NCBI RefSeq assembly: GCF_000006765.1
Contig: NC_002516.2
Strand: one strand, 5' to 3'
From: Pseudomonas aeruginosa PAO1
GTDB lineage: Bacteria > Pseudomonadota > Gammaproteobacteria > Pseudomonadales > Pseudomonadaceae
Length of the DNA: 64,000 nucleotides
The notes beneath the pieces were generated by a model. The model saw only the letters and a list, made by a program, of their open reading frames with translations. It ran no database searches and was not told the DNA's origin. This document shows positions 1-64,000 of this stretch, one piece after another (within the stretch, counting starts at the first letter, position 1; each line of letters opens with the position of its first letter). The position numbers were made by a program, and so were the translations under genes.

Positions 1-112
1 CCTGGCGGATCTCTTCGAAGAACAACTCCACCAACTCCTTGGCTTCCCGTTTGTTCAGGCCCAGCTCTTCGTACAGACGTTCCGCAATTTCAGCTTTCGT
101 CAGAGCCCCCAT
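1..112 (-). CDS. ihfA: Integration host factor alpha, 5' part (runs off window start)
   Basis: ATG at 112 reads [36 protein letters not shown]; lies 3 nt downstream of the pheT stop. Confidence 0.95.
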
Positions 113-115
113 ACG

Positions 116-2494
116 CTATTTCCTTAACGTGGCATTGAACCTTTCTTCCAACGACGTGACGATGTTCTGCGTCGTGCTATTGACTTCATCGTCATTAAGA
201 GTGCGCGATGGATGCTGCCAGGTCAAGCCGACGGCAAGGCTTTTTCTATGCGGATCAATGCCTTTACCGTGATACACATCAAACAGCCTGAGGTCCGTCA
301 GCCATTCGCCGGCCGCCGCACGGATTTGTGTCAGGATGTCTTGTGCCGGCACGTCCTGATCCACCAGCAGCGCCAGGTCGCGGCGCACTTCGGGGAAGCG
401 CGACAGCTCGCGGAACTTCGGCAGGTGGCCGTCGACCACTTCGGCCAGCAGCAGCTCGAAGAGGAACACCGGCTGCTCGAGGTCGAGTTTCTTCGCCAAT
501 TCCGGATGTAGCGCACCCAGGTAGCCGACCAGCCGCCCTTCCCGCTCGATGCGTGCGGTCTGCCCCGGGTGCAGCGCCGGGTGCTCGCCGGGCACGAAGC
601 TGAAGTCGCCGAGGGCACCAGCACTGGCCAGCACTGCCTCGACATCGGCCTTGGCGTCGAAGAAGTCCACGCCGTCACGACCATTGGCCCAGCCTTCCGG
701 CAGGCGCTTGCCGCAGATGGCGCCGGCGAGCATGGCTTCCTGCTTCAGGCCTTCCAGTTGACCGACGAAGCGCAGGCCACTTTCAAACAGGCGGACCCGC
801 GACTGCTGGCGGTTGAGGTTGTGCTGCAGCGCCTTGACCAGGCCCGGCCAGAGGCTGGAACGCATCGCCGCCATGTCGGCGGAGATCGGGTTGGCCAGGG
901 TCAGCGGCTGGGTGCCCGGATCGAACAGTTCGAACAGGGCCGGATCGATGAAGCTGAAGGTGATCGCTTCCTGGTAGCCGCGGGCGACCAGCAGGCGCCG
1001 CAGCAGCGGCAGCGCGGCGCGCGCTTCCGGCTTGTTGTTCGGCGCCAGGCGCGCCTGCGGGTAGCGCACCGGCAGGCGATTGTATCCGTAGAGACGGGCC
1101 AGTTCCTCGATCAGGTCGACTTCCAGGGAAATGTCGAAGCGATGGCTCGGTACGCCGACCGACCACTGCCCTTCCCCGTCGGCTACCACCGTTAGTTCCA
1201 GGGCTTGCAGCAGGCGCACGATCTCGGCGGCGTCCAGCGGCATGCCGAGCATCTGGGTCACGCGCTCGGCGCGCAGGGTGATCGGCGCGACCTTCGGTAG
1301 GTGCGCTTCGCTGACCTGCTCGACGATCGGCCCTGGTTCACCGCCGACGATGTCGAGGATCAGGCGCGTCGCGCGCTCCATGGCCTTGCGCGCCAACTGG
1401 CTGTCGACGCCGCGCTCGAAGCGATGCGAGGAGTCGGTGTGCAGGCCATAGGAGCGGGCCTTGCCGGCCAGGGCGATGGTGTCGAAGAACGCGGCTTCGA
1501 GGAACAGGTCGCGGGTGCTGTCGCTGACGCCGCTGTGCTCGCCGCCCATCACCCCGGCGATGGCCAGGGCGCGCTGGTGGTCGGCGATCACCAGGGTGTC
1601 GGCGCGCAGGGTGATTTCCTGACCGTCGAGCAGGACCAGTTTCTCGCCGTCCTCGGCCATGCGCACGCGCACGCCGCCGTTGATCTCGGCAAGGTCGAAG
1701 GCATGCATCGGCTGGCCCAGTTCGATCATCACGTAGTTGGTGACGTCGACCACCGGGTCGATGCTGCGGATGTCGGAACGGCGCAGGCGCTCGACCATCC
1801 ACAACGGGGTCGGCCGGCTCAGGTCGACGTTGCGGATCACCCGGCCGAGGTAGCGCGGGCAGGCAGCCGGCGCGGCGAGTTCGACCGGACGGGTCTCGTC
1901 GTGCTGCGCGGCGACCGCGTCCACCGCCACCGGCGCCAGCGGAACGTCGTAGATGGCGCTGACTTCGCGGGCCAGGCCGGCGAGCGACAGGCAGTCACCG
2001 CGGTTCGGGGTCAGGCCGACCTCGATGGTGTAGTCGGCCAGCTCCAGGTAGGTGCGGACGTCCTGGCCGACCGGCGCGTCAGCCGGCAGCTCGAGCAGAC
2101 CGGCGTTCTCTTCGCTGATCTGCAATTCCTTGGCCGAGCAGAGCATGCCGAAGGACTCGACGCCGCGCAGCTTGGCTTTCTTGATCTTGAAGTCGTCCGG
2201 CAGTTCGGCGCCGATCATGGCGAACGGAATCTTCAGGCCCGCGCGCACGTTGGGCGCACCGCAGACGACCTGGAAGGTCTCGCTGCCGTTGCTGACCTGG
2301 CAGACGCGCAGCTTGTCGGCGTCCGGATGCTGTTCGGTCGAGAGCACCTCGCCGACCACCACGCCGCTGAAGGCGCCGGCGACCGGCAGGTCGGCGTCAA
2401 CCTCGAGGCCGACCATGGACAGGCGAGCGACCAGCTCGTCATGGGAAACCTGCGGATTTGCCCAGCTCCGCAGCCACTTTTCACTGAATTTCAT
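116..2494 (-). CDS. pheT: Phenylalanyl-tRNA synthetase beta subunit
   Basis: 792 aa, MKFSEKWLR start, tRNA-binding OB region (HPDADKLRVC, VCGAPN), TPNRGDCLS motif. Confidence 0.98.
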   Translation of the reverse strand: MKFSEKWLRSWANPQVSHDELVARLSMVGLEVDADLPVAGAFSGVVVGEVLSTEQHPDADKLRVCQVSNGSETFQVVCGAPNVRAGLKIPFAMIGAELPDDFKIKKAKLRGVESFGMLCSAKELQISEENAGLLELPADAPVGQDVRTYLELADYTIEVGLTPNRGDCLSLAGLAREVSAIYDVPLAPVAVDAVAAQHDETRPVELAAPAACPRYLGRVIRNVDLSRPTPLWMVERLRRSDIRSIDPVVDVTNYVMIELGQPMHAFDLAEINGGVRVRMAEDGEKLVLLDGQEITLRADTLVIADHQRALAIAGVMGGEHSGVSDSTRDLFLEAAFFDTIALAGKARSYGLHTDSSHRFERGVDSQLARKAMERATRLILDIVGGEPGPIVEQVSEAHLPKVAPITLRAERVTQMLGMPLDAAEIVRLLQALELTVVADGEGQWSVGVPSHRFDISLEVDLIEELARLYGYNRLPVRYPQARLAPNNKPEARAALPLLRRLLVARGYQEAITFSFIDPALFELFDPGTQPLTLANPISADMAAMRSSLWPGLVKALQHNLNRQQSRVRLFESGLRFVGQLEGLKQEAMLAGAICGKRLPEGWANGRDGVDFFDAKADVEAVLASAGALGDFSFVPGEHPALHPGQTARIEREGRLVGYLGALHPELAKKLDLEQPVFLFELLLAEVVDGHLPKFRELSRFPEVRRDLALLVDQDVPAQDILTQIRAAAGEWLTDLRLFDVYHGKGIDPHRKSLAVGLTWQHPSRTLNDDEVNSTTQNIVTSLEERFNATLRK

Positions 2495-2528
2495 CCTGTT
2501 CTCCTAAGGAATCCGGTTGCGTTCTGGC

Positions 2529-3597
<1,069 letters not shown>

Positions 3598-3642
3598 CGG
3601 TGACGTTACGTCCGGACCGAAGTCCGGTGATTGTCGTAGGGC

Positions 3643-3999
3643 TTAAGCCAAGCTTGCCTTCGCTTTCTCGACAATCGCGGTAAACGCCGCTTTTTCGTTC
3701 ACTGCCAGATCGGCCAGGACCTTACGGTCGATCTCGATGGCCGCCTTTTTCAGGCCAGCGATCAGACGGCTGTAGGACAGACCGTTCTGACGAGCACCAG
3801 CGTTGATACGGGCGATCCACAGTGCGCGGAACTGACGCTTGCGCTGACGACGGTCACGGTAGGCGTATTGGCCAGCCTTGATCACCGCCTGCTTGGCAAC
3901 GCGGAACACGCGCGAGCGTGCACCGTAGTAGCCCTTGGCGAGCTTCAGAATTTTCTTGTGACGACGACGGGCGATAACGCCACGCTTAACACGAGCCAT
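3643..3999 (-). CDS. rplT: 50S ribosomal protein L20
   Basis: [16 protein letters not shown]...[13 protein letters not shown]. Confidence 0.99.
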
Positions 4000-4022
4000 G
4001 AATTAATCCTCTACCTTAATAA

Positions 4023-4217
4023 TCAGCGCAGACGCAGGGAGCGTTCTACGCGCGCAACGTCAGACTTGTTCAGCATCGAGGTGCCGCGCAGTTGACGCTT
4101 ACGCTTGGTGGTCATCTTGGTCAGGATGTGGCTCTTGAAGGCGTGCTTGTGCTTGAGGCCACCAGCAGTCTTCTTGAAGCGCTTGGCCGCGCCACTTTTG
4201 GTCTTCATCTTTGGCAT
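4023..4217 (-). CDS. rpmI: 50S ribosomal protein L35
   Basis: [17 protein letters not shown]. Confidence 0.99.
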
Positions 4218-4278
4218 GTTCGGATACTCCGCATTGAGTGATTACGCATAACCGCAAGGCCTGCCAGTGCCCTGGTGG

Positions 4279-4824
4279 TTACTTTTTCTTCTTGGGAGCG
4301 ATGACCATCATCAGCTGGCGTCCTTCCAGCTTAGGATGCTGCTCGACGGTGCCGTACTCCACGAGGTCGGCTTCGACCCGCTTCAACAGCTCCATCCCCA
4401 GCTCCTGGTGAGCCATCTCACGGCCGCGGAATCGCAGGGATACCTTGGCCTTGTCCCCTTCACTAAGGAAACGTACCAGGTTGCGTAGTTTTACCTGGTA
4501 ATCCCCTTCTTCCGTCCCTGGACGAAACTTGATTTCTTTGACCTGCGCCTGCTTCTGGTTCTTCTTGGCGACCGCAGCCTGCTTCTTCTTCTCGAACAGG
4601 TGCTTGCCGTAGTCCATGATGCGGCAGACAGGAGGCACCGCGTCGGCCGAAATCTCAACCAGGTCCAGCTTCGCCTCTTCGGCTAGGCGGATCGCCTCAT
4701 CGATCGAAACAACACCAACCTGCTGGCCATCAGCTCCAATCAACCGTACCTCACGAGCCGAGATGTTCTCGTTGATCGGGGGTTTCGGTTGAGCTCGCTT
4801 ATCCTGTCTCATTTCACGCTTAAT
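4279..4824 (-). CDS. infC: Translation initiation factor IF-3, probable ATT start (ORF track starts at the internal ATG 4812)
   Basis: [32 protein letters not shown]; in-frame ATT ATT AAG CGT GAA upstream of the ATG, after a GGAG that overlaps the thrS end. Confidence 0.95.
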
Positions 4825-4829
4825 AATGA

Positions 4830-6752
4830 TTACTCCGAGTCTTGGCGACCACGCCGGGAAACCGCCTGTGCCAACAGCTCAGCGAACTGGGTGACGGGCA
4901 TGGAGCCCAGGTCTTCCCCTTCGCGCGTACGCACCGCGACGGCCTTCGATTCAACTTCCCGATCTCCAATAACCAAGAGATAGGGAACCTTGAGCAAAGT
5001 ATGCTCGCGGATTTTAAAGCCGATCTTCTCGTTTCTCAAGTCGGACTTGGCACGGAATCCGCTTTCCCCGAGGATCCGCACCACCTCGGCGGCGAAATCG
5101 GCCTGCTTGTCGGTGATGTTCATCACCACTGCCTGGGTCGGCGCCAGCCAGGCCGGGAAGGCTCCGGCGTAGTGCTCGATGAGCATGCCGATGAAGCGCT
5201 CGAAGGACCCGAGGATCGCACGGTGCAGCATCACCGGACGCTTACGGTTGTTGTCCTCGGCGATATAGCTGGCGTCCAGGCGCTCCGGCAGGTTCGGGTC
5301 GTACTGCAGGGTGCCGCACTGCCAGTTACGGCCGAGGCAGTCCTTCAGGGTGAACTCGATCTTCGGCCCGTAGAACGCGCCCTCGCCCGGCTGGTATTCC
5401 CAGGCCAGGCCGGATTCGTTCAGCGCATCGGCCAGCGCGCCTTCGGCGCGATCCCACAGCTCGTCGGAACCGACGCGCTTGGCCGGACGGGTCGACAGCT
5501 TCATGGCGATGTCGGTGAAACCGAAGTCGCGGTAGACCTGCAAGGTCAGCTTGATGAAATCGGCCGCTTCCTTCTTCACCTGCTCTTCGGTGCAGAAGAT
5601 ATGCGCGTCGTCCTGGGTAAAGCCGCGTACGCGCATGATCCCGTGCAGCGCGCCGGACGGCTCGTTGCGGTGGCAGGCGCCGAACTCGGCGAGGCGCAGC
5701 GGCAGGTCGCGGTAGGACTTCAGGCCCTGGTTGAAGATCTGCACGTGGCACGGGCAGTTCATCGGCTTGACCGCGTAGTCGCGACTTTCCGAGGAGGTGG
5801 TGAACATGTTCTCGGCGTAGTTCGACCAGTGGCCCGAACGCTCCCAGAGGATGCGGTCGACCACCTGCGGGGTACGCACTTCGACATAGCCATGGTCGCG
5901 CTGGACCTTGCGCATGTACTGCTCGAGCACCTGGTAGACGCTCCAGCCATTCGGGTGCCAGAACACCATGCCCGGCGCTTCTTCCTGCAGGTGGAACAGG
6001 TCGAGCTGCTTGCCGATGCGGCGATGGTCGCGCTTCTCGGCCTCTTCGATGCGCTGGATGTAGGCCGCCAGTTGCTTCTTGTCGGCCCAGGCGGTGCCGT
6101 AGATGCGTTGCAACTGCTCGTTCTTCGAGTCGCCGCGCCAGTAGGCGCCGGAAATCTTGGTCAGTTGGAACGCCTTGAGGAAGCGGGTGTTCGGCACATG
6201 CGGGCCGCGGCACATGTCCACGTACTCCTCATGGAAGTACAGGCCCATGGCCTTCTCGTCCGGCATGTCGTCGATCAGGCGCAGCTTGTAGTCTTCGCCA
6301 CGGGACTTGAACAGCTCGATGACCTCGGCGCGCGGGGTCATCTTCTTGATCACGTCGTAGTCCTTGTCGATCAGCTCGCGCATGCGCTGCTGGATCGCCG
6401 CCATGTCCTCGGGGGTGAAGGGGCGCTCGAAGAAAATGTCGTAGTAGAAGCCTTCCTCGATCACCGGGCCGATGACCATCTTCGCGGTCGGATAGAGCTG
6501 CTTGACCGCATGGCCGACCAGGTGGGCGCAGGAGTGGCGGATGATCTCCAGTCCTTCCTCGTCCTTGGGCGTGATGATCTGCAGGGTCGCGTCGCGATCG
6601 ATGGTGTCGCAGGCGTCGACCAGGCGGCCGTCGACCTTGCCGGCGAGGGTCGCCTTGGCCAGGCCCGCGCCGATGGATTGGGCCACCTCGGCCACGGAGA
6701 CCGGGTGATCGAAGGAACGTTGACTGCCGTCGGGAAGAGTAATGATGGGCAT
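4830..6752 (-). CDS. thrS: Threonyl-tRNA synthetase (ATG 6752, 640 aa)
   Basis: [37 protein letters not shown]; GGAGG SD before the ATG. Confidence 0.98.
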
Positions 6753-6832
6753 GGCGCCTCCTCTCCTAGTGGTGACCCCTACCAAAGGCCACGTGGGTTG
6801 GGATGTGCCAGTAAGCGTCGCCCGCCGGGCCG

Positions 6833-6853
6833 GCCTGCCTCACAGTGGCAGGC
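6833..6853 (-). promoter_or_regulatory. thrS leader hairpin with a tRNA-Thr anticodon-like loop
   Basis: mRNA sense GCCUGCC-ACUGUGA-GGCAGGC: 7-bp stem, 7-nt loop with central UGU. Confidence 0.55.
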
Positions 6854-7001
6854 GCCTTGCGGCACCCCTGCGCCGAAGCGCGCGGACGGAGATCACTGGG
6901 AATGGATACTGACGAAAAACGCCGGAGCTGATCCGGCGCGAAGCGCCCATGGTAAAGCATCCGCGGCGAGCTGACGAGCGGTCAGTTCGCCCGGCCTCGC
7001 T

Positions 7002-7865
7002 TCAGGACGTTTCCACGTCCGGCGCAACGCCATCGACGCGCGCCAGGAACTCCAGCACCGACCGGTTGAAAGCCGCCGGACGGGTGGCATTGAGGCCATG
7101 GGACGCGCCCTGGATGCGTTGCAGCTCGGCGCGCGGCAGGGCCGCCGCCAGCGCCTCGGCGGTGGCCGGGAATGGCAGCGGGCTGCGTTCGCCATTGAGG
7201 ATCAGGCTCGGCAGGTCGATCGAGCGCAGTTCCGACAGCGCCAGCGCCGGCGGCTGGTCGGCCACCTGCCCGACCAGGGTCATGGCGTTGTCCAGGGTCA
7301 TTCGGCGGAACGTCGCCGACGAGCGTTTCCATACCCCGGCGCCGCTCACCGTATCGACGAACAGTTCCAGTCCCCGTTCCGCCTCGCCGCCACGGATCAA
7401 TTCGAGCGCCTGGCGCCGGAACTGGTTGCGTTCCAATGGTTCCTCGGGCGCAGGCAGGCCGGCGTGGGCGTAGACCTCGGCGGCATAGTCGCCGCCGGGA
7501 TCGGCCAGGCTCAGCGAACGCAGGGCGTCCGGAGCGGCCAGCGCCAGGCGCAACGCCAGGTTGCCGCCACGGGAATGGCCGAGCAGGTGTACCGGCTCGC
7601 CGAGCCGCTCGACCAGCGCCAGCAGGTCGGCGACGTGGCGGGCGCTGGTGAAGTCCGCGCCCTGCCCGTCCCAGCGCTCGGGGTAGTAGTGACGCAGGCT
7701 CGGCACGATCAGCCGGTGGCGCTCGCCGAGGCTGCGCAACTGCCATTGCCAGTAGCGGTAGTCGCACAGCGAACCGTGGACCAGTAGCACCGGCGTGCCC
7801 TCGCCCAGGTCCTGATAGACCAGTTGATACCCATCCACCTCGAACGAGGCGAGTTCGCCACTCAT
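7002..7865 (-). CDS. Alpha/beta hydrolase
   Basis: LVHGS oxyanion motif, GHSRGG nucleophile elbow, C-terminal His (GASHG). Confidence 0.9.
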   Translation of the reverse strand: MSGELASFEVDGYQLVYQDLGEGTPVLLVHGSLCDYRYWQWQLRSLGERHRLIVPSLRHYYPERWDGQGADFTSARHVADLLALVERLGEPVHLLGHSRGGNLALRLALAAPDALRSLSLADPGGDYAAEVYAHAGLPAPEEPLERNQFRRQALELIRGGEAERGLELFVDTVSGAGVWKRSSATFRRMTLDNAMTLVGQVADQPPALALSELRSIDLPSLILNGERSPLPFPATAEALAAALPRAELQRIQGASHGLNATRPAAFNRSVLEFLARVDGVAPDVETS

Positions 7866-8047
7866 GCACGCAACCCTTTCGGTTTCTTTTTCGACTCAGC
7901 GCGACGAACGGTGAGCGGGCCCACAGCCCGATGCACGGCATCGCCTGGAAAAGATGGATGTTAACGGCCTGAGGTCACGCCCCGTAATGACAAATAGGTC
8001 TAGGGCCGTCTCGCCCGCTGGACTAGGCTGGAAGTTCCCCTGCGGAG

Positions 8048-8383
8048 GTGACGCCGATGAATACGCCGATCTTCTACGAGCTATTCCGCAACCACCCGCT
8101 GCATGCCCCGTCCGCCCGGACCCTGGCGAGCATGCTGGCCCTCGGCCTGGCTCTGGCCGGGGTATGGGCCCTGCTGCTGGGCTGGGGCATCGGCCTGGGC
8201 ATCGACAACTTCGCCATGTACTTCGGCTGGACCGCCCTGCTCATGACCATCCTCCTGGTCGCGCTGTTCCTCGGCGCCACGCTGTTGCGCATGGAGGCCA
8301 TCTGGCTGGCTTTCCTGCTCGCCCTGCCCCTGCTGACCAGCCTCACCGGCTGCCTGGCCCTGGTCGGCGCCGGCCCCGAGTGA
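8048..8383 (+). CDS. Small multi-pass membrane protein (start 8048 or ATG 8057)
   Basis: About three hydrophobic segments; GGAGG upstream. Confidence 0.75.
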   Translation: MTPMNTPIFYELFRNHPLHAPSARTLASMLALGLALAGVWALLLGWGIGLGIDNFAMYFGWTALLMTILLVALFLGATLLRMEAIWLAFLLALPLLTSLTGCLALVGAGPE

Positions 8384-8467
8384 CCGCGTTTCAGACCATG
8401 GTCGAAGACCGATTGCAGTAATTCCCCTTCCCGCAGGGTCTATCCTTGGGTAAGAGGAGGACGAACC

Positions 8468-8644
8468 ATGACTCCCGAATCCTTCGTCACATTGCTGATC
8501 GTCGCCTGGCTGGGCCTCGCCGGCGTCACCCTGTGGGCCTTCCTGCGCGTGCCGCGTCGGCGCGCACGCCTGCAACGCAAGGCACGGCAAGCCGAAAACC
8601 GGCATCCCGCACGGCCGCCACAGCCTCTTCCGCAACGCAGCTGA
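8468..8644 (+). CDS. 58-aa single-TM small protein (not in ORF track)
   Basis: GAGGAGG SD; MTPESFVTLLIVAWLGLAGVTLWAFLRVPRRRARLQRKARQAENRHPARPPQPLPQRS. Confidence 0.7.
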   Translation: MTPESFVTLLIVAWLGLAGVTLWAFLRVPRRRARLQRKARQAENRHPARPPQPLPQRS

Positions 8645-8969
8645 AGCCGCCATGCCGACCGGTCACGGCAGGAAGGCGTGCTGGGAAACCCCCAGCAACA
8701 GATAGGCCGCCAGCACGGTGAACGCGAGAAAACCCACGACGTAACGCAGCATCCCGACTCCTGTCAGTCATTTCATCCCTGATGCTGACCCGAACGACCT
8801 TGCATCGTTCTGCGCCAGCCTGCCGAAGCGCCGAACGGGCAGGCCAGCCCTGGCCTTCCCTTCCGACACGAGCGGGGCCGGTCGATCCTCGCCCAGCCCC
8901 CTCGAAGCTTCACTCTAGCACTCTCGCCCGCCCTGCCGGAGGTCTCCGCCAGGATTCCGGACGAACCGT

Positions 8970-9257
8970 TCAGCCCGCCATGTAGCTCGGCAGACCGCGC
9001 TCCTGCAGACGACGCAGGGTGCCGACCACATCCACCGGCAGGCTCCCCGCCTCCAGGGCCAGGTCACGGCGCACGGCGTTGATGAACCAGTACATGCGCT
9101 TCTCGTCGGCCAACTGGGCGGCGGACACCACGCGACGAGTCACGATCTCTTCGCCGTTGCGCAGGGTCAGCAGGGCGCCGCCGTCCGGACGCATCTGGGT
9201 GGATACGGCAAAGGTGGCCTGGAAGGCATCGAACAGCATCTTGATGGACTTTTCCAT
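8970..9257 (-). CDS. Small Pseudomonas protein, DUF3509-like
   Basis: 95 aa; RPDGGALLTL...QL...AVRRDLA pattern; GAGGGG SD. Confidence 0.8.
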   Translation of the reverse strand: MEKSIKMLFDAFQATFAVSTQMRPDGGALLTLRNGEEIVTRRVVSAAQLADEKRMYWFINAVRRDLALEAGSLPVDVVGTLRRLQERGLPSYMAG

Positions 9258-9325
9258 GATCGTTTATCCCCTCTTGCATGAAAACCGACCGCGAACTTCA
9301 GCGCAGCCGCAACACGGGGAAAGGT

Positions 9326-9342
9326 GGCAGCTTTCATGCCAG
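9326..9342 (-). promoter_or_regulatory. Putative sigma54 -24/-12 promoter of the 8970-9257 gene
   Basis: Minus strand CTGGCATGAAAGCTGCC fits GG-N10-GC. Confidence 0.5.
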
Positions 9343-9368
9343 CCACATGGAAAATTAAAACAATTTAA

Positions 9369-9381
9369 AATCAATAACTTA
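9369..9381 (+). promoter_or_regulatory. IHF binding site
   Basis: AATCAATAACTTA is an exact match to WATCAANNNNTTR, with upstream A-tracts. Confidence 0.6.
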
Positions 9382-9455
9382 CGAAAATACTCAGCGAAGC
9401 GGTCCGTGCAAACTGCAAGATCGTGCGAAATGCATCATGCGATTTGCCAGCAGGC

Positions 9456-9689
9456 TCAGTCGGAAAACAGCGGCCGGCCCCGCGCATCGAAGCCGCGCAC
9501 CCGGTACAGCGCCGCTTCCGCCAGCGACAGCGCGGCCGCCGGACTCTCGCACGGCGGCTGGCCCGGCAGCACCAGCCATTCGGTGCGTCCGTCGTCGATG
9601 CTGGTTATCTCGATCTCGGCCAGATAGCCGCTGTCCTCGCGCAACCAGGTGGCGCGCAGTTCGAACTCGCCAAAACGCCTGCCGGACAC
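9456..9689 (-). CDS. 77-aa hypothetical protein (GTG start)
   Basis: GGAGG 7 nt before GTG 9689; SGRRFGEFELRATWLREDSGYLAEIEIT...; C-terminal part of ORF 9456..10142. Confidence 0.6.
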   Translation of the reverse strand: MSGRRFGEFELRATWLREDSGYLAEIEITSIDDGRTEWLVLPGQPPCESPAAALSLAEAALYRVRGFDARGRPLFSD

Positions 9690-9742
9690 CCGCCAGCCTC
9701 CCTTCGGAAAAGTCGTCGCAGTGTAACCAGGCCGGGCGTCGA

Positions 9743-10525
9743 TCAGCCAGCCAGGTCGGCCAGCGCCTCGCGCTCCTCGTCGCGCAGGGTCAGGACCCGG
9801 CAACCCCGCTCGGTGACCAGCACGGTGTGCTCGTACTGGGCCGACAGGCGGCGGTCGCGAGTGGTCACGGTCCAGCCGTCCTTGTGCAGCTTCACCGCGT
9901 GGCCGCCCTGGTTGATCATCGGTTCGATGGTGAAGGTCATCCCGGCCTTCAGCCGCGCACCCGCGCCAGCGCGACCGAAGTGCAGGACCTGCGGCGCCTC
10001 GTGCATCTTGCGGCCGATGCCATGCCCGCAGTATTCGCGGACCACCGAATAACCGTTGGCTTCGGCGTGACTCTGGATGGCATGCCCGATATCGCCGAGG
10101 GTGGCGTCCGGGCGCACCACGCGGATCGCCCGGTACAGGCATTCGCGGGTGACGTCGAGCAGCTTCTGCGCCTGGCGGTCGATGGCGCCGACCCGGTACA
10201 TCTTGCTGCTGTCGCCGAAATAGCCGTCCTTGATCACCGTGACGTCGACGTTGACGATATCGCCGTCGCGGAGGATCTGCTGCGCCGACGGCCAGCCATG
10301 GCAGACCACCTCGTTGACCGAGGTGTTCACCGTGAACGGATAGCCGTACTGCCCCTTGCTGCCGGGAATCGCCGCGAGGGTGTCGACGATGTAGCGCTCG
10401 CAGAAGCGGTCGATCTCTGCCGTGCTGATGCCTGGCCGCACCACCTCGTCGAGGGCTTCGAGGACTTTCGCGGTGAGCGCGCCGGCCACGCTCATGCGCT
10501 GGATTTCCTCCGCGCTCTTGATCAT
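9743..10525 (-). CDS. map: Type I methionine aminopeptidase (probable accessory paralog)
   Basis: VVCHGWP, DIVNVDVT, DGYFGDSS, YCGHGIG, HEAP, TIEPMIN, AQYEHT. Confidence 0.95.
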   Translation of the reverse strand: MIKSAEEIQRMSVAGALTAKVLEALDEVVRPGISTAEIDRFCERYIVDTLAAIPGSKGQYGYPFTVNTSVNEVVCHGWPSAQQILRDGDIVNVDVTVIKDGYFGDSSKMYRVGAIDRQAQKLLDVTRECLYRAIRVVRPDATLGDIGHAIQSHAEANGYSVVREYCGHGIGRKMHEAPQVLHFGRAGAGARLKAGMTFTIEPMINQGGHAVKLHKDGWTVTTRDRRLSAQYEHTVLVTERGCRVLTLRDEEREALADLAG

Positions 10526-10743
10526 CCCGAGATCCTCGCCGCGCCCTGCTCGCGGCGGTCGCTTTCGCGCGCTTCGTCCATCAATTGGCGTAGCACCTGC
10601 GCATAGGTCAGGCCGGGATTGGCTTCGATCAGCATGCCGATGCGCATCCAGTGCTCGGCCTGGGCATTGATCGAGCGCGACATGGCCTTGCAGGCGATGC
10701 GCGCCTCTTCGTGCAATTGCTCGGAAATCTTCACCAGGCCCAC
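10522..10743 (-). CDS. ParD-like (ribbon-helix-helix) small protein, translationally coupled to map
   Basis: MGLVKISEQLHEEAR...SRSINAQAEHW signature; ATGA overlap with map. Confidence 0.8.
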   Translation of the reverse strand: MGLVKISEQLHEEARIACKAMSRSINAQAEHWMRIGMLIEANPGLTYAQVLRQLMDEARESDRREQGAARISG

Positions 10744-10900
10744 ACTACACCTCGACTACAAAACATATACGGAACGCATACTAACCATCGCATGGACGCG
10801 GCGCAAACGGGAAGGTCCGCCCCTCGCCTGGCCATGGACTGGCCACGATTGGCATCTCCTGCAAAATCAGTAACATGCGGATTTTTTTGGAAGTTGCCGC

Positions 10901-11614
10901 ATGCTTTCCCGTTTGTTTGTAGGCCTTTTCGCCCTCCTCCTCGCCAGCGCCGGCCAGGCCAACGCCCCGCGCACGTTCTCCGAAGCGAAGAAAATCGGCT
11001 GGAAGCTCTACGCCCGGCAATCCGTGGAGTTCTACTGCGGCTGTCGCTACTCGGGAAATCGTGTCGACCTCGCCAGTTGCGGCTACAAGCCGAGGAAGAA
11101 CGCCAACCGCGCGCGGCGCATCGAGTGGGAACACATCGTCCCGGCCTGGGTGATCGGTCACCAGCGGCGCTGCTGGCAGAACGGCGGGCGGAGCAACTGC
11201 GCGAGGCACGACAGCACCTACCAGCGCGCCGAGGCCGACCTGCACAACCTGGTGCCGAGCATCGGCGAGGTCAACGGCGACCGCAGCAACTTCGGCTTCG
11301 GCTGGCTGCCGCAGAAACCCCAGCAATACGGCGCCTGCCCGATGGTGGTGGACTTCAAGGCGCGCAAGGCGATGCCACGCCCGCAGATTCGCGGGATGAT
11401 CGCCCGCACCTACTTCTACATGAGCGACCGCTACGGCCTGCGCCTGTCGAAGCAGGATCGCCAGCTCTACAACGCCTGGCACAAGCAGTACCCGCCACAG
11501 ACCTGGGAGCGCCAGCGCAACCACATGGTCGGCTGCGTGATGGGCTGGGGCAATCCCTATGTCGGCCCGGTGGACCTGGCAACCTGCAGCAACCTATCCT
11601 CGCGTCGACGCTGA
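10901..11614 (+). CDS. endA: Endonuclease I, periplasmic
   Basis: Signal peptide; EFYCGC, RIEWEHIVPA, ADLHNLVPSIGEVNGDRSN. Confidence 0.95.
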   Translation: MLSRLFVGLFALLLASAGQANAPRTFSEAKKIGWKLYARQSVEFYCGCRYSGNRVDLASCGYKPRKNANRARRIEWEHIVPAWVIGHQRRCWQNGGRSNCARHDSTYQRAEADLHNLVPSIGEVNGDRSNFGFGWLPQKPQQYGACPMVVDFKARKAMPRPQIRGMIARTYFYMSDRYGLRLSKQDRQLYNAWHKQYPPQTWERQRNHMVGCVMGWGNPYVGPVDLATCSNLSSRRR

Positions 11615-11632
11615 CCTCCGCCGGAGTAGCCC

Positions 11633-12151
11633 ATGATCTTCCGCACCCTCGCCCTGTTGCCGCTCTGCGCCGCCCTGGCGTTCGCCGCCGACGCCGGGGA
11701 GCGCCGCTTCGACTGCACGGTGGTGGCGATACATGACGACGCCAGCCTGGGCTGCCGCCTGCCCGGCGCGAACAAGGCGCTGCGCATCCAGCTCAATGCC
11801 GTCGAGCTACCGGCCGCCGAGCCCTGGCGTCGGCGCGCCCGGGAAGCCCTGGAAGACATGCTGCTCGGCAAATCGGCGACCATCCGCGAGCAAGGCCGCG
11901 ACGCGCGCTTCCGCATCCTCGGCGCGGCCTGGGTCACCCCGGCCGACTGCCCCACCTGCGGACATACCCTGGATGCCGGGCTGGCCCTGCTGACCATTGG
12001 CCTGGCCAGCTGGCGCGACGCGCCGGACAGCGGCCAGACGGCCGAGGCGCGCGGCCAGTACCGGTTCGCCGAGGAAGAAGCGCGGGCGCGCAAGGCTGGC
12101 CAGTGGCGACCGCGCGACGCCGCTCCTAGAGATGGATCTCCGCGAACTTGA
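11633..12151 (+). CDS. Exported thermonuclease (SNase)-fold protein
   Basis: Signal peptide; CTVVAIHDD, D.RFRILG, EEEARARKAGQW patterns. Confidence 0.75.
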   Translation: MIFRTLALLPLCAALAFAADAGERRFDCTVVAIHDDASLGCRLPGANKALRIQLNAVELPAAEPWRRRAREALEDMLLGKSATIREQGRDARFRILGAAWVTPADCPTCGHTLDAGLALLTIGLASWRDAPDSGQTAEARGQYRFAEEEARARKAGQWRPRDAAPRDGSPRT

Positions 12152-12356
12152 TGCCCAGCCCGCGCAGCTCCTTGACCGCGTCGTCGAGCCGGCGGAACGA
12201 CATCACCTCGTCGCTCTCGTCGACCAGGAAATAGCTGCGCCCGCCGTCCTTCTTGAAGAACACGATCCATTCCCTGGCCAGGGTGGGATTGGCGATGATG
12301 TGGGTCGCCGAGATCTTCCCTGCCGCCTGCCTGTCCCGAACCTTCTCGCGCTTCAT
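12126..12356 (-). CDS. 76-aa Pseudomonas hypothetical protein
   Basis: ATG 12356: MKREKVRDRQAAGKISATHIIANP...EWIVFFKK...KFAEIHL; C-terminal part of ORF 12126..12863. Confidence 0.65.
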   Translation of the reverse strand: MKREKVRDRQAAGKISATHIIANPTLAREWIVFFKKDGGRSYFLVDESDEVMSFRRLDDAVKELRGLGIKFAEIHL

Positions 12357-12421
12357 TGCCTTCCCGTCAGCTGTGTGGAAAGGCGGAATTATCGCATCAT
12401 CGGTTCCCGCGGCGAAAAAAC

Positions 12422-12655
12422 TCAGCGTGCCGCCATCGCCATTTCCATGCCCGGCACGGCCAGTTCCCGGCGGATGCTGCGGATCAGCCACTCGGTCTCC
12501 GGCGGCGCGCTGAGCTGCGGCGAGGGTATGGTGCGAGCCACGTAGCGGCCGTCGGCGGCCTGCAACTGCAACAACAGCGCGCCGTCGTGGCGGCTCTTGC
12601 TGGACAACTGGAACTCGGGAAAGGCAGCGGCGATTTTCTTCAGGTCGACAGACAT
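12422..12655 (-). CDS. Second DUF3509-like small protein
   Basis: ATG 12655 with GGAG SD; RHDGALLLQL...QL...SIRRELA aligns with the 8970-9257 protein. Confidence 0.7.
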   Translation of the reverse strand: MSVDLKKIAAAFPEFQLSSKSRHDGALLLQLQAADGRYVARTIPSPQLSAPPETEWLIRSIRRELAVPGMEMAMAAR

Positions 12656-12877
12656 GGTGCGCTCCATTTCTGAGAAGTTGGACGGAGGCCCGCCGCGCGG
12701 CGGGCAGGCGCAGTCTGGCTAACGGATGCGACCGAATGATGACGCCGGCGACGAACCAATTCGCCCGCCGTGGCGTCCCAGAAAGGACGCGACGAATTTC
12801 ACCCAACGGAAAATGCCTGGCGGCAAGCGGCCATCGGTGGTCGATCGTCATCGGCACGCACACAGCAAGGAGATGGA

Positions 12878-13777
12878 ATGTTCCGTACGGCTTATCGGGA
12901 AATAGGCCTGTTCGGCCTGGTCAAGCGCACAGTGAACGAGTTCCTCGAGGACGACATGCCGACCTACGCCTCGGCCCTCGCCTATCAGATGCTGTTCTCG
13001 CTATTTCCGTTCCTGCTGGTGCTGATCACCCTCGTAGGCTACCTGCACCTGCCGGAGTTCTTCGCCTGGCTGCGCGAGCAGGCGGCGTTGCTGCTGCCGC
13101 CCGAGGCGATGGATCAGGTCAACCCGGTGATCGACCAGTTGCAGCAGCAGAAAGGCGGCCTGCTGTCGATCGGTATCGCGGTGGCGCTGTGGACCTCCTC
13201 GGCGGGCATCCGCTCGATGATGATCGCGCTCAACGCCGCCTACGACGTGAAGGAGAGCCGCCCGGTATGGAAGCGCTTCTCCCTGTCGATCCTCTACACC
13301 CTCGGCATCGCCCTGTTGTTGCTGGTGGCGGCCGGCCTGATGGTCACCGGGCCGCAGGTGATCGCCTGGATCGCCGGCCTGGTCGGTCTGGAACAGTACC
13401 TGGTGACGCTCTGGACCTGGCTGCGCTGGCCTCTTGCGGTGTTCCTGCTGATGCTCGCGGTGGCGCTGTTCTACTATCTGGTGCCGGATGTCGAGCAGCG
13501 TTTCCGCTTCATCACTCCAGGCTCGGTGCTCTCGGTGATCGCCTGGATCGCCGCGTCCCTCGCCTATGGCTTCTACGTGAAGAACTTCGCCAACTACAAC
13601 GCCATGTACGGCAGCATCGGGGCGATCATCATCCTCCTGCTGTACTTCTACCTGTCGGCGGCAGTGGTGCTGTTCGGCGCCGAGCTGAACGCGGTGATCG
13701 AACACCATTCGGAAGACGGCAAGGACCCTGGCGAGCGCGAACTTCCGGACAACGACGACCCCGAACTCAAGGCTTGA
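12878..13777 (+). CDS. YihY/BrkB-family inner membrane protein
   Basis: AAGGAG SD before ATG 12878; ASALAYQMLFSLFPFL, YNAMYGSIGAIIILLLYFYLS. Confidence 0.9.
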   Translation: MFRTAYREIGLFGLVKRTVNEFLEDDMPTYASALAYQMLFSLFPFLLVLITLVGYLHLPEFFAWLREQAALLLPPEAMDQVNPVIDQLQQQKGGLLSIGIAVALWTSSAGIRSMMIALNAAYDVKESRPVWKRFSLSILYTLGIALLLLVAAGLMVTGPQVIAWIAGLVGLEQYLVTLWTWLRWPLAVFLLMLAVALFYYLVPDVEQRFRFITPGSVLSVIAWIAASLAYGFYVKNFANYNAMYGSIGAIIILLLYFYLSAAVVLFGAELNAVIEHHSEDGKDPGERELPDNDDPELKA

Positions 13778-14084
13778 GCAGGGCGTCGGCCTCGCTGACG
13801 CTGGCCTTGCCGGTGGCGCGCCGGTACAGACACAGCTCGCGGCCCTGGCGGCCCTGCATGTGCGGCTGCGGATAGCGGCCCTGCAGGAGCAGCGCCGAAT
13901 AGCCCACCTCATCGTCGAAGGGCAGTACCTGCCCCACCGCGCGTACCTGGCGCAAGCCGCTGGCTTTCAGGCAGGCGGCACGCACCATGGCGTCGTGCGC
14001 CTGCCACGCCTCGGCCGTGGAAGCCCAGGCCGGCGCCGAACCGAGCAGCAGGCAGACCAGCGATCCCGCAACCACCCTCGACAT
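13767..14084 (-). CDS. Small exported protein
   Basis: ATG 14084, signal peptide ending AWA, two Cys. Confidence 0.7.
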   Translation of the reverse strand: MSRVVAGSLVCLLLGSAPAWASTAEAWQAHDAMVRAACLKASGLRQVRAVGQVLPFDDEVGYSALLLQGRYPQPHMQGRQGRELCLYRRATGKASVSEADALLKP

Positions 14085-14239
14085 TGCGCACCTCGCATCG
14101 CCGGAAACAGGCAGGAAAAGAGAAGCCCCCGGGACCACAGCGGCAACTAAAGGCCCCGGGGGCGATGAGGCGGCAGTTACACCTCGCAGCAATGGACATT
14201 GCCCCGCGAAAAATAGTTCTACGCTCGCCGACGAAGCGC

Positions 14240-14683
14240 TCAGCCGGCCCAGCCCAGCACCAGCGCAGCCAGGACGAGGTAGCGGAGCGTCTTGGCCAGG
14301 CCGACGATCAGCAGGAAACTCCAGCAGGGCTCACGCATGATGCCGGCCACCAGCGTCAGCGGATCGCCGATGACCGGCACCCAACTGAGCAGCAGGGTCC
14401 AGCGGCCGTAGCGGCGATAGTGTCGCTGCGCCCTGAGCAACTGCACCTCGCCCACGGGAAACCAGCGGCGACCGCGGAAATGCTCGAGGTAGCGACCCAG
14501 CCACCAGTTGACCCAGGAACCCAGCACATTGCCGACGATGGCCAGCGCCAGCAGCCACGCGACCGACTGGCCGCCGCGCAGCAGCAAGGCGGCCAGCACG
14601 GTTTCCGACTGCAACGGCAGCAGGGTCGCCGAACCGAACGCCGAGAGGAACAGCCCGGCGTACGCGGCCCAGTCAGTCAACAC
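14240..14683 (-). CDS. YqaA/DedA-family membrane protein
   Basis: LFLSAFGSATLLPLQSE, LLLSWVPVIGDPLTLVAG; GGGAG SD before GTG 14683. Confidence 0.9.
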   Translation of the reverse strand: MLTDWAAYAGLFLSAFGSATLLPLQSETVLAALLLRGGQSVAWLLALAIVGNVLGSWVNWWLGRYLEHFRGRRWFPVGEVQLLRAQRHYRRYGRWTLLLSWVPVIGDPLTLVAGIMREPCWSFLLIVGLAKTLRYLVLAALVLGWAG

Positions 14684-14818
14684 CCGAACGCTCCCAGCGC
14701 CATTCGCATCCCCACTCCAATCCGGAAAAAACTGACCTGGGACAGCCGTCCCGAGGCCGGCGAAGCATACCCTGGCAGGCAAGGGCATTTCCCCGGTTAT
14801 CCGAAAAGGAGGCAGGCC

Positions 14819-15193
14819 ATGTTCATTCCCGGCCATCTGCATCTCGCCTCGGCCAGCGAAGTCGACCGCCAGGCATTCGATATCCACCTGCGCTACCGGG
14901 TCCTGGAGGCCGAGGCCCGCCCGGTGGCCGTACACTTCGACATGGAGGGCCGGATCGACGGCCAGCCTTTCAGCGAAAGCTTCGAACTGCCGCGCGACGC
15001 CGCCGTGCATTTCGCCAGCCGTGCCAGTCGCCTGGCCCGGCGCCACGGCCTGCGCTTGCGGCAGGGACCGATCGTGCGCCAGCGCCGCGAGTACGACGCT
15101 ATGTTCGACGACCTGCGCCGACGCCTGAAACTCAAGAGCGGCGAAGCGATCGACCTCGACCGCTACCTGCGCGGCGAGGCCGGGGCATCCTGA
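14819..15193 (+). CDS. Conserved Pseudomonas hypothetical protein, 124 aa
   Basis: AGGAGG SD; MFIPGHLHL...FSESFELPRDAAVHFAS. Confidence 0.8.
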   Translation: MFIPGHLHLASASEVDRQAFDIHLRYRVLEAEARPVAVHFDMEGRIDGQPFSESFELPRDAAVHFASRASRLARRHGLRLRQGPIVRQRREYDAMFDDLRRRLKLKSGEAIDLDRYLRGEAGAS

Positions 15194-15303
15194 AACGGCT
15201 CTCCCGCATGCTACGGAAGCCCCCGACTCAGGCCATGCCGTGCAACTTTCAGCGAAGCGGGCGACTCCATACCTAGGTAACCATCCTCGTCAAGGAGACC
15301 GAC

Positions 15304-15633
15304 ATGACTCTGAAAACCCGCTCCGCTCGCGCCAAGCAGGCTATCCAGGACCAGGCCATGGCCGAACTGCAGGACCTGATCGCCGAGGTGGACCAGTTGA
15401 TGAGCGGCACCGGCAGCCTGGCCGGCAAGGAGGGCGCGAACCTGCGTGAACAGATCAATTCCGTGCTGCATCGTGGTCGCGACGCCATCGAGCGCACCCG
15501 CCGCGGCGTGGTGCAACGCAGCCAGGCGGCCGCCGAAGCGACCGAGGAATACGTCGAGGACCATCCCTGGCAGACCATCGCCGTCTCGGCCGGCGCCGGC
15601 TTCCTCCTCGGCTTGCTGATGGGCCGCCGCTAG
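15304..15633 (+). CDS. ElaB/YqjD/DUF883 tail-anchored ribosome-binding protein
   Basis: YVEDHPWQTIAVSAGAGFLLGLLMGRR C-terminus. Confidence 0.92.
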   Translation: MTLKTRSARAKQAIQDQAMAELQDLIAEVDQLMSGTGSLAGKEGANLREQINSVLHRGRDAIERTRRGVVQRSQAAAEATEEYVEDHPWQTIAVSAGAGFLLGLLMGRR

Positions 15634-15652
15634 GGCGTTTCCGCAGGCAACA

Positions 15653-15678
15653 GAAAGCCCGCGCTCGGCGGGCTTTTC
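15653..15678. terminator. Bidirectional terminator
   Basis: AAAGCCCGC-N5-GCGGGCTTTT between convergent genes. Confidence 0.75.
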
Positions 15679-15698
15679 GGCAAGGCAAGGGCCTTGGC

Positions 15699-15896
15699 TC
15701 AGGCGGAGATCGCCGCCTCCAGCGGCCAACTCAGTTCCCAGGTTCCCTTCAAGGCTTCCGCCTCGTCACGGCTGGTGAAGGGGCCGGCCCACATGGCGCC
15801 GTCCACCATCAGGATCCAACAGGCCAGCAATCCCTTGCTGCGCAGCGATTCGGGAACGGACGTCCCCACCAGCACGGCGACTTCGATTCTGGACAT
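15699..15896 (-). CDS. 65-aa hypothetical protein
   Basis: GGAG SD; MSRIEVAVLVGTSVPESLRSKGLLACW. Confidence 0.7.
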   Translation of the reverse strand: MSRIEVAVLVGTSVPESLRSKGLLACWILMVDGAMWAGPFTSRDEAEALKGTWELSWPLEAAISA

Positions 15897-15909
15897 AGGC
15901 TGACTCCGG

Positions 15910-15933
15910 TTATCATTAGCTTGCTAATAATAA
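15910..15933. promoter_or_regulatory. SlyA/MarR-type palindromic operator
   Basis: TTATCATTAGC-TT-GCTAATAATAA; the core reverse-complements to TTAGCAAGCTAA. Confidence 0.55.
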
Positions 15934-16074
15934 GCGCCCGCCCCTTCGCCATGAAGCGCGCCGCGCACAACAGTCTTTTTCATCTGCGACAAAATTACCC
16001 ACCCCCGGCTCCCACGGCAGCCCTGCCGTCCCGCCGGCTATAGTGGAAAAACAGCGAGTCCAGGAGGAACCGTC

Positions 16075-16305
16075 ATGGACACCAGCCCGCACACCTTTTC
16101 CAACCTGTTCCGCCAGTTGGGGCTCCCCGCTGGGCGGGACGACATCGTCGCCTTTCTCGCCCGGCACCACCTCGAGGAGGGCACGGCGCTGCCCGATGCG
16201 CCATTCTGGAACCCTGCCCAGGCCAGCTTCCTGCGCGAGGCCCTGGCCGAGGACTCCGACTGGGCCGAACAGGTCGATGAACTGGCCTTGCAACTGACCC
16301 GCTGA
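16075..16305 (+). CDS. DUF2789-like small protein
   Basis: AGGAGG SD; LFRQLGLP...PFWNPAQASFLREALAEDSDWAEQVDEL. Confidence 0.85.
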   Translation: MDTSPHTFSNLFRQLGLPAGRDDIVAFLARHHLEEGTALPDAPFWNPAQASFLREALAEDSDWAEQVDELALQLTR

Positions 16306-16440
16306 AAAAAACGCAAACTGATGCGCTGACGGCTCTATCGTGCGGAACTTGCTATGAGTTGGCGGGGAATTTCAAGTCACCGGCATCGATAGCCACTATC
16401 AGCCCAAAGCATTTTTCCCCAGCGGAGCGGCGTGAGATCG

Positions 16441-16519
16441 TAGCGGCGTCGGGAGAACCCCAAGTCCCCGACGCTCCTTTGAAGACCATCGCCCTCCCCC
16501 CGCAGATGGTCTTTTTTTT
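16441..16519 (+). ncRNA. Candidate sRNA, sibling 1 (two hairpins with C-rich loops)
   Basis: GCGTCGGG[AGAACCCCAAGTC]CCCGACGC, then AAGACCATC[GCCCTCCCCCCGCA]GATGGTCTT plus T-run. Confidence 0.6.
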
Positions 16520-16653
16520 GCCCGCGATTCGGCCGTGCCCCGACCGGCTGGCCCAGGACATGGAACATTCCGTTACGTCCCCCACTGAACTTTTCACCCG
16601 TGCCTCGGTGTCTTACCCTGCTCGCGTTACCACGTAAGGAGAACCTCAAGGAC

Positions 16654-17124
16654 ATGAAAGCACTACTGATCGCCGCCGGCGTTGCCGCTCTTTCCAGCAC
16701 CGCCATGGCCGCCAAACTGGATGAAAAGGTTCCCTACCCGAAGGCAGATGCCGGCTTCACCCGCCAGGTCATCCACCTGCCGAAACAGGACGCGGAAGAC
16801 GCATTCAAGGTCGAGATCATCGCCGGCAAGACCCTCGAGGCCGACTGCAACCAGCAGCGCCTGGGCGGCGAGCTGGAAGAACACACCCTGGAAGGCTGGG
16901 GCTACTCCTACTACCGCCTGGACAAGGTCAGCGGGCCGATGAGCACGATGATGGCCTGCCCCGGCCAGAAGAAGGAGCAGCGCTTCATCCCGGTGGTCGG
17001 CGAAGGCTTCCTGCTGTGCTACAACAGCAAGCTGCCGATCGTGGTCTATGCGCCGAAGGACGTGGAGGTCCGCTATCGGATCTGGTCGGCGTCCGAAAAG
17101 GTCGAGAAAGCGGTCAGCGAATAA
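16654..17124 (+). CDS. eco: Ecotin serine protease inhibitor
   Basis: Signal peptide; [36 protein letters not shown]. Confidence 0.97.
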
Positions 17125-17135
17125 ACGCCGCGCAT

Positions 17136-17163
17136 GAAAAAGCCGCCCACGGGCGGCTTTTTT
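17136..17163. terminator. Bidirectional terminator
   Basis: AAAAAGCCGCCC-AC-GGGCGGCTTTTT. Confidence 0.8.
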
Positions 17164-17176
17164 CGTTGCGCCTGCT

Positions 17177-17578
17177 TCAGCCCGGCACCAGGCCGATGTT
17201 CAGGCCGGAGTCCACGGTGATCCGGTAATGCGTGGTCTGCCCGTTCTGCACATGCACCACCTGCTTGGGCGCCTCGCCGCGGCAGATCCCATCGCCCTGC
17301 ACGGATACCACCCGCAGCCCCGCCGGAAGACGGAAACGCGCGCTCTCGCCGGCCTGGATCTCGGCGGCCAGGCGGCTATCGATGATCAAGCGGGTATTGC
17401 AGACGCTGCCGAGGAACTCGCGGTCCCGGGAAACCACCAGGAAGGCGTCGCCGTCGTCACGGAACTGATAGTTGTACAAACGCTCCTTCGGTACCTGGTC
17501 CGTCTCGTCGAGCGAGGGCGTCGATGTCGAACAACCCGCCAGCAAGACGGTCCCCAGTAGCATCCCCAAAATCCGCAT
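17177..17578 (-). CDS. Putative lipoprotein
   Basis: MRILGMLLGTVLLAGC lipobox at ATG 17578 (ORF track extends to 17638). Confidence 0.75.
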   Translation of the reverse strand: MRILGMLLGTVLLAGCSTSTPSLDETDQVPKERLYNYQFRDDGDAFLVVSRDREFLGSVCNTRLIIDSRLAAEIQAGESARFRLPAGLRVVSVQGDGICRGEAPKQVVHVQNGQTTHYRITVDSGLNIGLVPG

Positions 17579-17749
17579 AGTGACCCCAATCCGTTCATCG
17601 AAATGCCGCACCCCATCCTCGCCGGGGCAGACCTTCATGGCTTGCGGTCGTACTTCCTCCCTGAACCGGCACCACAGCGCACGTCCGTCTAAGGTAGGCG
17701 ATTTGCCCCGGCCAAGGCGAGCGCGAATGGCGCTGAAGAAAAAAAATCC

Positions 17750-18193
17750 TCAGACGGAGGCCGCCTCGCCGGCCGGCAACGCGGAAGTCGGGAGGCCGAA
17801 CAGGCGATCGAAGGCCCAGTTGAAGAGGAAGGTGTAGCACGGGATCAGGACGATCAGCGCCAGGTCCAGCCAGAACGCCTCCAGCAGGGAAATCCCCATC
17901 CACCAGGCGATCAGCGGGATCAGGTAGACCACCAGGGTCAGCTGGAAGCCGATGGCGTGCGCCACCCGCCGCGCAATGCTGCGTCCGCGCACGGCCTGGC
18001 GCCGCTCCCAGAACTCGAACAGGCAGTTGTAGATGAAGTTCCAGGTCACCGCGACGGTGGTGATCACCACCGCCAGGGGGCCGGTGGTAGTGGGCGTGGA
18101 ACCGGCGAGCAGGGCCAGCCCCAGGGTCGAGATACTCATCCCGATCAATTCGTAGGCGGTCACGTAGACCAATTTGCGCTTGATGCCTTGCAC
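17750..18193 (-). CDS. PACE (AceI-family) efflux transporter
   Basis: RKLVYVTAYE, WNFIYNCLFE, RVAHAIGFQ, YTFLFNWAFD; GTG 18193. Confidence 0.9.
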   Translation of the reverse strand: MQGIKRKLVYVTAYELIGMSISTLGLALLAGSTPTTTGPLAVVITTVAVTWNFIYNCLFEFWERRQAVRGRSIARRVAHAIGFQLTLVVYLIPLIAWWMGISLLEAFWLDLALIVLIPCYTFLFNWAFDRLFGLPTSALPAGEAASV

Positions 18194-18259
18194 GTGGACC
18201 TCTCGGGCGTGATAGCGGAAAGGCGGGCAAGGTTGGATCAATTTTCTTGACAGAAAAAG

Positions 18260-18282
18260 TCAGCAGCTTTCAGATCTGCTGA
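18260..18282. promoter_or_regulatory. Inverted repeat in the PACE/LysR divergent promoter (probable LysR site)
   Basis: TCAGCAG-N9-CTGCTGA. Confidence 0.5.
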
Positions 18283-18295
18283 TAGGAGAATTGCC

Positions 18296-19183
18296 ATGAA
18301 CTTTTCCAGCGATACCATCGAGCTGTTCCTCGCCGTCCTCGACCGCGGCTCCTTTTCCGGCGCCGCCCGTGCCTTGGGTCGAGTGCCTTCGGCGGTGAGC
18401 ATGGGCATCGCCAACCTCGAGGCGGAGCTGGGTTTCGCCCTTTTCGAGCGAACCCACCGCGAAGCCCGTCCTACGGCGCTGGCCAGGGCCCTGGCACCGC
18501 AAGCGCGGATGATCGCCGAGCAGCTCGCCCAGTTGCAGGTGCATGCGCTGGAACTCTCCCAGGGATTGGAAAGCCGCCTGTCGCTCGGCGTGGTTGCGGA
18601 CATCGACAGCGGGCGACTGTTCGGTGCCCTCCGCACCCTTTCCGAGCGCTACCCGCTGCTCGATGTCGAGGTGCTCAGCGCGGCGCAGGACGATGCCCTC
18701 GCCCTGCTCCATGGCGGCCGGATCAGCCTGTGCTTCGGATTCGCCGGCATCAGCGTGAACCCGCAGGAGCGCTTCCAGTATGTCGGCGCGGAATCGCTGG
18801 TCGCGACCATCTCGCCGCGCCATCCCGCCCTGCAGAAGCCGGGGCAGGCGCTGTACCTGGAAGAGCTGGTGAACGTGCGGCAGATCCTGGTCGCCAGTTG
18901 CGACCTGCCGTTGGCCGACACCCGTCCGCTGATTGCCGGCGCCTGCTGGCGCACCGACAGCCTGGGCACGGCGCTGGAAATGGTCGAGGCGGGGATCGGC
19001 TGGGGCAATTTCCCGTTGTCCCGGGTCGCGCCGCTGCTGGCAACGGGAAGGCTGGTACGCCTGGACTTCAGGAATACCAAGAACGAGCTGAAACTGCCTG
19101 TCCACGCTATCTGGCTGAAAAACCAGCCATTGCGCAAGGCCGCCCAGGAACTGGTTGGCATGCTGGCCACCCGTCCCGATTGA
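18296..19183 (+). CDS. LysR-family regulator
   Basis: FLAVLDRGSFSGAARALGRVPSAVS...LEAELGFALFER HTH. Confidence 0.95.
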   Translation: MNFSSDTIELFLAVLDRGSFSGAARALGRVPSAVSMGIANLEAELGFALFERTHREARPTALARALAPQARMIAEQLAQLQVHALELSQGLESRLSLGVVADIDSGRLFGALRTLSERYPLLDVEVLSAAQDDALALLHGGRISLCFGFAGISVNPQERFQYVGAESLVATISPRHPALQKPGQALYLEELVNVRQILVASCDLPLADTRPLIAGACWRTDSLGTALEMVEAGIGWGNFPLSRVAPLLATGRLVRLDFRNTKNELKLPVHAIWLKNQPLRKAAQELVGMLATRPD

Positions 19184-19393
19184 AGCGTTATGCAATGCAC
19201 TTCACAGAAAAAACGAGACCCGTCACGCGAATCGCCGCACACGCCGGCTCCCCGGCCTCCAGTACTTGATCTCGATCAAGCGCAGCGCCAGCCATAGGCA
19301 GATGATCGTTCTGCGGCCATCCTCCGTTTGCGGCCGTAGAGCTCCGGACACTTCATGCTAGGGGGGCCGGAGCTCTTCCCTCTTCCTCGCGGC

Positions 19394-19708
19394 TCAGGAA
19401 CAGGTCCTGGCCGCATCGATGAAGGCCCCGCGGGTGACCCAGGGCTGCTGATCATGGATTCGCACCAGGCTGCCACCCCTCGCCGGCTGCACCTCCAGCC
19501 ACTGACCGGCGTCCGCCAGGCGATAGCCGCGGCCTTCCTCCACCAGCGCCACGCCCGGCGCCTGGCGTTGCCACTTGGGCAAGACGCACATCGCGTAATC
19601 GTAGGGAGCCTTGCTGGTGCTGGCGGCCAGTGCCGGGGCGTTCGAAGCGGGAGGCGAGGCACAGGCGGACAGGGCCAGGGCGGCGAATACAGCAATAAGA
19701 ATCTTCAT
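19394..19708 (-). CDS. Small lipoprotein
   Basis: MKILIAVFAALALSAC lipobox; GAGGGA SD. Confidence 0.8.
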   Translation of the reverse strand: MKILIAVFAALALSACASPPASNAPALAASTSKAPYDYAMCVLPKWQRQAPGVALVEEGRGYRLADAGQWLEVQPARGGSLVRIHDQQPWVTRGAFIDAARTCS

Positions 19709-20072
19709 GTCACGTCCCTCTTTGTCGATCCGTTCACGATTCGACGGTATCACCGCCCAAAGCGAGAACTGCAGCGACTTCGCGGCATGGTACTTATCGA
19801 TAAGGTTGATATTGCAGGCGCATGACGAAGCGATCCGGCAACGCCCGATTCAGAGCCTATGGAAGGGGCTTTCCTTGCACTTTGGTTATTAGCAAATGAC
19901 TCGAAGCTTTCTTGGATCGAACAATGTTCTGGTATTGTTGCGCCGCCAACGGGAGAAACAAGAAACCAGAACCGCCACGCACGGTAAATGGGACAAATGA
20001 CTCCCGTGCACTTCGAACCTTGCGCTTCCTTCAATTTCAGCGCACATCAAGCCAACAACCAGGAACAATAAG

Positions 20073-21350
20073 ATGTTGAAGAAAAGGATTTGCCTGCTGG
20101 CACTGGGCATCGCGACTGCAAGCCAGGCGATGGCCAATGACCAAGAAGCAGCAAAGGGGTTTGTCGAGGACAGCCACCTCGATCTGTTCTTCCGCAATGG
20201 CTACATCAGCCGTGACTACAAACATGGCCGGCAGGACAAGGCCGAATGGGGCCAGGCCGCCACTGCCACCTTCACCTCCGGCTTCACCCAGGGGACGGTG
20301 GGCGTCGGTGTCGACGCGTTCGGCTTGTACGCGGTACGCCTGGACGGCGGCAAGGGTCGTAGCGGCGCCGCCGGTATCGACTTCTTCAAGCAGGGCGACA
20401 GCGGCTCCGCGGCGGACGATCTGTCCAAGGGCGGCGCGGCGGTGAAGTTCCGCATCTCCAACACCGTGCTCAAGTACGGCGACCAGATGCCCAGCCTGCC
20501 GGTGCTCAGCTACGACAACTCGCGCCTGCTCCCGGAAAGCTACAGCGGCACCCTGATCACCTCCAAGGAGATCGAGGGCCTGGAGCTGAACGCCGGTCGC
20601 TTCACCGCGGAATCCCGCAAGAGCGCCGAAGGGCGCGACAGCGGCGGCCTGAAGAGCATCAACGTGTTCGGCGGCAAGTACGCCTTCACCGATCACTTCA
20701 ACGCCTCGCTGTACGCTTCCGACGTCGAGGACGTACTGAAGAAGCAGTACATCAACCTGAACTACACCATCCCGCTGCAGGCCGACCAGTCGCTGAACTT
20801 CGACTTCAACGGCTATCGCACCAAGCTGGACAGCGACTTCGCCGACCAGAACTTCAACGGTAACCGCGACAACAAGATCTGGAGCCTGGCGGCGTCCTAC
20901 ACCATCGACGCCCACACCTTCATGATCGCCCACCAGCGCAACACGGGCGACACCGGCTACAACTACGGCTGGTACCAGAACGCCGGCGGCATCGGCGACG
21001 GCGGCACCACCATCTGGCTGGCCAACTCCTACTGGTCGGACTTCAACGCCGAGGACGAGCGTTCCTGGCAGGTCAGCTACGCCCTGGACTTCGCCAAGTA
21101 CGGCGTGCCCGGCCTGACCTACCGCGTAGCCTACGTGCGCGGCGACAACATCAAGACCGCCGAGACCAGCAACGGCAAGGAGCGCGAGATCTTCAACCAG
21201 GTCCAGTACGTGGTGCAGAGCGGTCCGGCCAAGGACCTCACCCTGCGTCTGCGCAGCTCGTTCCTGCGTGTCTCCAACGACGCTCGCTCGTACAACGACG
21301 ACGGCAACGAAATCCGTGCCTTCGTCGAGTACCCGTTCAGCGTGTTCTGA
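20073..21350 (+). CDS. oprQ: OprD-family porin OprQ
   Basis: GFVEDSHLDL, FTSGFTQGTVGVGVDA, RLLPESY; C-terminal Phe; syntenic position. Confidence 0.85.
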   Translation: MLKKRICLLALGIATASQAMANDQEAAKGFVEDSHLDLFFRNGYISRDYKHGRQDKAEWGQAATATFTSGFTQGTVGVGVDAFGLYAVRLDGGKGRSGAAGIDFFKQGDSGSAADDLSKGGAAVKFRISNTVLKYGDQMPSLPVLSYDNSRLLPESYSGTLITSKEIEGLELNAGRFTAESRKSAEGRDSGGLKSINVFGGKYAFTDHFNASLYASDVEDVLKKQYINLNYTIPLQADQSLNFDFNGYRTKLDSDFADQNFNGNRDNKIWSLAASYTIDAHTFMIAHQRNTGDTGYNYGWYQNAGGIGDGGTTIWLANSYWSDFNAEDERSWQVSYALDFAKYGVPGLTYRVAYVRGDNIKTAETSNGKEREIFNQVQYVVQSGPAKDLTLRLRSSFLRVSNDARSYNDDGNEIRAFVEYPFSVF

Positions 21351-21370
21351 TCGAACCTGCGAACGCGACG

Positions 21371-21404
21371 AGAACCCCGGGCCAGTCCCGGGGTTTTCTT
21401 TTTT
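21371..21404 (+). terminator. Terminator after oprQ
   Basis: AACCCCGGG-N5-CCCGGGGTT plus T-run. Confidence 0.85.
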
Positions 21405-21506
21405 GCGTTTCGTGCGCCAGTTCAACCTTATCGGGTAGAGCCGTACAGCTTCGGAAAGCCAGTGATAGCATTCGCTCTCGCTTGCCATTGCTTATCGATA
21501 TCGACA

Positions 21507-21878
21507 ATGCCGTTCCGGAAACACCTTCTCCTCCCCCTCCTCGGTCTTGCCCTGCTGCTCGGCGGTTGCGGCCCTAGCGTCAGCTACTCCTACATTCCGC
21601 CGACCAGCGATGCCGGCCTGCACTGCGTGAGCCAGTGCAATGCCGAGAAGCGCCAGTGCAAGACCCTCAGCAAGCTGCAGCAGCGCCAGGACGAGGCGCT
21701 CTACCAGGCGCAGAGCACGGCCTACAACTACTGCATGCAGAACAGCGACAAGAAGAAGCGCAAGTCCTGCCCCTACCCGCAGCGCAACTTCGATTTCGGC
21801 GACGACTGCCAGGAAGAGTACCGCAGTTGCTACCAGTCCTGCGGCGGCACCATCCGCCGCATCGTCCACCAGGACTGA
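21507..21878 (+). CDS. Cys-rich lipoprotein
   Basis: LLLGGC lipobox; eight further Cys. Confidence 0.75.
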   Translation: MPFRKHLLLPLLGLALLLGGCGPSVSYSYIPPTSDAGLHCVSQCNAEKRQCKTLSKLQQRQDEALYQAQSTAYNYCMQNSDKKKRKSCPYPQRNFDFGDDCQEEYRSCYQSCGGTIRRIVHQD

Positions 21879-21920
21879 GGCGCGACGTCCGGCAGGCATC
21901 CCGGACGTGCGGCAATACCG

Positions 21921-22265
21921 TCAGGCGAAGACGAAGTACTTGCGCACCGTCTCCACTACCTCCCAGGTACCACGCAGGCCCGGCTCGATGACGAACACGT
22001 CGCCCGCCCTCAGGTGCACCGGTTGCTCGCCTTCCGGGGTGATGATGCAGTAGCCGTCGAGGAAGTGGCAGAACTCCCAGCGTTCGTAGTTCACCTCCCA
22101 CTTGCCCGGCGTGCAGATCCAGGTGCCCATCAGCTTGCTGCCGTCCGCCGAGGCGTATGCGTTGAGGTTGACGGTATGCGGATCGCCGTCGATCCGCTTC
22201 CACTTGGTGGCGTCCAGCACGGGTACGGGACAGGTATCGCGCAGTACGGTGATGAAATCTGACAT
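21921..22265 (-). CDS. Cupin domain protein (DUF861/cupin_3-like)
   Basis: GTWICTPGKW, EFCHFLDG, AGDVFVIEPG, GTWEV..TVRK. Confidence 0.92.
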   Translation of the reverse strand: MSDFITVLRDTCPVPVLDATKWKRIDGDPHTVNLNAYASADGSKLMGTWICTPGKWEVNYERWEFCHFLDGYCIITPEGEQPVHLRAGDVFVIEPGLRGTWEVVETVRKYFVFA

Positions 22266-22376
22266 GGTCGCTCCAGGAAGGCAGTGGATGAATGCCTCAC
22301 CATAGGGCCACGCGCGGGGCGCCGGTTGTCTGGGTTCGACATCCGCCTAGCTGAAAGCGCTAGGCAGCCCGTGCGC

Positions 22377-22586
22377 TCAGCGACGCCTGCCATTCAGCGC
22401 TGCCAGCAGGTCGCAGACCATGATCAGCAGCAGCATGGGTACGGCGAACGGAAAGAATGCCAGCGCCGCGTATTCGTAGGCCTGGCCCGTCCACCACAGG
22501 CAAAGGCTGGCGACCGCCACGAGCAGGAAGCTGGCGGCGACGATGAACTTGCACAAGCGCGAGGCGAATCTGAGCGTATCGTCCAC
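22377..22586 (-). CDS. 69-aa two-TM membrane protein (GTG 22586)
   Basis: AAGGAG SD; two hydrophobic helices. Confidence 0.65.
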   Translation of the reverse strand: MDDTLRFASRLCKFIVAASFLLVAVASLCLWWTGQAYEYAALAFFPFAVPMLLLIMVCDLLAALNGRRR

Positions 22587-22746
22587 GACGAATCTCCTTC
22601 GGCGACTCCCCCGCAGTCTGCCGAAACCGCTCTGTCCCGGCGGTGACGCAAGAATGACGATTCGGACAGAATTGTTACGCCTGCCGCAAAACTTCATTCC
22701 ACTTTGTTAGCTGGCTAATCAAATTCCCCCTTGATATCGTCTTTTT

Positions 22747-22827
22747 CGCCAGATCCCCAAGGCCTGGCAAATGTCCCTTGTACAGGCCATTACCAACCCT
22801 CCCCCCGCTTGGTAATGGCCTTTTTTT
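22747..22827 (+). ncRNA. Candidate sRNA, sibling 2
   Basis: Extended -10 TGaTATCGT at 22732-22740; 5' hairpin loop ATCCCCAAGGC; AGGCCATTACCAA[CCCTCCCCCCGC]TTGGTAATGGCCT plus T-run. Confidence 0.65.
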
Positions 22828-22855
22828 CCCTTCTGCCGTAGTCCATGGAGATCGC

Positions 22856-23044
22856 ATGCCACGCATTGCCCTGGTCCTGGGTGTGCTGCTGGTCAGCGCC
22901 TGCGCACAGCCTGTCACGCCGGACTCGATAGTCGAGGAATCGTTTTCCCGCAGCGCCAGCGAACGCCAGCTGGAAGAGCTGAACCGCCAGGGCCTTCCCT
23001 ACGAGCAGTACCGGCTGCGCCGCCAGCGCATTCTTGGCCGCTGA
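22856..23044 (+). CDS. 62-aa lipoprotein
   Basis: GGAG SD; MPRIALVLGVLLVSAC lipobox. Confidence 0.75.
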   Translation: MPRIALVLGVLLVSACAQPVTPDSIVEESFSRSASERQLEELNRQGLPYEQYRLRRQRILGR

Positions 23045-23058
23045 TCCCGGCACCGCGC

Positions 23059-23268
23059 CTAGCGCTTCTTCGGCACCACCGCCCGCACCGCCTCGCAGAC
23101 GACCAGCCCGACCATCAGCGGGATCAGCAGCGGCAGGATCGACATCGAGAGGTTTTCCGCTCCCGAGCTGAGGAGAAACGGAAACTGGCTGAGGAAGGCG
23201 ACCATCGCCAGGCTGAGCAGGATCAGCAGGCCGTAGAGGCATGACGCCAATTTCAGAGCTTTTTCCAT
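23059..23268 (-). CDS. 69-aa two-TM membrane protein
   Basis: Two hydrophobic helices, basic C-terminus. Confidence 0.65.
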   Translation of the reverse strand: MEKALKLASCLYGLLILLSLAMVAFLSQFPFLLSSGAENLSMSILPLLIPLMVGLVVCEAVRAVVPKKR

Positions 23269-23598
23269 GACCGGGTAGAAAGTGAAGGATTCGGAAGAAA
23301 ATCTACCCGCCCCGCTCCCCCGGTATGGCGAGAAGCAAGATTTTTTCAGATTCGGGTGCCCCGAAAAGACGCGAACCCGACCGACCGATCACCCCTCCAT
23401 GCCCGTCGCGACAACCCGATCGGTCGGGTCCGGACTTGCAACATACCGCCGTGCCGATATCACGTCGCCTACCGGAACAAGGAGTTGTTCTTTTCGACGA
23501 ACGTCCTCGCCTCCCGCTATCGCCCGCCCATCGCGACCTCGTATGCTCGCCGGGCGATGCCTCATGCCAGCAACCCCCACCCACAAGGGAGCAACACG

Positions 23599-24294
23599 AT
23601 GAGCAACCTGCCTGCAATCATCCTGGTCCACGGCTTCTGGGGCGGCGCCGCCCACTGGAGCAAGGTCATTCTCGAACTGAAACGCCTCGGCCACGACAAC
23701 CTGCATGCCGTCGAACTACCGTTGACCTCGCTGGCGGACGATGCCGAGCGGACGCGCAAGATGATCGCGCAGCAACAGGGGCCGGTCCTGCTGGTGGGAC
23801 ACTCCTATGGCGGCGCGGTGATCACCGAGGCCGGCAACCAGCCGAATGTGGTCGGGCTGGTCTATATCGCCGCCTTCGCCCCCGACAGCGGCGAAAGTCC
23901 CGGTGGCATCACCCAGGAGCACTTGCCCCTGGCCGCAGCGAACCTGGCGACGGACAGCGATGGCTATCTCTGGGTGAAGGCGGACAGGTTCCACGAAAGC
24001 TTCTGCCAGGATCTCGCTGCGGACGAAGGGCTGGTCATGGGCATCACCCAGAAGGCTCCGCTGGCCAGCACTTTCGGCGATGCCATCGGCAGCCCGGCCT
24101 GGAAGAGCAAGCCCTCCTGGTACCAGATTTCCAGCGCCGATCGCATGATTGCGCCGGAGAACCAGGAGCGGATGGCCGCGCGGATCGCACCGAGGAAGAT
24201 CGTCACCCTCGATGCCAGCCACGCGTCACTGGCCTCGCGAGCGAAGGAAGTAGCGGCGCTGATCGACGAGGCCGCCGTGGCCACCGCCCACTAG
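23599..24294 (+). CDS. Alpha/beta hydrolase (family 6-like)
   Basis: AGGGAG SD; ILVHGFWG, GHSYGG, DASHASL. Confidence 0.9.
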   Translation: MSNLPAIILVHGFWGGAAHWSKVILELKRLGHDNLHAVELPLTSLADDAERTRKMIAQQQGPVLLVGHSYGGAVITEAGNQPNVVGLVYIAAFAPDSGESPGGITQEHLPLAAANLATDSDGYLWVKADRFHESFCQDLAADEGLVMGITQKAPLASTFGDAIGSPAWKSKPSWYQISSADRMIAPENQERMAARIAPRKIVTLDASHASLASRAKEVAALIDEAAVATAH

Positions 24295-24341
24295 CGCCGC
24301 GCAGGACGCGGCAGCAGGCCTGGCCTGCTGCCGCGGCGGGC

Positions 24342-25241
24342 TCAGAGGCCGAGGGCGGACAGGTCGAGGCGGCCGTCGGCCATGGGCGGACACCAGAAGT
24401 AGCTGCCGCTGATCGGCCGGGTGAAACGGAACAGGCCATCGAGCACCCCGTCTTCCACGCCGATCATCCGTAGCCACTGGACCTCGAAGGCCTCGAACGA
24501 GCGGCCGAAGGCGGCGAACAACAGCCCCGCGCGGTGCTCGTCGGACCAGGGCGCGCCGCGCCGCAGGAGGAACGCGGCGGGCTCGAAGCTTTCCTGCTCG
24601 GTGCGCTTGACGTGGGCGTAGGCCGGCGCGTCTTCCAGTTCTTCATCGTCGGACTTGCGGCGGCCGATGATGTTGTCCATCTCCTCGCCGGGGATCGCCT
24701 GCATCCGGTCGAAGTCATGCAGCCACTGCTGGACAGCAACGAAACTGCCGCCATCCAGGCCCGCACCGCGCCCGGAGACCAGCGCGGCTTCGAGCGCCGC
24801 ATCGCCCTTGGGGTTCTCGGTGCCGTCCTTGTAGCCGGACAGGTCGCGGTCCTCGCCGTAGAGGAACGCATCCACCGCGCCGGTCCGCTGGAAGGCCGGC
24901 GCCAGCGACCGTTCCAGCGCGTGCGAGCGCAGCGTCACCTCGCCGCGATCCTCGCCGCGCAGCCAGCACCACAGCGCGGAGGGCGTGGACGGCAGGTCGA
25001 TGCCGGGCGCGGCGAGCACCGGATAGTCCTTCATGCCCTCGACGGTCTTGCCGAGGCTGAGCATCAGCGAATGGCCGATACCCACCACCAGCTGGTAACC
25101 ATCGGTGGCCGCGGCCAGGCTGGCCAAGGTCGCGGCCACCTGCTCGGGTTGGGAAATGCTGAAAAACAGGTAGCGACCCACCACCGGAATCGGGGTGAGA
25201 ATGCCTGGCTGAGCCGCGCTCATGTTGCCTCCATCTATCAT
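24342..25241 (-). CDS. DyP-type peroxidase
   Basis: GYKDGTENP (GxxDG), IIGRRKSD, AHVKRT, LLRRGAPW. Confidence 0.93.
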   Translation of the reverse strand: MIDGGNMSAAQPGILTPIPVVGRYLFFSISQPEQVAATLASLAAATDGYQLVVGIGHSLMLSLGKTVEGMKDYPVLAAPGIDLPSTPSALWCWLRGEDRGEVTLRSHALERSLAPAFQRTGAVDAFLYGEDRDLSGYKDGTENPKGDAALEAALVSGRGAGLDGGSFVAVQQWLHDFDRMQAIPGEEMDNIIGRRKSDDEELEDAPAYAHVKRTEQESFEPAAFLLRRGAPWSDEHRAGLLFAAFGRSFEAFEVQWLRMIGVEDGVLDGLFRFTRPISGSYFWCPPMADGRLDLSALGL

Positions 25242-25428
25242 CAGGCCGTGCGCCGCTCGTGGCGATGCACCTTCGATCTCGTTCTGGTTCGAGCAATGCT
25301 CGGTTTCGGAGCGCAGCGGCGGGCGACGCCAAGCGAAGCGGCTCCGAAATACCCGCGCATCCTAAACCGGTGCAACGCCAGAGACCACTCGAAGACGAGG
25401 GAAAAGCGCGAAGTCGGACCTGCGTCGC

Positions 25429-25524
25429 TCAGAACTCCATCGGCATGAGACCGACCACCAGGCCGGCGACGGCAAGGGCAAACACCAGCAGGGCCTTGGC
25501 GAGTTCGAGATGATGGGCGTTCAT
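25429..25524 (-). CDS. 31-aa hydrophobic peptide (candidate)
   Basis: MNAHHLELAKALLVFALAVAGLVVGLMPMEF; AGGT about 7 nt upstream; lies in the TetR-DyP gap. Confidence 0.45.
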   Translation of the reverse strand: MNAHHLELAKALLVFALAVAGLVVGLMPMEF

Positions 25525-25582
25525 GGGCTTACCTGTCGGAGGGAAAGCCTGACGCTAGACGCCGAACATTGCAGTTGTGCAA

Positions 25583-26164
25583 TCAGTCCCGGTCCGCTTG
25601 CGGCGAAACCGCTCCGCTCGCCGAAAGCAGGCCCAGCGCATGCTCCAGCGCCGCATCCAGGACCTTGTCGCGCGCCACCTCGCTCGCCTGGGCACGCGCG
25701 AGAAGCACCGCGCCGACCGACAGGCAGGTGAGCACCCAGGCCCGGTTCTCGTCGCCCATCAGTTCGGCCAGCCGCCGTTGCCGCTGTTCCAGGGCGCGTT
25801 CGAAGGTTTCCCGCACCTCGGGCCCTGCCCGGCCCACCTCGGCGGCCAGCGCCGGAATCGGGCAGCCCATGTCGGCATGCTGCGCATGACCGCGACTGAG
25901 GTAGAGACGGGTGGCGCCGGCCAGTTGCTCCAGGCTGTCCAGCGGAAAGGCATCGTGCTGGGCGCTCAGCTCGCGCTGCAGGATCGCTTCGAGCAACTCC
26001 GCCTTGCTGGAGAATTGCGAGTAGAACGCCCCGGTGGTAAGACCAGCCGCCTTCATCAAGGTGTCCAGGCCGGTGCTGGCGAAGCCCTGGCGCTTCACCA
26101 GCGGAGCGGCCTTGCTCAACAGCAGGGCGCGGGTGGCCTGTTTCTGTTCCGGTTTGTAGCGCAT
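25583..26164 (-). CDS. TetR-family regulator
   Basis: GFASTGLDTLMKAAGLTTGAFYSQFSSKAEL HTH. Confidence 0.95.
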   Translation of the reverse strand: MRYKPEQKQATRALLLSKAAPLVKRQGFASTGLDTLMKAAGLTTGAFYSQFSSKAELLEAILQRELSAQHDAFPLDSLEQLAGATRLYLSRGHAQHADMGCPIPALAAEVGRAGPEVRETFERALEQRQRRLAELMGDENRAWVLTCLSVGAVLLARAQASEVARDKVLDAALEHALGLLSASGAVSPQADRD

Positions 26165-26206
26165 GCCGACTATCCGTTGGTTGGGGAGACGATGTCGTCA
26201 CATTGG

Positions 26207-26234
26207 ATAATGATCTTTATATAACGCTCGTTAT
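26207..26234. promoter_or_regulatory. Tandem palindromic operators between divergent TetR and ECH genes
   Basis: ATAATGATCTTTAT and ATAACGCTCGTTAT (ATAA-N6-TTAT twice). Confidence 0.55.
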
Positions 26235-26251
26235 CCAATGAGGAAGCCGCA

Positions 26252-27220
26252 ATGACTCTAGCACCGCGACACCTGCGCATAGAACAACGAGGACGCGTCC
26301 TGCAAGTCCTGCTCGACAATCCCCCGGCGAACTTCCTCACCACGGCGGTGATGCAGGAGCTGGCCGACCTGCTGGAAGACCTTGAGCAACGCCAGGACAT
26401 CGGCGCCGTCATCCTTTCCGGAGCGGCGGACGGGGTCTTCCTGACCCACTTCGACGTCGACGAGATCGAGCGCGCCGTCGCCCCCATCACCTTTTCCATG
26501 CCGGCCTGGCTGACACGCCTGCTGCTGGAAAGCGAAAGCCTCCTGCGCCACTTGCCTGGGGCGAGGAAGCTGCTGCGGCGCACCCTGCTGGCAGGCGTCG
26601 CCGACATGAACCTGTTCCATGAGGTCACCGCGCACATGCGCCGCATGGACAAGGTGTTCATCGCCGCGATCAACGGCCTGGCCCTGGGTGGCGGCTGCGA
26701 GCTGGCGCTGGCCTGCGACCTGCGCCTGATGGCCGAGGACGACCAAGTGGAACGCTTCCTCGGCCAGCCGGAAGTACTCATCGGCCTGATACCGGGAGGC
26801 GGCGGCACCCAGATGCTGGCGCGCAGCCTGGGCGTAGCCAGGGCCCTGGAGCTGTGCCTGGAAGGGCAACTGCTGGAGCCGCGCCAGGCCCTTGCGCTGG
26901 GCCTGGTCAACGGGCTGGCGCCAGCGGAGGAGCTACTGGAAGCCGCCGACGCGCTGGCGCAACGCCTGTCCCGGCGCTCACCGCAAGCGGTGCGCCTGAT
27001 CAAGCGTTCGATCTACCAGGCGGCTTCCCGCGACTGGACGGAGGGCATGGCCAGCGAAAAGGCCGGCTTCCTCTCCGCCGCCTCCCAGGGCAATACCCGC
27101 CGCGCCATGCGCGAATACATCGAACGGGTGCGCACCATCACCCGGGAAGAGCGCCCTTTCCGCCGTGCGGATTTTGACGACCTGACCGAAGGCAACGCCA
27201 TCGACATGGCCTACAGGTGA
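26252..27220 (+). CDS. Enoyl-CoA hydratase/isomerase family protein
   Basis: AINGLALGGGCELALACD, GQPEVLIGLIPGGGGTQ. Confidence 0.93.
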   Translation: MTLAPRHLRIEQRGRVLQVLLDNPPANFLTTAVMQELADLLEDLEQRQDIGAVILSGAADGVFLTHFDVDEIERAVAPITFSMPAWLTRLLLESESLLRHLPGARKLLRRTLLAGVADMNLFHEVTAHMRRMDKVFIAAINGLALGGGCELALACDLRLMAEDDQVERFLGQPEVLIGLIPGGGGTQMLARSLGVARALELCLEGQLLEPRQALALGLVNGLAPAEELLEAADALAQRLSRRSPQAVRLIKRSIYQAASRDWTEGMASEKAGFLSAASQGNTRRAMREYIERVRTITREERPFRRADFDDLTEGNAIDMAYR

Positions 27221-27708
27221 TCTGCATGACTGCCTCCCCTTCCCCGGTTTCCGCCACGCCTTGGCTGACCCTGAGCATTCGCCTGATGGCCGGCGGCTTC
27301 CTGCTGTTCTTCGGCCTGGCCCTGGCCACGCTGCTCCTGCGGCTCGACCAGTCGCTGCTCGACTCCGACGCCGGGCGCCTGCTGCTCCGCCTGGTTCGCT
27401 GGGGCGACCAGCAAGGCGGCGGACAGCACTATGAGCTGATGATCTCGACGATCTACCTGGTCTGGGGCGCATTCCTCTGGCGCGCCGCCAGCCAGCCCTT
27501 CCGCCACCGGCTGTTTATCGACTTCACCGTGGCGGCCAATGCCGCGCACTTCGGCCTGATGTTCCTGCAGGGACTGTTGATGCCCGGCGAACACATCCAC
27601 CTGGCCGGCGATGTCCTGCTGGGCTGGGCCTCGCTGCTGCCGCTGATGCTGTTCTGGATACCGCAACGCAAGCGGGCAGCCCCTTCGCTCGCCGTCGAGC
27701 GGAAGTGA
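27217..27708 (+). CDS. Four-TM membrane protein
   Basis: GTGA overlap with ECH; hydrophobic segments. Confidence 0.8.
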   Translation: MICMTASPSPVSATPWLTLSIRLMAGGFLLFFGLALATLLLRLDQSLLDSDAGRLLLRLVRWGDQQGGGQHYELMISTIYLVWGAFLWRAASQPFRHRLFIDFTVAANAAHFGLMFLQGLLMPGEHIHLAGDVLLGWASLLPLMLFWIPQRKRAAPSLAVERK

Positions 27709-27733
27709 CGACAGTGGAACGGCCCCCAAAGGG

Positions 27734-27753
27734 GCCTAGCAGTTCGAACAGGC
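27734..27753 (+). promoter_or_regulatory. las/rhl (lux-type) box upstream of sRNA sibling 3
   Basis: GCCTAGCAGTTCGAACAGGC fits CT-N12-AG; -35 TTGATG at 27759-64, -10 TATGCT at 27781-86. Confidence 0.55.
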
Positions 27754-27792
27754 TCCTCTTGATGCCGTTGCGGACTGGCCTATGCTCACGGT

Positions 27793-27850
27793 GTGTGCGA
27801 ACCCCAAGGGTATTTCCCGACCAGCTCCCCCGCGGTCGGGATTTTTTTTT
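27793..27850 (+). ncRNA. Candidate sRNA, sibling 3
   Basis: GAACCCCAAG motif; TCCCGACC[AGCTCCCCCGC]GGTCGGGA plus T9. Confidence 0.65.
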
Positions 27851-27859
27851 GCCTGTCGC

Positions 27860-28270
27860 TCAGCGCTTCGGGTCGAAGGGCGAATAGCCCCGCCGGCGCA
27901 GGCTCGCCAGGGGCGCGAACAGCGGCTCCGGCAGATCGGCCCAATCGAACCAGGCCCAGCCGTCGCACTTGTCCGGCTCCATGAGGCGCGCCTCGGCATC
28001 CTCCGCGCAACCGGCCAGGATGAACGCGGTGAGGTAGTGGCGCCCCTCGAAGACGTCATTGCTGAACGGGCCGTGGCGCAGTTCGCTCAGCGCCAGGTCG
28101 GTCTCTTCCAGGGCTTCGCGCAGGGCGCAGTCCTCCACCGCCTCGCCGAACTCGAGATGGCCGCCGGGCGCCGACCAGCAGCCAGCGCCATGACTGCCCT
28201 TGCGGCGCCCCAGCAACACCTTGCCGTCCCGCAAGATCAGGACGCCCACGCCTACCTGCGGTGCCGGCAT
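27860..28270 (-). CDS. Nudix hydrolase
   Basis: GGHLEFGEAVEDCALREALEETDL Nudix box. Confidence 0.95.
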   Translation of the reverse strand: MPAPQVGVGVLILRDGKVLLGRRKGSHGAGCWSAPGGHLEFGEAVEDCALREALEETDLALSELRHGPFSNDVFEGRHYLTAFILAGCAEDAEARLMEPDKCDGWAWFDWADLPEPLFAPLASLRRRGYSPFDPKR

Positions 28271-28291
28271 CGTCGTACTCCTGCTTCGGGA

Positions 28292-29071
28292 TCAGAGATG
28301 GAGCGTACCGCTCATGTACAACGCCGCCTTGCCGGAGATGACCACCCGCTCGCCGCGCACGTCGCATTCCAGGCGCCCCTTGCGCGCCCCGCCCTGCTCG
28401 GCGCTCAGCCGGGTCTTGCCCAGGCGCTGCGCCCAGTACGGCGCCAGGGAGGTATGCGCGGAGCCGGTCACCGGGTCTTCGTTGACGCCGACGTTGGGCC
28501 CGAACCAGCGCGAGACGAAATCGAAGCGCTGGCTGCGCGCGGTCACCGCCACCCCGCGGCACGGCAAGCCCTTCAGCCGGGCGAAGTCAGGCGCCAGGGC
28601 GGCGATCGTCTTTTCGTCGTCGACCACCACGAGGTAATCGTCGGTCTTCAGCACTTCCGCCTCGGCAATACCCAGCGCCTCCAGCAGTCCGTCCGGTGTC
28701 GCGCAAGGCTCCGGACGCTTGGCCGGGAAGTCCATCGCCAGCGAGTCGCCCTCGCGCCGCACGCTCAGCTCACCGCTACGGGTAGCGAAACGCAGTACCG
28801 GGGAAGCGTCGTCGAGCTTGTGGATCAGTACCCAGGCCGTCGCCAGGGTCGCATGACCGCACAGGTCCACCTCGACCTGCGGCGTGAACCAGCGCAATCG
28901 ATAGTCGCCGTCGCGGCCGACGACAAAGGCGGTTTCCGAAAGATTGTTCTCTTCCGCGATGGCCTGCAGGCGCTCGTCGTCCAGCCAGGCATCGAGGGGG
29001 CAGACCGCCGCCGGATTGCCCTGGAAGGGACTGTCGGCGAATGCGTCTACCTGGAAGATCGTCAGTTCCAT
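28292..29071 (-). CDS. PhzF-family isomerase/epimerase
   Basis: QVDAF...GNPAAV, NLSETAF, EVDLCGHATLA, EDPVTGSAH. Confidence 0.95.
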   Translation of the reverse strand: MELTIFQVDAFADSPFQGNPAAVCPLDAWLDDERLQAIAEENNLSETAFVVGRDGDYRLRWFTPQVEVDLCGHATLATAWVLIHKLDDASPVLRFATRSGELSVRREGDSLAMDFPAKRPEPCATPDGLLEALGIAEAEVLKTDDYLVVVDDEKTIAALAPDFARLKGLPCRGVAVTARSQRFDFVSRWFGPNVGVNEDPVTGSAHTSLAPYWAQRLGKTRLSAEQGGARKGRLECDVRGERVVISGKAALYMSGTLHL

Positions 29072-29157
29072 GTTCCGGACTCCTGTATCGATGGGCTGCG
29101 CACCTTAGCAGCCGGACCGAGACCAGGACAATGCCGCGCCCCGCGCAGGCGCCTCGC

Positions 29158-29424
29158 TCAGATCTGACGGATATCCAGCAGCGCCCAGACCTGGTAACCC
29201 TGGCGCTTGGCTTCCTTCTCCGCTTCCAGTTGCGCGGTGACCTTGCTGATGGAGCGCGAGCGATGTTCGAAACGCAGCGGCAATCCCGCCCCGCCCTTGC
29301 GCACGCTCAGTTCGACGATGGTGTAGCGGACCGGCTGGCTGGCCTCGGTCCGGACCTTTTTCGGTCGCGTTTCGGCAAGGCCCAGCGCCTTGCGCATCTG
29401 TTCTTCAGAGTAGATTTCCTGCAC
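29158..29424 (-). CDS. Small hypothetical protein (start uncertain: GTG 29424 or upstream to 29454)
   Basis: QEIYSEEQMRKALGL...RFEHRSRSISKVTAQLEAEKEAKRQGY. Confidence 0.6.
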   Translation of the reverse strand: MQEIYSEEQMRKALGLAETRPKKVRTEASQPVRYTIVELSVRKGGAGLPLRFEHRSRSISKVTAQLEAEKEAKRQGYQVWALLDIRQI

Positions 29425-29525
29425 GCATTCACCCAGATTGAATAAAACCCGCAAATCCTATTGGTTCGCGACCCCACTTGCCAGGATAGTCGGCGAAGCG
29501 GGTCACACATCGACGCGAAAATCGC

Positions 29526-29545
29526 GCCTACCAGATCCGGCAGCT
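29526..29545 (+). promoter_or_regulatory. las/rhl box upstream of sRNA sibling 4
   Basis: GCCTACCAGATCCGGCAGCT fits CT-N12-AG; -10 TAAGCT at 29567-72 centres the box near -43. Confidence 0.65.
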
Positions 29546-29578
29546 TCATCGAAACCGCCGCCGACATAAGCTGTGGGC

Positions 29579-29633
29579 GCTGTACATCCCTGGATCCTTT
29601 CCCGGCCTGCTCCACGCGGCCGGGATTTTTTTT
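29579..29633 (+). ncRNA. Candidate sRNA, sibling 4
   Basis: TCCCGGCC[TGCTCCACGC]GGCCGGGA plus T8; near copy of the sibling 3 terminator with a compensatory base change. Confidence 0.65.
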
Positions 29634-29728
29634 GCCCTCTTCACCCTTGCGCCGACTGCGGACGCCAGGCTGGCCTTCAGCCTGTCCGGCAGCTATACCG
29701 AAAGTCTCCACCGTGATCAGGATCCAGT

Positions 29729-30754
29729 ATGCTCGCCTGCCCCCTCCCTCCCGACGAAGCCCTGCGCCAGCAGGCCCTGGACGACATGGCGCTGGTCGAC
29801 ACCCCCGCCGAACACTACCTGGACGCCCTGGTGGAACTGGCGCGGGAAACCTTCGGGGTGAAGACCGTGCTGATCAGTCTGATCGACCACGACCGCCAAT
29901 GGTTCAAGGCCCGTATCGGCCTGGATGCCGAACAGACGCCGCGCGACCTGTCCTTCTGCGGCCACGCCATCCTGGCCAGCGAACCGCTGATGGTGACGGA
30001 CGCCTCCAGGGATCCGCGTTTTCACGACAATCCGCTGGTCACCGGGCCGCCCTTCATCCGCTTCTACGCCGGCGAGCCCCTGCACGCCAGCAATGGCCAG
30101 GCCATCGGCACACTCTGCCTGATCGACCCGAGCCCGCGGCTGCTGGATCTCCGGGAAGGACGCCAGCTCAATCGACTGTCGATCCTGGCCGAAGGATATC
30201 TCCAGCTACGCAGCCTCACCGAGCACACCCGCTTCCTGCGCCAGGAGATCGACCGGGAGCAGCGCAAGTCACTGCTCGACCCCCTCACCCAATTGTGGAA
30301 CCGGGCCGGCTTCCACGCGCTGCACCAGCATGAACTGGAGTTGGCGCGGGCCAGCGACCAGCGCATCGGCATCATCTACAGCGATATCGACCATTTCAAA
30401 CGTATCAACGACACCCTGGGGCACCGGGCCGGCGACAGCGTCCTCCGCGAGGCGGCTTCGCGACTGCGCGCGGCGCTGCGGCCGGAAGATCTCCTGGCGC
30501 GTTTCGGCGGCGAGGAGTTCGTGGCGATGGTCCGGGTCCGCGAGACCACGGAACTGACCATGATCGCCAATCGCATCCGCGAACTGATGGAAGCGACCCC
30601 GATCGACTGTGCCGGCACGTCCGTGCCAGTGACCATCAGTGCCGGCTGTACCCTGGCCGGCAGCGGCGAAGAACCGGAACGGGCACTCGCCCGGGCGGAT
30701 GCCGCGCTGTACGACGCCAAGCGTGCCGGACGCAACCGGGTGGTCAGCGTCTGA
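29729..30754 (+). CDS. GAF-GGDEF diguanylate cyclase
   Basis: N-terminal GAF (SFCGHAI, IRFYAG); DPLTQLWNR, DIDHFKRINDTLGHRAGD, ARFGGEEF. Confidence 0.95.
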   Translation: MLACPLPPDEALRQQALDDMALVDTPAEHYLDALVELARETFGVKTVLISLIDHDRQWFKARIGLDAEQTPRDLSFCGHAILASEPLMVTDASRDPRFHDNPLVTGPPFIRFYAGEPLHASNGQAIGTLCLIDPSPRLLDLREGRQLNRLSILAEGYLQLRSLTEHTRFLRQEIDREQRKSLLDPLTQLWNRAGFHALHQHELELARASDQRIGIIYSDIDHFKRINDTLGHRAGDSVLREAASRLRAALRPEDLLARFGGEEFVAMVRVRETTELTMIANRIRELMEATPIDCAGTSVPVTISAGCTLAGSGEEPERALARADAALYDAKRAGRNRVVSV

Positions 30755-30760
30755 CCAGGG

Positions 30761-30982
30761 CTAGTCCTCCAGCCCTGCGCAATCGGCGCAGATAGAGAAA
30801 CCCTCGCTATCGACTGGCACCTGGACCGCGTCGCAATATTCGCAGGAACGTCGCCTGCCGGTTCCGCAGGCATCGGGCTCGTCGAGCGCGCCGAACGTAT
30901 CTTCGTCACGCTCGTCCTCGAGGTAATCGTTATCCAGCAGGTGATCGTGTTCGGGTTCGTGAATATCGTCTTCGTCGCTCAT
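30761..30982 (-). CDS. 73-aa acidic protein with a C-terminal four-Cys Zn-ribbon-like motif
   Basis: MSDEDDIHEPEHDH...CEYC...CADC. Confidence 0.65.
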   Translation of the reverse strand: MSDEDDIHEPEHDHLLDNDYLEDERDEDTFGALDEPDACGTGRRRSCEYCDAVQVPVDSEGFSICADCAGLED

Positions 30983-31245
30983 CTTCGACTGCCTGCCGGC
31001 TGCGTGAGGCGGTCTTATAAAGGCAGCGACAGCGCCCGTCAACGGCTCAACCCAGGTACAGACGCAGTTGCAGCCGGATTCGCTCCGGCTCGCCGTCGAT
31101 CGGCGCAGGGCGACTGTCGAATCGCTGGGCGCCCTGGACCATGTAGAACGCTTAGGCATGCAAATCGGCTCCTCCCCCTGCCTCATTGCACTAGAATCGC
31201 CCGGCGCAGCGCCTGCGCCCTCAAGCCTCTTTCGTAGAAAACACC

Positions 31246-31416
31246 ATGAGCAAACTGCAACATATCGGCCTGTTCCTGTTCGTTCTTCTTTCCGCCGGCC
31301 TGGCGCTCGGCTACCGAGTCGACTGCCCGGACGGCAGCCATGTCGAGACCTACCTGCTTCGCGGCCTGGGCGCGCGCCTCCTCGGCAACGATCTCTGCGA
31401 GCAGGCAGCGCCCTGA
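31246..31416 (+). CDS. 56-aa exported or membrane small protein (not in ORF track)
   Basis: MSKLQHIGLFLFVLLSAGLALGYRVDCPDGSHVETYLLRGLGARLLGNDLCEQAAP; weak SD. Confidence 0.5.
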   Translation: MSKLQHIGLFLFVLLSAGLALGYRVDCPDGSHVETYLLRGLGARLLGNDLCEQAAP

Positions 31417-31508
31417 CGCCGGGCGTTCCCGGATCCGACGGCGCCCGCCTATCGAGCCGGCAAGCCTCCGCCAACGCCAAGCCTTGCCGAAGCGATGGGC
31501 CACCAGCG

Positions 31509-32036
31509 CTAACCGGCCAGTTGCAACCAGAGCGAAAACACGCCCAGCGCACACCAGAAGCCGGCGAACAAGAACGGCACGCGTCGCGAGAACAGCAAGG
31601 TTTTCTCGAAGCTGCCGCGGTTGACCTCGCGTTCGCTGAACAATGGCGAATCATCGTAGGCCAGGCCGATCTCCGGATCGCTGTGCAACAGGCAGGACTG
31701 CTTGAACTGCCAGTGGCAGATGATCTCCGAGGATGCCTGGATGCCCGGCCAGGCATGCAGGGAATTGACGATCCCGAGCAGTGCCAGGAGCGCCGGCACC
31801 ACCAGGGTGAACAGCTCGCCCCAGGCCGGGTTCAGGTTGGCCATCGATGAGGCATAGGCGATGACGAGGAACGACTGCGCCGTCAGGTAGGCGTTGGTCC
31901 GACTGGATAGCTGGCCCGTCTCGTAGTGGATTTCCCGCCGGTAGAAGTCCAGCCGCTCCTTGGGTGAACAGAAGATCCGGACATCGGATTCTTGCGACAA
32001 CGGCCCTCCGGGCATGATCAACCTGGACACAAGCAC
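31509..32036 (-). CDS. Membrane protein (start 32036 or ATG 32015)
   Basis: EIHYETGQLSSRTNAYLTAQSFL followed by TM helices. Confidence 0.75.
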   Translation of the reverse strand: MLVSRLIMPGGPLSQESDVRIFCSPKERLDFYRREIHYETGQLSSRTNAYLTAQSFLVIAYASSMANLNPAWGELFTLVVPALLALLGIVNSLHAWPGIQASSEIICHWQFKQSCLLHSDPEIGLAYDDSPLFSEREVNRGSFEKTLLFSRRVPFLFAGFWCALGVFSLWLQLAG

Positions 32037-32228
32037 GACACCTCGAACGAGTGGATGGGCTTGTTTGGAAAGAACCGATCCACGCCGGTTCGGAATCTCC
32101 GACGACCGTTCCCCGCGCCGGTAACGATTTCCGCCACCGCCCCGCTGGCCATGGAACTCAACGGAGCCCTGGCCGCCGCACGCCTGCGCAAGGTAAAAAG
32201 GGCGATCCTCCCGGATCGCCCTCCTGCA

Positions 32229-32816
32229 TCAGAACAACGCCCCCAGGTAAGCCGCCGCGCCGCCGCCGAACTGTGCACCGACGTTGACCCCGGCCATCAA
32301 CAGGGCGCCACGGGACGATTGCAGTAATTGCCGCGACATGCTGGCGCCCAGCGCGGCGGTCAATGGCGAGGCGCTCGCCAGCGCCACCGCCGCCAGCAGC
32401 TTGGGATCGAGGCCGAAGAGGATCGCCGTGCCCGAACCGCCGGCGATGACTCCCGCGCCGAGTTCGACGTACATGCAGGGCCCGGTGAAGTCGCCGCGGG
32501 ACAGGTCGCGCCCCACCAGGCCGTCCGCGACCAAGACGGTTCCGGTGCTCGGCAACGCCTCCAGCGCACCGGCCCCGCCAACGCTCTTGCCCTTGACATT
32601 GAGGTTGACCTTGCCGAAGCGCGGCAGGCGCATGCCCAGTCCGATCCCGCCGCCCACCCCGCCATAGCGGAAGGACACGTTCTCACCCTCCGGCGAGAGC
32701 AACGTGATGGAGCCGCCGCTACCCGCCAGGAAGGCCACGGTCATGCCTCCGCCACTGGCCGTCACGTAGCGCCAGCGACTCTCGTTGAGGGGCAAGGGAA
32801 TGGGAAGTTGCGACAT
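32229..32816 (-). CDS. tse4: H1-T6SS pore-forming effector Tse4
   Basis: 195 aa from ATG 32816; Gly-zipper-rich (GGVGGGIG, GAQFGGGAAAYLG); syntenic with PA2774. Confidence 0.8.
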   Translation of the reverse strand: MSQLPIPLPLNESRWRYVTASGGGMTVAFLAGSGGSITLLSPEGENVSFRYGGVGGGIGLGMRLPRFGKVNLNVKGKSVGGAGALEALPSTGTVLVADGLVGRDLSRGDFTGPCMYVELGAGVIAGGSGTAILFGLDPKLLAAVALASASPLTAALGASMSRQLLQSSRGALLMAGVNVGAQFGGGAAAYLGALF

Positions 32817-32820
32817 GACT

Positions 32821-33279
32821 TCAATGTCCTTTTGAGGTCGGTTGGGAAGAACGCAGGCCCAGCAATCCCCTGAACCCGACAATACCGAAGAGTGCGCCGA
32901 AGCCGCAGAGGAAAGCGCCGGTTCCCCAGAGCGCGCCGGCATCGTCGACTATCGCGCTGGCCGCCGGCCGCCCAGCCTCGTAGAGGACGCGAACCGGCTC
33001 GCCCACCTGGTAGCCGAAGATGAAGCCGCCCTGGGGATAGGAAATCCGCTCGCCGGAAACGCTGGTGAAATCGATCTGCGGATGCGAACCGCCGGCATTC
33101 AAGGCGCTGACCGTCCCCTGGGCTTCCTGCGCAGTACGCAGGAAATGGTACCGCTCGACGGTCTTGAAACCGCCGGCGAGCAGGAGACCGAGTCCGAGCA
33201 GGGAAAAAAGGGAAGCGTGAAGAAGTCCGCCGATACGCGAACCGGAAGAGGTCGTCATGAGCCTTGTCGCCTGAATCAT
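32821..33279 (-). CDS. tsi4: Tse4 immunity protein (two TM, DUF3592-like)
   Basis: Immediately upstream of tse4; TM-periplasmic-TM layout. Confidence 0.75.
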   Translation of the reverse strand: MIQATRLMTTSSGSRIGGLLHASLFSLLGLGLLLAGGFKTVERYHFLRTAQEAQGTVSALNAGGSHPQIDFTSVSGERISYPQGGFIFGYQVGEPVRVLYEAGRPAASAIVDDAGALWGTGAFLCGFGALFGIVGFRGLLGLRSSQPTSKGH

Positions 33280-33393
33280 CCGTGAAGGCGCTAGGGTCGG
33301 AAAAGACCGCCCCCGCTGTCAATAGCGGCTATGCGATGAAGCGCGAGCCCAGGCGAGCACGGGCCGAGCGGCCTTTTTCGGGGCGCAAACGAA

Positions 33394-33421
33394 GAAAGGC
33401 GACCCTTTCGGATCGCCTTTC
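33394..33421 (-). terminator. Terminator after tRNA-Val
   Basis: GAAAGGCGATCC-GAAA-GGGTCGCCTTTC-TT. Confidence 0.75.
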
Positions 33422-33449
33422 TTGCCCCGCCAGCAGCGCGGGATTTGTT

Positions 33450-33526
33450 TGGTAGGCACGATTGGATTCGAACCAACGACCCCCACCATGTCAAGGTGGT
33501 GCTCTAACCAACTGAGCTACGTGCCT
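33450..33526 (-). tRNA. tRNA-Val(GAC)
   Basis: AGGCACGTAGCTCAGTTGGTTAGAGC-ACCACC-TTGACAT-GGTGG...GGTTCGAATCC...CCTACCA; 77 nt with CCA. Confidence 0.98.
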
Positions 33527-33539
33527 GCTGATGGCGCGC

Positions 33540-33567
33540 ATTCTACAGACCCCAAAAACACCGTCAA
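33540..33567 (-). promoter_or_regulatory. sigma70 stable-RNA promoter of tRNA-Val
   Basis: TTGACG-16 bp-TAGAAT followed by the GC-rich discriminator GCGCGCC; AT-rich upstream. Confidence 0.8.
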
Positions 33568-33709
33568 GCTTTTTTTTCGCTAACTCTCTGAAAAAGTGGA
33601 ATTTTTATTTTCTGGGGGTCCGTTGAAAATTTTGCACGGAGGCTAGCCGGCCGATTTCGACTCGGGTAGCATCCGGGCATCCGTAAAAAATAAAAAACAG
33701 AGGTGCAAG

Positions 33710-34993
33710 ATGCCGCACACCCCCTACCCCTCCTCCTATTACGCCGCGTCGGCCAATCCCGCGCCGCCCCGCCCGGAACTCCAGGGCGAGGTCGAAACCG
33801 ACGTCTGCGTGATCGGTGCCGGCTATACCGGCCTCTCCACCGCCCTGTTCCTGTTGGAGAATGGTTTCAAGGTCACCGTACTGGAAGCCGCCAAGGTCGG
33901 CTTCGGCGCTTCCGGGCGCAACGGCGGCCAGATCGTCAACAGCTACAGCCGCGACATCGACGTGATCGAGCGCACCGTCGGCAAGCGCGAAGCGCAGTTG
34001 CTCGGCGAGATGGCCTTCGAAGGCGGGCGCATCATCCGCGAGCGCGTGGCCCGCTACGGTATCCAATGCGACCTGAAGGACGGCGGGGTGTTCGCCGCCT
34101 TCACCGAGAAGCAGATGGATCACCTGCGCGCGCAGAAACAGTTGTGGGAACGCTACGGCCACAACCAGTTGGAGATCATGGACGCCAAGCGCATCCGCGA
34201 GGTGGTGGCGACCGACAACTATATAGGTGGCATGCTCGACATGAGCGGCGGCCACATCCATCCGCTGAACCTCGCCCTCGGCGAAGCGGCGGCGGTGGAG
34301 TCGCTCGGCGGCAGAATCTACGAGCAGAGCCCGGCGACCCGCATCGAGCGCGGCGCCAGCCCGGTGGTGCATACCCCGCAAGGCAAGGTGAAAGCGAAGT
34401 TCATCGTGGTCGCCGGTAACGCCTACCTCAACGGCCTGGTCCCGGAACTGGCGGCCAAGTCGATGCCCTGCGGCACCCAGGTGATCACCACCGAGCCGCT
34501 GAACGAGGAACTGGCCCACAGCCTGCTGCCGCAGGACTACTGCGTGGAAGACTGCAATTACCTGCTCGACTACTATCGCCTCTCCGGCGACAAGCGCCTG
34601 ATCTATGGTGGCGGCGTGATCTATGGCGCTCGTGATCCGGCGGACATCGAGGCGATCATCCGGCCGAAGATGCTCAAGACCTTCCCGCAACTGAAGGACG
34701 TGAAGATCGACTTCGCCTGGACCGGCAACTTCCTGCTGACCCTCTCGCGCCTGCCCCAGGTCGGCCGCATCGGCGACAACATCTACTATTCCCAGGGTTG
34801 CAGCGGCCACGGCGTGACCTACACCCACGTCGCCGGCAAGGTCCTGGCCGAAGCCCTGCGCGGCCAGGCCGAGCGCTTCGACGCTTTCGCCGGCCTGCCG
34901 CACTACCCCTTCCCCGGCGGCAAGCTGTTCCGCGTACCGTTCACCGCCATCGGCGCCTGGTACTACAGCCTGCGCGACAAGCTCGGGGTCTAG
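33710..34993 (+). CDS. pauB3: FAD-dependent gamma-glutamyl-polyamine oxidoreductase (PuuB/PauB type)
   Basis: IGAGYTGLS, GFGASGRNGGQ, GHIHPLNL, YSQGCSGHG; paralog number assigned from synteny. Confidence 0.8.
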   Translation: MPHTPYPSSYYAASANPAPPRPELQGEVETDVCVIGAGYTGLSTALFLLENGFKVTVLEAAKVGFGASGRNGGQIVNSYSRDIDVIERTVGKREAQLLGEMAFEGGRIIRERVARYGIQCDLKDGGVFAAFTEKQMDHLRAQKQLWERYGHNQLEIMDAKRIREVVATDNYIGGMLDMSGGHIHPLNLALGEAAAVESLGGRIYEQSPATRIERGASPVVHTPQGKVKAKFIVVAGNAYLNGLVPELAAKSMPCGTQVITTEPLNEELAHSLLPQDYCVEDCNYLLDYYRLSGDKRLIYGGGVIYGARDPADIEAIIRPKMLKTFPQLKDVKIDFAWTGNFLLTLSRLPQVGRIGDNIYYSQGCSGHGVTYTHVAGKVLAEALRGQAERFDAFAGLPHYPFPGGKLFRVPFTAIGAWYYSLRDKLGV

Positions 34994-35043
34994 TCCGCGT
35001 CGACAGAACGGCACCCCGGGGTGCCGTTTTTTCCATCCGCGCC

Positions 35044-36009
35044 TCAACCTTCGCTACGGATCTGCGCATGACTGATCAGGGCGAAGATCAGGCTACCGCC
35101 GACGATGTTGCCGCCCAGGGTAGGCAGGGCGAACTTCAGCAGGAACTCGGCCCAGCCGATTTCCCCGGCGAACGCCAGGTAGCCTACCTCCGCCGAGCCC
35201 ACCACGATGTGGGTGAAGCTGCCCAGCGCCATCAGGTAGGTGACCATCGCGATGATCCAGATCTTCGCGCCCTCCGCCGCCGGGATCAGCCAGACCATGG
35301 TGGCGATCATCCAGCCGGAAACGATGCCCTTGGCGAACATTTGCGCCAGGTCGTTGTGCATCACCTCGCGGCCGATCTCAAGGAACGCCGCGTCGGCCGC
35401 TTCATTGAATATCGGCAGATGCAGCACCGCCCAGGCGAACAGCAGCGTACCGACGATATTGCCGAACAGCACCACGCTCCAGAGACGCAACAGTTGCCAG
35501 GCCTTTTCCAGGGTCGGCTCGGTCATCACCGGCAACACGGCGGTCAGGGTGTTTTCGGTGAACAGTTGCTGGCGGGCGAGGATCACTGCCAGGAAGCCCA
35601 TGGGATAGCCGAAGCTGCTGACGATGATCGCCCACTCCTGCTCGGGCAAGGCAGCGCGGAACAGGCCCATGCCCATCAACGAGAGGCCGATGGTCAGCCC
35701 CGCGGCCACCGCCGACCACCAGAGTGCCGCCAGCGTGCGCTGCAACTCGTGTTCGCCCTGGACGCGAATCACCTCGTGCAGGACAGCGGCGCGCGGTGGC
35801 TGCTTGTCGTCGATCTCCCGCCGCTCGTTGGCGGTCAGCGCCGTGGCCGAACGTCCGTCGGCCGGTTTCTCTTTCCGCTCCTCGCCGCGCGCACGCGGCT
35901 TGCGCGTGCCCTCCGCCGCATGCCCCTGGCGCTTGCCCGCCGCACCGCCCTTGGCCGGTTGCCGGGGGGTGGGGGGCGAAGTCCGCTTGTCGTTGGCCAT
36001 GTTCTGCAC
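35044..36009 (-). CDS. Formate/nitrite transporter family (YfdC-like)
   Basis: QQLFTENT, FTHIVVGS, TLGGNIVGG. Confidence 0.88.
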   Translation of the reverse strand: MQNMANDKRTSPPTPRQPAKGGAAGKRQGHAAEGTRKPRARGEERKEKPADGRSATALTANERREIDDKQPPRAAVLHEVIRVQGEHELQRTLAALWWSAVAAGLTIGLSLMGMGLFRAALPEQEWAIIVSSFGYPMGFLAVILARQQLFTENTLTAVLPVMTEPTLEKAWQLLRLWSVVLFGNIVGTLLFAWAVLHLPIFNEAADAAFLEIGREVMHNDLAQMFAKGIVSGWMIATMVWLIPAAEGAKIWIIAMVTYLMALGSFTHIVVGSAEVGYLAFAGEIGWAEFLLKFALPTLGGNIVGGSLIFALISHAQIRSEG

Positions 36010-36081
36010 CTGAGTGGGGTCCTCCCAGGTATAGAGCCGTCTCGCTGGAACGGGGTTCCGACAACCTTCGGCTCCGCCGCC

Positions 36082-37047
36082 TCAGCGGGGCGGTGCGCCA
36101 ACGGGACAGGCCGGCAGCTCGGCGCACCGAGCCGCGGGTGCGACGGCCTGCGGCAAGGCCGCAGCGAAGCGGGCTTCCCCAGGCTGCAATGCCCGCGCGC
36201 AGGCCTGCGCCTGGCGCGCCGGCGCCGCGCAACCGCGTTCCGCCAGCAACTGGGACAGGTTGAACCAACCCGCGGCGAAATCCACGCGACGCTCGACGCT
36301 GGTGAGCATGGCCTGTTCGGCAGCGGCGGAATCGCCTGCGGCGTAGCGACTGTTGCCCAGGGCAAACCAGGCGAAGGCGTCCTCAGGCCAGCGTCGCACG
36401 GCTTCTTCGTAGGCGCGCCGGGCAACCTTGGGGTGGCCGGTTTCCTCGCTGTCACTGGCGGCCTTGAGCCACGGGACCGCCGCTGCCGTGGCCGGCAGGC
36501 GGTCACCCGGCAGGGTCAGCACCGCCCAGCGCCCCGAACGCTTCCAGGTCGACTCGAAGCTGGTGAAGTCGGTAACCCAGCGCCGGGTGATGCCCGAGCG
36601 CAGCACCAGTTCGCGGCGCTCCCGATCGAAACCGACCACCACCGCGAAGTGCCAGCGCGGCCACCAGGAGAAAGCCTGGTTCTGTAACACCAGCACCGGG
36701 TTGCCCGCCGCGACCTCCTCGAGCACGCTCTCCAGTCCGCCTTGCAGCGGATAGACCAGCATACCGTGGCGGCGCGCCGCGGCGACCATCTCCAATTGCA
36801 GGCTGCCCTCGCGACCGGGAATGAACACCTCGTCCTTCAATTGCCCCGGCGTCAACGCCAGGCCGCGCTGGCCAAGCATCGTGGCCAGCGCGGCGGGACC
36901 GCACTGGTAGGCTTCCTGGGGGAAGAACGGCACTTCGCGCAGCTCCACCCGTGCGGGCAGCACCGCGCTTTCCGGCGGCAGTCTCGGCGGCTGCGCGCAG
37001 CCGCCGAGCATTGCGGAGACCAGCAGTGCCCCTGCCAGCCGCCTCAC
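36082..37047 (-). CDS. PA2778-family C39-like cysteine peptidase lipoprotein with a TPR-like C-terminus
   Basis: GTGA overlap with the upstream gene; MLGGC lipobox; VPFFPQEAYQCGPAALA, WHFAVVVGFD. Confidence 0.85.
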   Translation of the reverse strand: MRRLAGALLVSAMLGGCAQPPRLPPESAVLPARVELREVPFFPQEAYQCGPAALATMLGQRGLALTPGQLKDEVFIPGREGSLQLEMVAAARRHGMLVYPLQGGLESVLEEVAAGNPVLVLQNQAFSWWPRWHFAVVVGFDRERRELVLRSGITRRWVTDFTSFESTWKRSGRWAVLTLPGDRLPATAAAVPWLKAASDSEETGHPKVARRAYEEAVRRWPEDAFAWFALGNSRYAAGDSAAAEQAMLTSVERRVDFAAGWFNLSQLLAERGCAAPARQAQACARALQPGEARFAAALPQAVAPAARCAELPACPVGAPPR

Positions 37048-37442
37048 CGATTGATGCATTTGATGAAGCTGAAGATATCCGTGGCGCAAAGCATGTCGGT
37101 GATGATGAAGATCACCAGGAACAACACGATGATGCCGATGATGCCGCCCGCCGGCGCCTGGTCCAGCTGCTGGTTGAACTGCGCCAGCTCGGCGTTGGTC
37201 AGGCTGTTGATGCGACTCGCCACCTGGTCGCGGGGCACGCCCATGGCCTCCAGCTTCTTCTGGACGCCCTGGTCGTCGAGCATCTTCAGCAGTTGCTGGC
37301 GATCGAGGTTGTGCTGTTGTTGCTGCATGACTTCCGCAGTACCGATCATCGCTGCCTGGGCGAGCGGAACCTCGGCGAAGGTGAGCAGGTGCAGCGCTGC
37401 CAGGACGGCAGCGACACGGCGGATGCTTGTTGTTGTTCTCAT
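37044..37442 (-). CDS. PA2779-family protein (signal peptide, helical middle, GG, hydrophobic tail)
   Basis: MRTTTSIRR...AQA; LTNAELAQ...PAGG-IIGIIVLFLVIFIITDMLCATDIFSFIKCINR. Confidence 0.85.
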   Translation of the reverse strand: MRTTTSIRRVAAVLAALHLLTFAEVPLAQAAMIGTAEVMQQQQHNLDRQQLLKMLDDQGVQKKLEAMGVPRDQVASRINSLTNAELAQFNQQLDQAPAGGIIGIIVLFLVIFIITDMLCATDIFSFIKCINR

Positions 37443-37849
37443 GGGAATGACCTCTGCGTGAAACCCGGCTATTAGTCCTGGAAGGCGAGGCTTGGTTCCG
37501 CAACGCCCACCTTTCCTGAGTATCGTCCCGATCGCCGTTTTCCGCCGCCTCGGCGCCGATGCCCGCCCCTCTGGCGAGACGACGACCCGCCGCCCCCAGG
37601 CGACGAAACGGCGTCCGCCTTTATGCAATTCGCATATACTCCGGCTCGCCGCGAGAAAACCGGAGCATGCGCGATCTCGGCGACATCGACGCATATCCCC
37701 GCCGCAGCCTCGTACACGGCGTCGAAACCGCGCGCCGCCCCGGACGACAGAGCCTCCGGCACGGCGAAAACTAAGGATTCCTGAGCTTCCATCTTGTCCA
37801 GATTTGCCCAACCTTGAGCGAGCGGGCCAACGGGACGGGAGTTGTATGG

Positions 37850-38194
37850 ATGCTAGGTACCCGGCTAAAAGCCGCAAGAATCAGAGCGGGATACTCGCAG
37901 AAACAGTTGGGCATGCTGGTGGGAATGGACGAGTTTTCCGCCAGCGCACGGATGAACCAATACGAACGCGAACGGCACTCCCCCAACATGCGGACTTCCG
38001 AACAGCTGGCCATGGTCCTCCAGGTCCCCATGGCCTACCTCTATTGCCCCGAGGACGAGCTGGCCGAGCTCATCCTCAAGGTGTCCAGCCTGACACCCGA
38101 GTTCAAGAAAGAGCTGACGCGTTTCATCGAACAGTTGCTCGCGGCCCAGGGATCAACCAGCCGCCAGCCTGTACGCACAAGGAGTGAACTGTGA
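37850..38194 (+). CDS. bswR: XRE-family regulator BswR
   Basis: RLKAARIRAGYSQKQLG...SARMNQYERERHSP; 114 aa from ATG 37850; synteny. Confidence 0.8.
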   Translation: MLGTRLKAARIRAGYSQKQLGMLVGMDEFSASARMNQYERERHSPNMRTSEQLAMVLQVPMAYLYCPEDELAELILKVSSLTPEFKKELTRFIEQLLAAQGSTSRQPVRTRSEL

Positions 38195-38532
38195 ACAAAA
38201 GCTTGGATTCAGACTCGATAACCACCGCCATAATGGCCCTGCGTCGCCTACGCGACACGCATCCGGAGCAGTACCGGGAGCTGCTGCCGTTGTGCGCCTC
38301 GGGGCTGGTGGAGACCCTGGTCGGACAGAGCGACGGGGACGACCGCAGGAAGGCCGAGACGCAGAGCGAGACCATCGCCCGCTGGACCTGGCTGCAGTTG
38401 CTCGGCTGGGCCCAGAACAACAGCCTCAGCCAGCAGCAGATCGAAAGCCTCTACAGCATCGTCGAAGGCATCCGCAGTTGCCGGCCGCTGATGCAGGAGC
38501 GCGCCCGTCTCCTGCAACTGGCGCGAGGCTGA
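38191..38532 (+). CDS. 113-aa hypothetical protein coupled to bswR
   Basis: GTGA overlap; compact ORF. Confidence 0.75.
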   Translation: MNKSLDSDSITTAIMALRRLRDTHPEQYRELLPLCASGLVETLVGQSDGDDRRKAETQSETIARWTWLQLLGWAQNNSLSQQQIESLYSIVEGIRSCRPLMQERARLLQLARG

Positions 38533-38545
38533 GGCCCCGGCGCGG

Positions 38546-38638
38546 CTAGAGGCCGTACCGGGTTGCCTGGAGATGAGCGAACATGCCACCGTCGGCCGGG
38601 ATGTCGACACCCCATAGCCAGCGCGAGGCGTCAGCGAA
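38546..38638 (-). pseudogene. C-terminal remnant of a short-chain dehydrogenase
   Basis: FADASRWLWGVDIPADGGMFAHLQATRYGL* resembles the SDR C-terminal motif (S..S.WI.G..I.VDGG). Confidence 0.5.
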
Positions 38639-38649
38639 GCCAGCTGGAC

Positions 38650-38745
38650 GAACCAGGGCTTTGAGGTGGCATCGGCGAACTTCTTGAACTGCCAGGCCGG
38701 TCCGCCCATATAGGTGGGGCTGCCGTAGACGATGGCATCGGCTTC
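38650..38745 (-). pseudogene. Internal remnant of a WrbA/flavodoxin-like protein
   Basis: EADAIVYGSPTYMGGPAWQFKKFADATSKPWF with no start or end. Confidence 0.8.
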
Positions 38746-38869
38746 GACGAGCCGAGCAACTTCGTCCAGTTCTTCAAGCGCGAGGACGGCCAGGTGCGCC
38801 GAAGCCTTCCGCCGCGAACAGCATGGCGGCCGAACGCCAGCCTTGCCGCAGCGCACAGAGCGCACGTGA
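38737..38869 (+). pseudogene. C-terminal remnant of an AraC-family regulator
   Basis: IGFDEPSNFVQFFKREDG, then +1 shift, EAFRREQH...*; matches the AraC second-HTH pattern GF.D.S.F.R.FK...G.TP..FR. Confidence 0.7.
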
Positions 38870-39010
38870 CCTGGCGCCCGCAGCGCTCCGGCCTGATTCG
38901 CAGTTTCGTCACGCCGGCGCGCGGCCTGGCGCAAATGTGAACGGTTGCCGCCACGCTGGGAGAGGCTTCTTCCTAGACTCCGCGCCACGTTCACTCAGAG
39001 GAGAAACAAC

Positions 39011-39670
39011 GTGGCCAAGACATGGATCTACGCAGCCTCGGCCGCCGCCATCGGCGGTGCGCTGATCGGCGGCTGGCTGCTCGACCCGGCTCCGCCCGAG
39101 GCATCGCCGCAGGCCCGCCAGTCCCCCGCCGCCCAGGCAGCCGCCGCCCCGACAGCGGCGCTCGCGGCGCCGGCGGCGGACGCTACCCGCATGCTCGCCC
39201 CGACCCCCGTCACGACGCCCGCGCCACGCGAGCGGGTGACGCTCTGGCAAGGCGAACTGCGCAGCCGCGAAGGCGCCCAGGGCATTCCCGAATACCTGGC
39301 GCAGGTCGAACCCGCCCTGCTCGACACGCTGGCGCTCGGCCAGGTGCTGGAAATGAGCCTGCCGGGTCGCGAGCGGCCCTTGCAGGCACGCCTCGCCAGC
39401 ACCCATAACAGCGCCGGCCTGCCGGTCTGGCGCGGCGGCCTGGTGGACGGCGACGAGGCGGAAAGCCTGACCGTGGTGCGCGGCAGCCTGGAAACCCACA
39501 TCAATGTCGCCACCCTCGACGGCAGCTACTCGATCATCGTCGACAACCGCAGCGGCAAGACCCGGGTGATCGACGAGAACGACATCGCCGCGCGTAGCGA
39601 CCCGCACGGCGATCATGTCGACGCGCCGCTCGCCGAGCTGCCACCGATGCCGCCGCCCGCCCAGGGCTGA
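39011..39670 (+). CDS. bamI: Metzincin inhibitor/partner BamI
   Basis: GAGGAG SD, GTG 39011, 219 aa, directly upstream of mep72. Confidence 0.75.
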   Translation: MAKTWIYAASAAAIGGALIGGWLLDPAPPEASPQARQSPAAQAAAAPTAALAAPAADATRMLAPTPVTTPAPRERVTLWQGELRSREGAQGIPEYLAQVEPALLDTLALGQVLEMSLPGRERPLQARLASTHNSAGLPVWRGGLVDGDEAESLTVVRGSLETHINVATLDGSYSIIVDNRSGKTRVIDENDIAARSDPHGDHVDAPLAELPPMPPPAQG

Positions 39671-39747
39671 GCCCACCTTCCCAGCATGTTTCCCCAGCGG
39701 TGCCCTCGGGGCGCCATGGCTTCCTATTGTCCGAACACAGGCAACCC

Positions 39748-41547
39748 ATGAAGAAATCCCTGCTCTGCTCCACCCTAGCCCTGGCGGTAGCCTCTGCCGC
39801 CCAGGCCGCGCCGAAGACCGTCGACATCATGGTCCTCTACACCCCCGCGGCGACCCAGACCGCAAATGGCCGCGACATCGATGCGCGGATCGCCAGCTAC
39901 ATCGAGTTCGCCAACACCGCCTACGAGAAGAGCGGCGTCAACCTGCGCCTGCGTCTGGTGCACAAGCAGCGCCTGGACTGGGCCGACTACCCGACGGTGA
40001 CCGGCGCCAACCTCGATCGCTTCATGCGCGACCCGCAGGTGCAGCGCCTGCGCGAGCAGTACGGCGCCGACCTGGTCAGCCTGGTCAACCGCTCGCAGAA
40101 CAGCGGCAACGGCTACATCACCTGCGGCATCGGCTACATGGGCTCGGGCGATAAGAACAGCGGGCGCTTCCACGGCAACGCCAAGGACATTGCCTACAAC
40201 CTCACCGGGGTCGACTGCGGGCTCAACACCTTCGCCCATGAAGCCGGCCACAACATGGGCCTGCGCCACTCCTACGAGCAGGACCTGGAGTCCAGCTACT
40301 ACGATCCGCGCTACGCCCACAGCGGCACCTACGAATGGAGCCGCGGCTACGGCGTGCAGGGGCGCTTCGCCACCGTGATGGCCTACCCGCATGCCTTCGG
40401 CACCAACAAGCAGGCACCGTTCTTCGCCAACCCGCGCCTGGTCAACGCCGAATGCGCCAACCAGCCCTGCGGCCGCGAAGAACACGCCGACGCCGTACGC
40501 GCGCTGAACAGCATGGCCACGCAGATCGCCGACTTTCGCCCGACCAAGGTACCCGGCACGGTCAACCCGGGCTCCGGCGGCGACACGCCGACCCCGCCGG
40601 ACCTGCCATGGTGCACGAAAGCCAAGCTCGGCGGCCTGCTCGGCGATGGCGAGTTCGCCAGCATGGAAGGCTGGCGCGCATGGTCCGGCAACGCCCAACT
40701 GAGCCTGGTGAACGTCGCCAAGGGCTGCCGCGACAATGCCTTGCTGGTCGACGTGCGTGGCTTCGACCTGCTGGTCCGCCCCATTGCCCCCCTGCGCGCC
40801 GGCAGCGGCTACCGGCTGAGCGGCAAGGTCATGCTCAAGGCCGCGAATACCCGTGAAACCGTGCGCATGGCGCTGCTCAGCGAACGCGCCGATGGCGCCC
40901 TGGCCTACAACCCGGCGCAGAGCGTCGAACTGTCGGTCAGCGGCAACGAGTTCAGTCGCCTGGAGAAGACCTTCGACTACCGTCCCGCCGCCGACCAGCG
41001 CAACCTCTACGTGGCGGTCTGGAGCGACAGCGGCGCCAGCCTGCTGGTCGACGAGATGAACCTGCAGGAAGCCCAGGCCGCGCCGCCGAGCGTACCGCCG
41101 GCGCCGAAACGCATCGCCTACGACTTCGAGAGCGGCATCGGCGGCTGGAGCGGCGTGCATGCCAGCGCCCGCGCCACGCGCGTCGCCAGCGCCGGGCGGC
41201 TGGCCCTGGAAGCCTACCAGCGGCGCTACGCCGGCACCGGCGCGAGCACCAGCCTGCTGGGCAACCTGGAAGCAGGCCGGACCTACGCGTTCAGCGCGGA
41301 CGTACGGGTCGGCGACGGTCGCGGCTCGCAGGCCATGACCTATGCCTACCTCTACCTGGAAAGCCAGGGTCGGCCCGGCGAATACCTGCCCCTGGGCTAC
41401 AAGGTGGTCGAGAATGGCCGCTGGGCCAGCCTGCGCGGCCAGGTGCAATTGCCGAAGGGGCCGATCAAGCGTGCTGAACTGATGATCCTCAGCGGTAACC
41501 AGCAGGAGTCGATGTTCATCGACAACGTCCAGTTGCTGCAGAAGTAG
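39748..41547 (+). CDS. mep72: Secreted metzincin metalloprotease Mep72 with two carbohydrate-binding-like domains
   Basis: Signal peptide; HEAGHNMGLRH zinc motif; TVMAY Met-turn; 599 aa. Confidence 0.88.
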   Translation: MKKSLLCSTLALAVASAAQAAPKTVDIMVLYTPAATQTANGRDIDARIASYIEFANTAYEKSGVNLRLRLVHKQRLDWADYPTVTGANLDRFMRDPQVQRLREQYGADLVSLVNRSQNSGNGYITCGIGYMGSGDKNSGRFHGNAKDIAYNLTGVDCGLNTFAHEAGHNMGLRHSYEQDLESSYYDPRYAHSGTYEWSRGYGVQGRFATVMAYPHAFGTNKQAPFFANPRLVNAECANQPCGREEHADAVRALNSMATQIADFRPTKVPGTVNPGSGGDTPTPPDLPWCTKAKLGGLLGDGEFASMEGWRAWSGNAQLSLVNVAKGCRDNALLVDVRGFDLLVRPIAPLRAGSGYRLSGKVMLKAANTRETVRMALLSERADGALAYNPAQSVELSVSGNEFSRLEKTFDYRPAADQRNLYVAVWSDSGASLLVDEMNLQEAQAAPPSVPPAPKRIAYDFESGIGGWSGVHASARATRVASAGRLALEAYQRRYAGTGASTSLLGNLEAGRTYAFSADVRVGDGRGSQAMTYAYLYLESQGRPGEYLPLGYKVVENGRWASLRGQVQLPKGPIKRAELMILSGNQQESMFIDNVQLLQK

Positions 41548-41623
41548 GACGCTTCCCCTCCATGCCCCCGGCGGGCACGGAGGGGATTTTGCGGAGCGCT
41601 CCAGGCCGGATGCAGCGATCAAG

Positions 41624-41646
41624 AAATTATCGTTTTACGATAATTT
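41624..41646. promoter_or_regulatory. Perfect palindromic operator upstream of the DUF2975/HTH pair
   Basis: AAATTATCGT-TTT-ACGATAATTT. Confidence 0.7.
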
Positions 41647-41718
41647 ATTATTAAACTATGATCACTCCGGTTTCCCTCGTTTCCGAGGGGCCTGCCCACC
41701 TTCCCAGGAGTACCCCCG

Positions 41719-42276
41719 ATGACAAGCGACCGCCTGGCCGGCTACAGCCGCCTGATGGCTACCCTGACCCTGCTGTTGATCGCCGGCATGCTGCTGCTCA
41801 ACGCCGCGTGCTGGATCTTCCCCGACCTCGCCAGCGAGCACGGCCTCGGTTTCGCTCTCCCCGCCACCGGTGTCGCCGGCGACCTCGGCGTTGTGGCGCG
41901 GGACATGCCGCTCTGGCAGGCCCTCGGCGGCATCCTCCTGTCGAGCCTGCCGCTGCTGGTCCTGGCCAGTGGACTGCAGGCGCTGCGAAGGCTGTTCCAG
42001 CACTACGGGCGCGGCGAGTATTTCTGCGAAGACGCCGCGGCGCTGCTCGGCAAGGTCGGCCTGTGCCTGGCTTGCTGGGTGCTGGCGAACTTCCTGCTGG
42101 AACCGCTGCTGACGGTCTGGGTCACCTTCCTCCAACCCCAGGGGCAACGCATCGTCAGTCTCAGCTTCGGTTCGGCGGAACTGGTCAGCCTGTTCGCCGC
42201 CGCCTCGGTGATGGTGATCGCGCGCATCCAGCGCAAGGCCGCCCTGCTCGCCGAGGAAAACCGCCAGTTCGTCTGA
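41719..42276 (+). CDS. DUF2975-like membrane protein
   Basis: Four TM; LRRLFQHYGRGEYF; ends AALLAEENRQFV. Confidence 0.88.
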   Translation: MTSDRLAGYSRLMATLTLLLIAGMLLLNAACWIFPDLASEHGLGFALPATGVAGDLGVVARDMPLWQALGGILLSSLPLLVLASGLQALRRLFQHYGRGEYFCEDAAALLGKVGLCLACWVLANFLLEPLLTVWVTFLQPQGQRIVSLSFGSAELVSLFAAASVMVIARIQRKAALLAEENRQFV

Positions 42277-42284
42277 GGTCCGCC

Positions 42285-42503
42285 ATGCCCATCGAAATCA
42301 GGCTGGACGTCATGCTCGCCCTGCGCAAGGCCAGGTCCAAGGACCTGGCCCAGGCCATCGGCATCACCGAACAGAACCTGTCGCTGCTCAAGCAGGGCAA
42401 GGTAAAGGGCATTCGCCTCGCTACCCTGGAGGCCATCTGCGCCTACCTGGCGTGCCAGCCGGGAGACCTGCTGGAGTACCTGCCCGGCCCGACCGAGGAG
42501 TGA
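42285..42503 (+). CDS. YozG-like Cro/C1 HTH regulator
   Basis: MPIEIRLDVML...LSLLKQGKVKGIRLATLEAICAYLACQPGDLLEY. Confidence 0.92.
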   Translation: MPIEIRLDVMLALRKARSKDLAQAIGITEQNLSLLKQGKVKGIRLATLEAICAYLACQPGDLLEYLPGPTEE

Positions 42504-42617
42504 CAGCCGGGCGCTTATGCGCTCGAGCGAGGGGGAGCGCACCAAAGGGTATTTAGGCCAAGCCCCCTTTCGCCGCTACAGTCGCGGTTCATCCACCAGA
42601 CATGGGCGAGGCCGGGC

Positions 42618-43085
42618 ATGGCGAAATCCTCCGAACGATTCGAATCCCTGCGCCGGGATATCGACGCACTGGCCCGCCGGCTCGACGTGCCGTCGGTGCT
42701 GATCATGCGTTCCCTGCCCCGGCACATGCGCGTCGAGGCCTCCGCCGGACGCCTGGAGGACACCTACCCGATCGGCGCCGAAGGCCGCAAGAGCGTCCAT
42801 GAAGACGGCGCCAAACCCCTCTACTGCGAACGCGTGGTCGACCGCGACGCCCCATTGCACGTGCGCGACTCGCGCCAGGAGACGGAATGGGCCGGCAACG
42901 AGGATGAAGTCGAGTTCGGCCTGAGCAACTACCTTGGCTATCCGGTTCATGCGCCCGACGGCACCCCGTACGGCACCGTCTGCGTACTCGACAGCCGACC
43001 GCGCGACTATTCGGCCGAGGAACGAGCCCTGCTGGAAGAATTGCGGCGCAAGGTCGAGGCGCTGCTGGCGGAAACCGTCTCATGA
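42618..43085 (+). CDS. Stand-alone GAF domain protein
   Basis: LYCERVV, NYLGYPVHAPDGTPYGTVCVLDSRPRDYS. Confidence 0.85.
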   Translation: MAKSSERFESLRRDIDALARRLDVPSVLIMRSLPRHMRVEASAGRLEDTYPIGAEGRKSVHEDGAKPLYCERVVDRDAPLHVRDSRQETEWAGNEDEVEFGLSNYLGYPVHAPDGTPYGTVCVLDSRPRDYSAEERALLEELRRKVEALLAETVS

Positions 43086-43151
43086 CCTAAGGTCAATCGG
43101 ATACCGCGGCGCACAACCGCGCCGCCTCCGCCCGCCAGACGAGGACCTTCC

Positions 43152-44390
43152 GTGCACGCCCGCCGCCTGCCCCGCCTCTTGCCGCTCGCCCTCGCCTTCC
43201 TGCTTTCGCCCGCCGCCTTCGCTGCCGACACGCCAGCCGCCGAGCTGCTGCGCCAGGCCGAAGCCGAACGCCCGGCCTACCTCGACACGCTCCGGCAACT
43301 GGTCGCGGTGGACAGCGGTACCGGCCAGGCCGAAGGCCTCGGCCAGTTGTCCGCGCTGCTCGCCGAACGCCTGCAGGCGCTCGGCGCGCAAGTCCGCAGC
43401 GCACCGGCGACGCCCTCGGCCGGCGACAACCTGGTGGCCACCCTCGATGGCACCGGCAGCAAGCGCTTCCTGCTGATGATTCACTACGACACCGTGTTCG
43501 CCGCCGGCAGCGCGGCGAAGCGTCCGTTCCGCGAGGACGCGGAGCGCGCCTACGGACCCGGCGTGGCCGACGCCAAGGGCGGCGTGGCGATGGTGCTGCA
43601 TGCCCTGGCGCTGCTCAGGCAGCAAGGCTTCAGGGACTACGGACGGATCACCGTGCTGTTCAATCCCGACGAAGAGACCGGCTCCGCCGGCTCGAAGCAA
43701 CTGATCGCCGAGCTGGCCCGGCAGCAGGACTACGTCTTCTCCTACGAGCCGCCGGACCGGGACGCAGTGACGGTAGCCACCAATGGCATCGACGGCCTGC
43801 TGCTCGAGGTGAAGGGTCGCTCGTCCCATGCCGGCTCGGCACCCGAGCAAGGCCGCAACGCCATTCTCGAACTGTCGCACCAGTTGCTGCGTCTCAAGGA
43901 CCTCGGCGATCCGGCGAAAGGCACCACGCTGAACTGGACCCTCGCCAGGGGCGGCGAGAAGCGCAACATCATTCCCGCCGAGGCTTCGGCGGAAGCCGAC
44001 ATGCGCTACTCGGACCCGGCCGAGAGCGAGCGGGTACTGGCCGACGCCCGGAAGCTGACCGGCGAACGCCTGGTCGCCGATACCGAAGTCAGTCTGCGTC
44101 TCGACAAGGGTCGTCCGCCTCTGGTGAAGAACCCCGCCTCGCAGCGCCTGGCGGAAACCGCGCAGACGCTCTACGGCCGAATCGGCAAGCGCATCGAGCC
44201 GATCGCCATGCGCTTCGGCACGGACGCCGGCTACGCCTACGTGCCCGGCAGCGACAAACCGGCGGTGCTGGAAACCCTCGGCGTGGTCGGCGCCGGCCTG
44301 CACAGCGAGGCGGAATACCTCGAACTATCCAGCATCGCCCCCCGCCTGTACCTGACGGTGGCGCTGATCCGCGAGCTGTCCGCCGACTAG
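43152..44390 (+). CDS. cpg2: Glutamate carboxypeptidase (M20, carboxypeptidase G2 type)
   Basis: Signal peptide; HYDTVF, GPGVADAKGG, PDEETGS, SHAG, GLHSEAE. Confidence 0.9.
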   Translation: MHARRLPRLLPLALAFLLSPAAFAADTPAAELLRQAEAERPAYLDTLRQLVAVDSGTGQAEGLGQLSALLAERLQALGAQVRSAPATPSAGDNLVATLDGTGSKRFLLMIHYDTVFAAGSAAKRPFREDAERAYGPGVADAKGGVAMVLHALALLRQQGFRDYGRITVLFNPDEETGSAGSKQLIAELARQQDYVFSYEPPDRDAVTVATNGIDGLLLEVKGRSSHAGSAPEQGRNAILELSHQLLRLKDLGDPAKGTTLNWTLARGGEKRNIIPAEASAEADMRYSDPAESERVLADARKLTGERLVADTEVSLRLDKGRPPLVKNPASQRLAETAQTLYGRIGKRIEPIAMRFGTDAGYAYVPGSDKPAVLETLGVVGAGLHSEAEYLELSSIAPRLYLTVALIRELSAD

Positions 44391-44411
44391 CGCCGACGCC
44401 CGCAGCCAGCC

Positions 44412-46007
44412 TCAGGTACGGAAGCGGCCGAGCACCACGCGCAAGCCAGCCATGTGCTCCTTGACCCTCTGGTTGGCCGAAAGCACTGCGGCGGTCCCTT
44501 CGTGGGCCTGCTCGGAGAGTCCGGAGACGTTGGTGATGTTGCGGTCGATGTCCTGGGCCACCTGGCTCTGTTCCTCGGCGGCGGTCGCGATCTGCTGGTT
44601 GAGGCCGTCCAGTTCTTCCACCGTGGCGACGATGCGCCCCAGCGCCTGGGCCGCGCTGTCGGCCTCGACGAGGTTGCTCTGGGCATGGCTGGCGCTACCG
44701 CGCATGGCGGCGACCGCATCGTTGGCGCCGTCCTGCAACTGCTCGATCAACCCCTGGATCTCCTGGGTCGACTGCTGGGTACGGTTGGCCAGCGAACGCA
44801 CTTCGTCCGCCACCACGGCGAAGCCGCGCCCGGCCTCCCCGGCCCGCGCCGCCTCGATGGCGGCATTGAGCGCCAGCAGGTTGGTCTGCTCGGCGATGCT
44901 GCTGATCACCGTAAGCACCTGGCCGACACTGCCGGCATGCTGGTGCAGGGTGTTCAGCGCCAGGGCGGTCTGTTCCAGTTCCTCCGCCAACGCACCGGTC
45001 TGGCTGCTGGCGTGCTCCACCAGACGCCGTCCCTCGTGGGCCAGGGCCGCGGCGTCGCGCGTGGAGTGCGCCGCATGGTTGGCGTGGCGGGCGACCTCGG
45101 CCACGGTGGCGCTCATCTCGTTCATCGCGGTGGCCACCTGGTCCAGGTCCTGGTGCTGGCGCGCCACCTGGTCGCCGGCGCCGAGCGCCTGCTCCAGGGC
45201 CTCGGCCACGTCCTTGTCGGTCTCTGCCGCGCTGCGCTTGACGTTCGCCAGCAAACCGCTGACGTCCTGGCGCATCCGCTCGTAGCCAGCGACGATGCGG
45301 CCGATCTCGTTGTCCGCATGGCCCGCCGCCAGGGCATGGGTGAAGTTCGCCGCGCCGACCTCGGTCAGCGCCACTTCCAACCCACGCAACTGCCGCATCA
45401 GCGGCGCCAGGCCGAACTGCCGGCCGAGCACCACCAGCACCAGGATCGCCAACAGGCAACCGAAGGCGATCCACATCTGGGTGTGCTGGACACTGTCGGC
45501 GCGCGCGCTCATCAGCGAGACCAGGTTGTTCAGCTCGCCCAACAGCTCGGTGGAATACTGCGAGAAGCCGCGCAGATCGACCTGGCTGGCAGGCTGTGCC
45601 ACCTGGTCGAGCATGGCCCGGTAGCGGCCCCAGATCTGCGCCACCTTCTGCCGCTGGGCGGCGATCTCCGGCGCGCCCATCCGGCTCACGTTGCGCTCGG
45701 CATTGCCCGCATCCAGATCGGCGGCCGAGCGTTCGTACTGGGCGATGGTCGCGGCCAGGGCCTTTGGGTCGCCGGCGCCGAGTCGCAATTGCAGCGCCTC
45801 GCGGGCCATCTTCTGGCTGAGCATGCGCTGCGCGCCGGCCACGTTGATGGTTTCCGGCGAGATCGACATGCTCAGGTACAACGCCACCGAGGCGCAGGCG
45901 GCCAGGCCGAACATCAGTGCATAGGACAGCAGGAACTGGGCGTTCAGGGTCTTCAACCCGAGCCCCCGTAGAATCCGATCGAACACCCTGGCGACGCTTT
46001 CGTTCAT
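44412..46007 (-). CDS. Methyl-accepting chemotaxis protein with a PilJ/NarX-like sensor region
   Basis: [14 protein letters not shown]; [34 protein letters not shown]. Confidence 0.95.
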
Positions 46008-46250
46008 TGGTTTTTCCCCACTGGACTACAGAAACCGATAACCACCCCATCGGCCCGTCGCGCCTGGGCTTGAATCGGCACTTCGCCGACTCCATCCCCG
46101 AGCGCCTCCCTCTCCAGGGCGTGGCCCCCGGCGGACAAGGCCTGAAGACAGTTTGCCGCTGCGGCATCGGGACGCGCCCTGTAAACTCTGGCAGGTACCC
46201 GGCACGCCGCGCCGGAGACGTCATGGAACCCAACCCGCAAGGACGCCCGC

Positions 46251-47330
46251 GTGATCCCCGTCGCCCCTCTTCCCCTGATCGTCCCGCTCATCTACCTGTC
46301 GTCGTTCGTCGCCGGCATCTGGCTGCTGGTCTGGCTATCGCTCCTGGCCTTCAGCCCGCGCGCGCGCCAGCGCTTGCGCCGCCGCTGGCCGAGCCGCGGC
46401 CTGCTGATGCTGCTCCTGCTGATCCCGTTGGGACTGCGCGCCTGGCTGGAGATCGGTCTCTGGCAGTACGAGCGCGAACGTGCACGCGAGGAAGCCGCGC
46501 ACAGCGCCGTGCTCGAGCGCCCTACCCGCCTCGGAGGCATCGAGATGCCTGCCGGCACCCGGCTGAAGCTGGAACTCAAGCACCAGCCGGAAAGCTTCCG
46601 AGAAGCCGAATTCCCCACCCCGGTGACGATCCGCGGCGTCGCCACCCGCCACCTGCAACGCTGGCTGCAGAGCGAGCAGGACAACCCGCAGGACCCATGG
46701 AAAACCACCGGCGTCCATCCCACTTCGCTGCGCCTGCGTGGCGAGGGAGTCGCCGAGATCGAAGGCTGGCGTTGCGACGCCAGCCAGGAAATCGCCTTCG
46801 CCAGCGAGCGCGACGGGCGTCCCGCCGCCTTCGAAGGCTGTAGCCTGGCGATCGGCAACCGCGCCGACGACATCGACTTCCCCGCCGGTGCGCGATTGTT
46901 CGCCAGCGATGGCATGGTCTACACCGACGGCTACCGCGACGCCGAGCGCTGGCGGGTAATGCCGGAAACCGGGCAACGGGTGTCGGTGCGCGGCATCGCG
47001 CTGAGCGGCGGCGCCCTGGCCTTCGACCGCGACCGCCGCCTGTACGGCCTCGGCGGTACGGTCCTCGCCGAGGCCTTGCAACTGGGCGCCTGGCACTACC
47101 CGGCAGGCACCGAGGTCAGCCTTTCACCCCGCGCCGCCTGGCGCGCGCAACATCCGCACGCCTGGCTGTTCAGTCCTACCCGCGAAGCCGCTTCGCATGC
47201 CTCCGGCGAGCGCCTGGAACACGGCGTCTCGCTGTTGCAGACGCTGGACGGCCAGGAACTTGAGCGCCTCGACAACCGCGCGGCAGGGGTCATCGACTTC
47301 ATCGAACTGGAGATCGGCGACGAACGCTGA
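46251..47330 (+). CDS. Membrane-anchored hypothetical protein
   Basis: Two N-terminal TM segments, beta-rich remainder. Confidence 0.8.
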   Translation: MIPVAPLPLIVPLIYLSSFVAGIWLLVWLSLLAFSPRARQRLRRRWPSRGLLMLLLLIPLGLRAWLEIGLWQYERERAREEAAHSAVLERPTRLGGIEMPAGTRLKLELKHQPESFREAEFPTPVTIRGVATRHLQRWLQSEQDNPQDPWKTTGVHPTSLRLRGEGVAEIEGWRCDASQEIAFASERDGRPAAFEGCSLAIGNRADDIDFPAGARLFASDGMVYTDGYRDAERWRVMPETGQRVSVRGIALSGGALAFDRDRRLYGLGGTVLAEALQLGAWHYPAGTEVSLSPRAAWRAQHPHAWLFSPTREAASHASGERLEHGVSLLQTLDGQELERLDNRAAGVIDFIELEIGDER

Positions 47331-47480
47331 ACCTGCGCCGCGCGGTTATCTGAGGCTCAGCCAGCAGCGCGGCGGGAAGGGCAATCAGGAAATGGACGAG
47401 GCGCATGGACCCTCCGTGGCCATCACTGCGGTATGGCTAGGCATTTTCCCGATCCTGCGGGAAAAGCGATGCCGCTTCGC

Positions 47481-47640
47481 TTGCCGCACAGCGAAACAGG
47501 GCTAGCCTTATCAATGTGACTTTCTCCTATGGTGGTCACCAAAGCCCCGGGGGCCGCTCATCCCTCCGGGGCTTTCCCCCCGCCTGCTGCCTCTCCCCTC
47601 CTTGATACAGCAGCCCATCGCAGTTCAACGAGGAAACCCG
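47481..47640 (+). promoter_or_regulatory. sigma70-like promoter and structured leader with three hairpins
   Basis: TTGCCG-16-TAGCCT; stems at 47516-39, 47541-75 and 47584-613; pyrimidine-rich loops containing CTCC. Confidence 0.5.
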
Positions 47641-47733
47641 ATGAAACTCAGCATTGTCGCCCTGGGCCTGTTGTCCATGGCAGGGGTGCTCATCTGCACC
47701 TATCTGATCCTGAAATCGCTCAGCGCCATCTGA
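47641..47733 (+). CDS. 30-aa hydrophobic peptide (candidate type I toxin-like small protein)
   Basis: GAGGA SD; MKLSIVALGLLSMAGVLICTYLILKSLSAI*. Confidence 0.55.
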   Translation: MKLSIVALGLLSMAGVLICTYLILKSLSAI

Positions 47734-47872
47734 TATCGCTCGTGCACGAAGCTGTGGATCGCCCATGGGCAGATCCAGCAGTCCGCGCGTAGGATGGGCA
47801 GGCCCGCTTCCTGCCCATTTTCCGCCAGGAAAAGAGAGGAATTCCTTTCCGAGATTTCCACAGAGGTCATGG

Positions 47873-48250
47873 ATGAAAAAAAGCCCCCTGCTGATACTGA
47901 GCGTACTCCTCGCCGCGTGCGGCCCCGACAAGCTGATTTCCGACCTGCCGTCGCCGAACGGGCAATACCACGTCGAGGTTCGGAAATGCCCGGAGAAAGG
48001 TTCGATCACCTGGGGCGAAGAAATACAGGTCTCCCTCCTCGAAACCGGGAAATCGGAAAAGTGCCATGCAGTCGTGCGGTCGCTGGCGCAATTCGACCTG
48101 CGCGCATCCGCGGACCAATTGCAACTGGAGTGGCTGTCCGATACGGAACTCAGGGCCTGGCACCCTAGCTTCGAGCCCGGGAACCAACCGAACGGCTCGC
48201 GCCTGAAGCACGATGCGCCGGTGAAGATGGTCTTTGCGCCGAAGCGCTGA
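47873..48250 (+). CDS. Lipoprotein
   Basis: GAGG SD; MKKSPLLILSVLLAAC lipobox. Confidence 0.8.
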   Translation: MKKSPLLILSVLLAACGPDKLISDLPSPNGQYHVEVRKCPEKGSITWGEEIQVSLLETGKSEKCHAVVRSLAQFDLRASADQLQLEWLSDTELRAWHPSFEPGNQPNGSRLKHDAPVKMVFAPKR

Positions 48251-48338
48251 GCGACTCAAAGGACGCACCTGTATTCCGCCGCAGCAGGAGATGTCAAAGC
48301 AGTCCGCTTACTCGAGCTACACACCCGCGAGTGCCTGA

Positions 48339-48629
48339 TTAAAGACTGGCAAATATGAAACAAAGCGGCGCCATCCACAGCGCCAGGTTGATCGTCCATT
48401 GCAGCGCTCTTTCGCGAGCGCTTCCCAGCTTTCGCTGCTGGAGCACGAATGCCAACGCAGGGGAATGCAGCAACAGGGCGCAGGCAGGAAAGACCAGCAG
48501 GTAGGCGATCAGCCCAGGCGCATTCATATTGGGATAGCTATGGCTGACGAGCGATCGCCAGTACGCCACCAGGAAAGCGCTCGCGACCGCGAGGCTGAGT
48601 CCCAGGCTGATGCGGCTATACCACTTCAT
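48339..48629 (-). CDS. Three-TM small membrane protein
   Basis: GGGAGG SD; hydrophobic helices. Confidence 0.75.
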   Translation of the reverse strand: MKWYSRISLGLSLAVASAFLVAYWRSLVSHSYPNMNAPGLIAYLLVFPACALLLHSPALAFVLQQRKLGSARERALQWTINLALWMAPLCFIFASL

Positions 48630-48722
48630 CGAGACCCTCCCGACGCGCCTTCCGGACCTACGCCGATCGCTCCGGAAAACGGCCCGATCCGCCTCGCCTC
48701 ACCCTGCTTCAGTCAGAGCGGC

Positions 48723-49319
48723 TCAGGGCTTCCGGGGTTCGTTGCCGAGCAGACGATCGAGTTCGCCCATGACGCGATCGCTCTTGGCCTCTTCGAGCTT
48801 GCGCCGGGCCTCGGCGAGATTGGCCTGGGCGCGCTCCATCTCGACCATGCCGACGGCGGTGATCACCGCCTGCAATGGCACGCCCCTGCCGGTGGAGCGC
48901 ATGCCATTGCGTTCGCGCTCCTGCGGCGCGCAGATGAACTGGAGGACAGCCTCATGGCTTTCGTTGGGCAGCGGGGTCCAGCCCTTGGCGAAGGTGAACT
49001 GGAGGTTCGTGGGTTGCCCGTTGTTGGAGAAGGTCTTGGCGTTGACCACCTTCACCTCTCGCGTATCGCAGCGGTACTGGTGCGCGCTGAGCAGATGGAA
49101 GGAGTCGAACAGCATGGCGATCTGCACCTGCCAGGCGTTTTCGATACCCGGCACGGGTGCCAGCGAATCGGCATCGGCCAGGAACACGTCAAGCTCGGCA
49201 GGGTCGTCGCCCTTGTGTACCACCCACCAGTCTTCGGCCCAGGCATGGCCGGATGCGGCCAGCAGCGCGGCGCACAGCCAAGTCGCGGCACTGCGGGAAA
49301 CCTTGCGATATACGTTCAT
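48723..49319 (-). CDS. Exported protein, 198 aa
   Basis: AAGGAAGG SD; signal peptide ending AWA; C-terminal part of ORF 48723..50480. Confidence 0.8.
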   Translation of the reverse strand: MNVYRKVSRSAATWLCAALLAASGHAWAEDWWVVHKGDDPAELDVFLADADSLAPVPGIENAWQVQIAMLFDSFHLLSAHQYRCDTREVKVVNAKTFSNNGQPTNLQFTFAKGWTPLPNESHEAVLQFICAPQERERNGMRSTGRGVPLQAVITAVGMVEMERAQANLAEARRKLEEAKSDRVMGELDRLLGNEPRKP

Positions 49320-49399
49320 GTCACCTTCCTTGTGGGGAAATGCTTCCCTGCCGATCGTGGATAGGGGCGGCACCCGGCGCCCCCCTGAGCGAACACCCG

Positions 49400-50434
49400 C
49401 TATTTCAATGACAGCGGCACGCCCCAGACCGGGTCTTCCATGCCCTGCTTGCGCAGCGGCGTGATCTGCAGGGGCTGGAGTCTGGACAGCAGTTGCCGGT
49501 GCTTGTCGCTCAGGGCCCGCTGGGCGATCAGGGACTGGCTGAAGTCCATCGGCGCCGGCCAGGTGTAGACGGTCAGGTTTTCCAATGGGCATTCGATCTT
49601 CTTCGGATCGATCGCCCGGCACTTCGACTGCTGGTACTTGTAGCCGGGGGTCTTCAGGTGCATGCGCGGGGCCAGCAGCAATTGCCCGCCCTGCACGGTG
49701 AAGCTGGCCAGCGCCTTGTCGACCGGCAGGCGCGCCTGGACCTTGATCGAGGGCACGTCGCGGGAGTCGGTCTGCTGGTAATAGCCGGCCTGGGAGCCCT
49801 GGGTCGTCTGCGTGTATTGCTGCTCGCCCCAGCTCACGCAGGCGCCCGAGGCCACATGCACGGCGGTGCAGACCTTCTCGGTCTTGATCTCGCTGCCATA
49901 GGTGGCATCTTTCCAGACTTCTTCCCGGTAGTACTCGCGATACAGCTCGGGGGACAGGTACGCGGTGCCGTTGGCGCCATGGCCCGAACCGGGCGGACCG
50001 CTGCGGGCGCCGACCTGGTCGAGCAAGCCATGGATCTGGTAGTCGTCGCCGCCGGTCAGCAGGTACTTGCCGGGCGGCAGGATATGCACCTCGAAGGCCT
50101 TGAACAGATAGGTCTCGTCGGGCTTCCGCTGCAGCGCGTTGGTCTGGAACTTGCGGCCGAAGGTCACCTTCGGGTCCTTCTCGTACTCCCAGATCGCCGT
50201 TGGCGTCCACTGGGTCATGGTCAGGGCATCGCTCAGGGACTTGTGCGGCATCACGTCGGCCACCAGTACCACGGCCATGTTCCCCTTCAGCGCCTGGTCC
50301 ACCAGGTCCAGCATCTGCGCGTTGCGCGGATCGTCCATGCTGCCATAGGCGCCCGAATCGAGTTCCGACACGCAACCGGAAAGGCAAAGCAGCAAGGCGG
50401 CGGAAAGGGCAAAACGCGGGCGGGGCAGTCTCAT
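49400..50434 (-). CDS. Lipoprotein, 344 aa
   Basis: MRLPRPRFALSAALLLCLSGC lipobox at ATG 50434. Confidence 0.8.
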   Translation of the reverse strand: MRLPRPRFALSAALLLCLSGCVSELDSGAYGSMDDPRNAQMLDLVDQALKGNMAVVLVADVMPHKSLSDALTMTQWTPTAIWEYEKDPKVTFGRKFQTNALQRKPDETYLFKAFEVHILPPGKYLLTGGDDYQIHGLLDQVGARSGPPGSGHGANGTAYLSPELYREYYREEVWKDATYGSEIKTEKVCTAVHVASGACVSWGEQQYTQTTQGSQAGYYQQTDSRDVPSIKVQARLPVDKALASFTVQGGQLLLAPRMHLKTPGYKYQQSKCRAIDPKKIECPLENLTVYTWPAPMDFSQSLIAQRALSDKHRQLLSRLQPLQITPLRKQGMEDPVWGVPLSLK

Positions 50435-50699
50435 GCATCGATCCTTGATAGAGGCTGGTGCGGGTCGTCGAACGGCCCATCTTACTGGCCCATGCCAGGA
50501 TCGCAATATTTCAAATGGACTAGGTCGGCAGGGGCACACCGGCAGGGCCAGGAGCTGCCACGGCCCGCCGGCCCTCGTTGGTTCTACGCCTACGCAGACC
50601 TCCAGGCGTTGGGATCGGCGTTGTCTGGCAGGCCAGGCTCGGGAAACGTGCACATCCGGAAGAGTGGTAATCCCGCGCGCATTGAGGCCACGCCAGTCT

Positions 50700-52420
50700 C
50701 TTCGGAGAGTATCCAGATGTACCAGGTGTAAGCACTATATTACGGAGGTTTTGTCAGTGACTGAAAAACGGTCGCAGCCTACCCTTACCGCTGCAGTTTT
50801 TAATGGGCCGAGCAAGCTAGACCTCCTGCCCGTCCGGTAGATGCGATTCAGCAATCGCTCCGCTTGATTTCTAGTCAGTGGGCAGCTAAATCCATGCTCT
50901 GACCCGATAATACCCGGTAGCGAATCGAGTCGTGGCACTATTGTCGATTCCTCCGAAATATCCCGTGCCCCATACTGCCGCTCCAGTTCCAAGCCGAATA
51001 TTCAAGCTACCCACTTCAACCTGAGCCCCACTGCCTTTATGCCCTCCATCATTGAAATAACTGGGCATGACAATGTTCCATGTTGATGGACTCGATGACC
51101 TTGCAAACTCAACGACCACCCGACGCGGCGACCTCTGGAGTCCATGACTCAGGGTATACAAACTATTTGAAGAAACAGAAAACCAGTCTGACTCAAAATC
51201 CGGGACTCCTCCCAGATACACTTCAAACTGATAAGCTCCCGACGTCGTAGAAGACGTCTCCCTGAATAGATTACCCAGTATTCTTCGACCTCCCAAAACG
51301 ACTTGACTAGTATAACCGGAGGCGGCTGGCGCACTATACACAGGAACACGCTCCGTCCAGCCGGAGGAGCCTGCTACGGCTTTCGCCAGCAGGATTGTTC
51401 TGTAATAACAAAAATGAGTCGTTCTGTTCGTGTACAAAAGAACTACATGTGGTGTACCTCCCTCAGAATAAATATAGGAGAGAGAAGGGGCTACGAGAAT
51501 ATCGGTAGAGTCACCATTTTGTGCAGTCACATTACCCTGATCAGTCCATGTGCCGCCGTCGTCCAGACTTATAAACTGACGTAACGCTCCTCCGGCACCA
51601 GATCCTACTCTGGCTACAGCCAGAATTACGCCATCTCCCACAGGAAGGTAAGAAGTCTCATTGTATGGTGTGTTCCCGCTGTAGATCGTGCTTCCTTCGC
51701 CCCAAGTTTCTCCGCCATCAGAAGACTCTAGCCATTTCAGTTCATAATTGACTCCCGTCGCCGCGTAAAGAGGAATCACATAGCGTGCCCCTACTTGAAA
51801 ACTTTTTCCATGAGCAAAATTATAATCCGCCCCACCTCTAGCCAATGTGAATTTATGTACCCATGTCACACCTGAATCATCAGATACATAGACCTTCACC
51901 TCTCCTGTTTCATAAACCGTCGAGGCCGCGACGATCCTTCCGCTAGGCATCGTCCCACCAGCTACATCTCGAAAATCCTGTCCTCCCGCCTGGGCAACTA
52001 TGGTAGGCGCACTCCAAATACCACCCTCCAGTTTACTGAAAACAACACGCCCATCACTACCACCTACATGCTCTGTTGCCCGCCTATATATTAGGTACAA
52101 ACTTCCATCTGACAATATATCCATTTGGCCAAAATGATCATAATATGATTCATACAGAGCCTTTCCCACTAGCCGATGCGGAATATCAAAATAAGTATTC
52201 ATCCTTCACTCCTTCGGTCAAATTAGGCCAACACACTCGCCCCACTCAACAGCTCTACCCTACAAACCTTGACTACCCGGCCAACTATAAAATTCTTCAA
52301 AAATAAATATTGAAAAAAATTTCTGATGAAAAACTCATGAATGAATACAGGTGCCGGACCGACGGCAGACTTATAATCATCTCGGCATCCCACCAGCCCC
52401 GGCTCTTGCACGCATTCACA
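50700..52420. mobile_element. AT-rich horizontally acquired islet (no integrase visible)
   Basis: Visible compositional shift relative to the flanks; adjacent to the 5' end of dusA; boundaries approximate. Confidence 0.55.
50886..52202 (-). CDS. nanA: BNR-repeat sialidase-like protein (PA2794 pseudaminidase/neuraminidase)
   Basis: Asp boxes SDDSGVTW, SSDGGETW, SLDDGGTW; 438 aa; AT-rich DNA and atypical codon use. Confidence 0.85.
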   Translation of the reverse strand: MNTYFDIPHRLVGKALYESYYDHFGQMDILSDGSLYLIYRRATEHVGGSDGRVVFSKLEGGIWSAPTIVAQAGGQDFRDVAGGTMPSGRIVAASTVYETGEVKVYVSDDSGVTWVHKFTLARGGADYNFAHGKSFQVGARYVIPLYAATGVNYELKWLESSDGGETWGEGSTIYSGNTPYNETSYLPVGDGVILAVARVGSGAGGALRQFISLDDGGTWTDQGNVTAQNGDSTDILVAPSLSYIYSEGGTPHVVLLYTNRTTHFCYYRTILLAKAVAGSSGWTERVPVYSAPAASGYTSQVVLGGRRILGNLFRETSSTTSGAYQFEVYLGGVPDFESDWFSVSSNSLYTLSHGLQRSPRRVVVEFARSSSPSTWNIVMPSYFNDGGHKGSGAQVEVGSLNIRLGTGAAVWGTGYFGGIDNSATTRFATGYYRVRAWI

Positions 52421-52503
52421 CTAGCACGCTCATCCCGCCCCTCCTCCACCTCCATACCTGATAAAATCCCTCGCCCTGCTCCGCTCTCCCTGCCGAAGTC
52501 CCG

Positions 52504-53502
<999 letters not shown>

Positions 53503-53581
53503 CTCCCATTGAGCCGCGCCTGCGGCTCGGGTAAGGTCGGGGAATTCTTCTTCCCAAGAACCCACCTGACAAGACCTCGCC

Positions 53582-54505
53582 ATGACTTCGAAGCTGGAAC
53601 AACTCAAGCAATACACCACGGTGGTCGCCGACACCGGCGACTTCGATGCCATTGCCCGCCTGAAGCCGGTGGACGCCACCACCAACCCGTCGCTGCTGCT
53701 CAAGGCCGCCGCCCTGCCGCGCTACGCCGAGCACCTTCGACAGGCTACCGCAGGTAGCGGCGGCGACGCCGGACTGGCTTGCGACCGCTTCGCCGTGGCA
53801 GTCGGCAAGGACATCCTCGGAGTCATTCCCGGACGTATTTCCACCGAAGTCGACGCGCGCCTGTCGTTCGACAGCGAGGCCACCCTCGCCCGCGCCCACC
53901 GCCTGATCGAGCTGTACGACGAACAGGGCATCGACCGCGAGCGGGTTCTGATCAAGATCGCCTCCACCTGGGAAGGAATCCGCGCCGCCGAGATTCTGGA
54001 ACGCGAGGGCATCCAGACCAACCTGACCCTGCTGTTCTCCTTCGCCCAGGCGGTGGCCTGCGCCGACGCCGGGGTGTTCCTCATCTCTCCGTTCGTCGGG
54101 CGCATCTACGACTGGTACAAGAAGAGCGAGAACCGCGACTACGCCGGCGCCGAGGATCCCGGCGTGCAGTCGGTCTCGCGCATCTATCGCTACTACAAGG
54201 CCAACGGCTACAAGACGGTGGTGATGGGCGCCAGCTTCCGCAATCTCGGCCAGATCGAGCAACTGGCCGGCTGCGACCGCCTGACCATCAGTCCCGACCT
54301 GCTGCAACAACTGGCTGACGCCCAGGGCGAGCTGCCGCGCCTGCTGCTGCCGGGCGAAGGCGAGCCGCGCCAGGTGCTCGACGAGAGCGCTTTCCGTTGG
54401 CAGATGAACGAGGACGCCATGGCCACCGAAAAGCTGGCCGAAGGCATCCGCCTGTTCGCACGCGACCAGGAAAAGCTCGAATACCAGTTGGCGACCCGCC
54501 ACTGA
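53582..54505 (+). CDS. tal: Transaldolase
   Basis: [32 protein letters not shown]. Confidence 0.98.
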
Positions 54506-54592
54506 TCGCCGCTGCCGGCGGGACGCGCATGCAGGGCGTCCCGTTCCGGCGCAGCGGAGGATTCAGCAGGAATTCGGGAAGGGATCGACCGG

Positions 54593-55075
54593 TTAATGGC
54601 GCTCCAGGGCGCTGACCAGGTCGTGGAAGGCTTCGCGGTTGGATTCGTTGAGGCCCATCAGGATGCGGTGCGCCTCCAGGACCTTGTCGCGCACCACATC
54701 TTCCGACTGGTCCTGCGGCGGCAGGTCGGACAGGCATTCCGGGCACGGAATCGGACGATCGACGATATTGAACACCTGATCGAAGCCCATCGACTGCAAC
54801 AGACGGGTAATGTCCGGATTGGTGGTCACCAGCGTGGGCAACAGGCCGATTTTCTGCCGCGACAGGATGGACAGCTTGGCCAGCAGGCCGAGCGTGGTGC
54901 TATCGATGCTCTGGGTTTCCGTAAGATCGATGATGATCGCCGAAAAATTCAGCGCAGCGAAGATCTTTTCGATGGTGGAATCCAGGGCCGAGCACAGGGT
55001 GAGGCGGACCTCACCGACGAATTTCAGAACGAAGGAGCCGTTCTGTTCGGCAAACTGGATTTTACCGGTACTCAT
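54593..55075 (-). CDS. rssC: STAS anti-sigma-factor antagonist
   Basis: IDLTETQSIDSTTLGLL; overlaps the rssB stop. Confidence 0.8.
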   Translation of the reverse strand: MSTGKIQFAEQNGSFVLKFVGEVRLTLCSALDSTIEKIFAALNFSAIIIDLTETQSIDSTTLGLLAKLSILSRQKIGLLPTLVTTNPDITRLLQSMGFDQVFNIVDRPIPCPECLSDLPPQDQSEDVVRDKVLEAHRILMGLNESNREAFHDLVSALERH

Positions 55076-56256
55076 GCAAGGTTCCTGCTCAACACCAGCA
55101 AGGCGATATCATCCGGCATCTCCGCCAGGTTGGCCAGCCCGAAGACCTGGCGCAGCCCGTCGAGGGTGCCTCCGGCGGCTGCCACCTGTTCCGGTAGCGA
55201 AGCCTCTTTCTCCTTCAGCGTAGCTCCTGGCAGCACATCGAGGATGCCATCGGAAAACAGCGACAGGCTGAAGGAAGGCGGCAACTCCATGACCCGGTCG
55301 TCATAGGTCGCATCGTCGAACAGGCCCACCGGCAGGCCACGGCCCTCCAGGTAGCCCGCCTGCCCTTCGACGAACAACACAGGAAGCGGCAGGTGGCCGC
55401 CGATGCTGTAGGTCAGGCTGTTCTTCTCCAGGTCGATGACCCCGCCGAGCATGGTCACGTGCTTGCCCAACTTGGTGTTGATCAGGCCGCGGTTGATGTG
55501 CGCCAGCACCTCGGACGGCTTGAACTCCGGGAGCGTGCCGTTGCGCCTCGACTCATAGAGCAGGCGCGTGGTCATGAACTTCAGCAGCACCGTGACGAAG
55601 GCCGAGGAAGCGCCATGGCCGGAAACGTCGGCCAGGTAGAACGCCACGCGTCGCTCGTCGACCCGGAAGTAGTCGACGAAGTCGCCGGAGAGATACAGCG
55701 ACGGAATGATCCGGTGGGAAAACTCCAGCCCCTCGATGCTCCACGGCGTCACCGGAAGCATGTTCATCTGCACCTGGCGGCCGGCGTTCTGGTCTTCCTG
55801 GAGCAGGTTCAGGCTGGCCTGCAATTCGCGGTTGGCGGCTTCCAGCTTGTCGCGGTAGCGCTGGTTCTCGACCCGCAGGTAAGCGCGATCCAGGGCCCGG
55901 CGCACCGAATGCTCGAGCACCGCGAGGTCTTCCAGGGGCTTGATCAGGTAGTCGGCGGCGCCCAGGCGCAAGGCTTCCACCGCATCGCTCATCACGCCGG
56001 CTCCGGAAAGTACGATGATCGGCGTTTCCGAAGCGGTCTGGCGGATGCGGCGGATCAGTTCGAGGCCGTCGATCTGCGGCATGCGCAAATCGCAAATGAC
56101 CAGGTCCGGCTGTTCGCTTTCGAAGATCTGCAGGCCCTGCAGACCGTTGAGGGCCTGCAACACCTTGAAGTTGCTGTCTTCCAAGTAGGCGGCGAGGCTT
56201 TCGCGCACCACCTCGTCGTCATCGATGATCAGCAGCGTGGCACTGACTTTATGCAT
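55072..56256 (-). CDS. rssB: Response regulator with a PP2C-like (SpoIIE) domain
   Basis: Receiver domain (DLRMP); LSGDFVD, DVSGHG, FSDGI, DDIA. Confidence 0.85.
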   Translation of the reverse strand: MHKVSATLLIIDDDEVVRESLAAYLEDSNFKVLQALNGLQGLQIFESEQPDLVICDLRMPQIDGLELIRRIRQTASETPIIVLSGAGVMSDAVEALRLGAADYLIKPLEDLAVLEHSVRRALDRAYLRVENQRYRDKLEAANRELQASLNLLQEDQNAGRQVQMNMLPVTPWSIEGLEFSHRIIPSLYLSGDFVDYFRVDERRVAFYLADVSGHGASSAFVTVLLKFMTTRLLYESRRNGTLPEFKPSEVLAHINRGLINTKLGKHVTMLGGVIDLEKNSLTYSIGGHLPLPVLFVEGQAGYLEGRGLPVGLFDDATYDDRVMELPPSFSLSLFSDGILDVLPGATLKEKEASLPEQVAAAGGTLDGLRQVFGLANLAEMPDDIALLVLSRNLA

Positions 56257-56502
56257 GGGTCATCCAGGCAAACGGCGCCGGAAACAGTGGGTCCTAGGCG
56301 CTTATTGTAAGTGACAACAGCGCGGCTACGGGGTTCGACAAGGCGCAGACGGTACTCCCATCCGTTGAGCAGTTCAAGCCGTTGACCTTTGCCGGAAAAT
56401 CCGCCTTTGTCCGTCCGATCCCGTCCGCACGGTATAAACTTTGACGATAATCGCCAGGATTGCCAGTCGCCCTCCCATCGCCCCGACCATGAGGATCAGC
56501 CC

Positions 56503-56802
56503 ATGCAGCCCATCGAGCACAACTACAGCGAGAAGCGCGACTTCATCCGCATGAAGCTCGACACCCCGGTCACCATCCGCTGCGAAGGCCGCGAGTCGGT
56601 GGCCCTGTGCCGGGACCTGTCCGCCAGCGGGCTGCTGCTGGAAGCGCAAAGCGAACTGGCTCCGGGCGACCACCTGCGGGTGAGCATCCCGTCCACCCAC
56701 GAGACGCTCACCGGCCTGGAACTGGAAGCCCGCGTGGTGCGCTGCGAACGCCTCGGCCCGGGTCGGCATAGCCTGGGGCTGAGCATCGTCGCGATCCACT
56801 GA
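56503..56802 (+). CDS. hapZ: Single-domain PilZ protein
   Basis: EKRDFIRM (RxxxR), DLSASG (DxSxxG); 99 aa; synteny. Confidence 0.8.
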   Translation: MQPIEHNYSEKRDFIRMKLDTPVTIRCEGRESVALCRDLSASGLLLEAQSELAPGDHLRVSIPSTHETLTGLELEARVVRCERLGPGRHSLGLSIVAIH

Positions 56803-56859
56803 AACGACGAAAGGCGACCCAAGGGCCGCCTTTCCAGGTGTCGCACGAAGCGGGTCGAC

Positions 56860-57564
56860 TTAGAAGTCGTCCTCCACCTCGCCGTCCTTGACCTTGAACT
56901 CGCGGTTCTGCAGGTAGGCGTTGCGGATGAAGATGTACTTGTCGCCGCTGATCAGTTTTTCCGACTTCAGCAGGTTGGCACGGGTGTCGACGGTATTGAT
57001 GCCGAACATCACGTTGCGCGCGCGTACGTCGTCCATGTAGTGGTAGGGACTGACATAGATGTCCGGGATCTTCGCCGGGGCATCGCGCAGCGTGCTCGGG
57101 CCGAGGAACGGCAGCATCACGTACGGGCCGCTGCCGACGCCCCAATAACCCAGGGTCTGGCCGAAGTCCTCATCGTTGCGCTGCAGGCCCATCGGGGTCG
57201 CCACGTCGATCAAGCCGGCCAGGCCGAAGGTGCTGTTGAACAGCAGGCGGCTGGTGTCCACGCCGGCATTGTGGAACTTGGCCTGCAACAGGTTGTTGGC
57301 CAGGTTCTTCACGTCGCCGAGGTTGTTGAAGAAGTTGTGCACGCCGTCCTGAACGAAGTTCGGGGTGACCTTCTGGTAACCCTGGGCCAGCGGTTTCAGC
57401 GCATAGGTGTCCAGGGTGTCGTTGAAGGTGAAGATGGGACGGTTGATGCTTTCCCAAGGGTCTTCTTCACTGGCCGCCAGGGACAGCGTGGGTGCCAATG
57501 CGAGGCTGGCGCAAGCCAGGATTCGGGCACTACGTTCGATCCAGTTCACGCCGCGGGCGCGCAT
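56860..57564 (-). CDS. mlaA: MlaA/VacJ lipoprotein family
   Basis: DPWESINRPIF, EDFGQTLGYWG, GPYVMLPFLGPSTLRD. Confidence 0.95.
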   Translation of the reverse strand: MRARGVNWIERSARILACASLALAPTLSLAASEEDPWESINRPIFTFNDTLDTYALKPLAQGYQKVTPNFVQDGVHNFFNNLGDVKNLANNLLQAKFHNAGVDTSRLLFNSTFGLAGLIDVATPMGLQRNDEDFGQTLGYWGVGSGPYVMLPFLGPSTLRDAPAKIPDIYVSPYHYMDDVRARNVMFGINTVDTRANLLKSEKLISGDKYIFIRNAYLQNREFKVKDGEVEDDF

Positions 57565-57666
57565 TGCTGTATCTCCTTTGCATGACTAGTCTTGGCCGCC
57601 AGCGCGGCTTCAGCGTGCGCGCAGTATATAGGCTCGCATCGATTTTGAGACTAGAAGAGTTACGAG

Positions 57667-58071
57667 ATGGCTGACAGACAATTGCTACACACGGCCCATA
57701 TCCCGGTGCGCTGGGGCGACATGGACAGCTACGGGCACGTCAACAACACCCTCTATTTCCAGTACCTGGAAGAGGCCCGGGTGGCCTGGTTCGAAACCCT
57801 CGGCATCGACCTGGAAGGCGCTGCCGAGGGGCCGGTCGTGCTGCAAAGCCTGCACACCTACCTGAAGCCGGTGGTGCATCCGGCCACCGTGGTGGTGGAA
57901 CTGTACGCCGGCAGGCTGGGCACCAGCAGCCTGGTACTGGAACATCGCCTGCACACCCTGGAAGATCCGCAAGGCACCTATGGCGAAGGCCACTGCAAGC
58001 TGGTCTGGGTGCGCCACGCGGAAAACCGTTCGACGCCCGTGCCGGACAGCATACGCGCCGCGATCGCCTGA
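57667..58071 (+). CDS. Acyl-CoA thioesterase (4HBT/YbgC-like)
   Basis: RWGDMDSYGHVNNTLY. Confidence 0.93.
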   Translation: MADRQLLHTAHIPVRWGDMDSYGHVNNTLYFQYLEEARVAWFETLGIDLEGAAEGPVVLQSLHTYLKPVVHPATVVVELYAGRLGTSSLVLEHRLHTLEDPQGTYGEGHCKLVWVRHAENRSTPVPDSIRAAIA

Positions 58072-58072
58072 C

Positions 58073-58792
58073 TCAGGCGCCCGGATAGGCCGCGTCGAGC
58101 ACGATCTCCAGAGCGTCCGGGCGCCAGAACTCCTGGTCGAACTCGACCACCCTCTGCCCCTCCGCGTAACTCAGTCGCTCCAGGTACAGCGCCGGCGAAC
58201 CCGGCGCCAGTTGCAGCGGCTCGGCCTGGGCCGCGTTCAGCGCGGTCGGGTGCATCGCCAGTTGGCAGCGCGTCGGCTGCAGGCCGAAACGCTCGCGCAG
58301 CAGGCTCATCAGCGAAGTATCGAGGTCGTGGTCCAGCAGGCCTGGGCACCACCCGGCATCCAGGGCGATCAGTTCGATCAGCACCGGACGCTCGTCCACC
58401 CAGCGGCGCCGTTGCAGGAAATACACCGGCGCGCTGTCCTCCAGCCCCATCCGCTTGGCCAGCCAGGCGCCGGCTGCACGCCGCTCGGCGTGCAGCGTCT
58501 CGGTACGCGGCTGGCGTCCCTGGGCGCTGACGTATTCCATGAAGCCGGTGGTACGGGTCGGGTTGTAGCGGATCCGCGGCGGCGCGACGAACCAGCCGCG
58601 GCGGTTCTCGCGATAGACCAGGCCTTCGGTTTCCAATTGCTGCAGGGCTTCGCGAAGGGTGATGCGGGTACACAGGAAGCGCTCGGCCAACTCCCGCTCG
58701 GAGGGAAGTTTCACTTGCAGCACACCCTGGGCGATATCCGCGGCGAGCTGGTCGCGGATGCGCAGGTACTGACGAGATTGATCGACCGGCAT
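58073..58792 (-). CDS. GntR/HutC-family (UTRA) regulator, PhnR-like
   Basis: KLPSERELAERF...TLREAL..LE..GLVYR; UTRA C-terminus. Confidence 0.9.
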   Translation of the reverse strand: MPVDQSRQYLRIRDQLAADIAQGVLQVKLPSERELAERFLCTRITLREALQQLETEGLVYRENRRGWFVAPPRIRYNPTRTTGFMEYVSAQGRQPRTETLHAERRAAGAWLAKRMGLEDSAPVYFLQRRRWVDERPVLIELIALDAGWCPGLLDHDLDTSLMSLLRERFGLQPTRCQLAMHPTALNAAQAEPLQLAPGSPALYLERLSYAEGQRVVEFDQEFWRPDALEIVLDAAYPGA

Positions 58793-58850
58793 GACGGCCT
58801 CGCTGATTCAGACCGGCCGATTATAACGGCAGCCCGTCGGCCTATCGCCA

Positions 58851-58883
58851 CTGCCACGAAAACGTCACGGCGGCGTCACAAAA
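58851..58883 (+). promoter_or_regulatory. Pho box (three 11-bp units)
   Basis: CTGCCACGAAA ACGTCACGGCG GCGTCACAAAA; G(T/C)CAC at an 11-bp period. Confidence 0.65.
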
Positions 58884-58894
58884 CCCCTCTAGGC

Positions 58895-58906
58895 TGGCCT
58901 AGACCA
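58895..58906. promoter_or_regulatory. Putative HutC/PhnF-type operator
   Basis: TGGCCTAGACCA, one mismatch from the palindrome TGGTCTAGACCA. Confidence 0.5.
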
Positions 58907-58925
58907 TTTGCCAGACGCCTTTCGC

Positions 58926-59669
58926 ATGCCCAGCTCCGACCAACTCCCGCGCTTTACCGCCCTGCTCTTCGGACTCTCCGGCGGCCTGGTGGATTTCGGC
59001 GCCCGGACCCTGTCCCTGGCGCTGCTGCGCAGCCATCCGCATAGCCCTGCCGAACACCTCCGCGACGCCAGTCTGCTGCCCTTCGCCGAGGCACAAAGCT
59101 TCCTGTTGCGGCGCAAGCCGAACAAGAGCGAGCGCCAGCGCCTGGAGCAGGCCCTCGACGAAGCCGCCGGGGAACAGGCCGAAGCCATCGCCGGTGCCGT
59201 GGCCCTGTTGGAGAGCCTGGACGAACAACGGATTCCCTACGCCTGGCAGGACGAGCTACCGGAATCGGTCTGCCAGCGCCTTGCCGCGCCGCTCGGCCGA
59301 GCGAACGCCCTGATCCCCCTCGCCGGCGCGCGCCCCTGGCCGGCCCCCGATGGCTGCTGGCAGGCCCTCGCCCGGCTGGGCATCGAGCGCCTCGACGGCT
59401 GCGTGCTGGTCAGCGCCCAACCGCGTCAACTCCAGGCCGGACTCAATGCCGGGCTATGGACCATCGGCCTGGCCGCCAGCGGGCCGTCATGCGGCCTCTC
59501 GCCGGCCGACTGGGACGCTCTCGGACACACCGAGCGCGACCGCTTGCGCGCCGACGCCACCCTGGAACTGTACCGCCTGGGCGTGCATTCCGTGATCGAT
59601 CACCTGGGCGAGCTGCAACCCTGCCTGCACGACCTCGCCGTCCGCCGCCTGAAAGGAGAAAAACCATGA
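58926..59669 (+). CDS. Phosphonatase (PhnX)-like HAD protein with a degenerate motif I
   Basis: LLFGLSGGLVDFG; RPWPAPD; AGLNAGLWTIGLA; HSVID. Confidence 0.85.
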   Translation: MPSSDQLPRFTALLFGLSGGLVDFGARTLSLALLRSHPHSPAEHLRDASLLPFAEAQSFLLRRKPNKSERQRLEQALDEAAGEQAEAIAGAVALLESLDEQRIPYAWQDELPESVCQRLAAPLGRANALIPLAGARPWPAPDGCWQALARLGIERLDGCVLVSAQPRQLQAGLNAGLWTIGLAASGPSCGLSPADWDALGHTERDRLRADATLELYRLGVHSVIDHLGELQPCLHDLAVRRLKGEKP

Positions 59670-60247
59670 GCCGCGCCCGTCACCGCTTTCTCGACGAACT
59701 GGCCGAACGCTTCGCCAGCCATGGCGCCGAGCCCTATGGCGAGGCAGTCAGCCAGGCCGAGCACGCGCTGCAGTGTGCGACCCTGGCCGAGCGCGCCGGT
59801 TGCTCGGACAGCCTTGTAGTCGCCGCCCTGCTGCACGATATCGGCCACCTCTACGAAGACCCGGCGCAGATCGACGAGGAGGACCTGCGCCACGAGGAAT
59901 TCGGCGCACGCCTGCTGCGCGAGCTGTTCCCAGAGTCGGTCTGGCAGCCGGTGCGCCTGCACGTATCGGCCAAGCGCTTTCTCTGCGCGGTGGACCCGAG
60001 CTACCACGCCAGCCTGTCGCCGGCCTCCCGGCACAGCCTGGTGCTGCAAGGCGGGCCGTTCGACGAGCGTGCCGCCGCGGCCTACATCAAGGCGCCCTAT
60101 GCCCAGGACGGCCTGACCCTGCGCCGCCTCGACGACCTGGCCAAGGACCCGGCCATGCGCACCCCCGAACTGACGCACTTCTTCCCGCTGCTGGAACGCC
60201 TGCTGCGGATTGATCCGGATCGCGCACATCTGCGCCCGACAGGTTAA
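59666..60247 (+). CDS. PhnZ-like HD-domain protein
   Basis: YGEAVSQAEHALQCA, ALLHDIGH, HVSAKRFL, DDLAKD; ATGA overlap. Confidence 0.88.
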   Translation: MSRARHRFLDELAERFASHGAEPYGEAVSQAEHALQCATLAERAGCSDSLVVAALLHDIGHLYEDPAQIDEEDLRHEEFGARLLRELFPESVWQPVRLHVSAKRFLCAVDPSYHASLSPASRHSLVLQGGPFDERAAAAYIKAPYAQDGLTLRRLDDLAKDPAMRTPELTHFFPLLERLLRIDPDRAHLRPTG

Positions 60248-60320
60248 TCTGTTCGGCATGGACGGACCTTTCGGCGCCCGCCGGAGGTCCACCGAAGACT
60301 TGTACGTCGAGGGAAATACC

Positions 60321-60584
60321 ATGCCGAAAGAGAGTCTGCTGCGCGAACTGTCCGCCCTGCGCGAGCAACTGGAGCAACAACCGCCGCTGAACGAAGAGCA
60401 GCGCGCCGAACTGGAACTCCTGATCAGGGACATCGAACTGAAACTGGCCAACGAGGACGCCCTCAACGAAGGCAGCCTGGTCGATGGGGTCAACCTCGCC
60501 GTCGAGCGCTTCGAGGTCAGCCACCCGACCCTCGCCGGCACGCTCCGCTCCATCGTGCAGAGCCTGGCCAACATGGGTATCTGA
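60321..60584 (+). CDS. DUF4404-like small protein
   Basis: AVERFEVSHPTLAGTLRSIVQSLANMGI. Confidence 0.9.
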   Translation: MPKESLLRELSALREQLEQQPPLNEEQRAELELLIRDIELKLANEDALNEGSLVDGVNLAVERFEVSHPTLAGTLRSIVQSLANMGI

Positions 60585-60600
60585 ACGACTTGCCGAAATG

Positions 60601-60630
60601 AAAAGCCCCGGCATGGCCGGGGCTTTTTCG
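60601..60630. terminator. Bidirectional terminator
   Basis: AAAAGCCCCGGC-AT-GGCCGGGGCTTTTT. Confidence 0.8.
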
Positions 60631-60650
60631 TATCCGCGTGTTGCGAGGCG

Positions 60651-61481
60651 TTACTGGCGCACCAGGCGTCGGTTGTCCGGTGCGACCTCCGCCAGGCTGC
60701 GGTAGGGATTGATATCCAGGCCGCCACGGCGTACGTAGCGCGCGTAGACGCTGAGCGCCTGCGGCTGCAACAGGCGCTGCAGGTCGAGGAAGATGCGTTC
60801 GACGCACTGTTCGTGGAAGTCCTGGTGCTGGCGGAAGGAAACCAGGTAGGCCAGCAGGCTGGCCGGGTCCAGCGCCGGGCCCCGGTAGTCGACCACCAGG
60901 GTGCCCCAGTCGGGCTGGCCGGTGACCGGGCAGTTGGACTTGAGCAGGTGGCTGTAGAGCTGCTCCTCGACGATCCGCCCGGCGTCGCAGCGCAGCAGTT
61001 CCGGGCGCGGCTGCTCGTAGCCGTCGACGGCGATGTCCAGCTCGTCGATGCAGCGCCCCGGCAGACGCCCGATGCCCTCCTCGGCAACTTCGTCGAGGCT
61101 GCGCAGGCGCACGCCCACGGGCGCCCCGACAGCGGCCGAGAGGTCTTTCTGCAATACCGCGCGAAGCGCCTCGCGACTATCGAAGGCGGACTGGTTGAGG
61201 GAATTGAGGTAAAGCTTGAACGACTTCGACTCGATGATGTTCGGCGAGTCCGCCGGGATCGAGAACTCGCCGATCGCCACCACCGGCTTGCCGGCCGGGG
61301 TCAGCCAGGACAGCTCGTAGCAGTTCCAGATATCCACGCCGCGATAAGGCAGGGTCTCGGCGCTCAGGCCAAGCTCGGCCCATTTCGCCGTGCGTGAAAT
61401 GGGAAACAGCAGCGACGGCGTGTAGCTGGAGACGTATTCGCTGGTCTTGCCCAGCGGCGAATGTTCGGCGGGATGCTGCAT
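60651..61481 (-). CDS. queF: 7-cyano-7-deazaguanine reductase (type II QueF)
   Basis: [53 protein letters not shown]. Confidence 0.97.
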
Positions 61482-61598
61482 GAGGGAAACCTGCTGGATG
61501 AATCGCGCAGGGCCCTTCCCCGCGCGCCGCGCCGCACTGGCGGGCGGCGGCAAGTGTATACGGATCGGCCGGCATCTTCACGCCGGCCGTCCGCCGGC

Positions 61599-62216
61599 TC
61601 AGGGCTGCACGGTCAGTTGACCGACCATCCCGGCCTGGTAGTGGCCGGGGATGTTGCAGGCGAACTCCAGCCGGGTGGCTTTGGTGAAGGTCCAGGTCAG
61701 CTCGGCGCTCTTGCCCGGCTCGACCAGCACGCTGTTGGGGTCGTCGTGCTTCATCATCCGGCCATGGTCCATGTCGGCCATGCCGTGGCCCATCTGACTA
61801 TGGTCCATCGACGCCATGCCGGTCGGGGTGAGCATCCCGGACTGCTGCATCTCCAGCATCTCCTTCTGGTGCTCGGCATGCATCGCCGCGTCTCCCAGGT
61901 TGAACTCGTGCAACAGCTTGCCTTCGTTCTTCAGCACGAAGCGGACCGTCTCGCCGGCCTTGACCTCGATCGCCCGAGGCTTGAAGTACATATCGCCGAG
62001 CACCACCTCGATGCTGCGGCTGGCCTGCGCGGCCTGGGCCGGCTTGCCGAAGGCCTGGCCGTGGGCCGGCGAAGCCTGGGCGCTGGCACCGAAAAGCACG
62101 CCGAGGACGATCAGGGAAGCGGGAAGCAGGCGGCGCGGAAACATACGGGGAATCTCCATCGGGTTGATGTCGCCTATCCTGTGTCGCTGCGCCTGCCGGC
62201 TGGCTGTCGGGAGCAT
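61599..62216 (-). CDS. Periplasmic cupredoxin-fold copper-binding protein with a Met/His-rich loop (true start likely ATG 62145)
   Basis: HEFNLG, MDHSQMGHGMADMDHG, EFACNIPGHYQAGM. Confidence 0.9.
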   Translation of the reverse strand: MLPTASRQAQRHRIGDINPMEIPRMFPRRLLPASLIVLGVLFGASAQASPAHGQAFGKPAQAAQASRSIEVVLGDMYFKPRAIEVKAGETVRFVLKNEGKLLHEFNLGDAAMHAEHQKEMLEMQQSGMLTPTGMASMDHSQMGHGMADMDHGRMMKHDDPNSVLVEPGKSAELTWTFTKATRLEFACNIPGHYQAGMVGQLTVQP

Positions 62217-62230
62217 TACATCTTTGTCAG
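62215..62230 (-). promoter_or_regulatory. CopR box
   Basis: Minus strand (CAAG)CTGACAAAGATGTAAT. Confidence 0.75.
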
Positions 62231-62387
62231 CTTGCCGCCGTTGCGGACCGCGAAGGCTAAGATCGCCCAGCGCCACCGACGGGCATAAAAAACCCGCCGA
62301 CCGGAAACCAGGGAACCGGTGGCGGGTGAAGACGGGATCGGAGCCCTCCGTCATCCCGTGTGGAGCCGGGGGTGGAAGAACTGGCGA

Positions 62388-62579
62388 TCAGCAGTTTTCC
62401 TTGTCCTTCTTCGTCGCTTCGGCCTGCTTCGCCAGTTTCTCCTGGTGCGCGGCACGAGCCTTGGCGGCCTGGGCCTGCATGCGCTCGAAGACGATGTCGC
62501 CGCCGCTGTCGGCCATGGCCGGAACGGTCGGGGCGAGGACCAGCAGGAAAGCGAGGGTGGAGGCAGTGAAGGTACGCAT
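62388..62579 (-). CDS. ptrA: PtrA, small periplasmic copper-induced protein
   Basis: 63 aa; signal peptide, then DSGGDIVFERM; GGAG SD; between the cupredoxin and copR. Confidence 0.85.
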   Translation of the reverse strand: MRTFTASTLAFLLVLAPTVPAMADSGGDIVFERMQAQAAKARAAHQEKLAKQAEATKKDKENC

Positions 62580-62647
62580 GGGAAGTCTCCTCGAATGAGT
62601 TCCCCTGTAGTCTGCGCGGGGGCCACTGTCGCCCCCGTTACCCACTG

Positions 62648-62663
62648 ATTACGATGCTGTCAG
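62648..62663 (-). promoter_or_regulatory. CopR box between ptrA and copR
   Basis: Minus strand CTGACAGCATCGTAAT. Confidence 0.65.
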
Positions 62664-62704
62664 AAACAGGTCGGCATGGCCGGCAAATGTAACGAGGGAT
62701 GAAC

Positions 62705-63385
62705 ATGAAACTGCTGATCGTCGAAGACGAACCGCGCATCGGCCAGTACCTGCGCCAGGGGCTCGCCGAGGCAGGCTTCGCCGTCGACCTGAGCGACGAT
62801 GGCAACGAGGGCGAGCAACTGGCCCTGGGCGGCGACTACGACCTGCTGATCCTCGACGTCATGCTGCCCGGCCGTGACGGCTGGCAGATCCTGCGCAGCG
62901 TGCGCGACGCCGGGATGACCGTACCGGTGCTGTTCCTGACCGCCCGCGATGCCGTAGAGGACCGCGTGCGCGGCCTCGAACAAGGCGCCGACGATTACCT
63001 GGTGAAGCCGTTCGCCTTCGTCGAACTGCTCGCCCGGGTGCGCACCCTGCTGCGCCGGGGCAGCCAGCAGTTGCAGGAGACCACCCTGCAACTGGCCGAC
63101 CTCGAACTCGATTTGCTGCGCCGCCGGGTGCAACGCCAGGGCAAGCGGATCGACCTCACCGCCAAGGAGTTCGCCCTGCTCGAACTGCTGCTGCGGCGCA
63201 GCGGCGAGGTGCTGCCCAAGTCGCTGATCGCCTCGCAGGTCTGGGACATGAACTTCGACAGCGATACCAACGTCATCGAGGTGGCCATCCGCCGCCTGCG
63301 CGCCAAGGTCGACGACGACTACCCGCAGCGCCTGATCCATACCGTGCGCGGCATGGGCTACGTTCTCGAAGAGCGCGACGAATGA
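62705..63385 (+). CDS. copR: Heavy-metal response regulator CopR
   Basis: [46 protein letters not shown]. Confidence 0.93.
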
Positions 63386-64000
63386 GCGCCGGGTTCGGCT
63401 CGCGGATGTCCCTCGGCGTCCGCCTGAGCCTGCTGTTCGCCGCCTGCACGGCGGCGGTCTCGCTGATCGCCGGATTGATCTTCAGCAGGGCCATCGACGA
63501 GCATTTCGTCGAGCTCGACCATATGGCGATGTCCGCCAAGCTCGCGGTGTTTCGCGATGAGCTGCGCGGCCTCGGCTCGGAACAACAGATGCGCCGCCGC
63601 GAAGCGGAACTGCTGCGCGAACTGGCACGCCATCCCGACCTCGGCCTGCGCCTGAACGGCCCGGATGGCAACCTCTGGTTCGAGCGCCTGCCGCAGCCTG
63701 CGCATCCCGGCCTGCCCGCCAACCGCGAACTCGGCGCCCCGCTGGAGCCCGGCAACGACGCTTCGCCGCGACTCACCGTGATCCTCGACATCAGTCATCA
63801 CCAGCACTTCCTGCAACGCATGCGCCAGTTGATCTGGCTGACCATGAGCCTGTCGGCGCTGGCCACGGCGCTGCTCGGCGCCTGGGCCACCGGCGCCAGC
63901 CTGGCGCCGCTGCGACGGATGCGCGAAGTCGCCGCGCGGGTTTCCGCCAACTCCCTCACCACCCGCCTCGACGCCAGCCGGATGCCAGAGGAGCTGCGCG
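63382..64000 (+). CDS. copS: Heavy-metal sensor kinase CopS, 5' part (runs off window end)
   Basis: ATGA overlap with copR; TM-periplasmic-TM then HAMP (LAPLRRM). Confidence 0.88.

Follow-up and report, generated by a model that had tools for sequence, protein, structure and literature searches.

The window analysed here, the whole 64-kb stretch of Pseudomonas aeruginosa DNA that spans PA2754-PA2771, holds within 13 kb four plus-strand units, U1-U4, for which the best explanation, held with somewhat more confidence than doubt, is a cluster of lineage-specific genes for small regulatory RNAs that would base-pair with putative targets through anti-Shine-Dalgarno loops. Local duplication in P. 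aeruginosa/P. paraeruginosa would have given rise to two paralogue pairs, U1/U2 and U3/U4, of a common design: an RNA of 55-80 nt, a Rho-independent terminator whose oversized loop presents unpaired CUCC(C)n, and a long U tail, with CCCCAAG as a second exposed motif on U1-U3. With Hfq on the U tail, the C-rich loops may pair to GGAG/GGGG in or close to ribosome-binding sites, altering translation or stability, by analogy with RNAs of the RNAIII/RsaE, sX13 and ErsA type. LasR/RhlR-type boxes drive U3 and U4, which would constitute a post-transcriptional arm of quorum sensing, and U1 and U2 have a different promoter type in common. The explanation includes a dual role, in which U2, U4 and perhaps U1 are, like RhlS, also terminated 5' leaders that have their transcription start site (TSS) in common with the downstream same-strand ORF. 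For U2 and U4 this follows from the PA14 map, whose authors (Wurtzel) assigned their TSSs to downstream ORFs, and the short RNAs could therefore be attenuation products.

Anatomy of the units

All four units are present where the initial annotation had placed them, and the strong stem, C-rich CTCC loop and T7-9 run it described are borne out by the sequence and by a hairpin scan, in which the terminator loops measure 8-14 nt (Table 1). The remaining clean terminators of the window have loops of 3-5 nt (plus strand: 17140, 21370, 35007, 60603; minus strand: 32223, 17159, 6939), and the scan found no CTCC loop in any further terminator-like hairpin across the 64 kb. A standard terminator scan, restricted to loops of up to 8 nt, overlooked all four units.

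The motif CCCCAAG, previously noted in the 5' part of the first three units, is indeed common to them, in the longer form GA(A/T)CCCCAAG. It occurs six times in the window, counting both strands, and three of these copies precede the C-rich loops of U1-U3 by 25-45 nt. The composite pattern CCCCAAG-N12-42-CTCCCCC-N6-18-T6, derived from U1-U3 themselves, gave three matches in the window versus none in 100 shuffles. The proposed exposure of the loops agrees with the ensemble calculations, where the loop C-runs of U1-U3 are unpaired with a probability of 1.00; the fold z values are -4.1 for U1 and -4.9 for U2.

Table 1. Units and associated features (window positions)
Feature	Position	Strand	Basis	Hairpin (5' arm / loop / 3' arm / tail)	Remarks
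Candidate U1 5' extension (long form)	16347..16444	+	PA14sr_063 5' end		Start approximate, inferred
U1 (SPA0038, inside PA14sr_063)	16445..16519	+	Sequence, fold, Northern probe		
U1 hairpin 1	16445-16475	+			Loop ACCCCAAG
U1 terminator	16482-16514	+	Hairpin scan	AAGACCATC / gccctccccccgca / GATGGTCTT / T8	Loop GCCCUCCCCCCGCA (16491-16504), then U8
PA2763 5' leader segment (candidate local target)	22598..22625	-	Complementarity		Lead only
U2	22748..22827	+	Sequence, hairpin scan, PA14 TSS		
U2 hairpin 1	22748-22768	+			CCCCAAG in loop
U2 terminator	22784-22821	+	Hairpin scan	AGGCCATTACCAA / ccctccccccgc / TTGGTAATGGCCT / T7	Loop CCCUCCCCCCGC (22797-22808), then U7
62-aa putative lipoprotein ORF (PA14_NovelOrf_010)	22856..23044	+	Wurtzel TU 1508, novel ORF table		
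las/rhl-box-like palindrome (CT-N12-AG)	27734..27753	+	Read from sequence		gcCTagcagttcgaacAGgc; upstream of U3, centre ~-50
U3 (SPA0116, short form of AS2779)	27794..27850	+	Sequence, hairpin, probe, TSS		GAACCCCAAG in single-stranded 5' part
U3 terminator	27815-27841	+	Hairpin scan	TCCCGACC / agctcccccgc / GGTCGGGA / T9	Loop AGCUCCCCCGC (27823-27833), then U9
RhlR binding site	29526..29546	+	ChIP-seq		gcCTaccagatccggcAGctt; centre ~-43.5 from U4 start
U4 (SPA0097, IGR2780)	29579..29633	+	Sequence, hairpin, probe, TSS		
U4 terminator	29600-29625	+	Hairpin scan	TCCCGGCC / tgctccacgc / GGCCGGGA / T8	Loop UGCUCCACGC (29608-29617), then U8

Relationship among the units

On alignment, the units form two clear paralogue pairs. 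The U3-U4 local alignment (z = 14.8) covers box, promoter and RNA, and the U1-U2 alignment (z = 7.6) extends from the -10 region to the T-run, with an exact 12-mer, CCCTCCCCCCGC, common to the two loops. Cross-pair z values range from -0.2 to 3.9, with control terminators at background. In a covariance model built from U1 only, U2 is the best non-self match (18.2 bits, E about 0.01), whereas U4 (13.1 bits) and U3 (10.1 bits) score no higher than an ordinary terminator (13.1 bits). The single family of four originally proposed is thus upheld within each pair and weak between them. A common origin of both pairs may nevertheless be suggested by shared motifs, namely GAACCCCAAG in U1 and U3 and CTCCCCC(C)GC in the loops. 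The accompanying view that stems differ while loops are conserved is correct for the loop motifs but not for U3/U4, whose stems are one and the same apart from a single compensatory change (A-T to G-C).

Transcription, quorum-sensing input and Hfq binding

Discrete small transcripts are apparent from published Northern probes lying exactly on the terminators of U1, U3 and U4 (bands of ~70, 50 and 20 nt) and from TSSs that coincide with the first base of each of the units U2-U4. The initial annotation had supposed that single members might already be catalogued, which is the case for three of the four (U1, U3, U4). It had also proposed different promoters, and these are found: las/rhl boxes at U3 and U4, and a common TGAKATCGT -10 region at U1 and U2.

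For U1, the SPA0038 Northern probe (AAAGACCATCTGCGGGGG, the reverse complement of 16499-16516) reveals the band of ~70 nt. PA14sr_063, reported as 222 nt long, 'has terminator', P. aeruginosa specific and with RPKM 379/511, was placed at about 16350-16572, covering U1; its 5' end was positioned via P13 calibration, and 16347-16521 was folded as the long form. U1 may also exist as this longer form of ~170 nt, and a TATCGT -10-like hexamer lies upstream of it at 16334-16339. For U2, which is also the leader of the 62-aa lipoprotein ORF, the PA14 TSS 2451226 (dRNA-seq) maps to 22748; no entry was found in those published sRNA lists that were read, among them the Ferrara list, and no experiment was found that shows U2 as a discrete RNA.

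U3 and U4 are wired to quorum sensing, as demonstrated by induction of the former by AHLs and by a ChIP-mapped RhlR site at the latter. AHLs induce U3 28.6-fold, and SPA0116 appears among the AHL-induced 3' ends in Term-seq data. Downstream of its palindrome come TTGATG (27759-27764) and, after a 16-nt spacer, TATGCT (27781-27786), the PA14 asRNA TSS 2446191 maps to 27794, and the SPA0116 probe AAATCCCGACCGCGGGG maps onto the terminator. AS2779 contains a canonical terminator mid-transcript; its long read-through form is antisense to PA2769, as U3 read-through would be, and Hfq binds the long U3 in vitro. The diguanylate cyclase gene PA2771 follows U4 at a distance of 96 nt; the PA14 TSS 2444391 maps to 29579 and the SPA0097 probe AATCCCGGCCGCGTGAG onto the terminator. 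IGR2780 is described as having a single TSS, a sigma-70 promoter, a typical terminator and an in vitro Hfq Kd below 150 nM. The RhlR ChIP-seq motif at PA14 2444398, AAGCTGCCGGATCTGGTAGGC, is the reverse complement of gcCTaccagatccggcAGctt, and the genes flanking this site are not RhlR-dependent. IGR2780 and AS2779 each show two cooperative Hfq binding sites, and over-expression of either left MICs unchanged in a published test.

Possible modes of action

A lead for a local target of the loops is the PA2763 leader segment on the minus strand, UUCGGCA-GACUGCGGGGGAGU-CGCCGAA, which adjoins an AGGAG Shine-Dalgarno sequence and whose GCGGGGGAG complements the U3 loop exactly; the PA2763 TSS maps to 22766(-). 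The UUCGGCA/CGCCGAA hairpin in this leader is without support in the MFE fold, and duplex energies at the site are no better than those of shuffles.

A possible, though distinctly less probable, alternative to trans-acting RNAs is that the units act mainly in cis, as terminated leaders or attenuators of eco (U1), the 62-aa lipoprotein (U2) and PA2771 (U4), with U3 cis-antisense to PA2769 and the short RNAs as by-products without trans targets; the loop could then sequester the downstream Shine-Dalgarno sequence in read-through transcripts or serve a termination-controlling factor. Three of the four units do have a same-strand ORF immediately after them, and 29 nt separate the T-run of U2 from the lipoprotein ATG, leaving little room for a second promoter. 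The Wurtzel assignment of TSSs 22748 and 29579, the antisense read-through form of AS2779 and the precedent of RhlS within P. aeruginosa point the same way. However, RhlR binds upstream of U4 while expression of PA14_28250 is RhlR-independent, which implies little read-through into the ORF and the sRNA as the main product. Moreover, U3 is convergent with the gene it faces and lacks an ORF that it could gate, Hfq is bound by U4 and long U3, and identical loop motifs kept across units with unrelated downstream genes point to a common trans partner. In any case, cis and trans roles can coexist.

It is improbable that the units are sponges or decoys titrating G-rich RNAs or Hfq, rather than mRNA repressors. 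One candidate partner would be SPA0079 (loop AUGGAGGGG), a quorum-sensing-induced RNA 0.5 kb away from U2 to which Hfq and RsmA/N bind. GGAGGGG in its loop faces CCCUCC in the U1/U2 loops, GCGAACCC at the 5' end of U3 complements GGGUUCGC in the 3' part of SPA0079, and the paired Hfq sites of IGR2780 and AS2779 would fit titration; the complementarities, however, span only 6-10 bp and are post hoc. The view that the units serve neighbouring genes as ordinary intrinsic terminators, alike by chance or composition, is largely refuted and very unlikely. A canonical hairpin and T-run do end each unit, a G+C-rich genome makes C-rich loops possible, and the U1 model scores an ordinary terminator as high as U3 and U4. 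Nevertheless, this view is countered by the contrast in loop length, the composite motif absent from shuffles, the 12-mer loop of U1 and U2, the extension of the U3/U4 alignment through promoter and las/rhl box, the individual TSSs (U2-U4), the Northern bands (U1, U3, U4) and the induction of U3.

Comparison with known RNAs

U1-U4 reach no family in an Rfam search, and the best sub-threshold matches are all C-rich-loop sRNAs (ar14, Pseudomon-1/ErsA, anti-hemB). ErsA (RF01719), also from P. aeruginosa, resembles the units in its two hairpins, whose C-rich loops read CCCCGCCCUAG and CCCCUCCCCAUAC in the Rfam consensus, in its UUGAA spacer and in having UUUUUUUUGCC after the terminator. The alignment of U1 covers the whole model, but at 22.4 bits, far under the 50-bit gathering threshold, and plain alignment with the consensus gives z = 3.7, against 3.6 for one ordinary terminator. 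ErsA further differs in its ~33-nt single-stranded 5' region and its locus (PA5492/engB). Its characterised pairings occur through the 5' region, not the loops. ErsA is Hfq-dependent, which adds to the resemblance, and sigma-22 dependent, which adds to the differences.

With the 4C/5C motifs of its C-rich apical loops, sX13 (RF02232, Xanthomonadaceae) acts on G-rich motifs close to the start of translation, and, as in U1/U2, CCCCAAG closes the penultimate hairpin loop and CUCCCCC occupies the terminator loop; the 7-mers in common are the search pattern itself and so no independent evidence of homology. In contrast to the units, sX13 is 115 nt long with three stem-loops, always downstream of polA and Hfq-independent, and its model does not match U1-U4 even at E up to 10. 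Anti-hemB (RF02837) and the ar14 'cuckoo' RNAs (RF02344) are multi-copy sRNAs with CCUCC-type motifs in hairpin loops. The ar14/CcsR family is often clustered. The top matches (ar14 on U1, 22.9 bits; anti-hemB on U3, 18.8, and U4, 18.5 bits) fall far under gathering (58.8 and 49.5 bits), the families belong to other phyla or classes, and the likeness is confined to loop motif and terminator.

The exposed C-rich loops of S. aureus RNAIII and RsaE (RoxS), which bind G-rich Shine-Dalgarno regions, place them in the functional class proposed for the units, and RNAIII is under quorum-sensing (agr) control as U3 and U4 are under las/rhl control. With unrelated sequence, a Gram-positive host and Hfq independence, this is an analogy only, one also drawn for sX13 by its authors. 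RhlS, derived from the rhlI 5' UTR of P. aeruginosa, is a quorum-sensing-induced short RNA from leader termination with the same layout as U2 and U4; it has no sequence relation to them, and its downstream gene is quorum-sensing regulated, unlike PA14_28250.

Distribution and selection

As far as the searches reached, U1-U4 occur only in P. aeruginosa and P. paraeruginosa, the copy count of four referring to the 64-kb window of one genome. Being invariant in the sole lineage that carries them, the units show no cross-species covariation. In divergent P. paraeruginosa-like contigs the RNA bodies, that of U2 included, are unchanged while the immediate flanks diverge, which is read as selection. 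Likewise, the U3 box is kept exactly in P. paraeruginosa from its first base, and divergence is complete upstream of it. L001 carries the lipoprotein ORF intact; of the codon differences there, 8 are synonymous and 9 non-synonymous.

Structure of the units and their C-rich loops

The four plus-strand intergenic RNA units described in the initial annotation (U1–U4) are present at their sites, each with its hairpin, C-rich loop and run of T7–T9. In the hairpin scan, stems of 8–13 bp enclose loops of 10–14 nt and are followed by tails of T7–T9; the terminator loops, in the order U1 to U4, are gccctccccccgca, ccctccccccgc, agctcccccgc and tgctccacgc. The other clean terminators of the window carry loops of 3–5 nt, none of them with CTCC. 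A standard terminator scan (loops ≤8 nt) missed all four units, and a scan for any C-rich-loop hairpin followed by a T-run found none elsewhere in the window. U1 and U2 contain two hairpins each, U3 and U4 one. In ensemble folds the loop C-run has an unpaired probability of 1.00 in U1–U3 and the CUCCAC of the U4 loop is likewise open; the C-rich motif is thus predicted to sit unpaired in the apical loop of all four units.

The sharing of CCCCAAG by the 5' parts of U1–U3 is also borne out: the motif occurs six times on the two strands of the window, and three of these occurrences lie just 5' of the U1–U3 loops. The composite pattern CCCCAAG-N12-42-CTCCCCC-N6-18-T6 gives three matches in the window versus none in 100 shuffles, a ratio to be read with the fact that the units themselves supplied the pattern.

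Short perfect palindromes, GATAG-CCA-CTATC and TTAGC-TG-GCTAA, are found 5' of U1 and U2, respectively. Both are kept in the divergent lineage, where the adjoining spacer varies, and may serve as operators through which U1 and U2 are regulated.

Coordinates of the units and associated features (positions in the window, except for the sX13-like RNAs, which are given by contig)
Feature	Position	Strand	Remarks
U1	16445-16519	+	SPA0038
U2	22748-22827	+	
U3	27794-27850	+	SPA0116
U4	29579-29633	+	SPA0097 = IGR2780
Palindrome 5' of U1	16389-16401	+	
Palindrome 5' of U2	22707-22718	+	
GGAACTT upstream of long U1	16346-16352		
CT-N12-AG palindrome 5' of U3	27734-27753		adjoins TTGATG-N16-TATGCT
RhlR ChIP-seq site 5' of U4	29526-29546		motif AAGCTGCCGGATCTGGTAGGC is the reverse complement; centre ~-43.5 from U4 start
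Ordinary terminator	21341-21407		
PA2763	22377-22586	-	69-aa two-helix membrane protein
PA14sr_062	22843-22564	-	280 nt
62-aa lipoprotein ORF	22856-23044	+	PA14_NovelOrf_010; conserved
69-aa two-helix membrane protein ORF	23059-23268	-	unannotated in PAO1; weak resemblance to PA2763 (BLASTP E = 9e-5)
G-rich-loop hairpin	23340-23292	-	
SPA0079	~23430-23364	-	Northern probe maps to 23390-23405
SPA0080	47541-47600	+	
P13	6919-6994	-	Rfam RF01665, 105 bits
tRNA	33453-33526	-	
sX13-like RNAs, Microbulbifer	L036 6745-6799; L046, L047, L048, L064		
sX13-like RNAs, Salinisphaera/-ceae	L006 4871-4926; L029		
sX13-like RNAs, Solimonas	L009 5703-5791, 5912-6004		two tandem copies
sX13-like RNAs, gammaproteobacterial MAGs	L032, L106		

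Transcripts, start sites and quorum-sensing input

Three of the units proved to be catalogued already, as the initial annotation had anticipated for single members, and U2 is absent from both the Ferrara list and the Wurtzel sRNA table. The Northern probe for SPA0038 (Ferrara et al. 2012) reverse-complements the U1 terminator and detects a band of ~70 nt, and that for SPA0116 sits on the U3 terminator, with a band of ~50 nt. U1 is furthermore contained in PA14sr_063 (Wurtzel et al. 2012), an RNA of 222 nt recorded as having a terminator, as P. aeruginosa specific and with RPKM values of 379/511. IGR2780 (U4) is reported to have one TSS, a promoter of the sigma-70 type, a typical terminator and an Hfq Kd <150 nM; its over-expression left MICs unaffected. 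Published PA14 TSSs, after mapping to the window, fall on the first base of U2 hairpin 1 (22748) and on the starts of U3 (27794) and U4 (29579). The authors of the PA14 map credited the U2 site to a novel lipoprotein ORF and the U4 site to PA14_28250 (PA2771). Discrete small transcripts with 5' and 3' ends of their own have a basis in the literature, with Northern blots for U1, U3 and U4 and TSSs for U2, U3 and U4; for U2 this basis is limited to the TSS and the terminator.

PA14 coordinates were converted by matching ORFs of equal length, PA14 and window positions summing to 2,473,970-2,473,985 depending on the interval. Calibration relied on PA14 ORF coordinates because two sources of PAO1 coordinates, the bins of Ferrara and the term-seq 3' ends of Thomason, differ by ~75 nt on the plus strand. 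The term-seq 3' ends of SPA0116 (27850, +) and SPA0080 (47582, +) match hairpin ends only with PAO1 = window + 3,100,075, the 100-nt Ferrara bins are better matched by an offset of + 3,100,000, and the minus-strand 3' end of SPA0079 lies on a U-tract under either offset (23367 or 23292). Published flanking-gene labels agree with the gene map of the window.

The promoters of U3 and U4 are of the sigma-70 type. Both genes flanking the RhlR ChIP-seq site 5' of U4 are RhlR-unresponsive, and the U4 sRNA is the obvious product of this site. A similar CT-N12-AG palindrome precedes U3, and in P. paraeruginosa conservation begins exactly at this box; SPA0116 is listed in term-seq data with a 28.6-fold induction by AHL. 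For the possible 5'-extended form of U1, checked for a sigma-22/AlgU promoter as in ErsA, GGAACTT lies upstream with no TCTGA-like -10 at a distance of 16-17 nt.

In a further AHL-induced sRNA of the window, SPA0080 (2.9-fold), a C-rich tract (CCCCCCGCC...CUCUCCCCUCC) takes the place of the T-run after the hairpin (AAAGCCCCGG/CCGGGGCTTT); a small ORF begins just 3' of this RNA, at 47642. The C-rich tail of SPA0080 is reminiscent of the U1–U4 loops, although it is located outside any loop.

Kinship among the units

Local alignment gives z = 14.8 for U3–U4 and z = 7.6 for U1–U2, followed by U1–U4 (3.9), U1–U3 (3.5), U2–U3 (2.4) and U2–U4 (-0.2), with eight control terminators scoring at background. 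The U3–U4 alignment extends from the las/rhl box through the promoter into the RNA, and the stems are the same except for one compensatory pair. The U1–U2 alignment runs from a common -10 region (TGAGATCGT/TGATATCGT) to the T-run, with an identical 12-mer loop on wholly different stems. The proposal that loops are conserved and stems free to vary consequently describes U1/U2 well and fails for the nearly identical stems of U3/U4. The covariance-model search had a similarly divided result: with model R1, built from U1 and its orthologue, U2 is the best non-self match (18.2 bits, E ~0.01), while U4 (13.1 bits) and U3 (10.1 bits) score like the ordinary terminator at 21341-21407 (13.1 bits). A four-member model was dropped because the MAFFT alignment of U1–U4 was structurally inconsistent.

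Collectively, the pairwise z values and the R1 ranking point to two solid paralogue pairs, U1/U2 and U3/U4, as judged by sequence comparison. Features common across the pairs are GAACCCCAAG (in U1 and U3), the CTCCCCC(C)GC loop core, a T-run followed by GCC, and physical clustering. The single four-member family originally proposed is thus well founded within each pair, whereas between pairs z does not exceed 3.9, and its unity is plausible but not proven.

Relation to known RNA families

At gathering thresholds, Rfam gives no match on U1–U4. With E up to 10, U1 matches ar14 (22.9 bits, gathering 58.8) and Pseudomon-1/ErsA (22.4 bits, E = 1, gathering 50), U3 and U4 match anti-hemB (18.8 and 18.5 bits, gathering 49.5) and NsiR1 (20.0 and 22.8 bits, gathering 39), the NsiR1 alignments depending on the terminator hairpin and U tail. 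The majority of these relaxed matches are C-rich-loop sRNAs, all far under gathering. At the same relaxed threshold, U2–U4 are unmatched by Pseudomon-1/ErsA (RF01719) and none of the units by sX13 (RF02232, gathering 50); genuine sX13 loci reach 80-141 bits with the same tool. Membership in ErsA, sX13, anti-hemB (RF02837) or ar14/cuckoo (RF02344) was rejected on these scores, and in plain alignments against sX13 or the ErsA consensus the units score barely above control terminators.

The genomic setting differs as well. ErsA lies at PA5492/engB in the polA-engB interval and sX13 immediately downstream of polA, whereas U1–U4 are located between PA2754 and PA2771 with no polA nearby. Moreover, each of the three stem-loops of sX13 bears a 4C/5C motif at its apex, compared with the one or two hairpins of the units. 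U1 and U2 resemble sX13 in the placing of two motifs, CCCCAAG closing the penultimate hairpin loop and CUCCCCC lying in the terminator loop; since these motifs were the query, the likeness is one of design and not evidence of homology. In the sX13 paper, the C-rich loops act on G-rich motifs near start codons, which is the mechanistic precedent for the action proposed for the units.

Several gammaproteobacterial orders were also found to carry sX13-like RNAs directly 3' of polA on the same strand. Their loops are C-rich, the penultimate one containing CCCCAAG and that of the terminator CUCCCCC. Those of Microbulbifer, Salinisphaera, Solimonas and the MAGs score under gathering with the Rfam sX13 model, and the Solimonas copies match anti-hemB instead. 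The sX13 gene was described as exclusive to Xanthomonadaceae, and ErsA is catalogued at PA5492/engB with the note 'Spot42'. Given these RNAs and the position of ErsA, a C-rich-loop sRNA linked to polA may well exceed any single Rfam family in age and spread. ErsA and sX13 were not found named together in the literature searched.

Distribution

The divergent P. aeruginosa-labelled lineage (PA2764 90% identical) carries U1 and U2 with zero substitutions in the RNA bodies and diverged immediate flanks; the only changes are two 1-nt indels in U1, one in the stem and one in the loop. P. paraeruginosa ATCC 9027 carries U3 and U4, likewise with zero substitutions and with shorter T-runs. When metagenomes were scanned for CCCCAAG combined with the U1/U2 loop, a pattern blind to U3/U4-type copies, 12 matches were obtained: ten were orthologues of U1 or U2 and two were junk contigs. 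One P. paraeruginosa-like contig of 4.99 Mb gave a U2 copy only; a U1 like that of the divergent lineage would match the pattern, so this miss is unexplained. Neither a unit nor synteny was found at the PA2764 and eco (ecotin) loci of P. nitroreducens or at the eco loci of P. citronellolis, P. chlororaphis and P. putida, and no copy of U1 or U3 was found on plasmids. The composite pattern, searched in genome contigs other than those of P. aeruginosa, gave at least 120 matches, and among the matches listed most are due to chance, alongside RNAs of the sX13 type.

Proposed mode of action

On balance, U1–U4 are probably Hfq-associated base-pairing sRNAs, a reading adopted with some reserve. The oversized terminator loop would offer a putative anti-Shine-Dalgarno motif for base-pairing, a second CCCC motif would supplement it in U1–U3, and U3 and U4 are under las/rhl control. 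That the units are ordinary terminators alike by chance is practically excluded. An action in cis is a rather unlikely primary role, for which the layout of the locus nevertheless gives some grounds: the U2 T-run ends 29 nt ahead of the ATG of the conserved lipoprotein ORF, U4 lies 96 nt ahead of PA2771 and U1 upstream of eco, and the TSSs at 22748 and 29579 were credited by their authors to the downstream ORFs. A leader arrangement, in which the TSS is shared with the downstream ORF and an intrinsic terminator lies in between, is indeed seen for U2 and U4. It does not extend to U3, which faces a convergent gene and has no ORF to gate. In addition, the RhlR site at U4 is without effect on PA14_28250, which argues against much read-through, and the same loop motif is retained ahead of unrelated genes. 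By analogy with RhlS, cis and trans roles can be compatible in the same RNAs.

It is considered very improbable that the units act as sponges, for instance of SPA0079, an sRNA nearby with a G-rich loop. SPA0079 is induced by quorum sensing and bound by Hfq and RsmA/N, and it shares a 1,011-nt 'intergenic' region with U2. Its hairpin loop contains the SD-like AUGGAGGGG, which complements CCCUCC of the U1/U2 loops, and its 3' part GGGUUCGC complements the 5' end of U3 (GCGAACCC); by these complementarities it is a possible candidate partner of the C-rich-loop RNAs. Another G-rich-loop hairpin, at first sight complementary to the U3 loop, was discarded, its GGGGGAG not being conserved in the divergent lineage.

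Returning to base-pairing in trans, target sites were sought within the window. GGGGGAG is under-represented (9 observed versus 16 expected); three of the nine occurrences are the antisense of units, and two of the other six lie in the 5' regions of the 69-aa membrane protein genes adjoining U2. In the PA2763 leader, GCGGGGGAG exactly complements the U3 loop and adjoins the AGGAG Shine-Dalgarno sequence; the predicted fold of this leader does not show a hairpin at this segment, and its duplex energies are no better than those of shuffles. The site 5' of the second ORF is not kept in the divergent lineage. Both sites are accordingly leads, not evidence, and in the local target search, duplexes of the loops with the rest of the window did not stand out in energy from the G+C-rich background.

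A bolder proposal, regarded as improbable, would make U1–U4 one family, a lineage-specific expansion of an ancient polA-adjacent C-rich-loop sRNA of many Gammaproteobacteria (sX13, the Microbulbifer, Salinisphaera and Solimonas look-alikes, and ErsA). In P. aeruginosa its copies would have acquired new regulation, in two cases by quorum sensing, and would jointly repress a regulon of mRNAs whose ribosome-binding sites are G-rich, among them those of small membrane proteins encoded nearby, such as PA2763, via loop-loop or loop-SD pairing.

Significance

Well over a hundred sRNAs are catalogued in P. aeruginosa, few of them with a known role. U1, U3 and U4 have been known as anonymous catalogue entries since 2012 without an assigned function, and reading them as paralogue pairs with one common exposed, putative anti-Shine-Dalgarno motif provides a testable mechanism. 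Possible redundancy among the members would explain why deleting or over-expressing one of them may be without visible effect. With U3 and U4 behind las/rhl boxes and the neighbours of the RhlR site unresponsive, these RNAs could underlie quorum-sensing effects that are indirect and post-transcriptional, and could explain one or more 'orphan' RhlR sites. The initial observation is confirmed and its interpretation partly supported. Apparently new with respect to the literature searched are U2, the paralogue pairing, the C-rich-loop design that the units have in common and the view of the RhlR site as an sRNA promoter; no description of this design in Pseudomonas was found there. The design is established in Staphylococcus and Xanthomonas, and the finding is incremental, since both the mechanism class and sibling sRNAs are already known.

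Gene neighbourhood

The PAO1 gene order in the window includes ecotin (PA2755), an OprD-family porin (PA2760), an enoyl-CoA hydratase (PA2767), a Nudix hydrolase (PA2769), a PhzF-like protein (PA2770) and a GGDEF protein (PA2771). The sole Rfam matches at gathering in the whole window are P13, labelled 'part of a T-box riboswitch' by Wurtzel et al., and a tRNA. Around U2, transcripts from the PA2763 TSS (22766, -) and the U2 TSS overlap head-to-head by ~19 nt, and PA14sr_062 spans the entire U2 antisense, so that a G-rich RNA antisense to the U2 loop may be made. The PA2763-PA2764 interval, 'intergenic' in the PAO1 annotation, contains two extra small ORFs, those of the lipoprotein and the second 69-aa protein, and the real length of PA2764 is ~231 aa, with a start near 23599 and not at 23356.

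Follow-up and report, generated by a model that had tools for sequence, protein, structure and literature searches.

Among the described sets of sibling regulatory RNAs, LhrC1-5 of Listeria are multicopy sRNAs whose unpaired C-rich motifs, including one in the terminator loop, are typical of sequences pairing with Shine-Dalgarno regions. The paralogous, Hfq-dependent Qrr1-5 RNAs of Vibrio act in quorum sensing and are transcribed from sigma-54/LuxO promoters when the cell density is low. In Pseudomonas aeruginosa, SPA0116/AS2779, encoded in the gap between PA2768 and PA2769, and SPA0097/IGR2780, encoded in that between PA2770 and PA2771, are already catalogued as Hfq-binding sRNAs. SPA0116 was described as a plus-strand RNA of ~50 nt antisense to PA2769, and SPA0097 was placed, likewise on the plus strand, in the 2771/2770 gap (Ferrara 2012). 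Both RNAs were subsequently characterized by Hfq RIP-seq, Northern blots and TAP-dependent 5' RACE, attributed to sigma-70 promoters and found to bind Hfq in EMSA with a Kd <150 nM; IGR2780 was assigned one start site with a sigma-70 promoter and detected on Northern blots as a discrete, Hfq-bound small species, and over-expression of either RNA left antibiotic MICs unaltered (Law 2019). Furthermore, term-seq revealed a 3' end at PAO1 3127925 (+), that of SPA0116, which is up 28.6-fold with AHLs (adjusted p 3.8e-75) and constitutes the most significant AHL-responsive term-seq site genome-wide (Thomason 2019).

Here we analyse a window of 64,000 nt of P. aeruginosa PAO1 (NC_002516.2) that contains both loci; all coordinates are window positions. 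A preliminary description had proposed a pair of quorum-sensing-induced sRNAs, each with a look-alike terminator behind a las/rhl-type box. The data assembled below make it likely that SPA0116 and IGR2780 are two paralogous, independently transcribed, ~55-nt Hfq-binding sRNAs of P. aeruginosa.

Identity and anatomy of the two RNAs

The published primers match the window exactly, AS2779-F and AS2779-R at 27810-27829 and 27870-27888 (amplicon 79 bp, as published), and IGR2780-F and IGR2780-R at 29579-29599 and 29605-29619 (amplicon 41 bp, as published). Position, strand, size and primers identify the two loci with those of Ferrara 2012, Law 2019 and Thomason 2019, and there is no sequence difference between the published RNAs and those in the window. 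With both RNAs in the literature, the finding is largely already known. The two terminators and the two CT-N12-AG boxes were located as previously described (Table 1).

Both terminators fold into a stem of 8+2 bp, which carries a C-rich loop, UCCCCC, and a U9 tail in SPA0116, and the loop UCCAC and a U8 tail in IGR2780. A longer form of SPA0116 is generated by terminator read-through and runs antisense to the NUDIX gene PA2769. A scan for consensus terminators missed both structures because their loops exceed 8 nt. Rfam gave no hit at the gathering threshold over the whole window, and the region searched at E up to 10 returned sub-threshold, terminator-driven hits.

Table 1. Positions of the RNAs, their control elements and the neighbouring genes in the window
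Feature	Position	Strand	Remarks
PA2768 (DUF6632-like)	27217-27708	+	upstream of SPA0116, convergent with PA2769
CT-N12-AG box, 20-mer GCCTAGCAGTTCGAACAGGC	27734-27753, core 27736-27751		centre near -50
-10 hexamer TATGCT of SPA0116	27781-27786	+	26 nt before terminator block
sRNA SPA0116/AS2779, short form, ~55 nt	27794-27850	+	primers, term-seq, Law 2019, Ferrara 2012
Rho-independent terminator of SPA0116, TTTCCCGACCAGCTCCCCCGCGGTCGGGAT(9)	27813-27850	+	fold, covariance model 82.9 bits
NUDIX hydrolase gene PA2769	27860-28270	-	3' end faces SPA0116
PhzF-family gene PA2770	28292-29071	-	
98-codon ORF (PA14_28260 in PA14)	29158-29454	-	divergent from IGR2780; without family match
RhlR-bound lux-type box	29526-29546 (20-mer GCCTACCAGATCCGGCAGCT 29526-29545; core CT-N12-AG 29528-29543)		centre ~-43.5
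Predicted -10 hexamer TAAGCT of IGR2780	29567-29572	+	25 nt before terminator block; conserved in P. paraeruginosa
sRNA SPA0097/IGR2780, ~55 nt, predicted 5' end	29579-29633	+	primers, Ferrara 2012, Law 2019
CUGGAUCCU in unpaired 5' part of IGR2780	29590-29598	+	putative complement of PA2771 ribosome-binding site
Rho-independent terminator of IGR2780, TTTCCCGGCCTGCTCCACGCGGCCGGGAT(8)	29598-29633	+	fold, covariance model 81 bits
PA2771 Shine-Dalgarno region, AGGAUCCAG	29719-29727	+	ends 1 nt before ATG at 29729
GAF-GGDEF diguanylate cyclase gene PA2771	29729-30754	+	3' of IGR2780 in PAO1-type strains only

Paralogy and distribution

Alignment of SPA0116 with IGR2780 resulted in z = 14.5, a value attained by none of 500 dinucleotide shuffles. 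The above-chance signal stems entirely from the 37-nt terminator block with its 32 identities; the promoter parts are no more alike than expected by chance, with 201 of 1000 shuffles reaching the same level. The postulated paralogy is accordingly upheld for the terminator block but not for the promoters: the 3' 40 nt establish it firmly, as does the spacing between -10 hexamer and terminator, which amounts to 26 nt in SPA0116 and 25 nt in IGR2780. This relationship is not described in Ferrara 2012, Law 2019 or Thomason 2019.

Calculation of a consensus structure by RNAalifold from both copies and their P. paraeruginosa orthologues yielded 10 pairs, nine of them invariant and one with a compensatory A-U to G-C exchange. 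The covariation seen beforehand is thereby substantiated for this pair, but not as a series of changes, the compensatory evidence consisting of one event. No further stem variant was encountered in nine metagenome contigs and P. paraeruginosa, and the sequences are invariant in the nine contigs.

A covariance model constructed from the two RNAs retrieved exactly these two (82.9 and 81 bits) and no further members in the window. In a metagenome scan of 241 million records, with three stem positions left free per side, only these two copy types were detected, always paired at a distance of 1.6-1.8 kb. The restriction of the clear likeness to the 3' 40 nt, next to dissimilar promoter parts, would also fit a mobile or repeated terminator cassette in place of paralogous sRNA genes. 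We regard this as highly improbable in view of the constant pairing of merely two copy types among so many records, the lack of another copy in the window, the conserved spacing to the -10 hexamer and the absence of visible inverted or direct flanking repeats. A synteny search by means of the PhzF protein (one genome per species, 80 loci) found the RNAs to be carried by P. paraeruginosa alone, and the pair is restricted to P. aeruginosa and P. paraeruginosa. Between these species, the transcribed part of SPA0116 differs by 1 substitution and that of IGR2780 is 100% identical (0 substitutions), while the flanks diverge or fail to align, which argues for selection on the RNAs themselves.

Two other candidates, SPA0038 at 16484-16519 and an element in the PA2762/63 gap at 22785-22827, were rejected as members of the same paralogous family, as no significant sequence or structure similarity was detected. 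The covariance model gave 7.9 bits (E = 1.8) for SPA0038 and did not list the second element, the pairwise z-scores against SPA0116 and IGR2780 range from 0.2 to 2.4, and only common short motifs, AACCCCAAG and CUCCCCC, are present.

The RhlR site upstream of IGR2780

In promoters of class II lux-type geometry, the centre of the box precedes the start site by ~40-44 bp. The las/rhl box core is defined as CT-N12-AG (PMC2018727) and is carried by the boxes of both RNAs, which alone is a weak criterion given 416 such sites in the window (6.5 per kb). For a more stringent evaluation, the lasB site and other sequences were taken from Table 1 of Keegan et al., and an RhlR weight matrix was built from 25 published RhlR ChIP motifs. 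Eleven of the 416 sites reach 13/20 against the lasB site and three reach 15/20.

The box of IGR2780 matches the published lasB site at 15/20 positions, as noted in the preliminary description, and scores 13.6 bits on the RhlR matrix, which corresponds to rank 3 in the window and equals the weakest site from which the matrix was built. Provided that transcription starts 7 nt after TAAGCT, its centre lies at -43.5, close to the earlier estimate of -43. In reverse complement, the segment 29526-29546 reads letter for letter as AAGCTGCCGGATCTGGTAGGC, the published motif of the RhlR ChIP-seq site PA14 2444398. At this site the RhlR signal amounts to 885 in the wild type, 321 in the pqsE deletion, 167 in the rhlI deletion and 8.4 in the rhlR deletion (Keegan 2023), and a data set from 2026 also contains the site. 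Thus, RhlR occupies the lux-type box of IGR2780 in vivo. In P. paraeruginosa, two central changes reduce the score of the box from 13.6 to 8.8 bits.

Which transcript is served by the RhlR site can be approached from the behaviour of its neighbours. The genes flanking PA14 2444398 are unresponsive, with 0.9- and 1.2-fold change in the rhlR deletion, and since both coding genes next to the site fail to respond to rhlR, we infer that IGR2780 is the likeliest target. Keegan et al. assigned the site to PA14_28250/28260, citing an earlier RhlR regulon hit ('Mukherjee'), and the nearly palindromic box (12/16 positions) is indeed situated 74-89 bp upstream of the annotated start of the divergent ORF PA14_28260, in which case its position upstream of IGR2780 would be incidental. 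However, PA14_28260 is the gene with the 1.2-fold change (113 vs 91, q = 1), it is a 98-codon ORF with a TTG start and without family match, and the spacing of the box to the IGR2780 promoter is the canonical one of class II, so that service of the divergent ORF appears quite unlikely. The site has not been connected with IGR2780 in the literature examined; Keegan 2023 does not mention any sRNA, and PA2768-PA2771 are not mentioned in the supplements of Letizia 2022 and Huang 2019. In the AHL term-seq data, no 3' end is found at the IGR2780 terminator among the sites listed, which include weak sites nearby.

IGR2780 and the downstream gene

The segment CUGGAUCCU of IGR2780 and the Shine-Dalgarno region AGGAUCCAG of PA2771 are perfect complements over 9 bp and pair with each other when 29577-29760 adopts its minimum-energy fold. 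Such 9-mers occur only five times in 128 kb on both strands, and 8/9 bp are kept in P. paraeruginosa. Pairing statistics were based on exact-complement counts; energy statistics of the RNAduplex type were discarded because long internal loops appeared throughout and the control energies were just as low.

This complementarity can be interpreted in two ways. In the first, the RNA would be a 5' leader or premature-termination product of the downstream gene, the promoter driven by RhlR would be that of PA2771 and CUGGAUCCU would mask the PA2771 ribosome-binding site in cis. Only 95 nt separate the end of the terminator from the PA2771 ATG, the leader folds with the complement paired, and RhlS upstream of rhlI sets a precedent in P. 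aeruginosa. Nevertheless, a leader is unlikely for several reasons. In the PA14-type contigs L082 and L089, PA2771 is replaced by an acid phosphatase gene, with the junction directly after the U-run, and in PA14-type strains the sRNA and its box are unchanged despite the different downstream gene. The differing gene 3' of the terminator between strain types speaks for an independence of IGR2780 from it. Moreover, the downstream gene of PA14 is unresponsive to the rhlR, rhlI and pqsE deletions (62 vs 67), and Northern blots display a discrete Hfq-binding small species. In the second interpretation, RhlR would directly activate IGR2780 as a separate RNA, the CUGGAUCCU of which would pair with the PA2771 ribosome-binding site in PAO1-type strains. 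We consider this combination a rather improbable one; if true, it would provide a direct link from quorum sensing to c-di-GMP via a small RNA.

Quorum-sensing control of SPA0116

SPA0116 is switched on by AHL quorum sensing, as demonstrated by the published term-seq data. The RNA is located, as assumed before, between convergent genes, whose stops are at 27708 (+) and 27860 (-). Its primary start site in PA14, from Wurtzel et al. in the form quoted in PMC4180829, maps to 27794, 8 nt downstream of TATGCT. Relative to this quoted start, the centre of the box is near -50, in line with the -49 given previously and ~6 bp upstream of the class II lux-type position. The match to the published lasB site turned out to be 11/20 in forward orientation; the 13/20 reported earlier is obtained only in reverse orientation. 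On the RhlR matrix the box is a weak match (4.2 bits, rank 76 in the window), and the full PA14 list contains no RhlR ChIP peak at this position. Because RhlR does not occupy the SPA0116 promoter in PA14, control is most likely exerted through LasR, or else indirectly.

The box has the same sequence in P. paraeruginosa, with unalignable DNA immediately upstream, and the conserved CT-N12-AG element near -50 may be considered a putative SPA0116 operator. The high frequency of CT-N12-AG cores in the window, the low matrix score, the position out of class II register and the missing RhlR peak would suit a chance occurrence, in which the AHL response of SPA0116 is indirect, via a quorum-controlled regulator or sigma factor, and the main role of the terminator is to end the PA2767-PA2768 operon. 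This explanation is possible, but we consider it the less probable one, as the fully conserved box lies exactly at the beginning of the alignable sequence and a 13/20 lasB match, found at 11 of the 416 sites, is hardly expected by chance 30 bp upstream of the -10 hexamer of SPA0116, whose 3' end is the one with the strongest AHL induction in the genome. Furthermore, the mapped primary start site is inside the PA2768/PA2769 gap, and PA2768 is barely expressed in PA14 (~8 units).

With regard to possible partners of SPA0116, the loop CGGGGGAGC of SPA0079, encoded in the same window, is the exact complement of its loop GCUCCCCCG. The RNAs with C-rich loops in the region PA2754-PA2771 and the quorum-induced SPA0079 with its G-rich loop could, with low probability, represent an interacting RNA set. 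A 12-nt identity between SPA0116 and the coding strand of a Dyp-peroxidase gene (24805-24816) was judged compatible with chance.

Proposed mode of action

Based on these data we tentatively propose the following scenario. Each RNA lies between a sigma-70-type -10 hexamer, TATGCT in SPA0116 and the predicted TAAGCT in IGR2780, and a Rho-independent terminator, whose C-rich apical loop and tail of 8-9 U make up a 3' module typical of Hfq binding. SPA0116 is induced by AHL quorum sensing, most likely via LasR or else indirectly, and IGR2780 would be driven by RhlR bound to the lux-type box at ~-43.5. Both might then act as Hfq-assisted base-pairing regulators, and their unpaired C-rich stretches might pair with G-rich, Shine-Dalgarno-like sequences of target mRNAs.

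Reading of the raw sequence alone had thus recovered two real regulatory RNAs, and its guess of the quorum-sensing wiring was good. In detail, both members of the supposed quorum-induced pair are genuine sRNAs, induction by AHLs is demonstrated for SPA0116, and RhlR occupancy was found at the box of IGR2780 but not at that of SPA0116. Two points are apparently new, namely the connection of an orphan RhlR ChIP-seq site with the IGR2780 promoter, which gives this site a plausible target, and the recognition of SPA0116 and IGR2780 as paralogues confined to the P. aeruginosa/P. paraeruginosa lineage. Neither alters the understanding of quorum-controlled sRNAs.

Comparison with known systems

Two Rfam families extend over both RNAs below threshold, NsiR1 (RF02399) with 20-23 bits (best 22.8) against a gathering value of 39, and anti-hemB (RF02837) with 18.5-18.8 bits against 49.5. 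Membership in either was rejected; the matches stem from the terminator and from a short C-rich segment. Within P. aeruginosa, RhlS and SPA0079 resemble the two RNAs as AHL-induced small Hfq-binding transcripts with Rho-independent terminators and an upstream las/rhl-type box, but are unlike them in sequence. RhlS differs in being derived from the rhlI 5' UTR, and SPA0079 in its opposite strand, its greater length, its G-rich terminator loop and its additional binding to RsmA/N. LhrC1-5 share the organization as clustered paralogous short RNAs with C-rich unpaired motifs; however, their sequences are unrelated, phylum and regulator differ, and the UCCAC loop of IGR2780 is weakly C-rich. No Rfam Qrr match was obtained for either RNA. 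In contrast to Qrr1-5, SPA0116 and IGR2780 combine sigma-70-type promoters with a LuxR-type activator box, in SPA0116 a putative one, and the expression of SPA0116 rises with the signal.

Identity of the two loci

By gene content and published coordinates, the window (65% G+C) matches the stretch PA2754-PA2790 of P. aeruginosa PAO1. The two terminators and the two upstream 20-mers (las/rhl-type boxes containing CT-N12-AG) reported in the preliminary description were all located therein, and the convergent genes noted around sibling 3 were confirmed, leaving a gap of 151 nt for this RNA.

Features of the two sRNA loci and other genes in the window
Feature	Position	Strand	Remark
Rfam P13 sRNA	6919-6994	-	105 bits
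DUF6632-like gene, left of sibling 3	ends 27708		convergent with NUDIX gene
20-mer box, sibling 3	27734-27753		
-10 hexamer, sibling 3	27781-27786		TATGCT
Terminator, sibling 3	27813-27850	+	
NUDIX gene, right of sibling 3	ends 27860		convergent with DUF6632-like gene
98-codon ORF, divergent from sibling 4	29158-29454	-	
20-mer box, sibling 4	29526-29545		
-10 hexamer, sibling 4	29567-29572		TAAGCT
Terminator, sibling 4	29598-29633	+	
Strain-variable junction	29634 onward; L082 1-1540; L089		PAO1-type, GAF-GGDEF gene PA2771; PA14-type, class B acid phosphatase
GAF-GGDEF gene (PA2771), other flank of sibling 4	starts 29729		
tRNA	33453-33526	-	Rfam, 71 bits

Both loci are identical to published RNAs. 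Ferrara et al. 2012 described SPA0116 (sibling 3) as an RNA of ~50 nt on the + strand antisense to PA2769, and SPA0097 (sibling 4) on the + strand of the 2771/2770 gap. Law et al. 2019 later recovered three Hfq-associated sRNAs by RIP-seq, among them AS2779, the antisense of PA2769, and IGR2780, placed between PA2770 and PA2771; their independent transcription was documented by Northern bands, TAP-dependent 5' RACE starts and sigma-70 promoters, and Hfq binding by EMSA (Kd <150 nM), while over-expression of either RNA left antibiotic MICs unaltered. The qPCR primers printed for AS2779 and IGR2780 by Keivanpour et al. 2026 match 27810-27829/27870-27888 and 29579-29599/29605-29619, giving the stated products of 79 and 41 bp. 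A PA14 primary start site attributed to Wurtzel et al. 2012, for the RNA antisense to PA14_28290, corresponds to window position 27794, 8 nt past TATGCT.

Paralogy and terminator structure

The alignment of siblings 3 and 4 lies far above dinucleotide-preserving shuffles (z = 14.5), its whole signal residing in a 37-nt terminator block in which 32 positions are identical; 20% of shuffles align as well as the promoter parts do. The -10 hexamers precede a common TTTCCCG block by 26 nt (sibling 3) and 25 nt (sibling 4), so that the paralogy reaches beyond the terminator as far as the -10. When siblings 3 and 4 were used to build a covariance model, it retrieved exactly these two members in the window (83 and 81 bits), which shows that the pair is real; for sibling 1, another terminator locus, the score was 7.9 bits with E = 1.8, and the hits listed for the window did not include sibling 2. 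We conclude that the 3' modules of siblings 3 and 4 are paralogous. A consensus structure computed jointly for the two copies and the orthologues from P. paraeruginosa comprises ten pairs, nine invariant and one with an A-U to G-C exchange. The covariation claimed beforehand is thus present as a single compensatory event, consistent with a structured terminator hairpin, and does not amount to strong covariation. Scanning 241 million metagenome records with three free stem positions per side yielded these two copy types only, always paired and 1.6-1.8 kb apart, and no new stem variant.

For a single family of siblings 1-4, the evidence is limited to short common motifs, namely AACCCCAAG and, within the terminator loop, CUCCCCC. 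Sibling 1 (16484-16519, +) is SPA0038 in the PA2754/ecotin gap; its 3' end (PAO1 3116590) is very abundant in published term-seq data (base mean 18,278) and shows no AHL response (1.03-fold). Sibling 2 (22785-22827) is scarcely expressed there (base mean 9).

Quorum-sensing control

Term-seq of a PAO1 strain deleted for lasI and rhlI, compared in the presence and absence of the two AHLs, assigned the 3' end at PAO1 3127925 (+) to SPA0116, which headed the differential list with a 28.6-fold increase upon AHL addition (adjusted p 3.8e-75; Thomason et al. 2019). For SPA0116, the quorum-sensing induction proposed in the preliminary description had thus been published before. The candidate box matches the lasB site at 13/20 in reverse orientation, a level of at least 13/20 being attained by 11 of the 416 CT-N12-AG sites in the window, and is fully conserved in P. 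paraeruginosa, right where alignable sequence starts. However, on a weight matrix from the 25 RhlR ChIP-seq motifs printed in Keegan et al. 2023 it ranks 76th in the window with 4.2 bits, its centre lies near -50 instead of -42, and the complete PA14 list (S1 Table; 168 enriched regions, 40 accepted as RhlR-bound) holds no region between PA14 2444398 and 2477339 and hence no RhlR peak at this box. Control of SPA0116 by LasR would be the likeliest arrangement.

For IGR2780 (sibling 4), the box (29526-29546) is the exact reverse complement of AAGCTGCCGGATCTGGTAGGC, the motif under the RhlR ChIP-seq site 2444398 in PA14 (Keegan et al. 2023). The signal at this site is 885 in the wild type and 8.4, 321 and 167 in the rhlR, pqsE and rhlI deletion strains, respectively; the site is listed anew in a 2026 data set. 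For the annotated genes on either side of it, the changes are 0.9- and 1.2-fold, and Keegan et al. 2023 make no mention of sRNAs. On the RhlR matrix the box ranks third among all window positions, and its centre, given the -10 at 29567-29572, is at about -43.5, corresponding to class II geometry. Activation of IGR2780 by RhlR is the most parsimonious interpretation. Against a strong response, none of the AHL term-seq sites listed falls at the expected terminator (~PAO1 3129705), although those listed include weak sites at PAO1 3127718 and 3133219, and the P. paraeruginosa box carries two central changes that lower its RhlR score to 8.8 bits. The sRNA pair envisaged initially was correctly observed and largely correctly interpreted; AHL induction of SPA0116 and RhlR occupancy at the IGR2780 promoter stand, and activation of IGR2780 is probable.

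The top RhlR-motif match of the window is TACCTGCCAGAGTTTACAGGG (46177-46197, -; 20.4 bits), flanked by a methyl-accepting chemotaxis gene (44412-46007, -) and, in divergent orientation, an unassigned 359-codon ORF (46251-47330, +), with the AHL-induced SPA0080 3' end downstream (PAO1 3147657, ~window 47581); the PA14 list contains no RhlR peak there. The second-best is GAACTCCCAGCGTTCGTAGTT (22071-22091, +; 14.6 bits). SPA0079 (23291-23440, -), known from the literature as an AHL-dependent sRNA, binds both Hfq and RsmA/N. The loop of its terminator (23314-23322) is G-rich, with CGGGGGAGC exactly complementary to the sibling 3 loop GCUCCCCCG, and the opposite strand (23315-23346, +) resembles a decayed sibling-type terminator with a C-rich loop followed by T6. 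Just downstream of SPA0079 and on its own strand, the small PA14-annotated ORF PA14_28360 (23056-23265, -) drops from 77 to 13 in an rhlR deletion strain (q = 1.7e-25), with no RhlR ChIP peak nearby; SPA0079 and PA14_28360 may share a transcript.

Conservation and downstream genes

Among 80 species with a PA2770 relative, the RNAs are present in P. paraeruginosa only. Compared with this species, the transcribed parts differ by one (sibling 3) and zero (sibling 4) substitutions and spacers and flanks by many; the RNAs themselves are thus under purifying selection. On the P. paraeruginosa contig (L001 5217-8337, corresponding to window 22660-27850) siblings 2 and 3 are separated by ~3 kb, not 5 kb, and no alignment is possible immediately before the sibling 3 box, so that ~2 kb is missing or replaced. 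On a metagenome contig (L088) siblings 3 and 4 lie ~210 bp nearer each other than in the window.

In the PA14-type contigs L082 and L089 the sequence departs from the window straight after the U-run, and a class B acid phosphatase gene replaces PA2771; this accounts for the label 'secreted acid phosphatase' in the annotation of PA14. The sibling 4 RNA and box are unaltered, and their retention beside differing downstream genes argues for an independent unit. In PAO1-type sequence the unpaired CUGGAUCCU (29590-29598) is exactly complementary to AGGAUCCAG (29719-29727), the Shine-Dalgarno region of PA2771, with 8/9 bp kept in P. paraeruginosa. Both are paired in the minimum-energy fold of 29577-29760, and only five such 9-mers occur in 128 kb, both strands counted together. 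We regard this predicted pairing as a lead, not a result.

Proposed mechanism and relation to published work

We propose a scenario in which RhlR would activate IGR2780, and LasR or an indirect route SPA0116. The C-rich unpaired stretches of both RNAs might then pair, assisted by Hfq, with G-rich ribosome-binding regions. Both RNAs and the AHL response of SPA0116 are already in the literature, to which the paralogy of SPA0116 and IGR2780 and the linkage of an orphan RhlR site to IGR2780 are small additions.

Follow-up and report, generated by a model that had tools for sequence, protein, structure and literature searches.

PA2778 and PA2779 of Pseudomonas aeruginosa: a C39-type peptidase lipoprotein and a small membrane protein that may form a two-protein envelope module

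Introduction

The textbook C39 peptidase is the cytoplasmic domain with which a bacteriocin exporter removes leader peptides. A double-glycine leader comprises 15-30 amino acids with an LSxxELxxIxGG spacing and hydrophobic residues at positions -4, -7, -12 and -15, and C39 enzymes tolerate Gly, Ala or Ser after the Gly of the cleavage site. To our knowledge, each C39 enzyme described to date has a narrow role, processing a cognate precursor whose gene lies nearby. Short C-terminal signatures are the hallmark of sorting systems such as GlyGly-CTERM/rhombosortase, PEP-CTERM/exosortase and LPXTG/sortase, and in BepA, NlpI-Prc and LbcA-CtpA a periplasmic TPR module brings a specific protein to a protease. 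A C39-type peptidase that works without an ABC transporter is FapD of the Pseudomonas fap operon, which is Sec-exported, periplasmic and catalytically active; its target is still unclear, and a non-canonical site is possible (PMC5557850).

Here we analyze the PA2779/PA2778 gene pair of Pseudomonas aeruginosa, whose members belong to already catalogued families. New here are the strict co-occurrence of the two genes, the invariance of the peptidase active site, a relaxed glycine motif in the small protein, its all-or-none cysteine pair, the conservation of its tail, and a controlled prediction of the complex.

The pair shares features with each of the systems above and departs from all of them. 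Like the C39 domains of ComA, PCAT1 and LahT, PA2778 combines a papain-like C39 fold and the Gln/Cys/His/Asp set with an adjacent partner gene, but those domains are cytoplasmic and N-terminal in ABC exporters, whereas PA2778 is a predicted periplasmic lipoprotein fused to a TPR domain. PA2779 resembles double-glycine precursors in having an amphipathic helix with L-(T/S)-x-x-E-(L/V) followed by Gly-(Gly/Ala/Ser). Unlike them, it has a Sec signal peptide, a predicted folded domain of 70 residues before the Gly site instead of a leader of 15-30 residues, a spacing 8 residues longer without a match to any leader model, and a predicted transmembrane helix after the Gly site in place of a secreted peptide. 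FapD provides a precedent for PA2778 as a Sec-exported periplasmic C39-type peptidase in Pseudomonas, yet it lies in a six-gene amyloid secretion operon and lacks a TPR domain, and descriptions of it mention no lipid anchor and no tail-anchored partner.

As in C-terminal sorting signals, a short signature (Pro-Ala-Gly-Gly) directly precedes the C-terminal transmembrane helix of PA2779, the gene of a cysteine enzyme lies alongside, and removal of the anchor would free the N-terminal domain. In contrast to the sorting enzymes, PA2778 is a lipoprotein with a soluble domain whose fold is that of neither an intramembrane protease nor a sortase, each enzyme would have a single substrate instead of many, and the PA2779 tail carries a conserved acidic and aromatic motif instead of a clear basic cluster. 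With BepA, NlpI-Prc and LbcA-CtpA the pair would share periplasmic TPR recruitment and a lipid-anchored TPR protein, but theirs are metallo or serine enzymes whose TPR is usually a separate adaptor, whereas in PA2778 a C39 cysteine peptidase is fused to its TPR and has a single co-inherited partner.

Results

The gene pair and its families

The window, a 64,000-nucleotide stretch of P. aeruginosa PAO1 DNA, carries the pair on its minus strand, opposite a divergent regulator gene:

36082..37059, minus strand: PA2778-family cysteine peptidase lipoprotein gene (profile scores)
37044..37442 including the stop codon, minus strand: PA2779-family gene, DUF6627, 132 amino acids (translation and profile scores)
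37443..37813, no strand: intergenic region shared with the divergent bswR (open reading frame and profile matches)
37814-38194, plus strand: bswR (PA2780), XRE-type regulator gene, a 126-amino-acid open reading frame (HTH_31 and HTH_3 matches)

Translation of 37044-37442 on the minus strand matches exactly the 132-residue protein of the original prediction, with its LTxxEL, its GG and a 32-residue hydrophobic tail with two cysteines. PA2779 scores 140.4 bits against NF033919 (cut-off 40; profile positions 2-123 of 123) and 123.6 bits against PF20332 (DUF6627; cut-off 27), and PA2778 scores 355.5 bits against NF033920 (cut-off 150; profile positions 1-255 of 255), all far above chance level. 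The families are known by name as the PA2779 family, or DUF6627, and the PA2778-family C39 cysteine peptidase with TPR repeats; the window genes are founding members or near-identical copies and do not differ from them. The pair had been called a recognized family without assigned function, which was correct for NF033919/DUF6627 and NF033920.

PA2778 may start at ATG 37059 (325 residues) or at GTG 37047 (321 residues), and residue numbers here use the 321-residue form. The ATG option lies 12 nt upstream of the GTG, and an M-H-Q/K-S start is common to the nearest relatives. The overlap with the 3' end of PA2779 is 16 nt from the ATG, or 4 nt from the GTG, which overlaps the PA2779 TGA stop as GTGA. 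The predicted stop/start overlap with a lipoprotein bearing QCGPAAL and a downstream His was thus found as described (GTGA; Cys49 and His133). A Shine-Dalgarno sequence, GAGG, can be read 8 nt 5' of the PA2779 ATG. The divergent bswR arrangement has been described (PMC3985676). A simple scan of the 37443..37813 intergenic region found no sigma-70 consensus promoter, and terminator-like sites in the promoter/terminator scan were no more numerous than in shuffled sequences. Four RNA-library runs are kept as contigs of 5-27 kb across the whole region, a form that reveals neither transcript nor strand nor level and is uninformative on an operon.

PA2778 has the sequence and fold of a C39-type peptidase

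The PA2778 product divides into a lipoprotein signal, a peptidase domain and a TPR domain:

36997-36999, minus strand: Cys17 of the lipobox LGGC (invariant)
36508..36945, minus strand: C39-like peptidase domain, residues 35-180 (profiles and fold)
36901-36903, minus strand: catalytic Cys49 in QCGPAAL (invariant)
36649-36651, minus strand: His133 in WHFAV (invariant)
36160..36480, minus strand: TPR domain, residues 190-296, the predicted binding site of the PA2779 N-terminus (profiles and AlphaFold2)

The peptidase domain scores 36.2 bits against PF13529 (Peptidase_C39_2; gathering threshold 24) and 23.6 bits against PF03412 (Peptidase_C39; 22). All 28 peptidases compared have Gln44, Cys49 and His133, and at least 90% have Asp141. 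Foldseek matched the predicted fold to the C39-like structure 3ERV (1.2e-5), to PCAT1 (5e-4) and to the peptidase domain of ComA (7e-4); the pseudomurein endoisopeptidase PeiR scored about as ComA did, and a papain-like toxin-immunity pair, 9L5U, was among the weak matches. The earlier assignment of the lipoprotein as a C39-like peptidase is thus borne out by profiles, by the invariant Gln44, Cys49 and His133 and by a C39-like fold. By sequence and fold PA2778 is a true C39-type cysteine peptidase, with predicted activity, and the invariance of its active-site residues argues that the enzyme is under selection to cut something.

The sequence that follows the lipid-bearing Cys, A-Q-P, lacks Asp at +2 and under the E. 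coli rule suggests an outer-membrane location of PA2778. An enzyme located there would be remote from a candidate cut site that lies 1-8 residues above the inner membrane. The C-terminal part matches TPR_16 and TPR_14 and is modeled by AlphaFold2 with a pLDDT of 93 and six helices between residues 190 and 287; a sequence search of PA2778 against solved structures returned generic TPR matches only.

PA2779 is a predicted Sec-exported protein with a C-terminal membrane helix

The small protein can be divided as follows:

37353..37442, minus strand: Sec-type signal peptide, residues 1-30, predicted cut after AQA (conserved Ala)
37317..37352, minus strand: mature N-terminus, residues 31-42, AMIGTAEVMQQQ, predicted TPR-groove ligand (complex prediction)
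37158..37337, minus strand: predicted periplasmic four-helix region, residues 36-95 (AlphaFold2)
37185-37202, minus strand: LTNAEL, residues 81-86 (translation)
37143..37154, minus strand: juxtamembrane linker PAGG, residues 97-100, candidate C39 cleavage site (conservation)
37083..37142, minus strand: predicted transmembrane helix, residues 101-120 (hydropathy and AlphaFold2)
37062..37097, minus strand: tail motif T-D-x-L-G/C-x-T-D-v-F-x-F, residues 116-127 (conservation)
37086-37088, minus strand: Cys119
37056-37058, minus strand: Cys129

The Sec-type signal that had been proposed for this protein is supported by an AQA/A cleavage site at which, among 29 homologs, A30 is invariant and A28 is conserved in at least 90%. 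Tat export is unlikely, since homologs do not keep the twin Arg seen in the P. aeruginosa signal peptide. Beyond the cut, the mature N-terminus keeps a small-hydrophobic-hydrophobic-small-Thr/Ser pattern across homologs. AlphaFold2 places helices at residues 36-55, 58-66, 71-80 and 83-95, with a core pLDDT of 68-80, and this region contains the invariant residues L64, G68, V69, R77 and E85 (29 homologs). A fold search with the PA2779 model returned no match below E 3.5, which says little given the low confidence of the model (pLDDT 65), and a sequence search against solved structures found no match.

The maximum of the 19-residue Kyte-Doolittle profile is 2.98, at residues 101-119, and AlphaFold2 predicts a helix at 101-117. 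Because the N-terminal signal peptide would be cleaved and the tail forms a predicted transmembrane helix, the C-terminal end with Cys129 is expected to lie on the reducing, cytoplasmic side. The tail motif is the second-lowest entropy segment of the protein, with D116, T121 and F126 invariant in 29 homologs.

The glycine site is conserved in relaxed form

The lowest-entropy segment of PA2779 is the linker, residues 96-100, in which P97 is invariant and G99 is conserved in at least 90% of 29 homologs. In 182 distinct tails, Pro-x-Gly is followed by Ala (92), Gly (80), Ser (5), Glu (4) or Gln (1). The glycine site whose conservation was in question therefore holds as Pro-x-Gly followed by Gly, Ala or Ser, found in 177 of the 182 (97%; the other 5 have Glu or Gln), and fails as a literal GG, which about half of the distinct sequences lack; the most frequent form is PAGAG. 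This relaxed site is compatible, at the level of sequence, with C39 specificity, and a Pro-x-Gly break ahead of a membrane helix could also be kept purely for structure.

The original prediction had noted a spacing longer than canonical, and the excess between LTxxEL and the Gly is 8 residues: E85 lies 15 residues before G100, while a canonical leader has its Glu at -8. Positions -4 and -7 are Pro97 and Asp94, neither of them hydrophobic. Searched at E values up to 10, the C-terminal 58 residues gave no hit to models of double-glycine leaders or bacteriocins.

The cysteine pair is lineage-specific

A cut after the GG had been proposed to yield a 32-residue hydrophobic, disulfide-held peptide that is membrane-active or signalling. 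The tail does bear a strongly conserved motif, as expected of an active product, and the Gly site is mostly conserved. Cys119 and Cys129 are all-or-none: in 182 distinct sequences both are present in 129, neither in 53 and a single one in 0, and the pair needs two origins on the peptidase tree, which together suggest that the two positions cooperate. Against this product, the pair is confined to two lineages and missing from most of those sampled, including Mariprofundaceae, Shewanella and Alteromonadaceae, so a disulfide cannot be the mechanism of the family as a whole. The predicted N-out, C-in topology would put Cys129 in the reducing cytoplasm, and residues 101-119 look like a typical transmembrane helix that, after a cut, would remain in the producer's inner membrane as a stub. 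Neither an export route nor a receptor is encoded nearby in 21 loci. We consider such a peptide improbable; of all parts of the earlier interpretation, a released, disulfide-bonded peptide has the least support. In the Pseudomonas/Marinobacter clade the peptidase has a Cys-rich extension at its C-terminus, but a link between this extension and the cysteine pair was rejected, as the two do not go together in the second Cys lineage.

The two families co-occur without a conserved third gene

Scoring presence as a family score above the cut-off, we found the PA2779 and PA2778 families in an identical set of 49 of 401 Pseudomonadota genomes, about one in eight of those sampled, and adjacent at all 51 places where they occur. 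The small gene lies directly upstream, in 30 of 30 loci and at all 51 places, and adjoins or overlaps the peptidase gene. At least 2,899 protein clusters match the small protein, and relatives of the peptidase range from Pseudomonas to Zetaproteobacteria, with the same architecture in very different lineages.

Within 8 kb on either side of the pair, 21 loci share no conserved third gene; only antisense shadow ORFs and lineage-specific neighbors were seen. No ABC exporter is conserved there, in keeping with the proposal that none is needed, and ABC ATPase-like ORFs, present in 5 of the 21 loci at varying distances, match chance expectation. No fap genes lie near PA2778, and PADLOC defence models matched neither protein (E up to 0.01).

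Three related Pseudomonas-family genomes without PA2779 carry a PA2778-like match that is below the cut-off and ends before the TPR part; the one that was read lacks the catalytic Cys. These truncated matches fit, on sequence grounds, a TPR domain that serves as the PA2779-binding part. Two paralogous pairs within single Mariprofundus genomes are uninformative on partner specificity, their N-terminal motifs being near-identical.

PA2779 is predicted to dock on the TPR domain

Modeling PA2778 with PA2779 gave a median ipSAE of 0.63, against 0.01 for the best of 3 controls. Of 80 solved complexes 58 attain that ipSAE mark, as do 2 of 110 mismatched pairs; these counts are approximate as our own alignments were used. 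The partner pLDDT is at least 54, and runs agree in at least 47% of contacts. The predicted interface joins TPR residues 194-296 to PA2779 residues 31-42, with confident positions at 31-36, 38-39 and 42 of PA2779 and least-error pairs at 1.5-3 Å. In the complex model the PAGG linker makes no confident contact with the C39 cleft. The docking check suggested with the original prediction thus gives contact through the TPR domain and the N-terminus of PA2779, whose GG is not placed in the active site. On this model PA2778 very probably binds PA2779, and co-occurrence, adjacency and the predicted complex indicate that the two proteins are functionally tied.

That the sole confident contact lies away from the active site is also what would be seen if PA2779 were a permanent partner rather than a substrate: a tether, an adaptor or a pseudo-substrate inhibitor in the TPR groove that positions or restrains the peptidase, whose targets would be other envelope proteins or cell-wall peptides. 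The highly conserved tail and transmembrane helix would suit a lasting membrane component with a further contact, the near-equal scores of PeiR and ComA in the fold search would suit a cell-wall target, and the arrangement resembles the periplasmic protease and TPR combinations of NlpI-Prc, LbcA-CtpA and BepA. On the other side, the narrow action of known C39 enzymes on a nearby-encoded precursor speaks for PA2779 as the substrate, as does the C39-compatible Gly-(Gly/Ala/Ser) in its exposed linker, and no conserved neighbor in the 21 loci hints at another. We regard a permanent partner as possible, though somewhat doubtful.

PA2779 insertions are depleted under active type VI secretion

In a published TraDIS screen, transposon insertions in PA2779 were depleted under active H1 type VI secretion and tolerated without it (logFC -5.69, q 0.0024; supplement of 10.1101/733030). 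The preprint reports PA2779 as an immunity-gene screen hit and lists PA2778 as a candidate toxin, without follow-up (10.1101/733030). In that reading PA2778 would be a peptidase toxin delivered by the H1-T6SS and PA2779 its immunity protein, and the weak fold match to the 9L5U pair could be taken in the same sense. Toxins of such pairs bear no Sec or lipoprotein signal and are linked to VgrG, PAAR or Hcp genes, the immunity gene comes after the toxin gene, and its loss does harm only under active T6SS. However, the lipoprotein signal of PA2778 is conserved and its lipobox Cys invariant, and the protein would therefore be Sec-exported to the producer's own envelope rather than loaded on the T6SS spike. 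The small gene lies upstream of the peptidase gene, not downstream, no T6SS gene is conserved beside the pair in 21 loci, the architecture is the same across very different lineages, and the candidate was not pursued by the authors of the preprint. We judge a toxin-immunity pair very unlikely.

The same phenotype bears on the permanent-partner reading in two ways. H1-dependent depletion fits a deregulated envelope hydrolase that sensitizes cells to envelope-targeting effectors, but if PA2779 simply inhibited a harmful enzyme, its loss would be expected to do damage with or without type VI secretion.

Discussion

The best explanation of the pair is a self-contained two-protein envelope module. 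Within it, we tentatively favor a mechanism in which PA2779 is bound by the peptidase and then cleaved beside the membrane; the binding is predicted by the model, and from the evidence above we infer the cleavage, its site and its purpose. PA2779 would be exported via Sec, lose its signal peptide after Ala30, and stay in the inner membrane by one C-terminal transmembrane helix, with its helical domain of about 70 residues facing the periplasm and the TDxLGxTDvFxF motif at the cytoplasmic face. PA2778 would be a lipid-anchored periplasmic enzyme that joins an active cysteine peptidase of the C39 type to a TPR domain whose groove catches the free mature N-terminus of PA2779 (AMIGTAEV...). Once docked, it would cut the unstructured juxtamembrane linker Pro-Ala-Gly-(Gly/Ala/Ser), which sits after an amphipathic helix (LTxxEL...) much as in a double-glycine leader. 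Such a cut would split a 70-residue soluble periplasmic domain from a 32-residue membrane stub, and would amount to ectodomain shedding and not to peptide secretion.

Shedding alone does not explain the strong conservation of the tail, which would be invisible to a periplasmic enzyme. One extension of the favored mechanism, which we hold to be a long shot, is a trans-envelope signalling switch in which TPR capture is followed by a cut at PAGG upon envelope disturbance (e.g. type VI attack), and the 32-residue stub then signals inward via its cytoplasm-facing motif. The lineage-variable Cys/His decorations of that motif might bind metal.

Were the pair merely a housekeeping protease and its anchor, the module would be of modest interest. 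The published H1 type VI depletion phenotype of PA2779 in P. aeruginosa offers an experimental entry point. C39 chemistry would be extended to envelope biology by such a periplasmic, lipid-anchored C39-TPR enzyme, conserved and with one dedicated partner in the membrane, and the signalling switch, if true, would represent a new kind of regulated proteolysis, begun by a periplasmic C39 enzyme.

PA2779 and PA2778 form a catalogued two-gene module

Translation bore out in every detail the sequence observation behind the original prediction, namely a 132-amino-acid protein with an LTxxEL motif, a GG and a two-cysteine tail, whose gene overlaps that of a C39-like lipoprotein. The features are:

37044-37442, minus strand: PA2779-family gene, 132 aa
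PA2779 N-terminus, ending AQA/A: Sec-type signal peptide
PA2779 mature N-terminus: AMIGTAEV...
PA2779 residues 81-86: LTNAEL, within a helical region
PA2779 residues 97-100: PAGG
PA2779 C-terminus: 32-residue hydrophobic tail with Cys119 (37086-37088) and Cys129 (37056-37058)
36082 to 37047 or 37059, minus strand: PA2778 lipoprotein gene, its 5' end overlapping the PA2779 3' end

The PA2779 start is preceded, at a distance of 8 nt, by a GAGG ribosome-binding site; a simple scan found no consensus promoter. PA2778 starts at the GTG inside GTGA (37047), from which we number its residues, or at an ATG 12 nt farther upstream that is common to its nearest relatives. It carries a lipobox (LGGC) and the motifs QCGPAAL and WHFAV. 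The pair had been called a recognised family, and both proteins indeed score above the profile cut-offs: PA2779 reaches 140 bits with NF033919 (cut-off 40) and 124 bits with Pfam DUF6627, and PA2778 reaches 355 bits with NF033920 (PA2778 family cysteine peptidase; cut-off 150), with additional matches to Peptidase_C39_2, Peptidase_C39 and TPR models. PA2779 is mentioned in the searchable literature in three ways only: as a "hypothetical protein", as the source of a promoter that is strong and constitutive in P. stutzeri, and as one transposon-screen match. PA2779/PA2778 is a real, already catalogued and uncharacterised two-gene module.

The genes flanking the pair correspond to P. aeruginosa PA2776-PA2783, and the closest sampled genome has 84% of the window's sampled words in common. 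These neighbours include an FAD-dependent oxidoreductase, a formate/nitrite transporter homologue, the divergently oriented gene for the XRE-type regulator BswR (bswR/PA2780, 37814-38194, plus strand) and an M12-type metallopeptidase with carbohydrate-binding modules. The last is a 615-aa reprolysin-like protein with two CBM_4_9 modules and the motif HEAGHNMGLRH, preceded by a 241-aa ORF with no Pfam match (38945-41547 together, plus strand). We take these two to be PA2782/PA2783 (BamI/Mep72), a second protease and small-partner arrangement a few kb from PA2778/PA2779. A tRNA-Val (GAC) gene (33450-33526, minus strand) separates the oxidoreductase gene from the ORFs upstream. Long antisense ORFs over the peptidase gene (36742-37461, plus strand, with equivalents in 15 of 21 loci) were rejected as genes: the conservation of such "shadow" ORFs merely follows, in high-GC DNA, from that of the sense frame.

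The two genes are strictly co-inherited

We surveyed 401 Pseudomonadota genomes, one of them unpublished and counted only among those without the family. DUF6627 was found above cut-off at 51 places in 49 genomes, and NF033920 at 51 places in the same 49, each adjacent to DUF6627. The small gene always came first, with the peptidase gene abutting or overlapping it (30 of the 30 loci fetched first and 8 divergent loci), and no third conserved gene occurred within 8 kb on either side across 21 loci. Carriers include Pseudomonas, Stutzerimonas, Marinobacter, Shewanella, Salinimonas, Glaciecola/Brumicola, Alkalilimnicola and the zetaproteobacterium Mariprofundus, and at least 2,899 protein clusters were matched in a profile search. 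Two genomes, G158 and the Mariprofundus genome G174, hold two pairs each; in G174 (loci L023 on contig C9 and L056 on C14), one copy has its peptidase gene broken by an in-frame TAG and its small gene intact.

PA2778 retains the features of an active peptidase

Across 28 sequences, Gln44, Cys49, His133 and the lipobox Cys17 are invariant and Asp141 is at least 90% conserved. The AlphaFold2 model is confident (pLDDT 93, pTM 0.88). Fold matches of its N-terminal domain are 3ERV, a C39-like protein of B. anthracis (1.2e-5), the peptidase domain of ComA (7e-4) and PCAT1, and the pseudomurein endoisopeptidase PeiR scores near these; its C-terminal domain matches peptide-binding TPR proteins. PA2778 appears to be an enzyme held active by selection rather than a degenerate C39-like chaperone domain. 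In three Pseudomonas-family genomes without DUF6627, the sole NF033920 match falls below cut-off and ends before the TPR part. These below-cut-off matches are lipoprotein paralogues scoring 136-140 bits (locus L051, 2995-3657, minus strand; G224:C78:53711-54247; G060:C29:25106-25648); in L051, the one read, Ser replaces the catalytic Cys (AYQSGPTAL), which gives it the look of a C39-like domain that is inactive.

The Pseudomonas and Marinobacter peptidases checked (L031, L032, L037 and L040) have four extra conserved cysteines after the TPR domain, about +224, +234, +259 and +265 from the catalytic Cys (36082-36300 in the window, the C-terminal 70 residues of PA2778). They probably form two periplasmic disulfides, and they are missing from other lineages, the distant locus L048 included.

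PA2779 offers a single C39-compatible site

Among 38 distinct genome-derived PA2779 sequences, A30 (the signal peptidase site), L64, G68, V69, R77, E85 (in LTxxEL), P97, D116, T121 and F126 are invariant and G99 and G103 nearly so. Variability is lowest in the linker (96-100) and in a tail motif (116-127, T-D-x-L-G/C-x-T-D-v-F-x-F). Literal GG is not conserved, and PAGAG is the commonest version. In 182 distinct tails Pro-x-Gly is followed by Ala (92), Gly (80), Ser (5), Glu (4) or Gln (1), which means that 97% fit the Gly-(Gly/Ala/Ser) rule of known C39 sites. Next come a linker of variable length (1-8 residues) and a clear transmembrane helix (Kyte-Doolittle mean 2.98 over residues 101-119; AlphaFold2 helix 101-117); with the signal peptide cleaved, the N-terminus is expected to lie outside and the C-terminus inside. 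This exposed juxtamembrane Pro-Ala-Gly-(Gly/Ala/Ser), following a leader-like amphipathic helix, is the only C39-compatible site in PA2779. The protein matched no defence-system or double-glycine leader model, and neither a sequence search of solved structures nor a fold search found a relative.

The TPR domain is predicted to bind the PA2779 N-terminus

One controlled complex prediction (mature PA2778, 18-321, with mature PA2779, 31-132; own alignments) gave a median ipSAE of 0.63 versus 0.01 for the best of three controls; 58 of 80 solved complexes and 2 of 110 mismatched pairs attain that mark, counts that apply only roughly here. The partner's pLDDT did not fall below 54, and between-run contact agreement was at least 47%. 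The confident interface joins TPR residues 194-296 to PA2779 residues 31-42, the N-terminus newly made by signal-peptide removal. The model supports binding as a prediction; neither the PAGG linker nor the C39 cleft takes part in a confident contact, and the model is neutral on cleavage.

PA2779 is the simplest candidate for the substrate, given strict one-to-one inheritance, preserved catalytic residues and the lack of other conserved neighbours. Given also its single compatible site, we tentatively favour a reading in which the TPR domain would dock on the PA2779 N-terminus and PA2778 would then cut the juxtamembrane linker, freeing a 70-residue periplasmic domain and leaving 32 residues behind as a membrane stub. 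The main rival, somewhat unlikely in our estimation, is that PA2779 is never cut and tethers or restrains a peptidase acting elsewhere.

The tail cysteines do not define the family

The original prediction had the tail released as a disulfide-bonded active peptide, which we consider improbable. Cys119 and Cys129 are both present in 129 of the 182 distinct sequences, both absent from 53, and never found singly. The pair is confined to the Pseudomonas/Stutzerimonas/Marinobacter clade and one distant genome (L048), so a disulfide cannot be the mechanism of the family. On the peptidase tree L048 clusters with the Cys-free L049 (96% support, but on a long branch), requiring two origins; given this and the strict joint occurrence, the two positions seem to cooperate. 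By the predicted topology Cys129 should face the cytoplasm, making a metal site or inter-subunit contact as likely as a disulfide.

In Mariprofundaceae homologues the Cys pair gives way to His-rich termini, for instance HHHAH and HSHAH. Many zetaproteobacterial C-termini are of this kind (HPVHHHAHDN, HRHAH, HSHAH, HSHGH; Mariprofundaceae loci L005, L006, L008, L013, L022, L025, L026 and L029), a hint that in these iron oxidisers the cytoplasmic end may bind metal.

A transposon phenotype points to the envelope

In a TraDIS preprint (10.1101/733030), PA2779 (PAKAF_02302) insertions were far fewer in an H1-T6SS-active than an inactive background (supplementary table: logFC -5.69, p 6.2e-5, q 0.0024), and bswR (PAKAF_02301, PA2780) insertions were also depleted in the active library (logFC -2.54, q 1.6e-4). 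The main text labels PAKAF_02301 as PA2778, contradicting the authors' own table. The authors put PA2778 and PA2779 forward, without follow-up, as a candidate toxin-immunity pair (10.1101/733030). The depletion fits that proposal; the conserved lipoprotein signal of PA2778, the small gene's position upstream of the peptidase gene and the lack of T6SS genes beside the pair in other lineages argue against it, making a true type VI toxin unlikely and a type VI toxin-immunity pair very improbable. The phenotype suggests an envelope role.

FapD sets a precedent in Pseudomonas for a periplasmic C39 enzyme exported by Sec, and it may act at non-canonical sites (PMC5557850). The original interpretation is supported in part, and the module is best viewed as a periplasmic version of the C39 peptidase-substrate theme to which a proposed TPR docking step is added. 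Its wide distribution, its genetic phenotype and the fact that it can now be tested directly lend it moderate interest.
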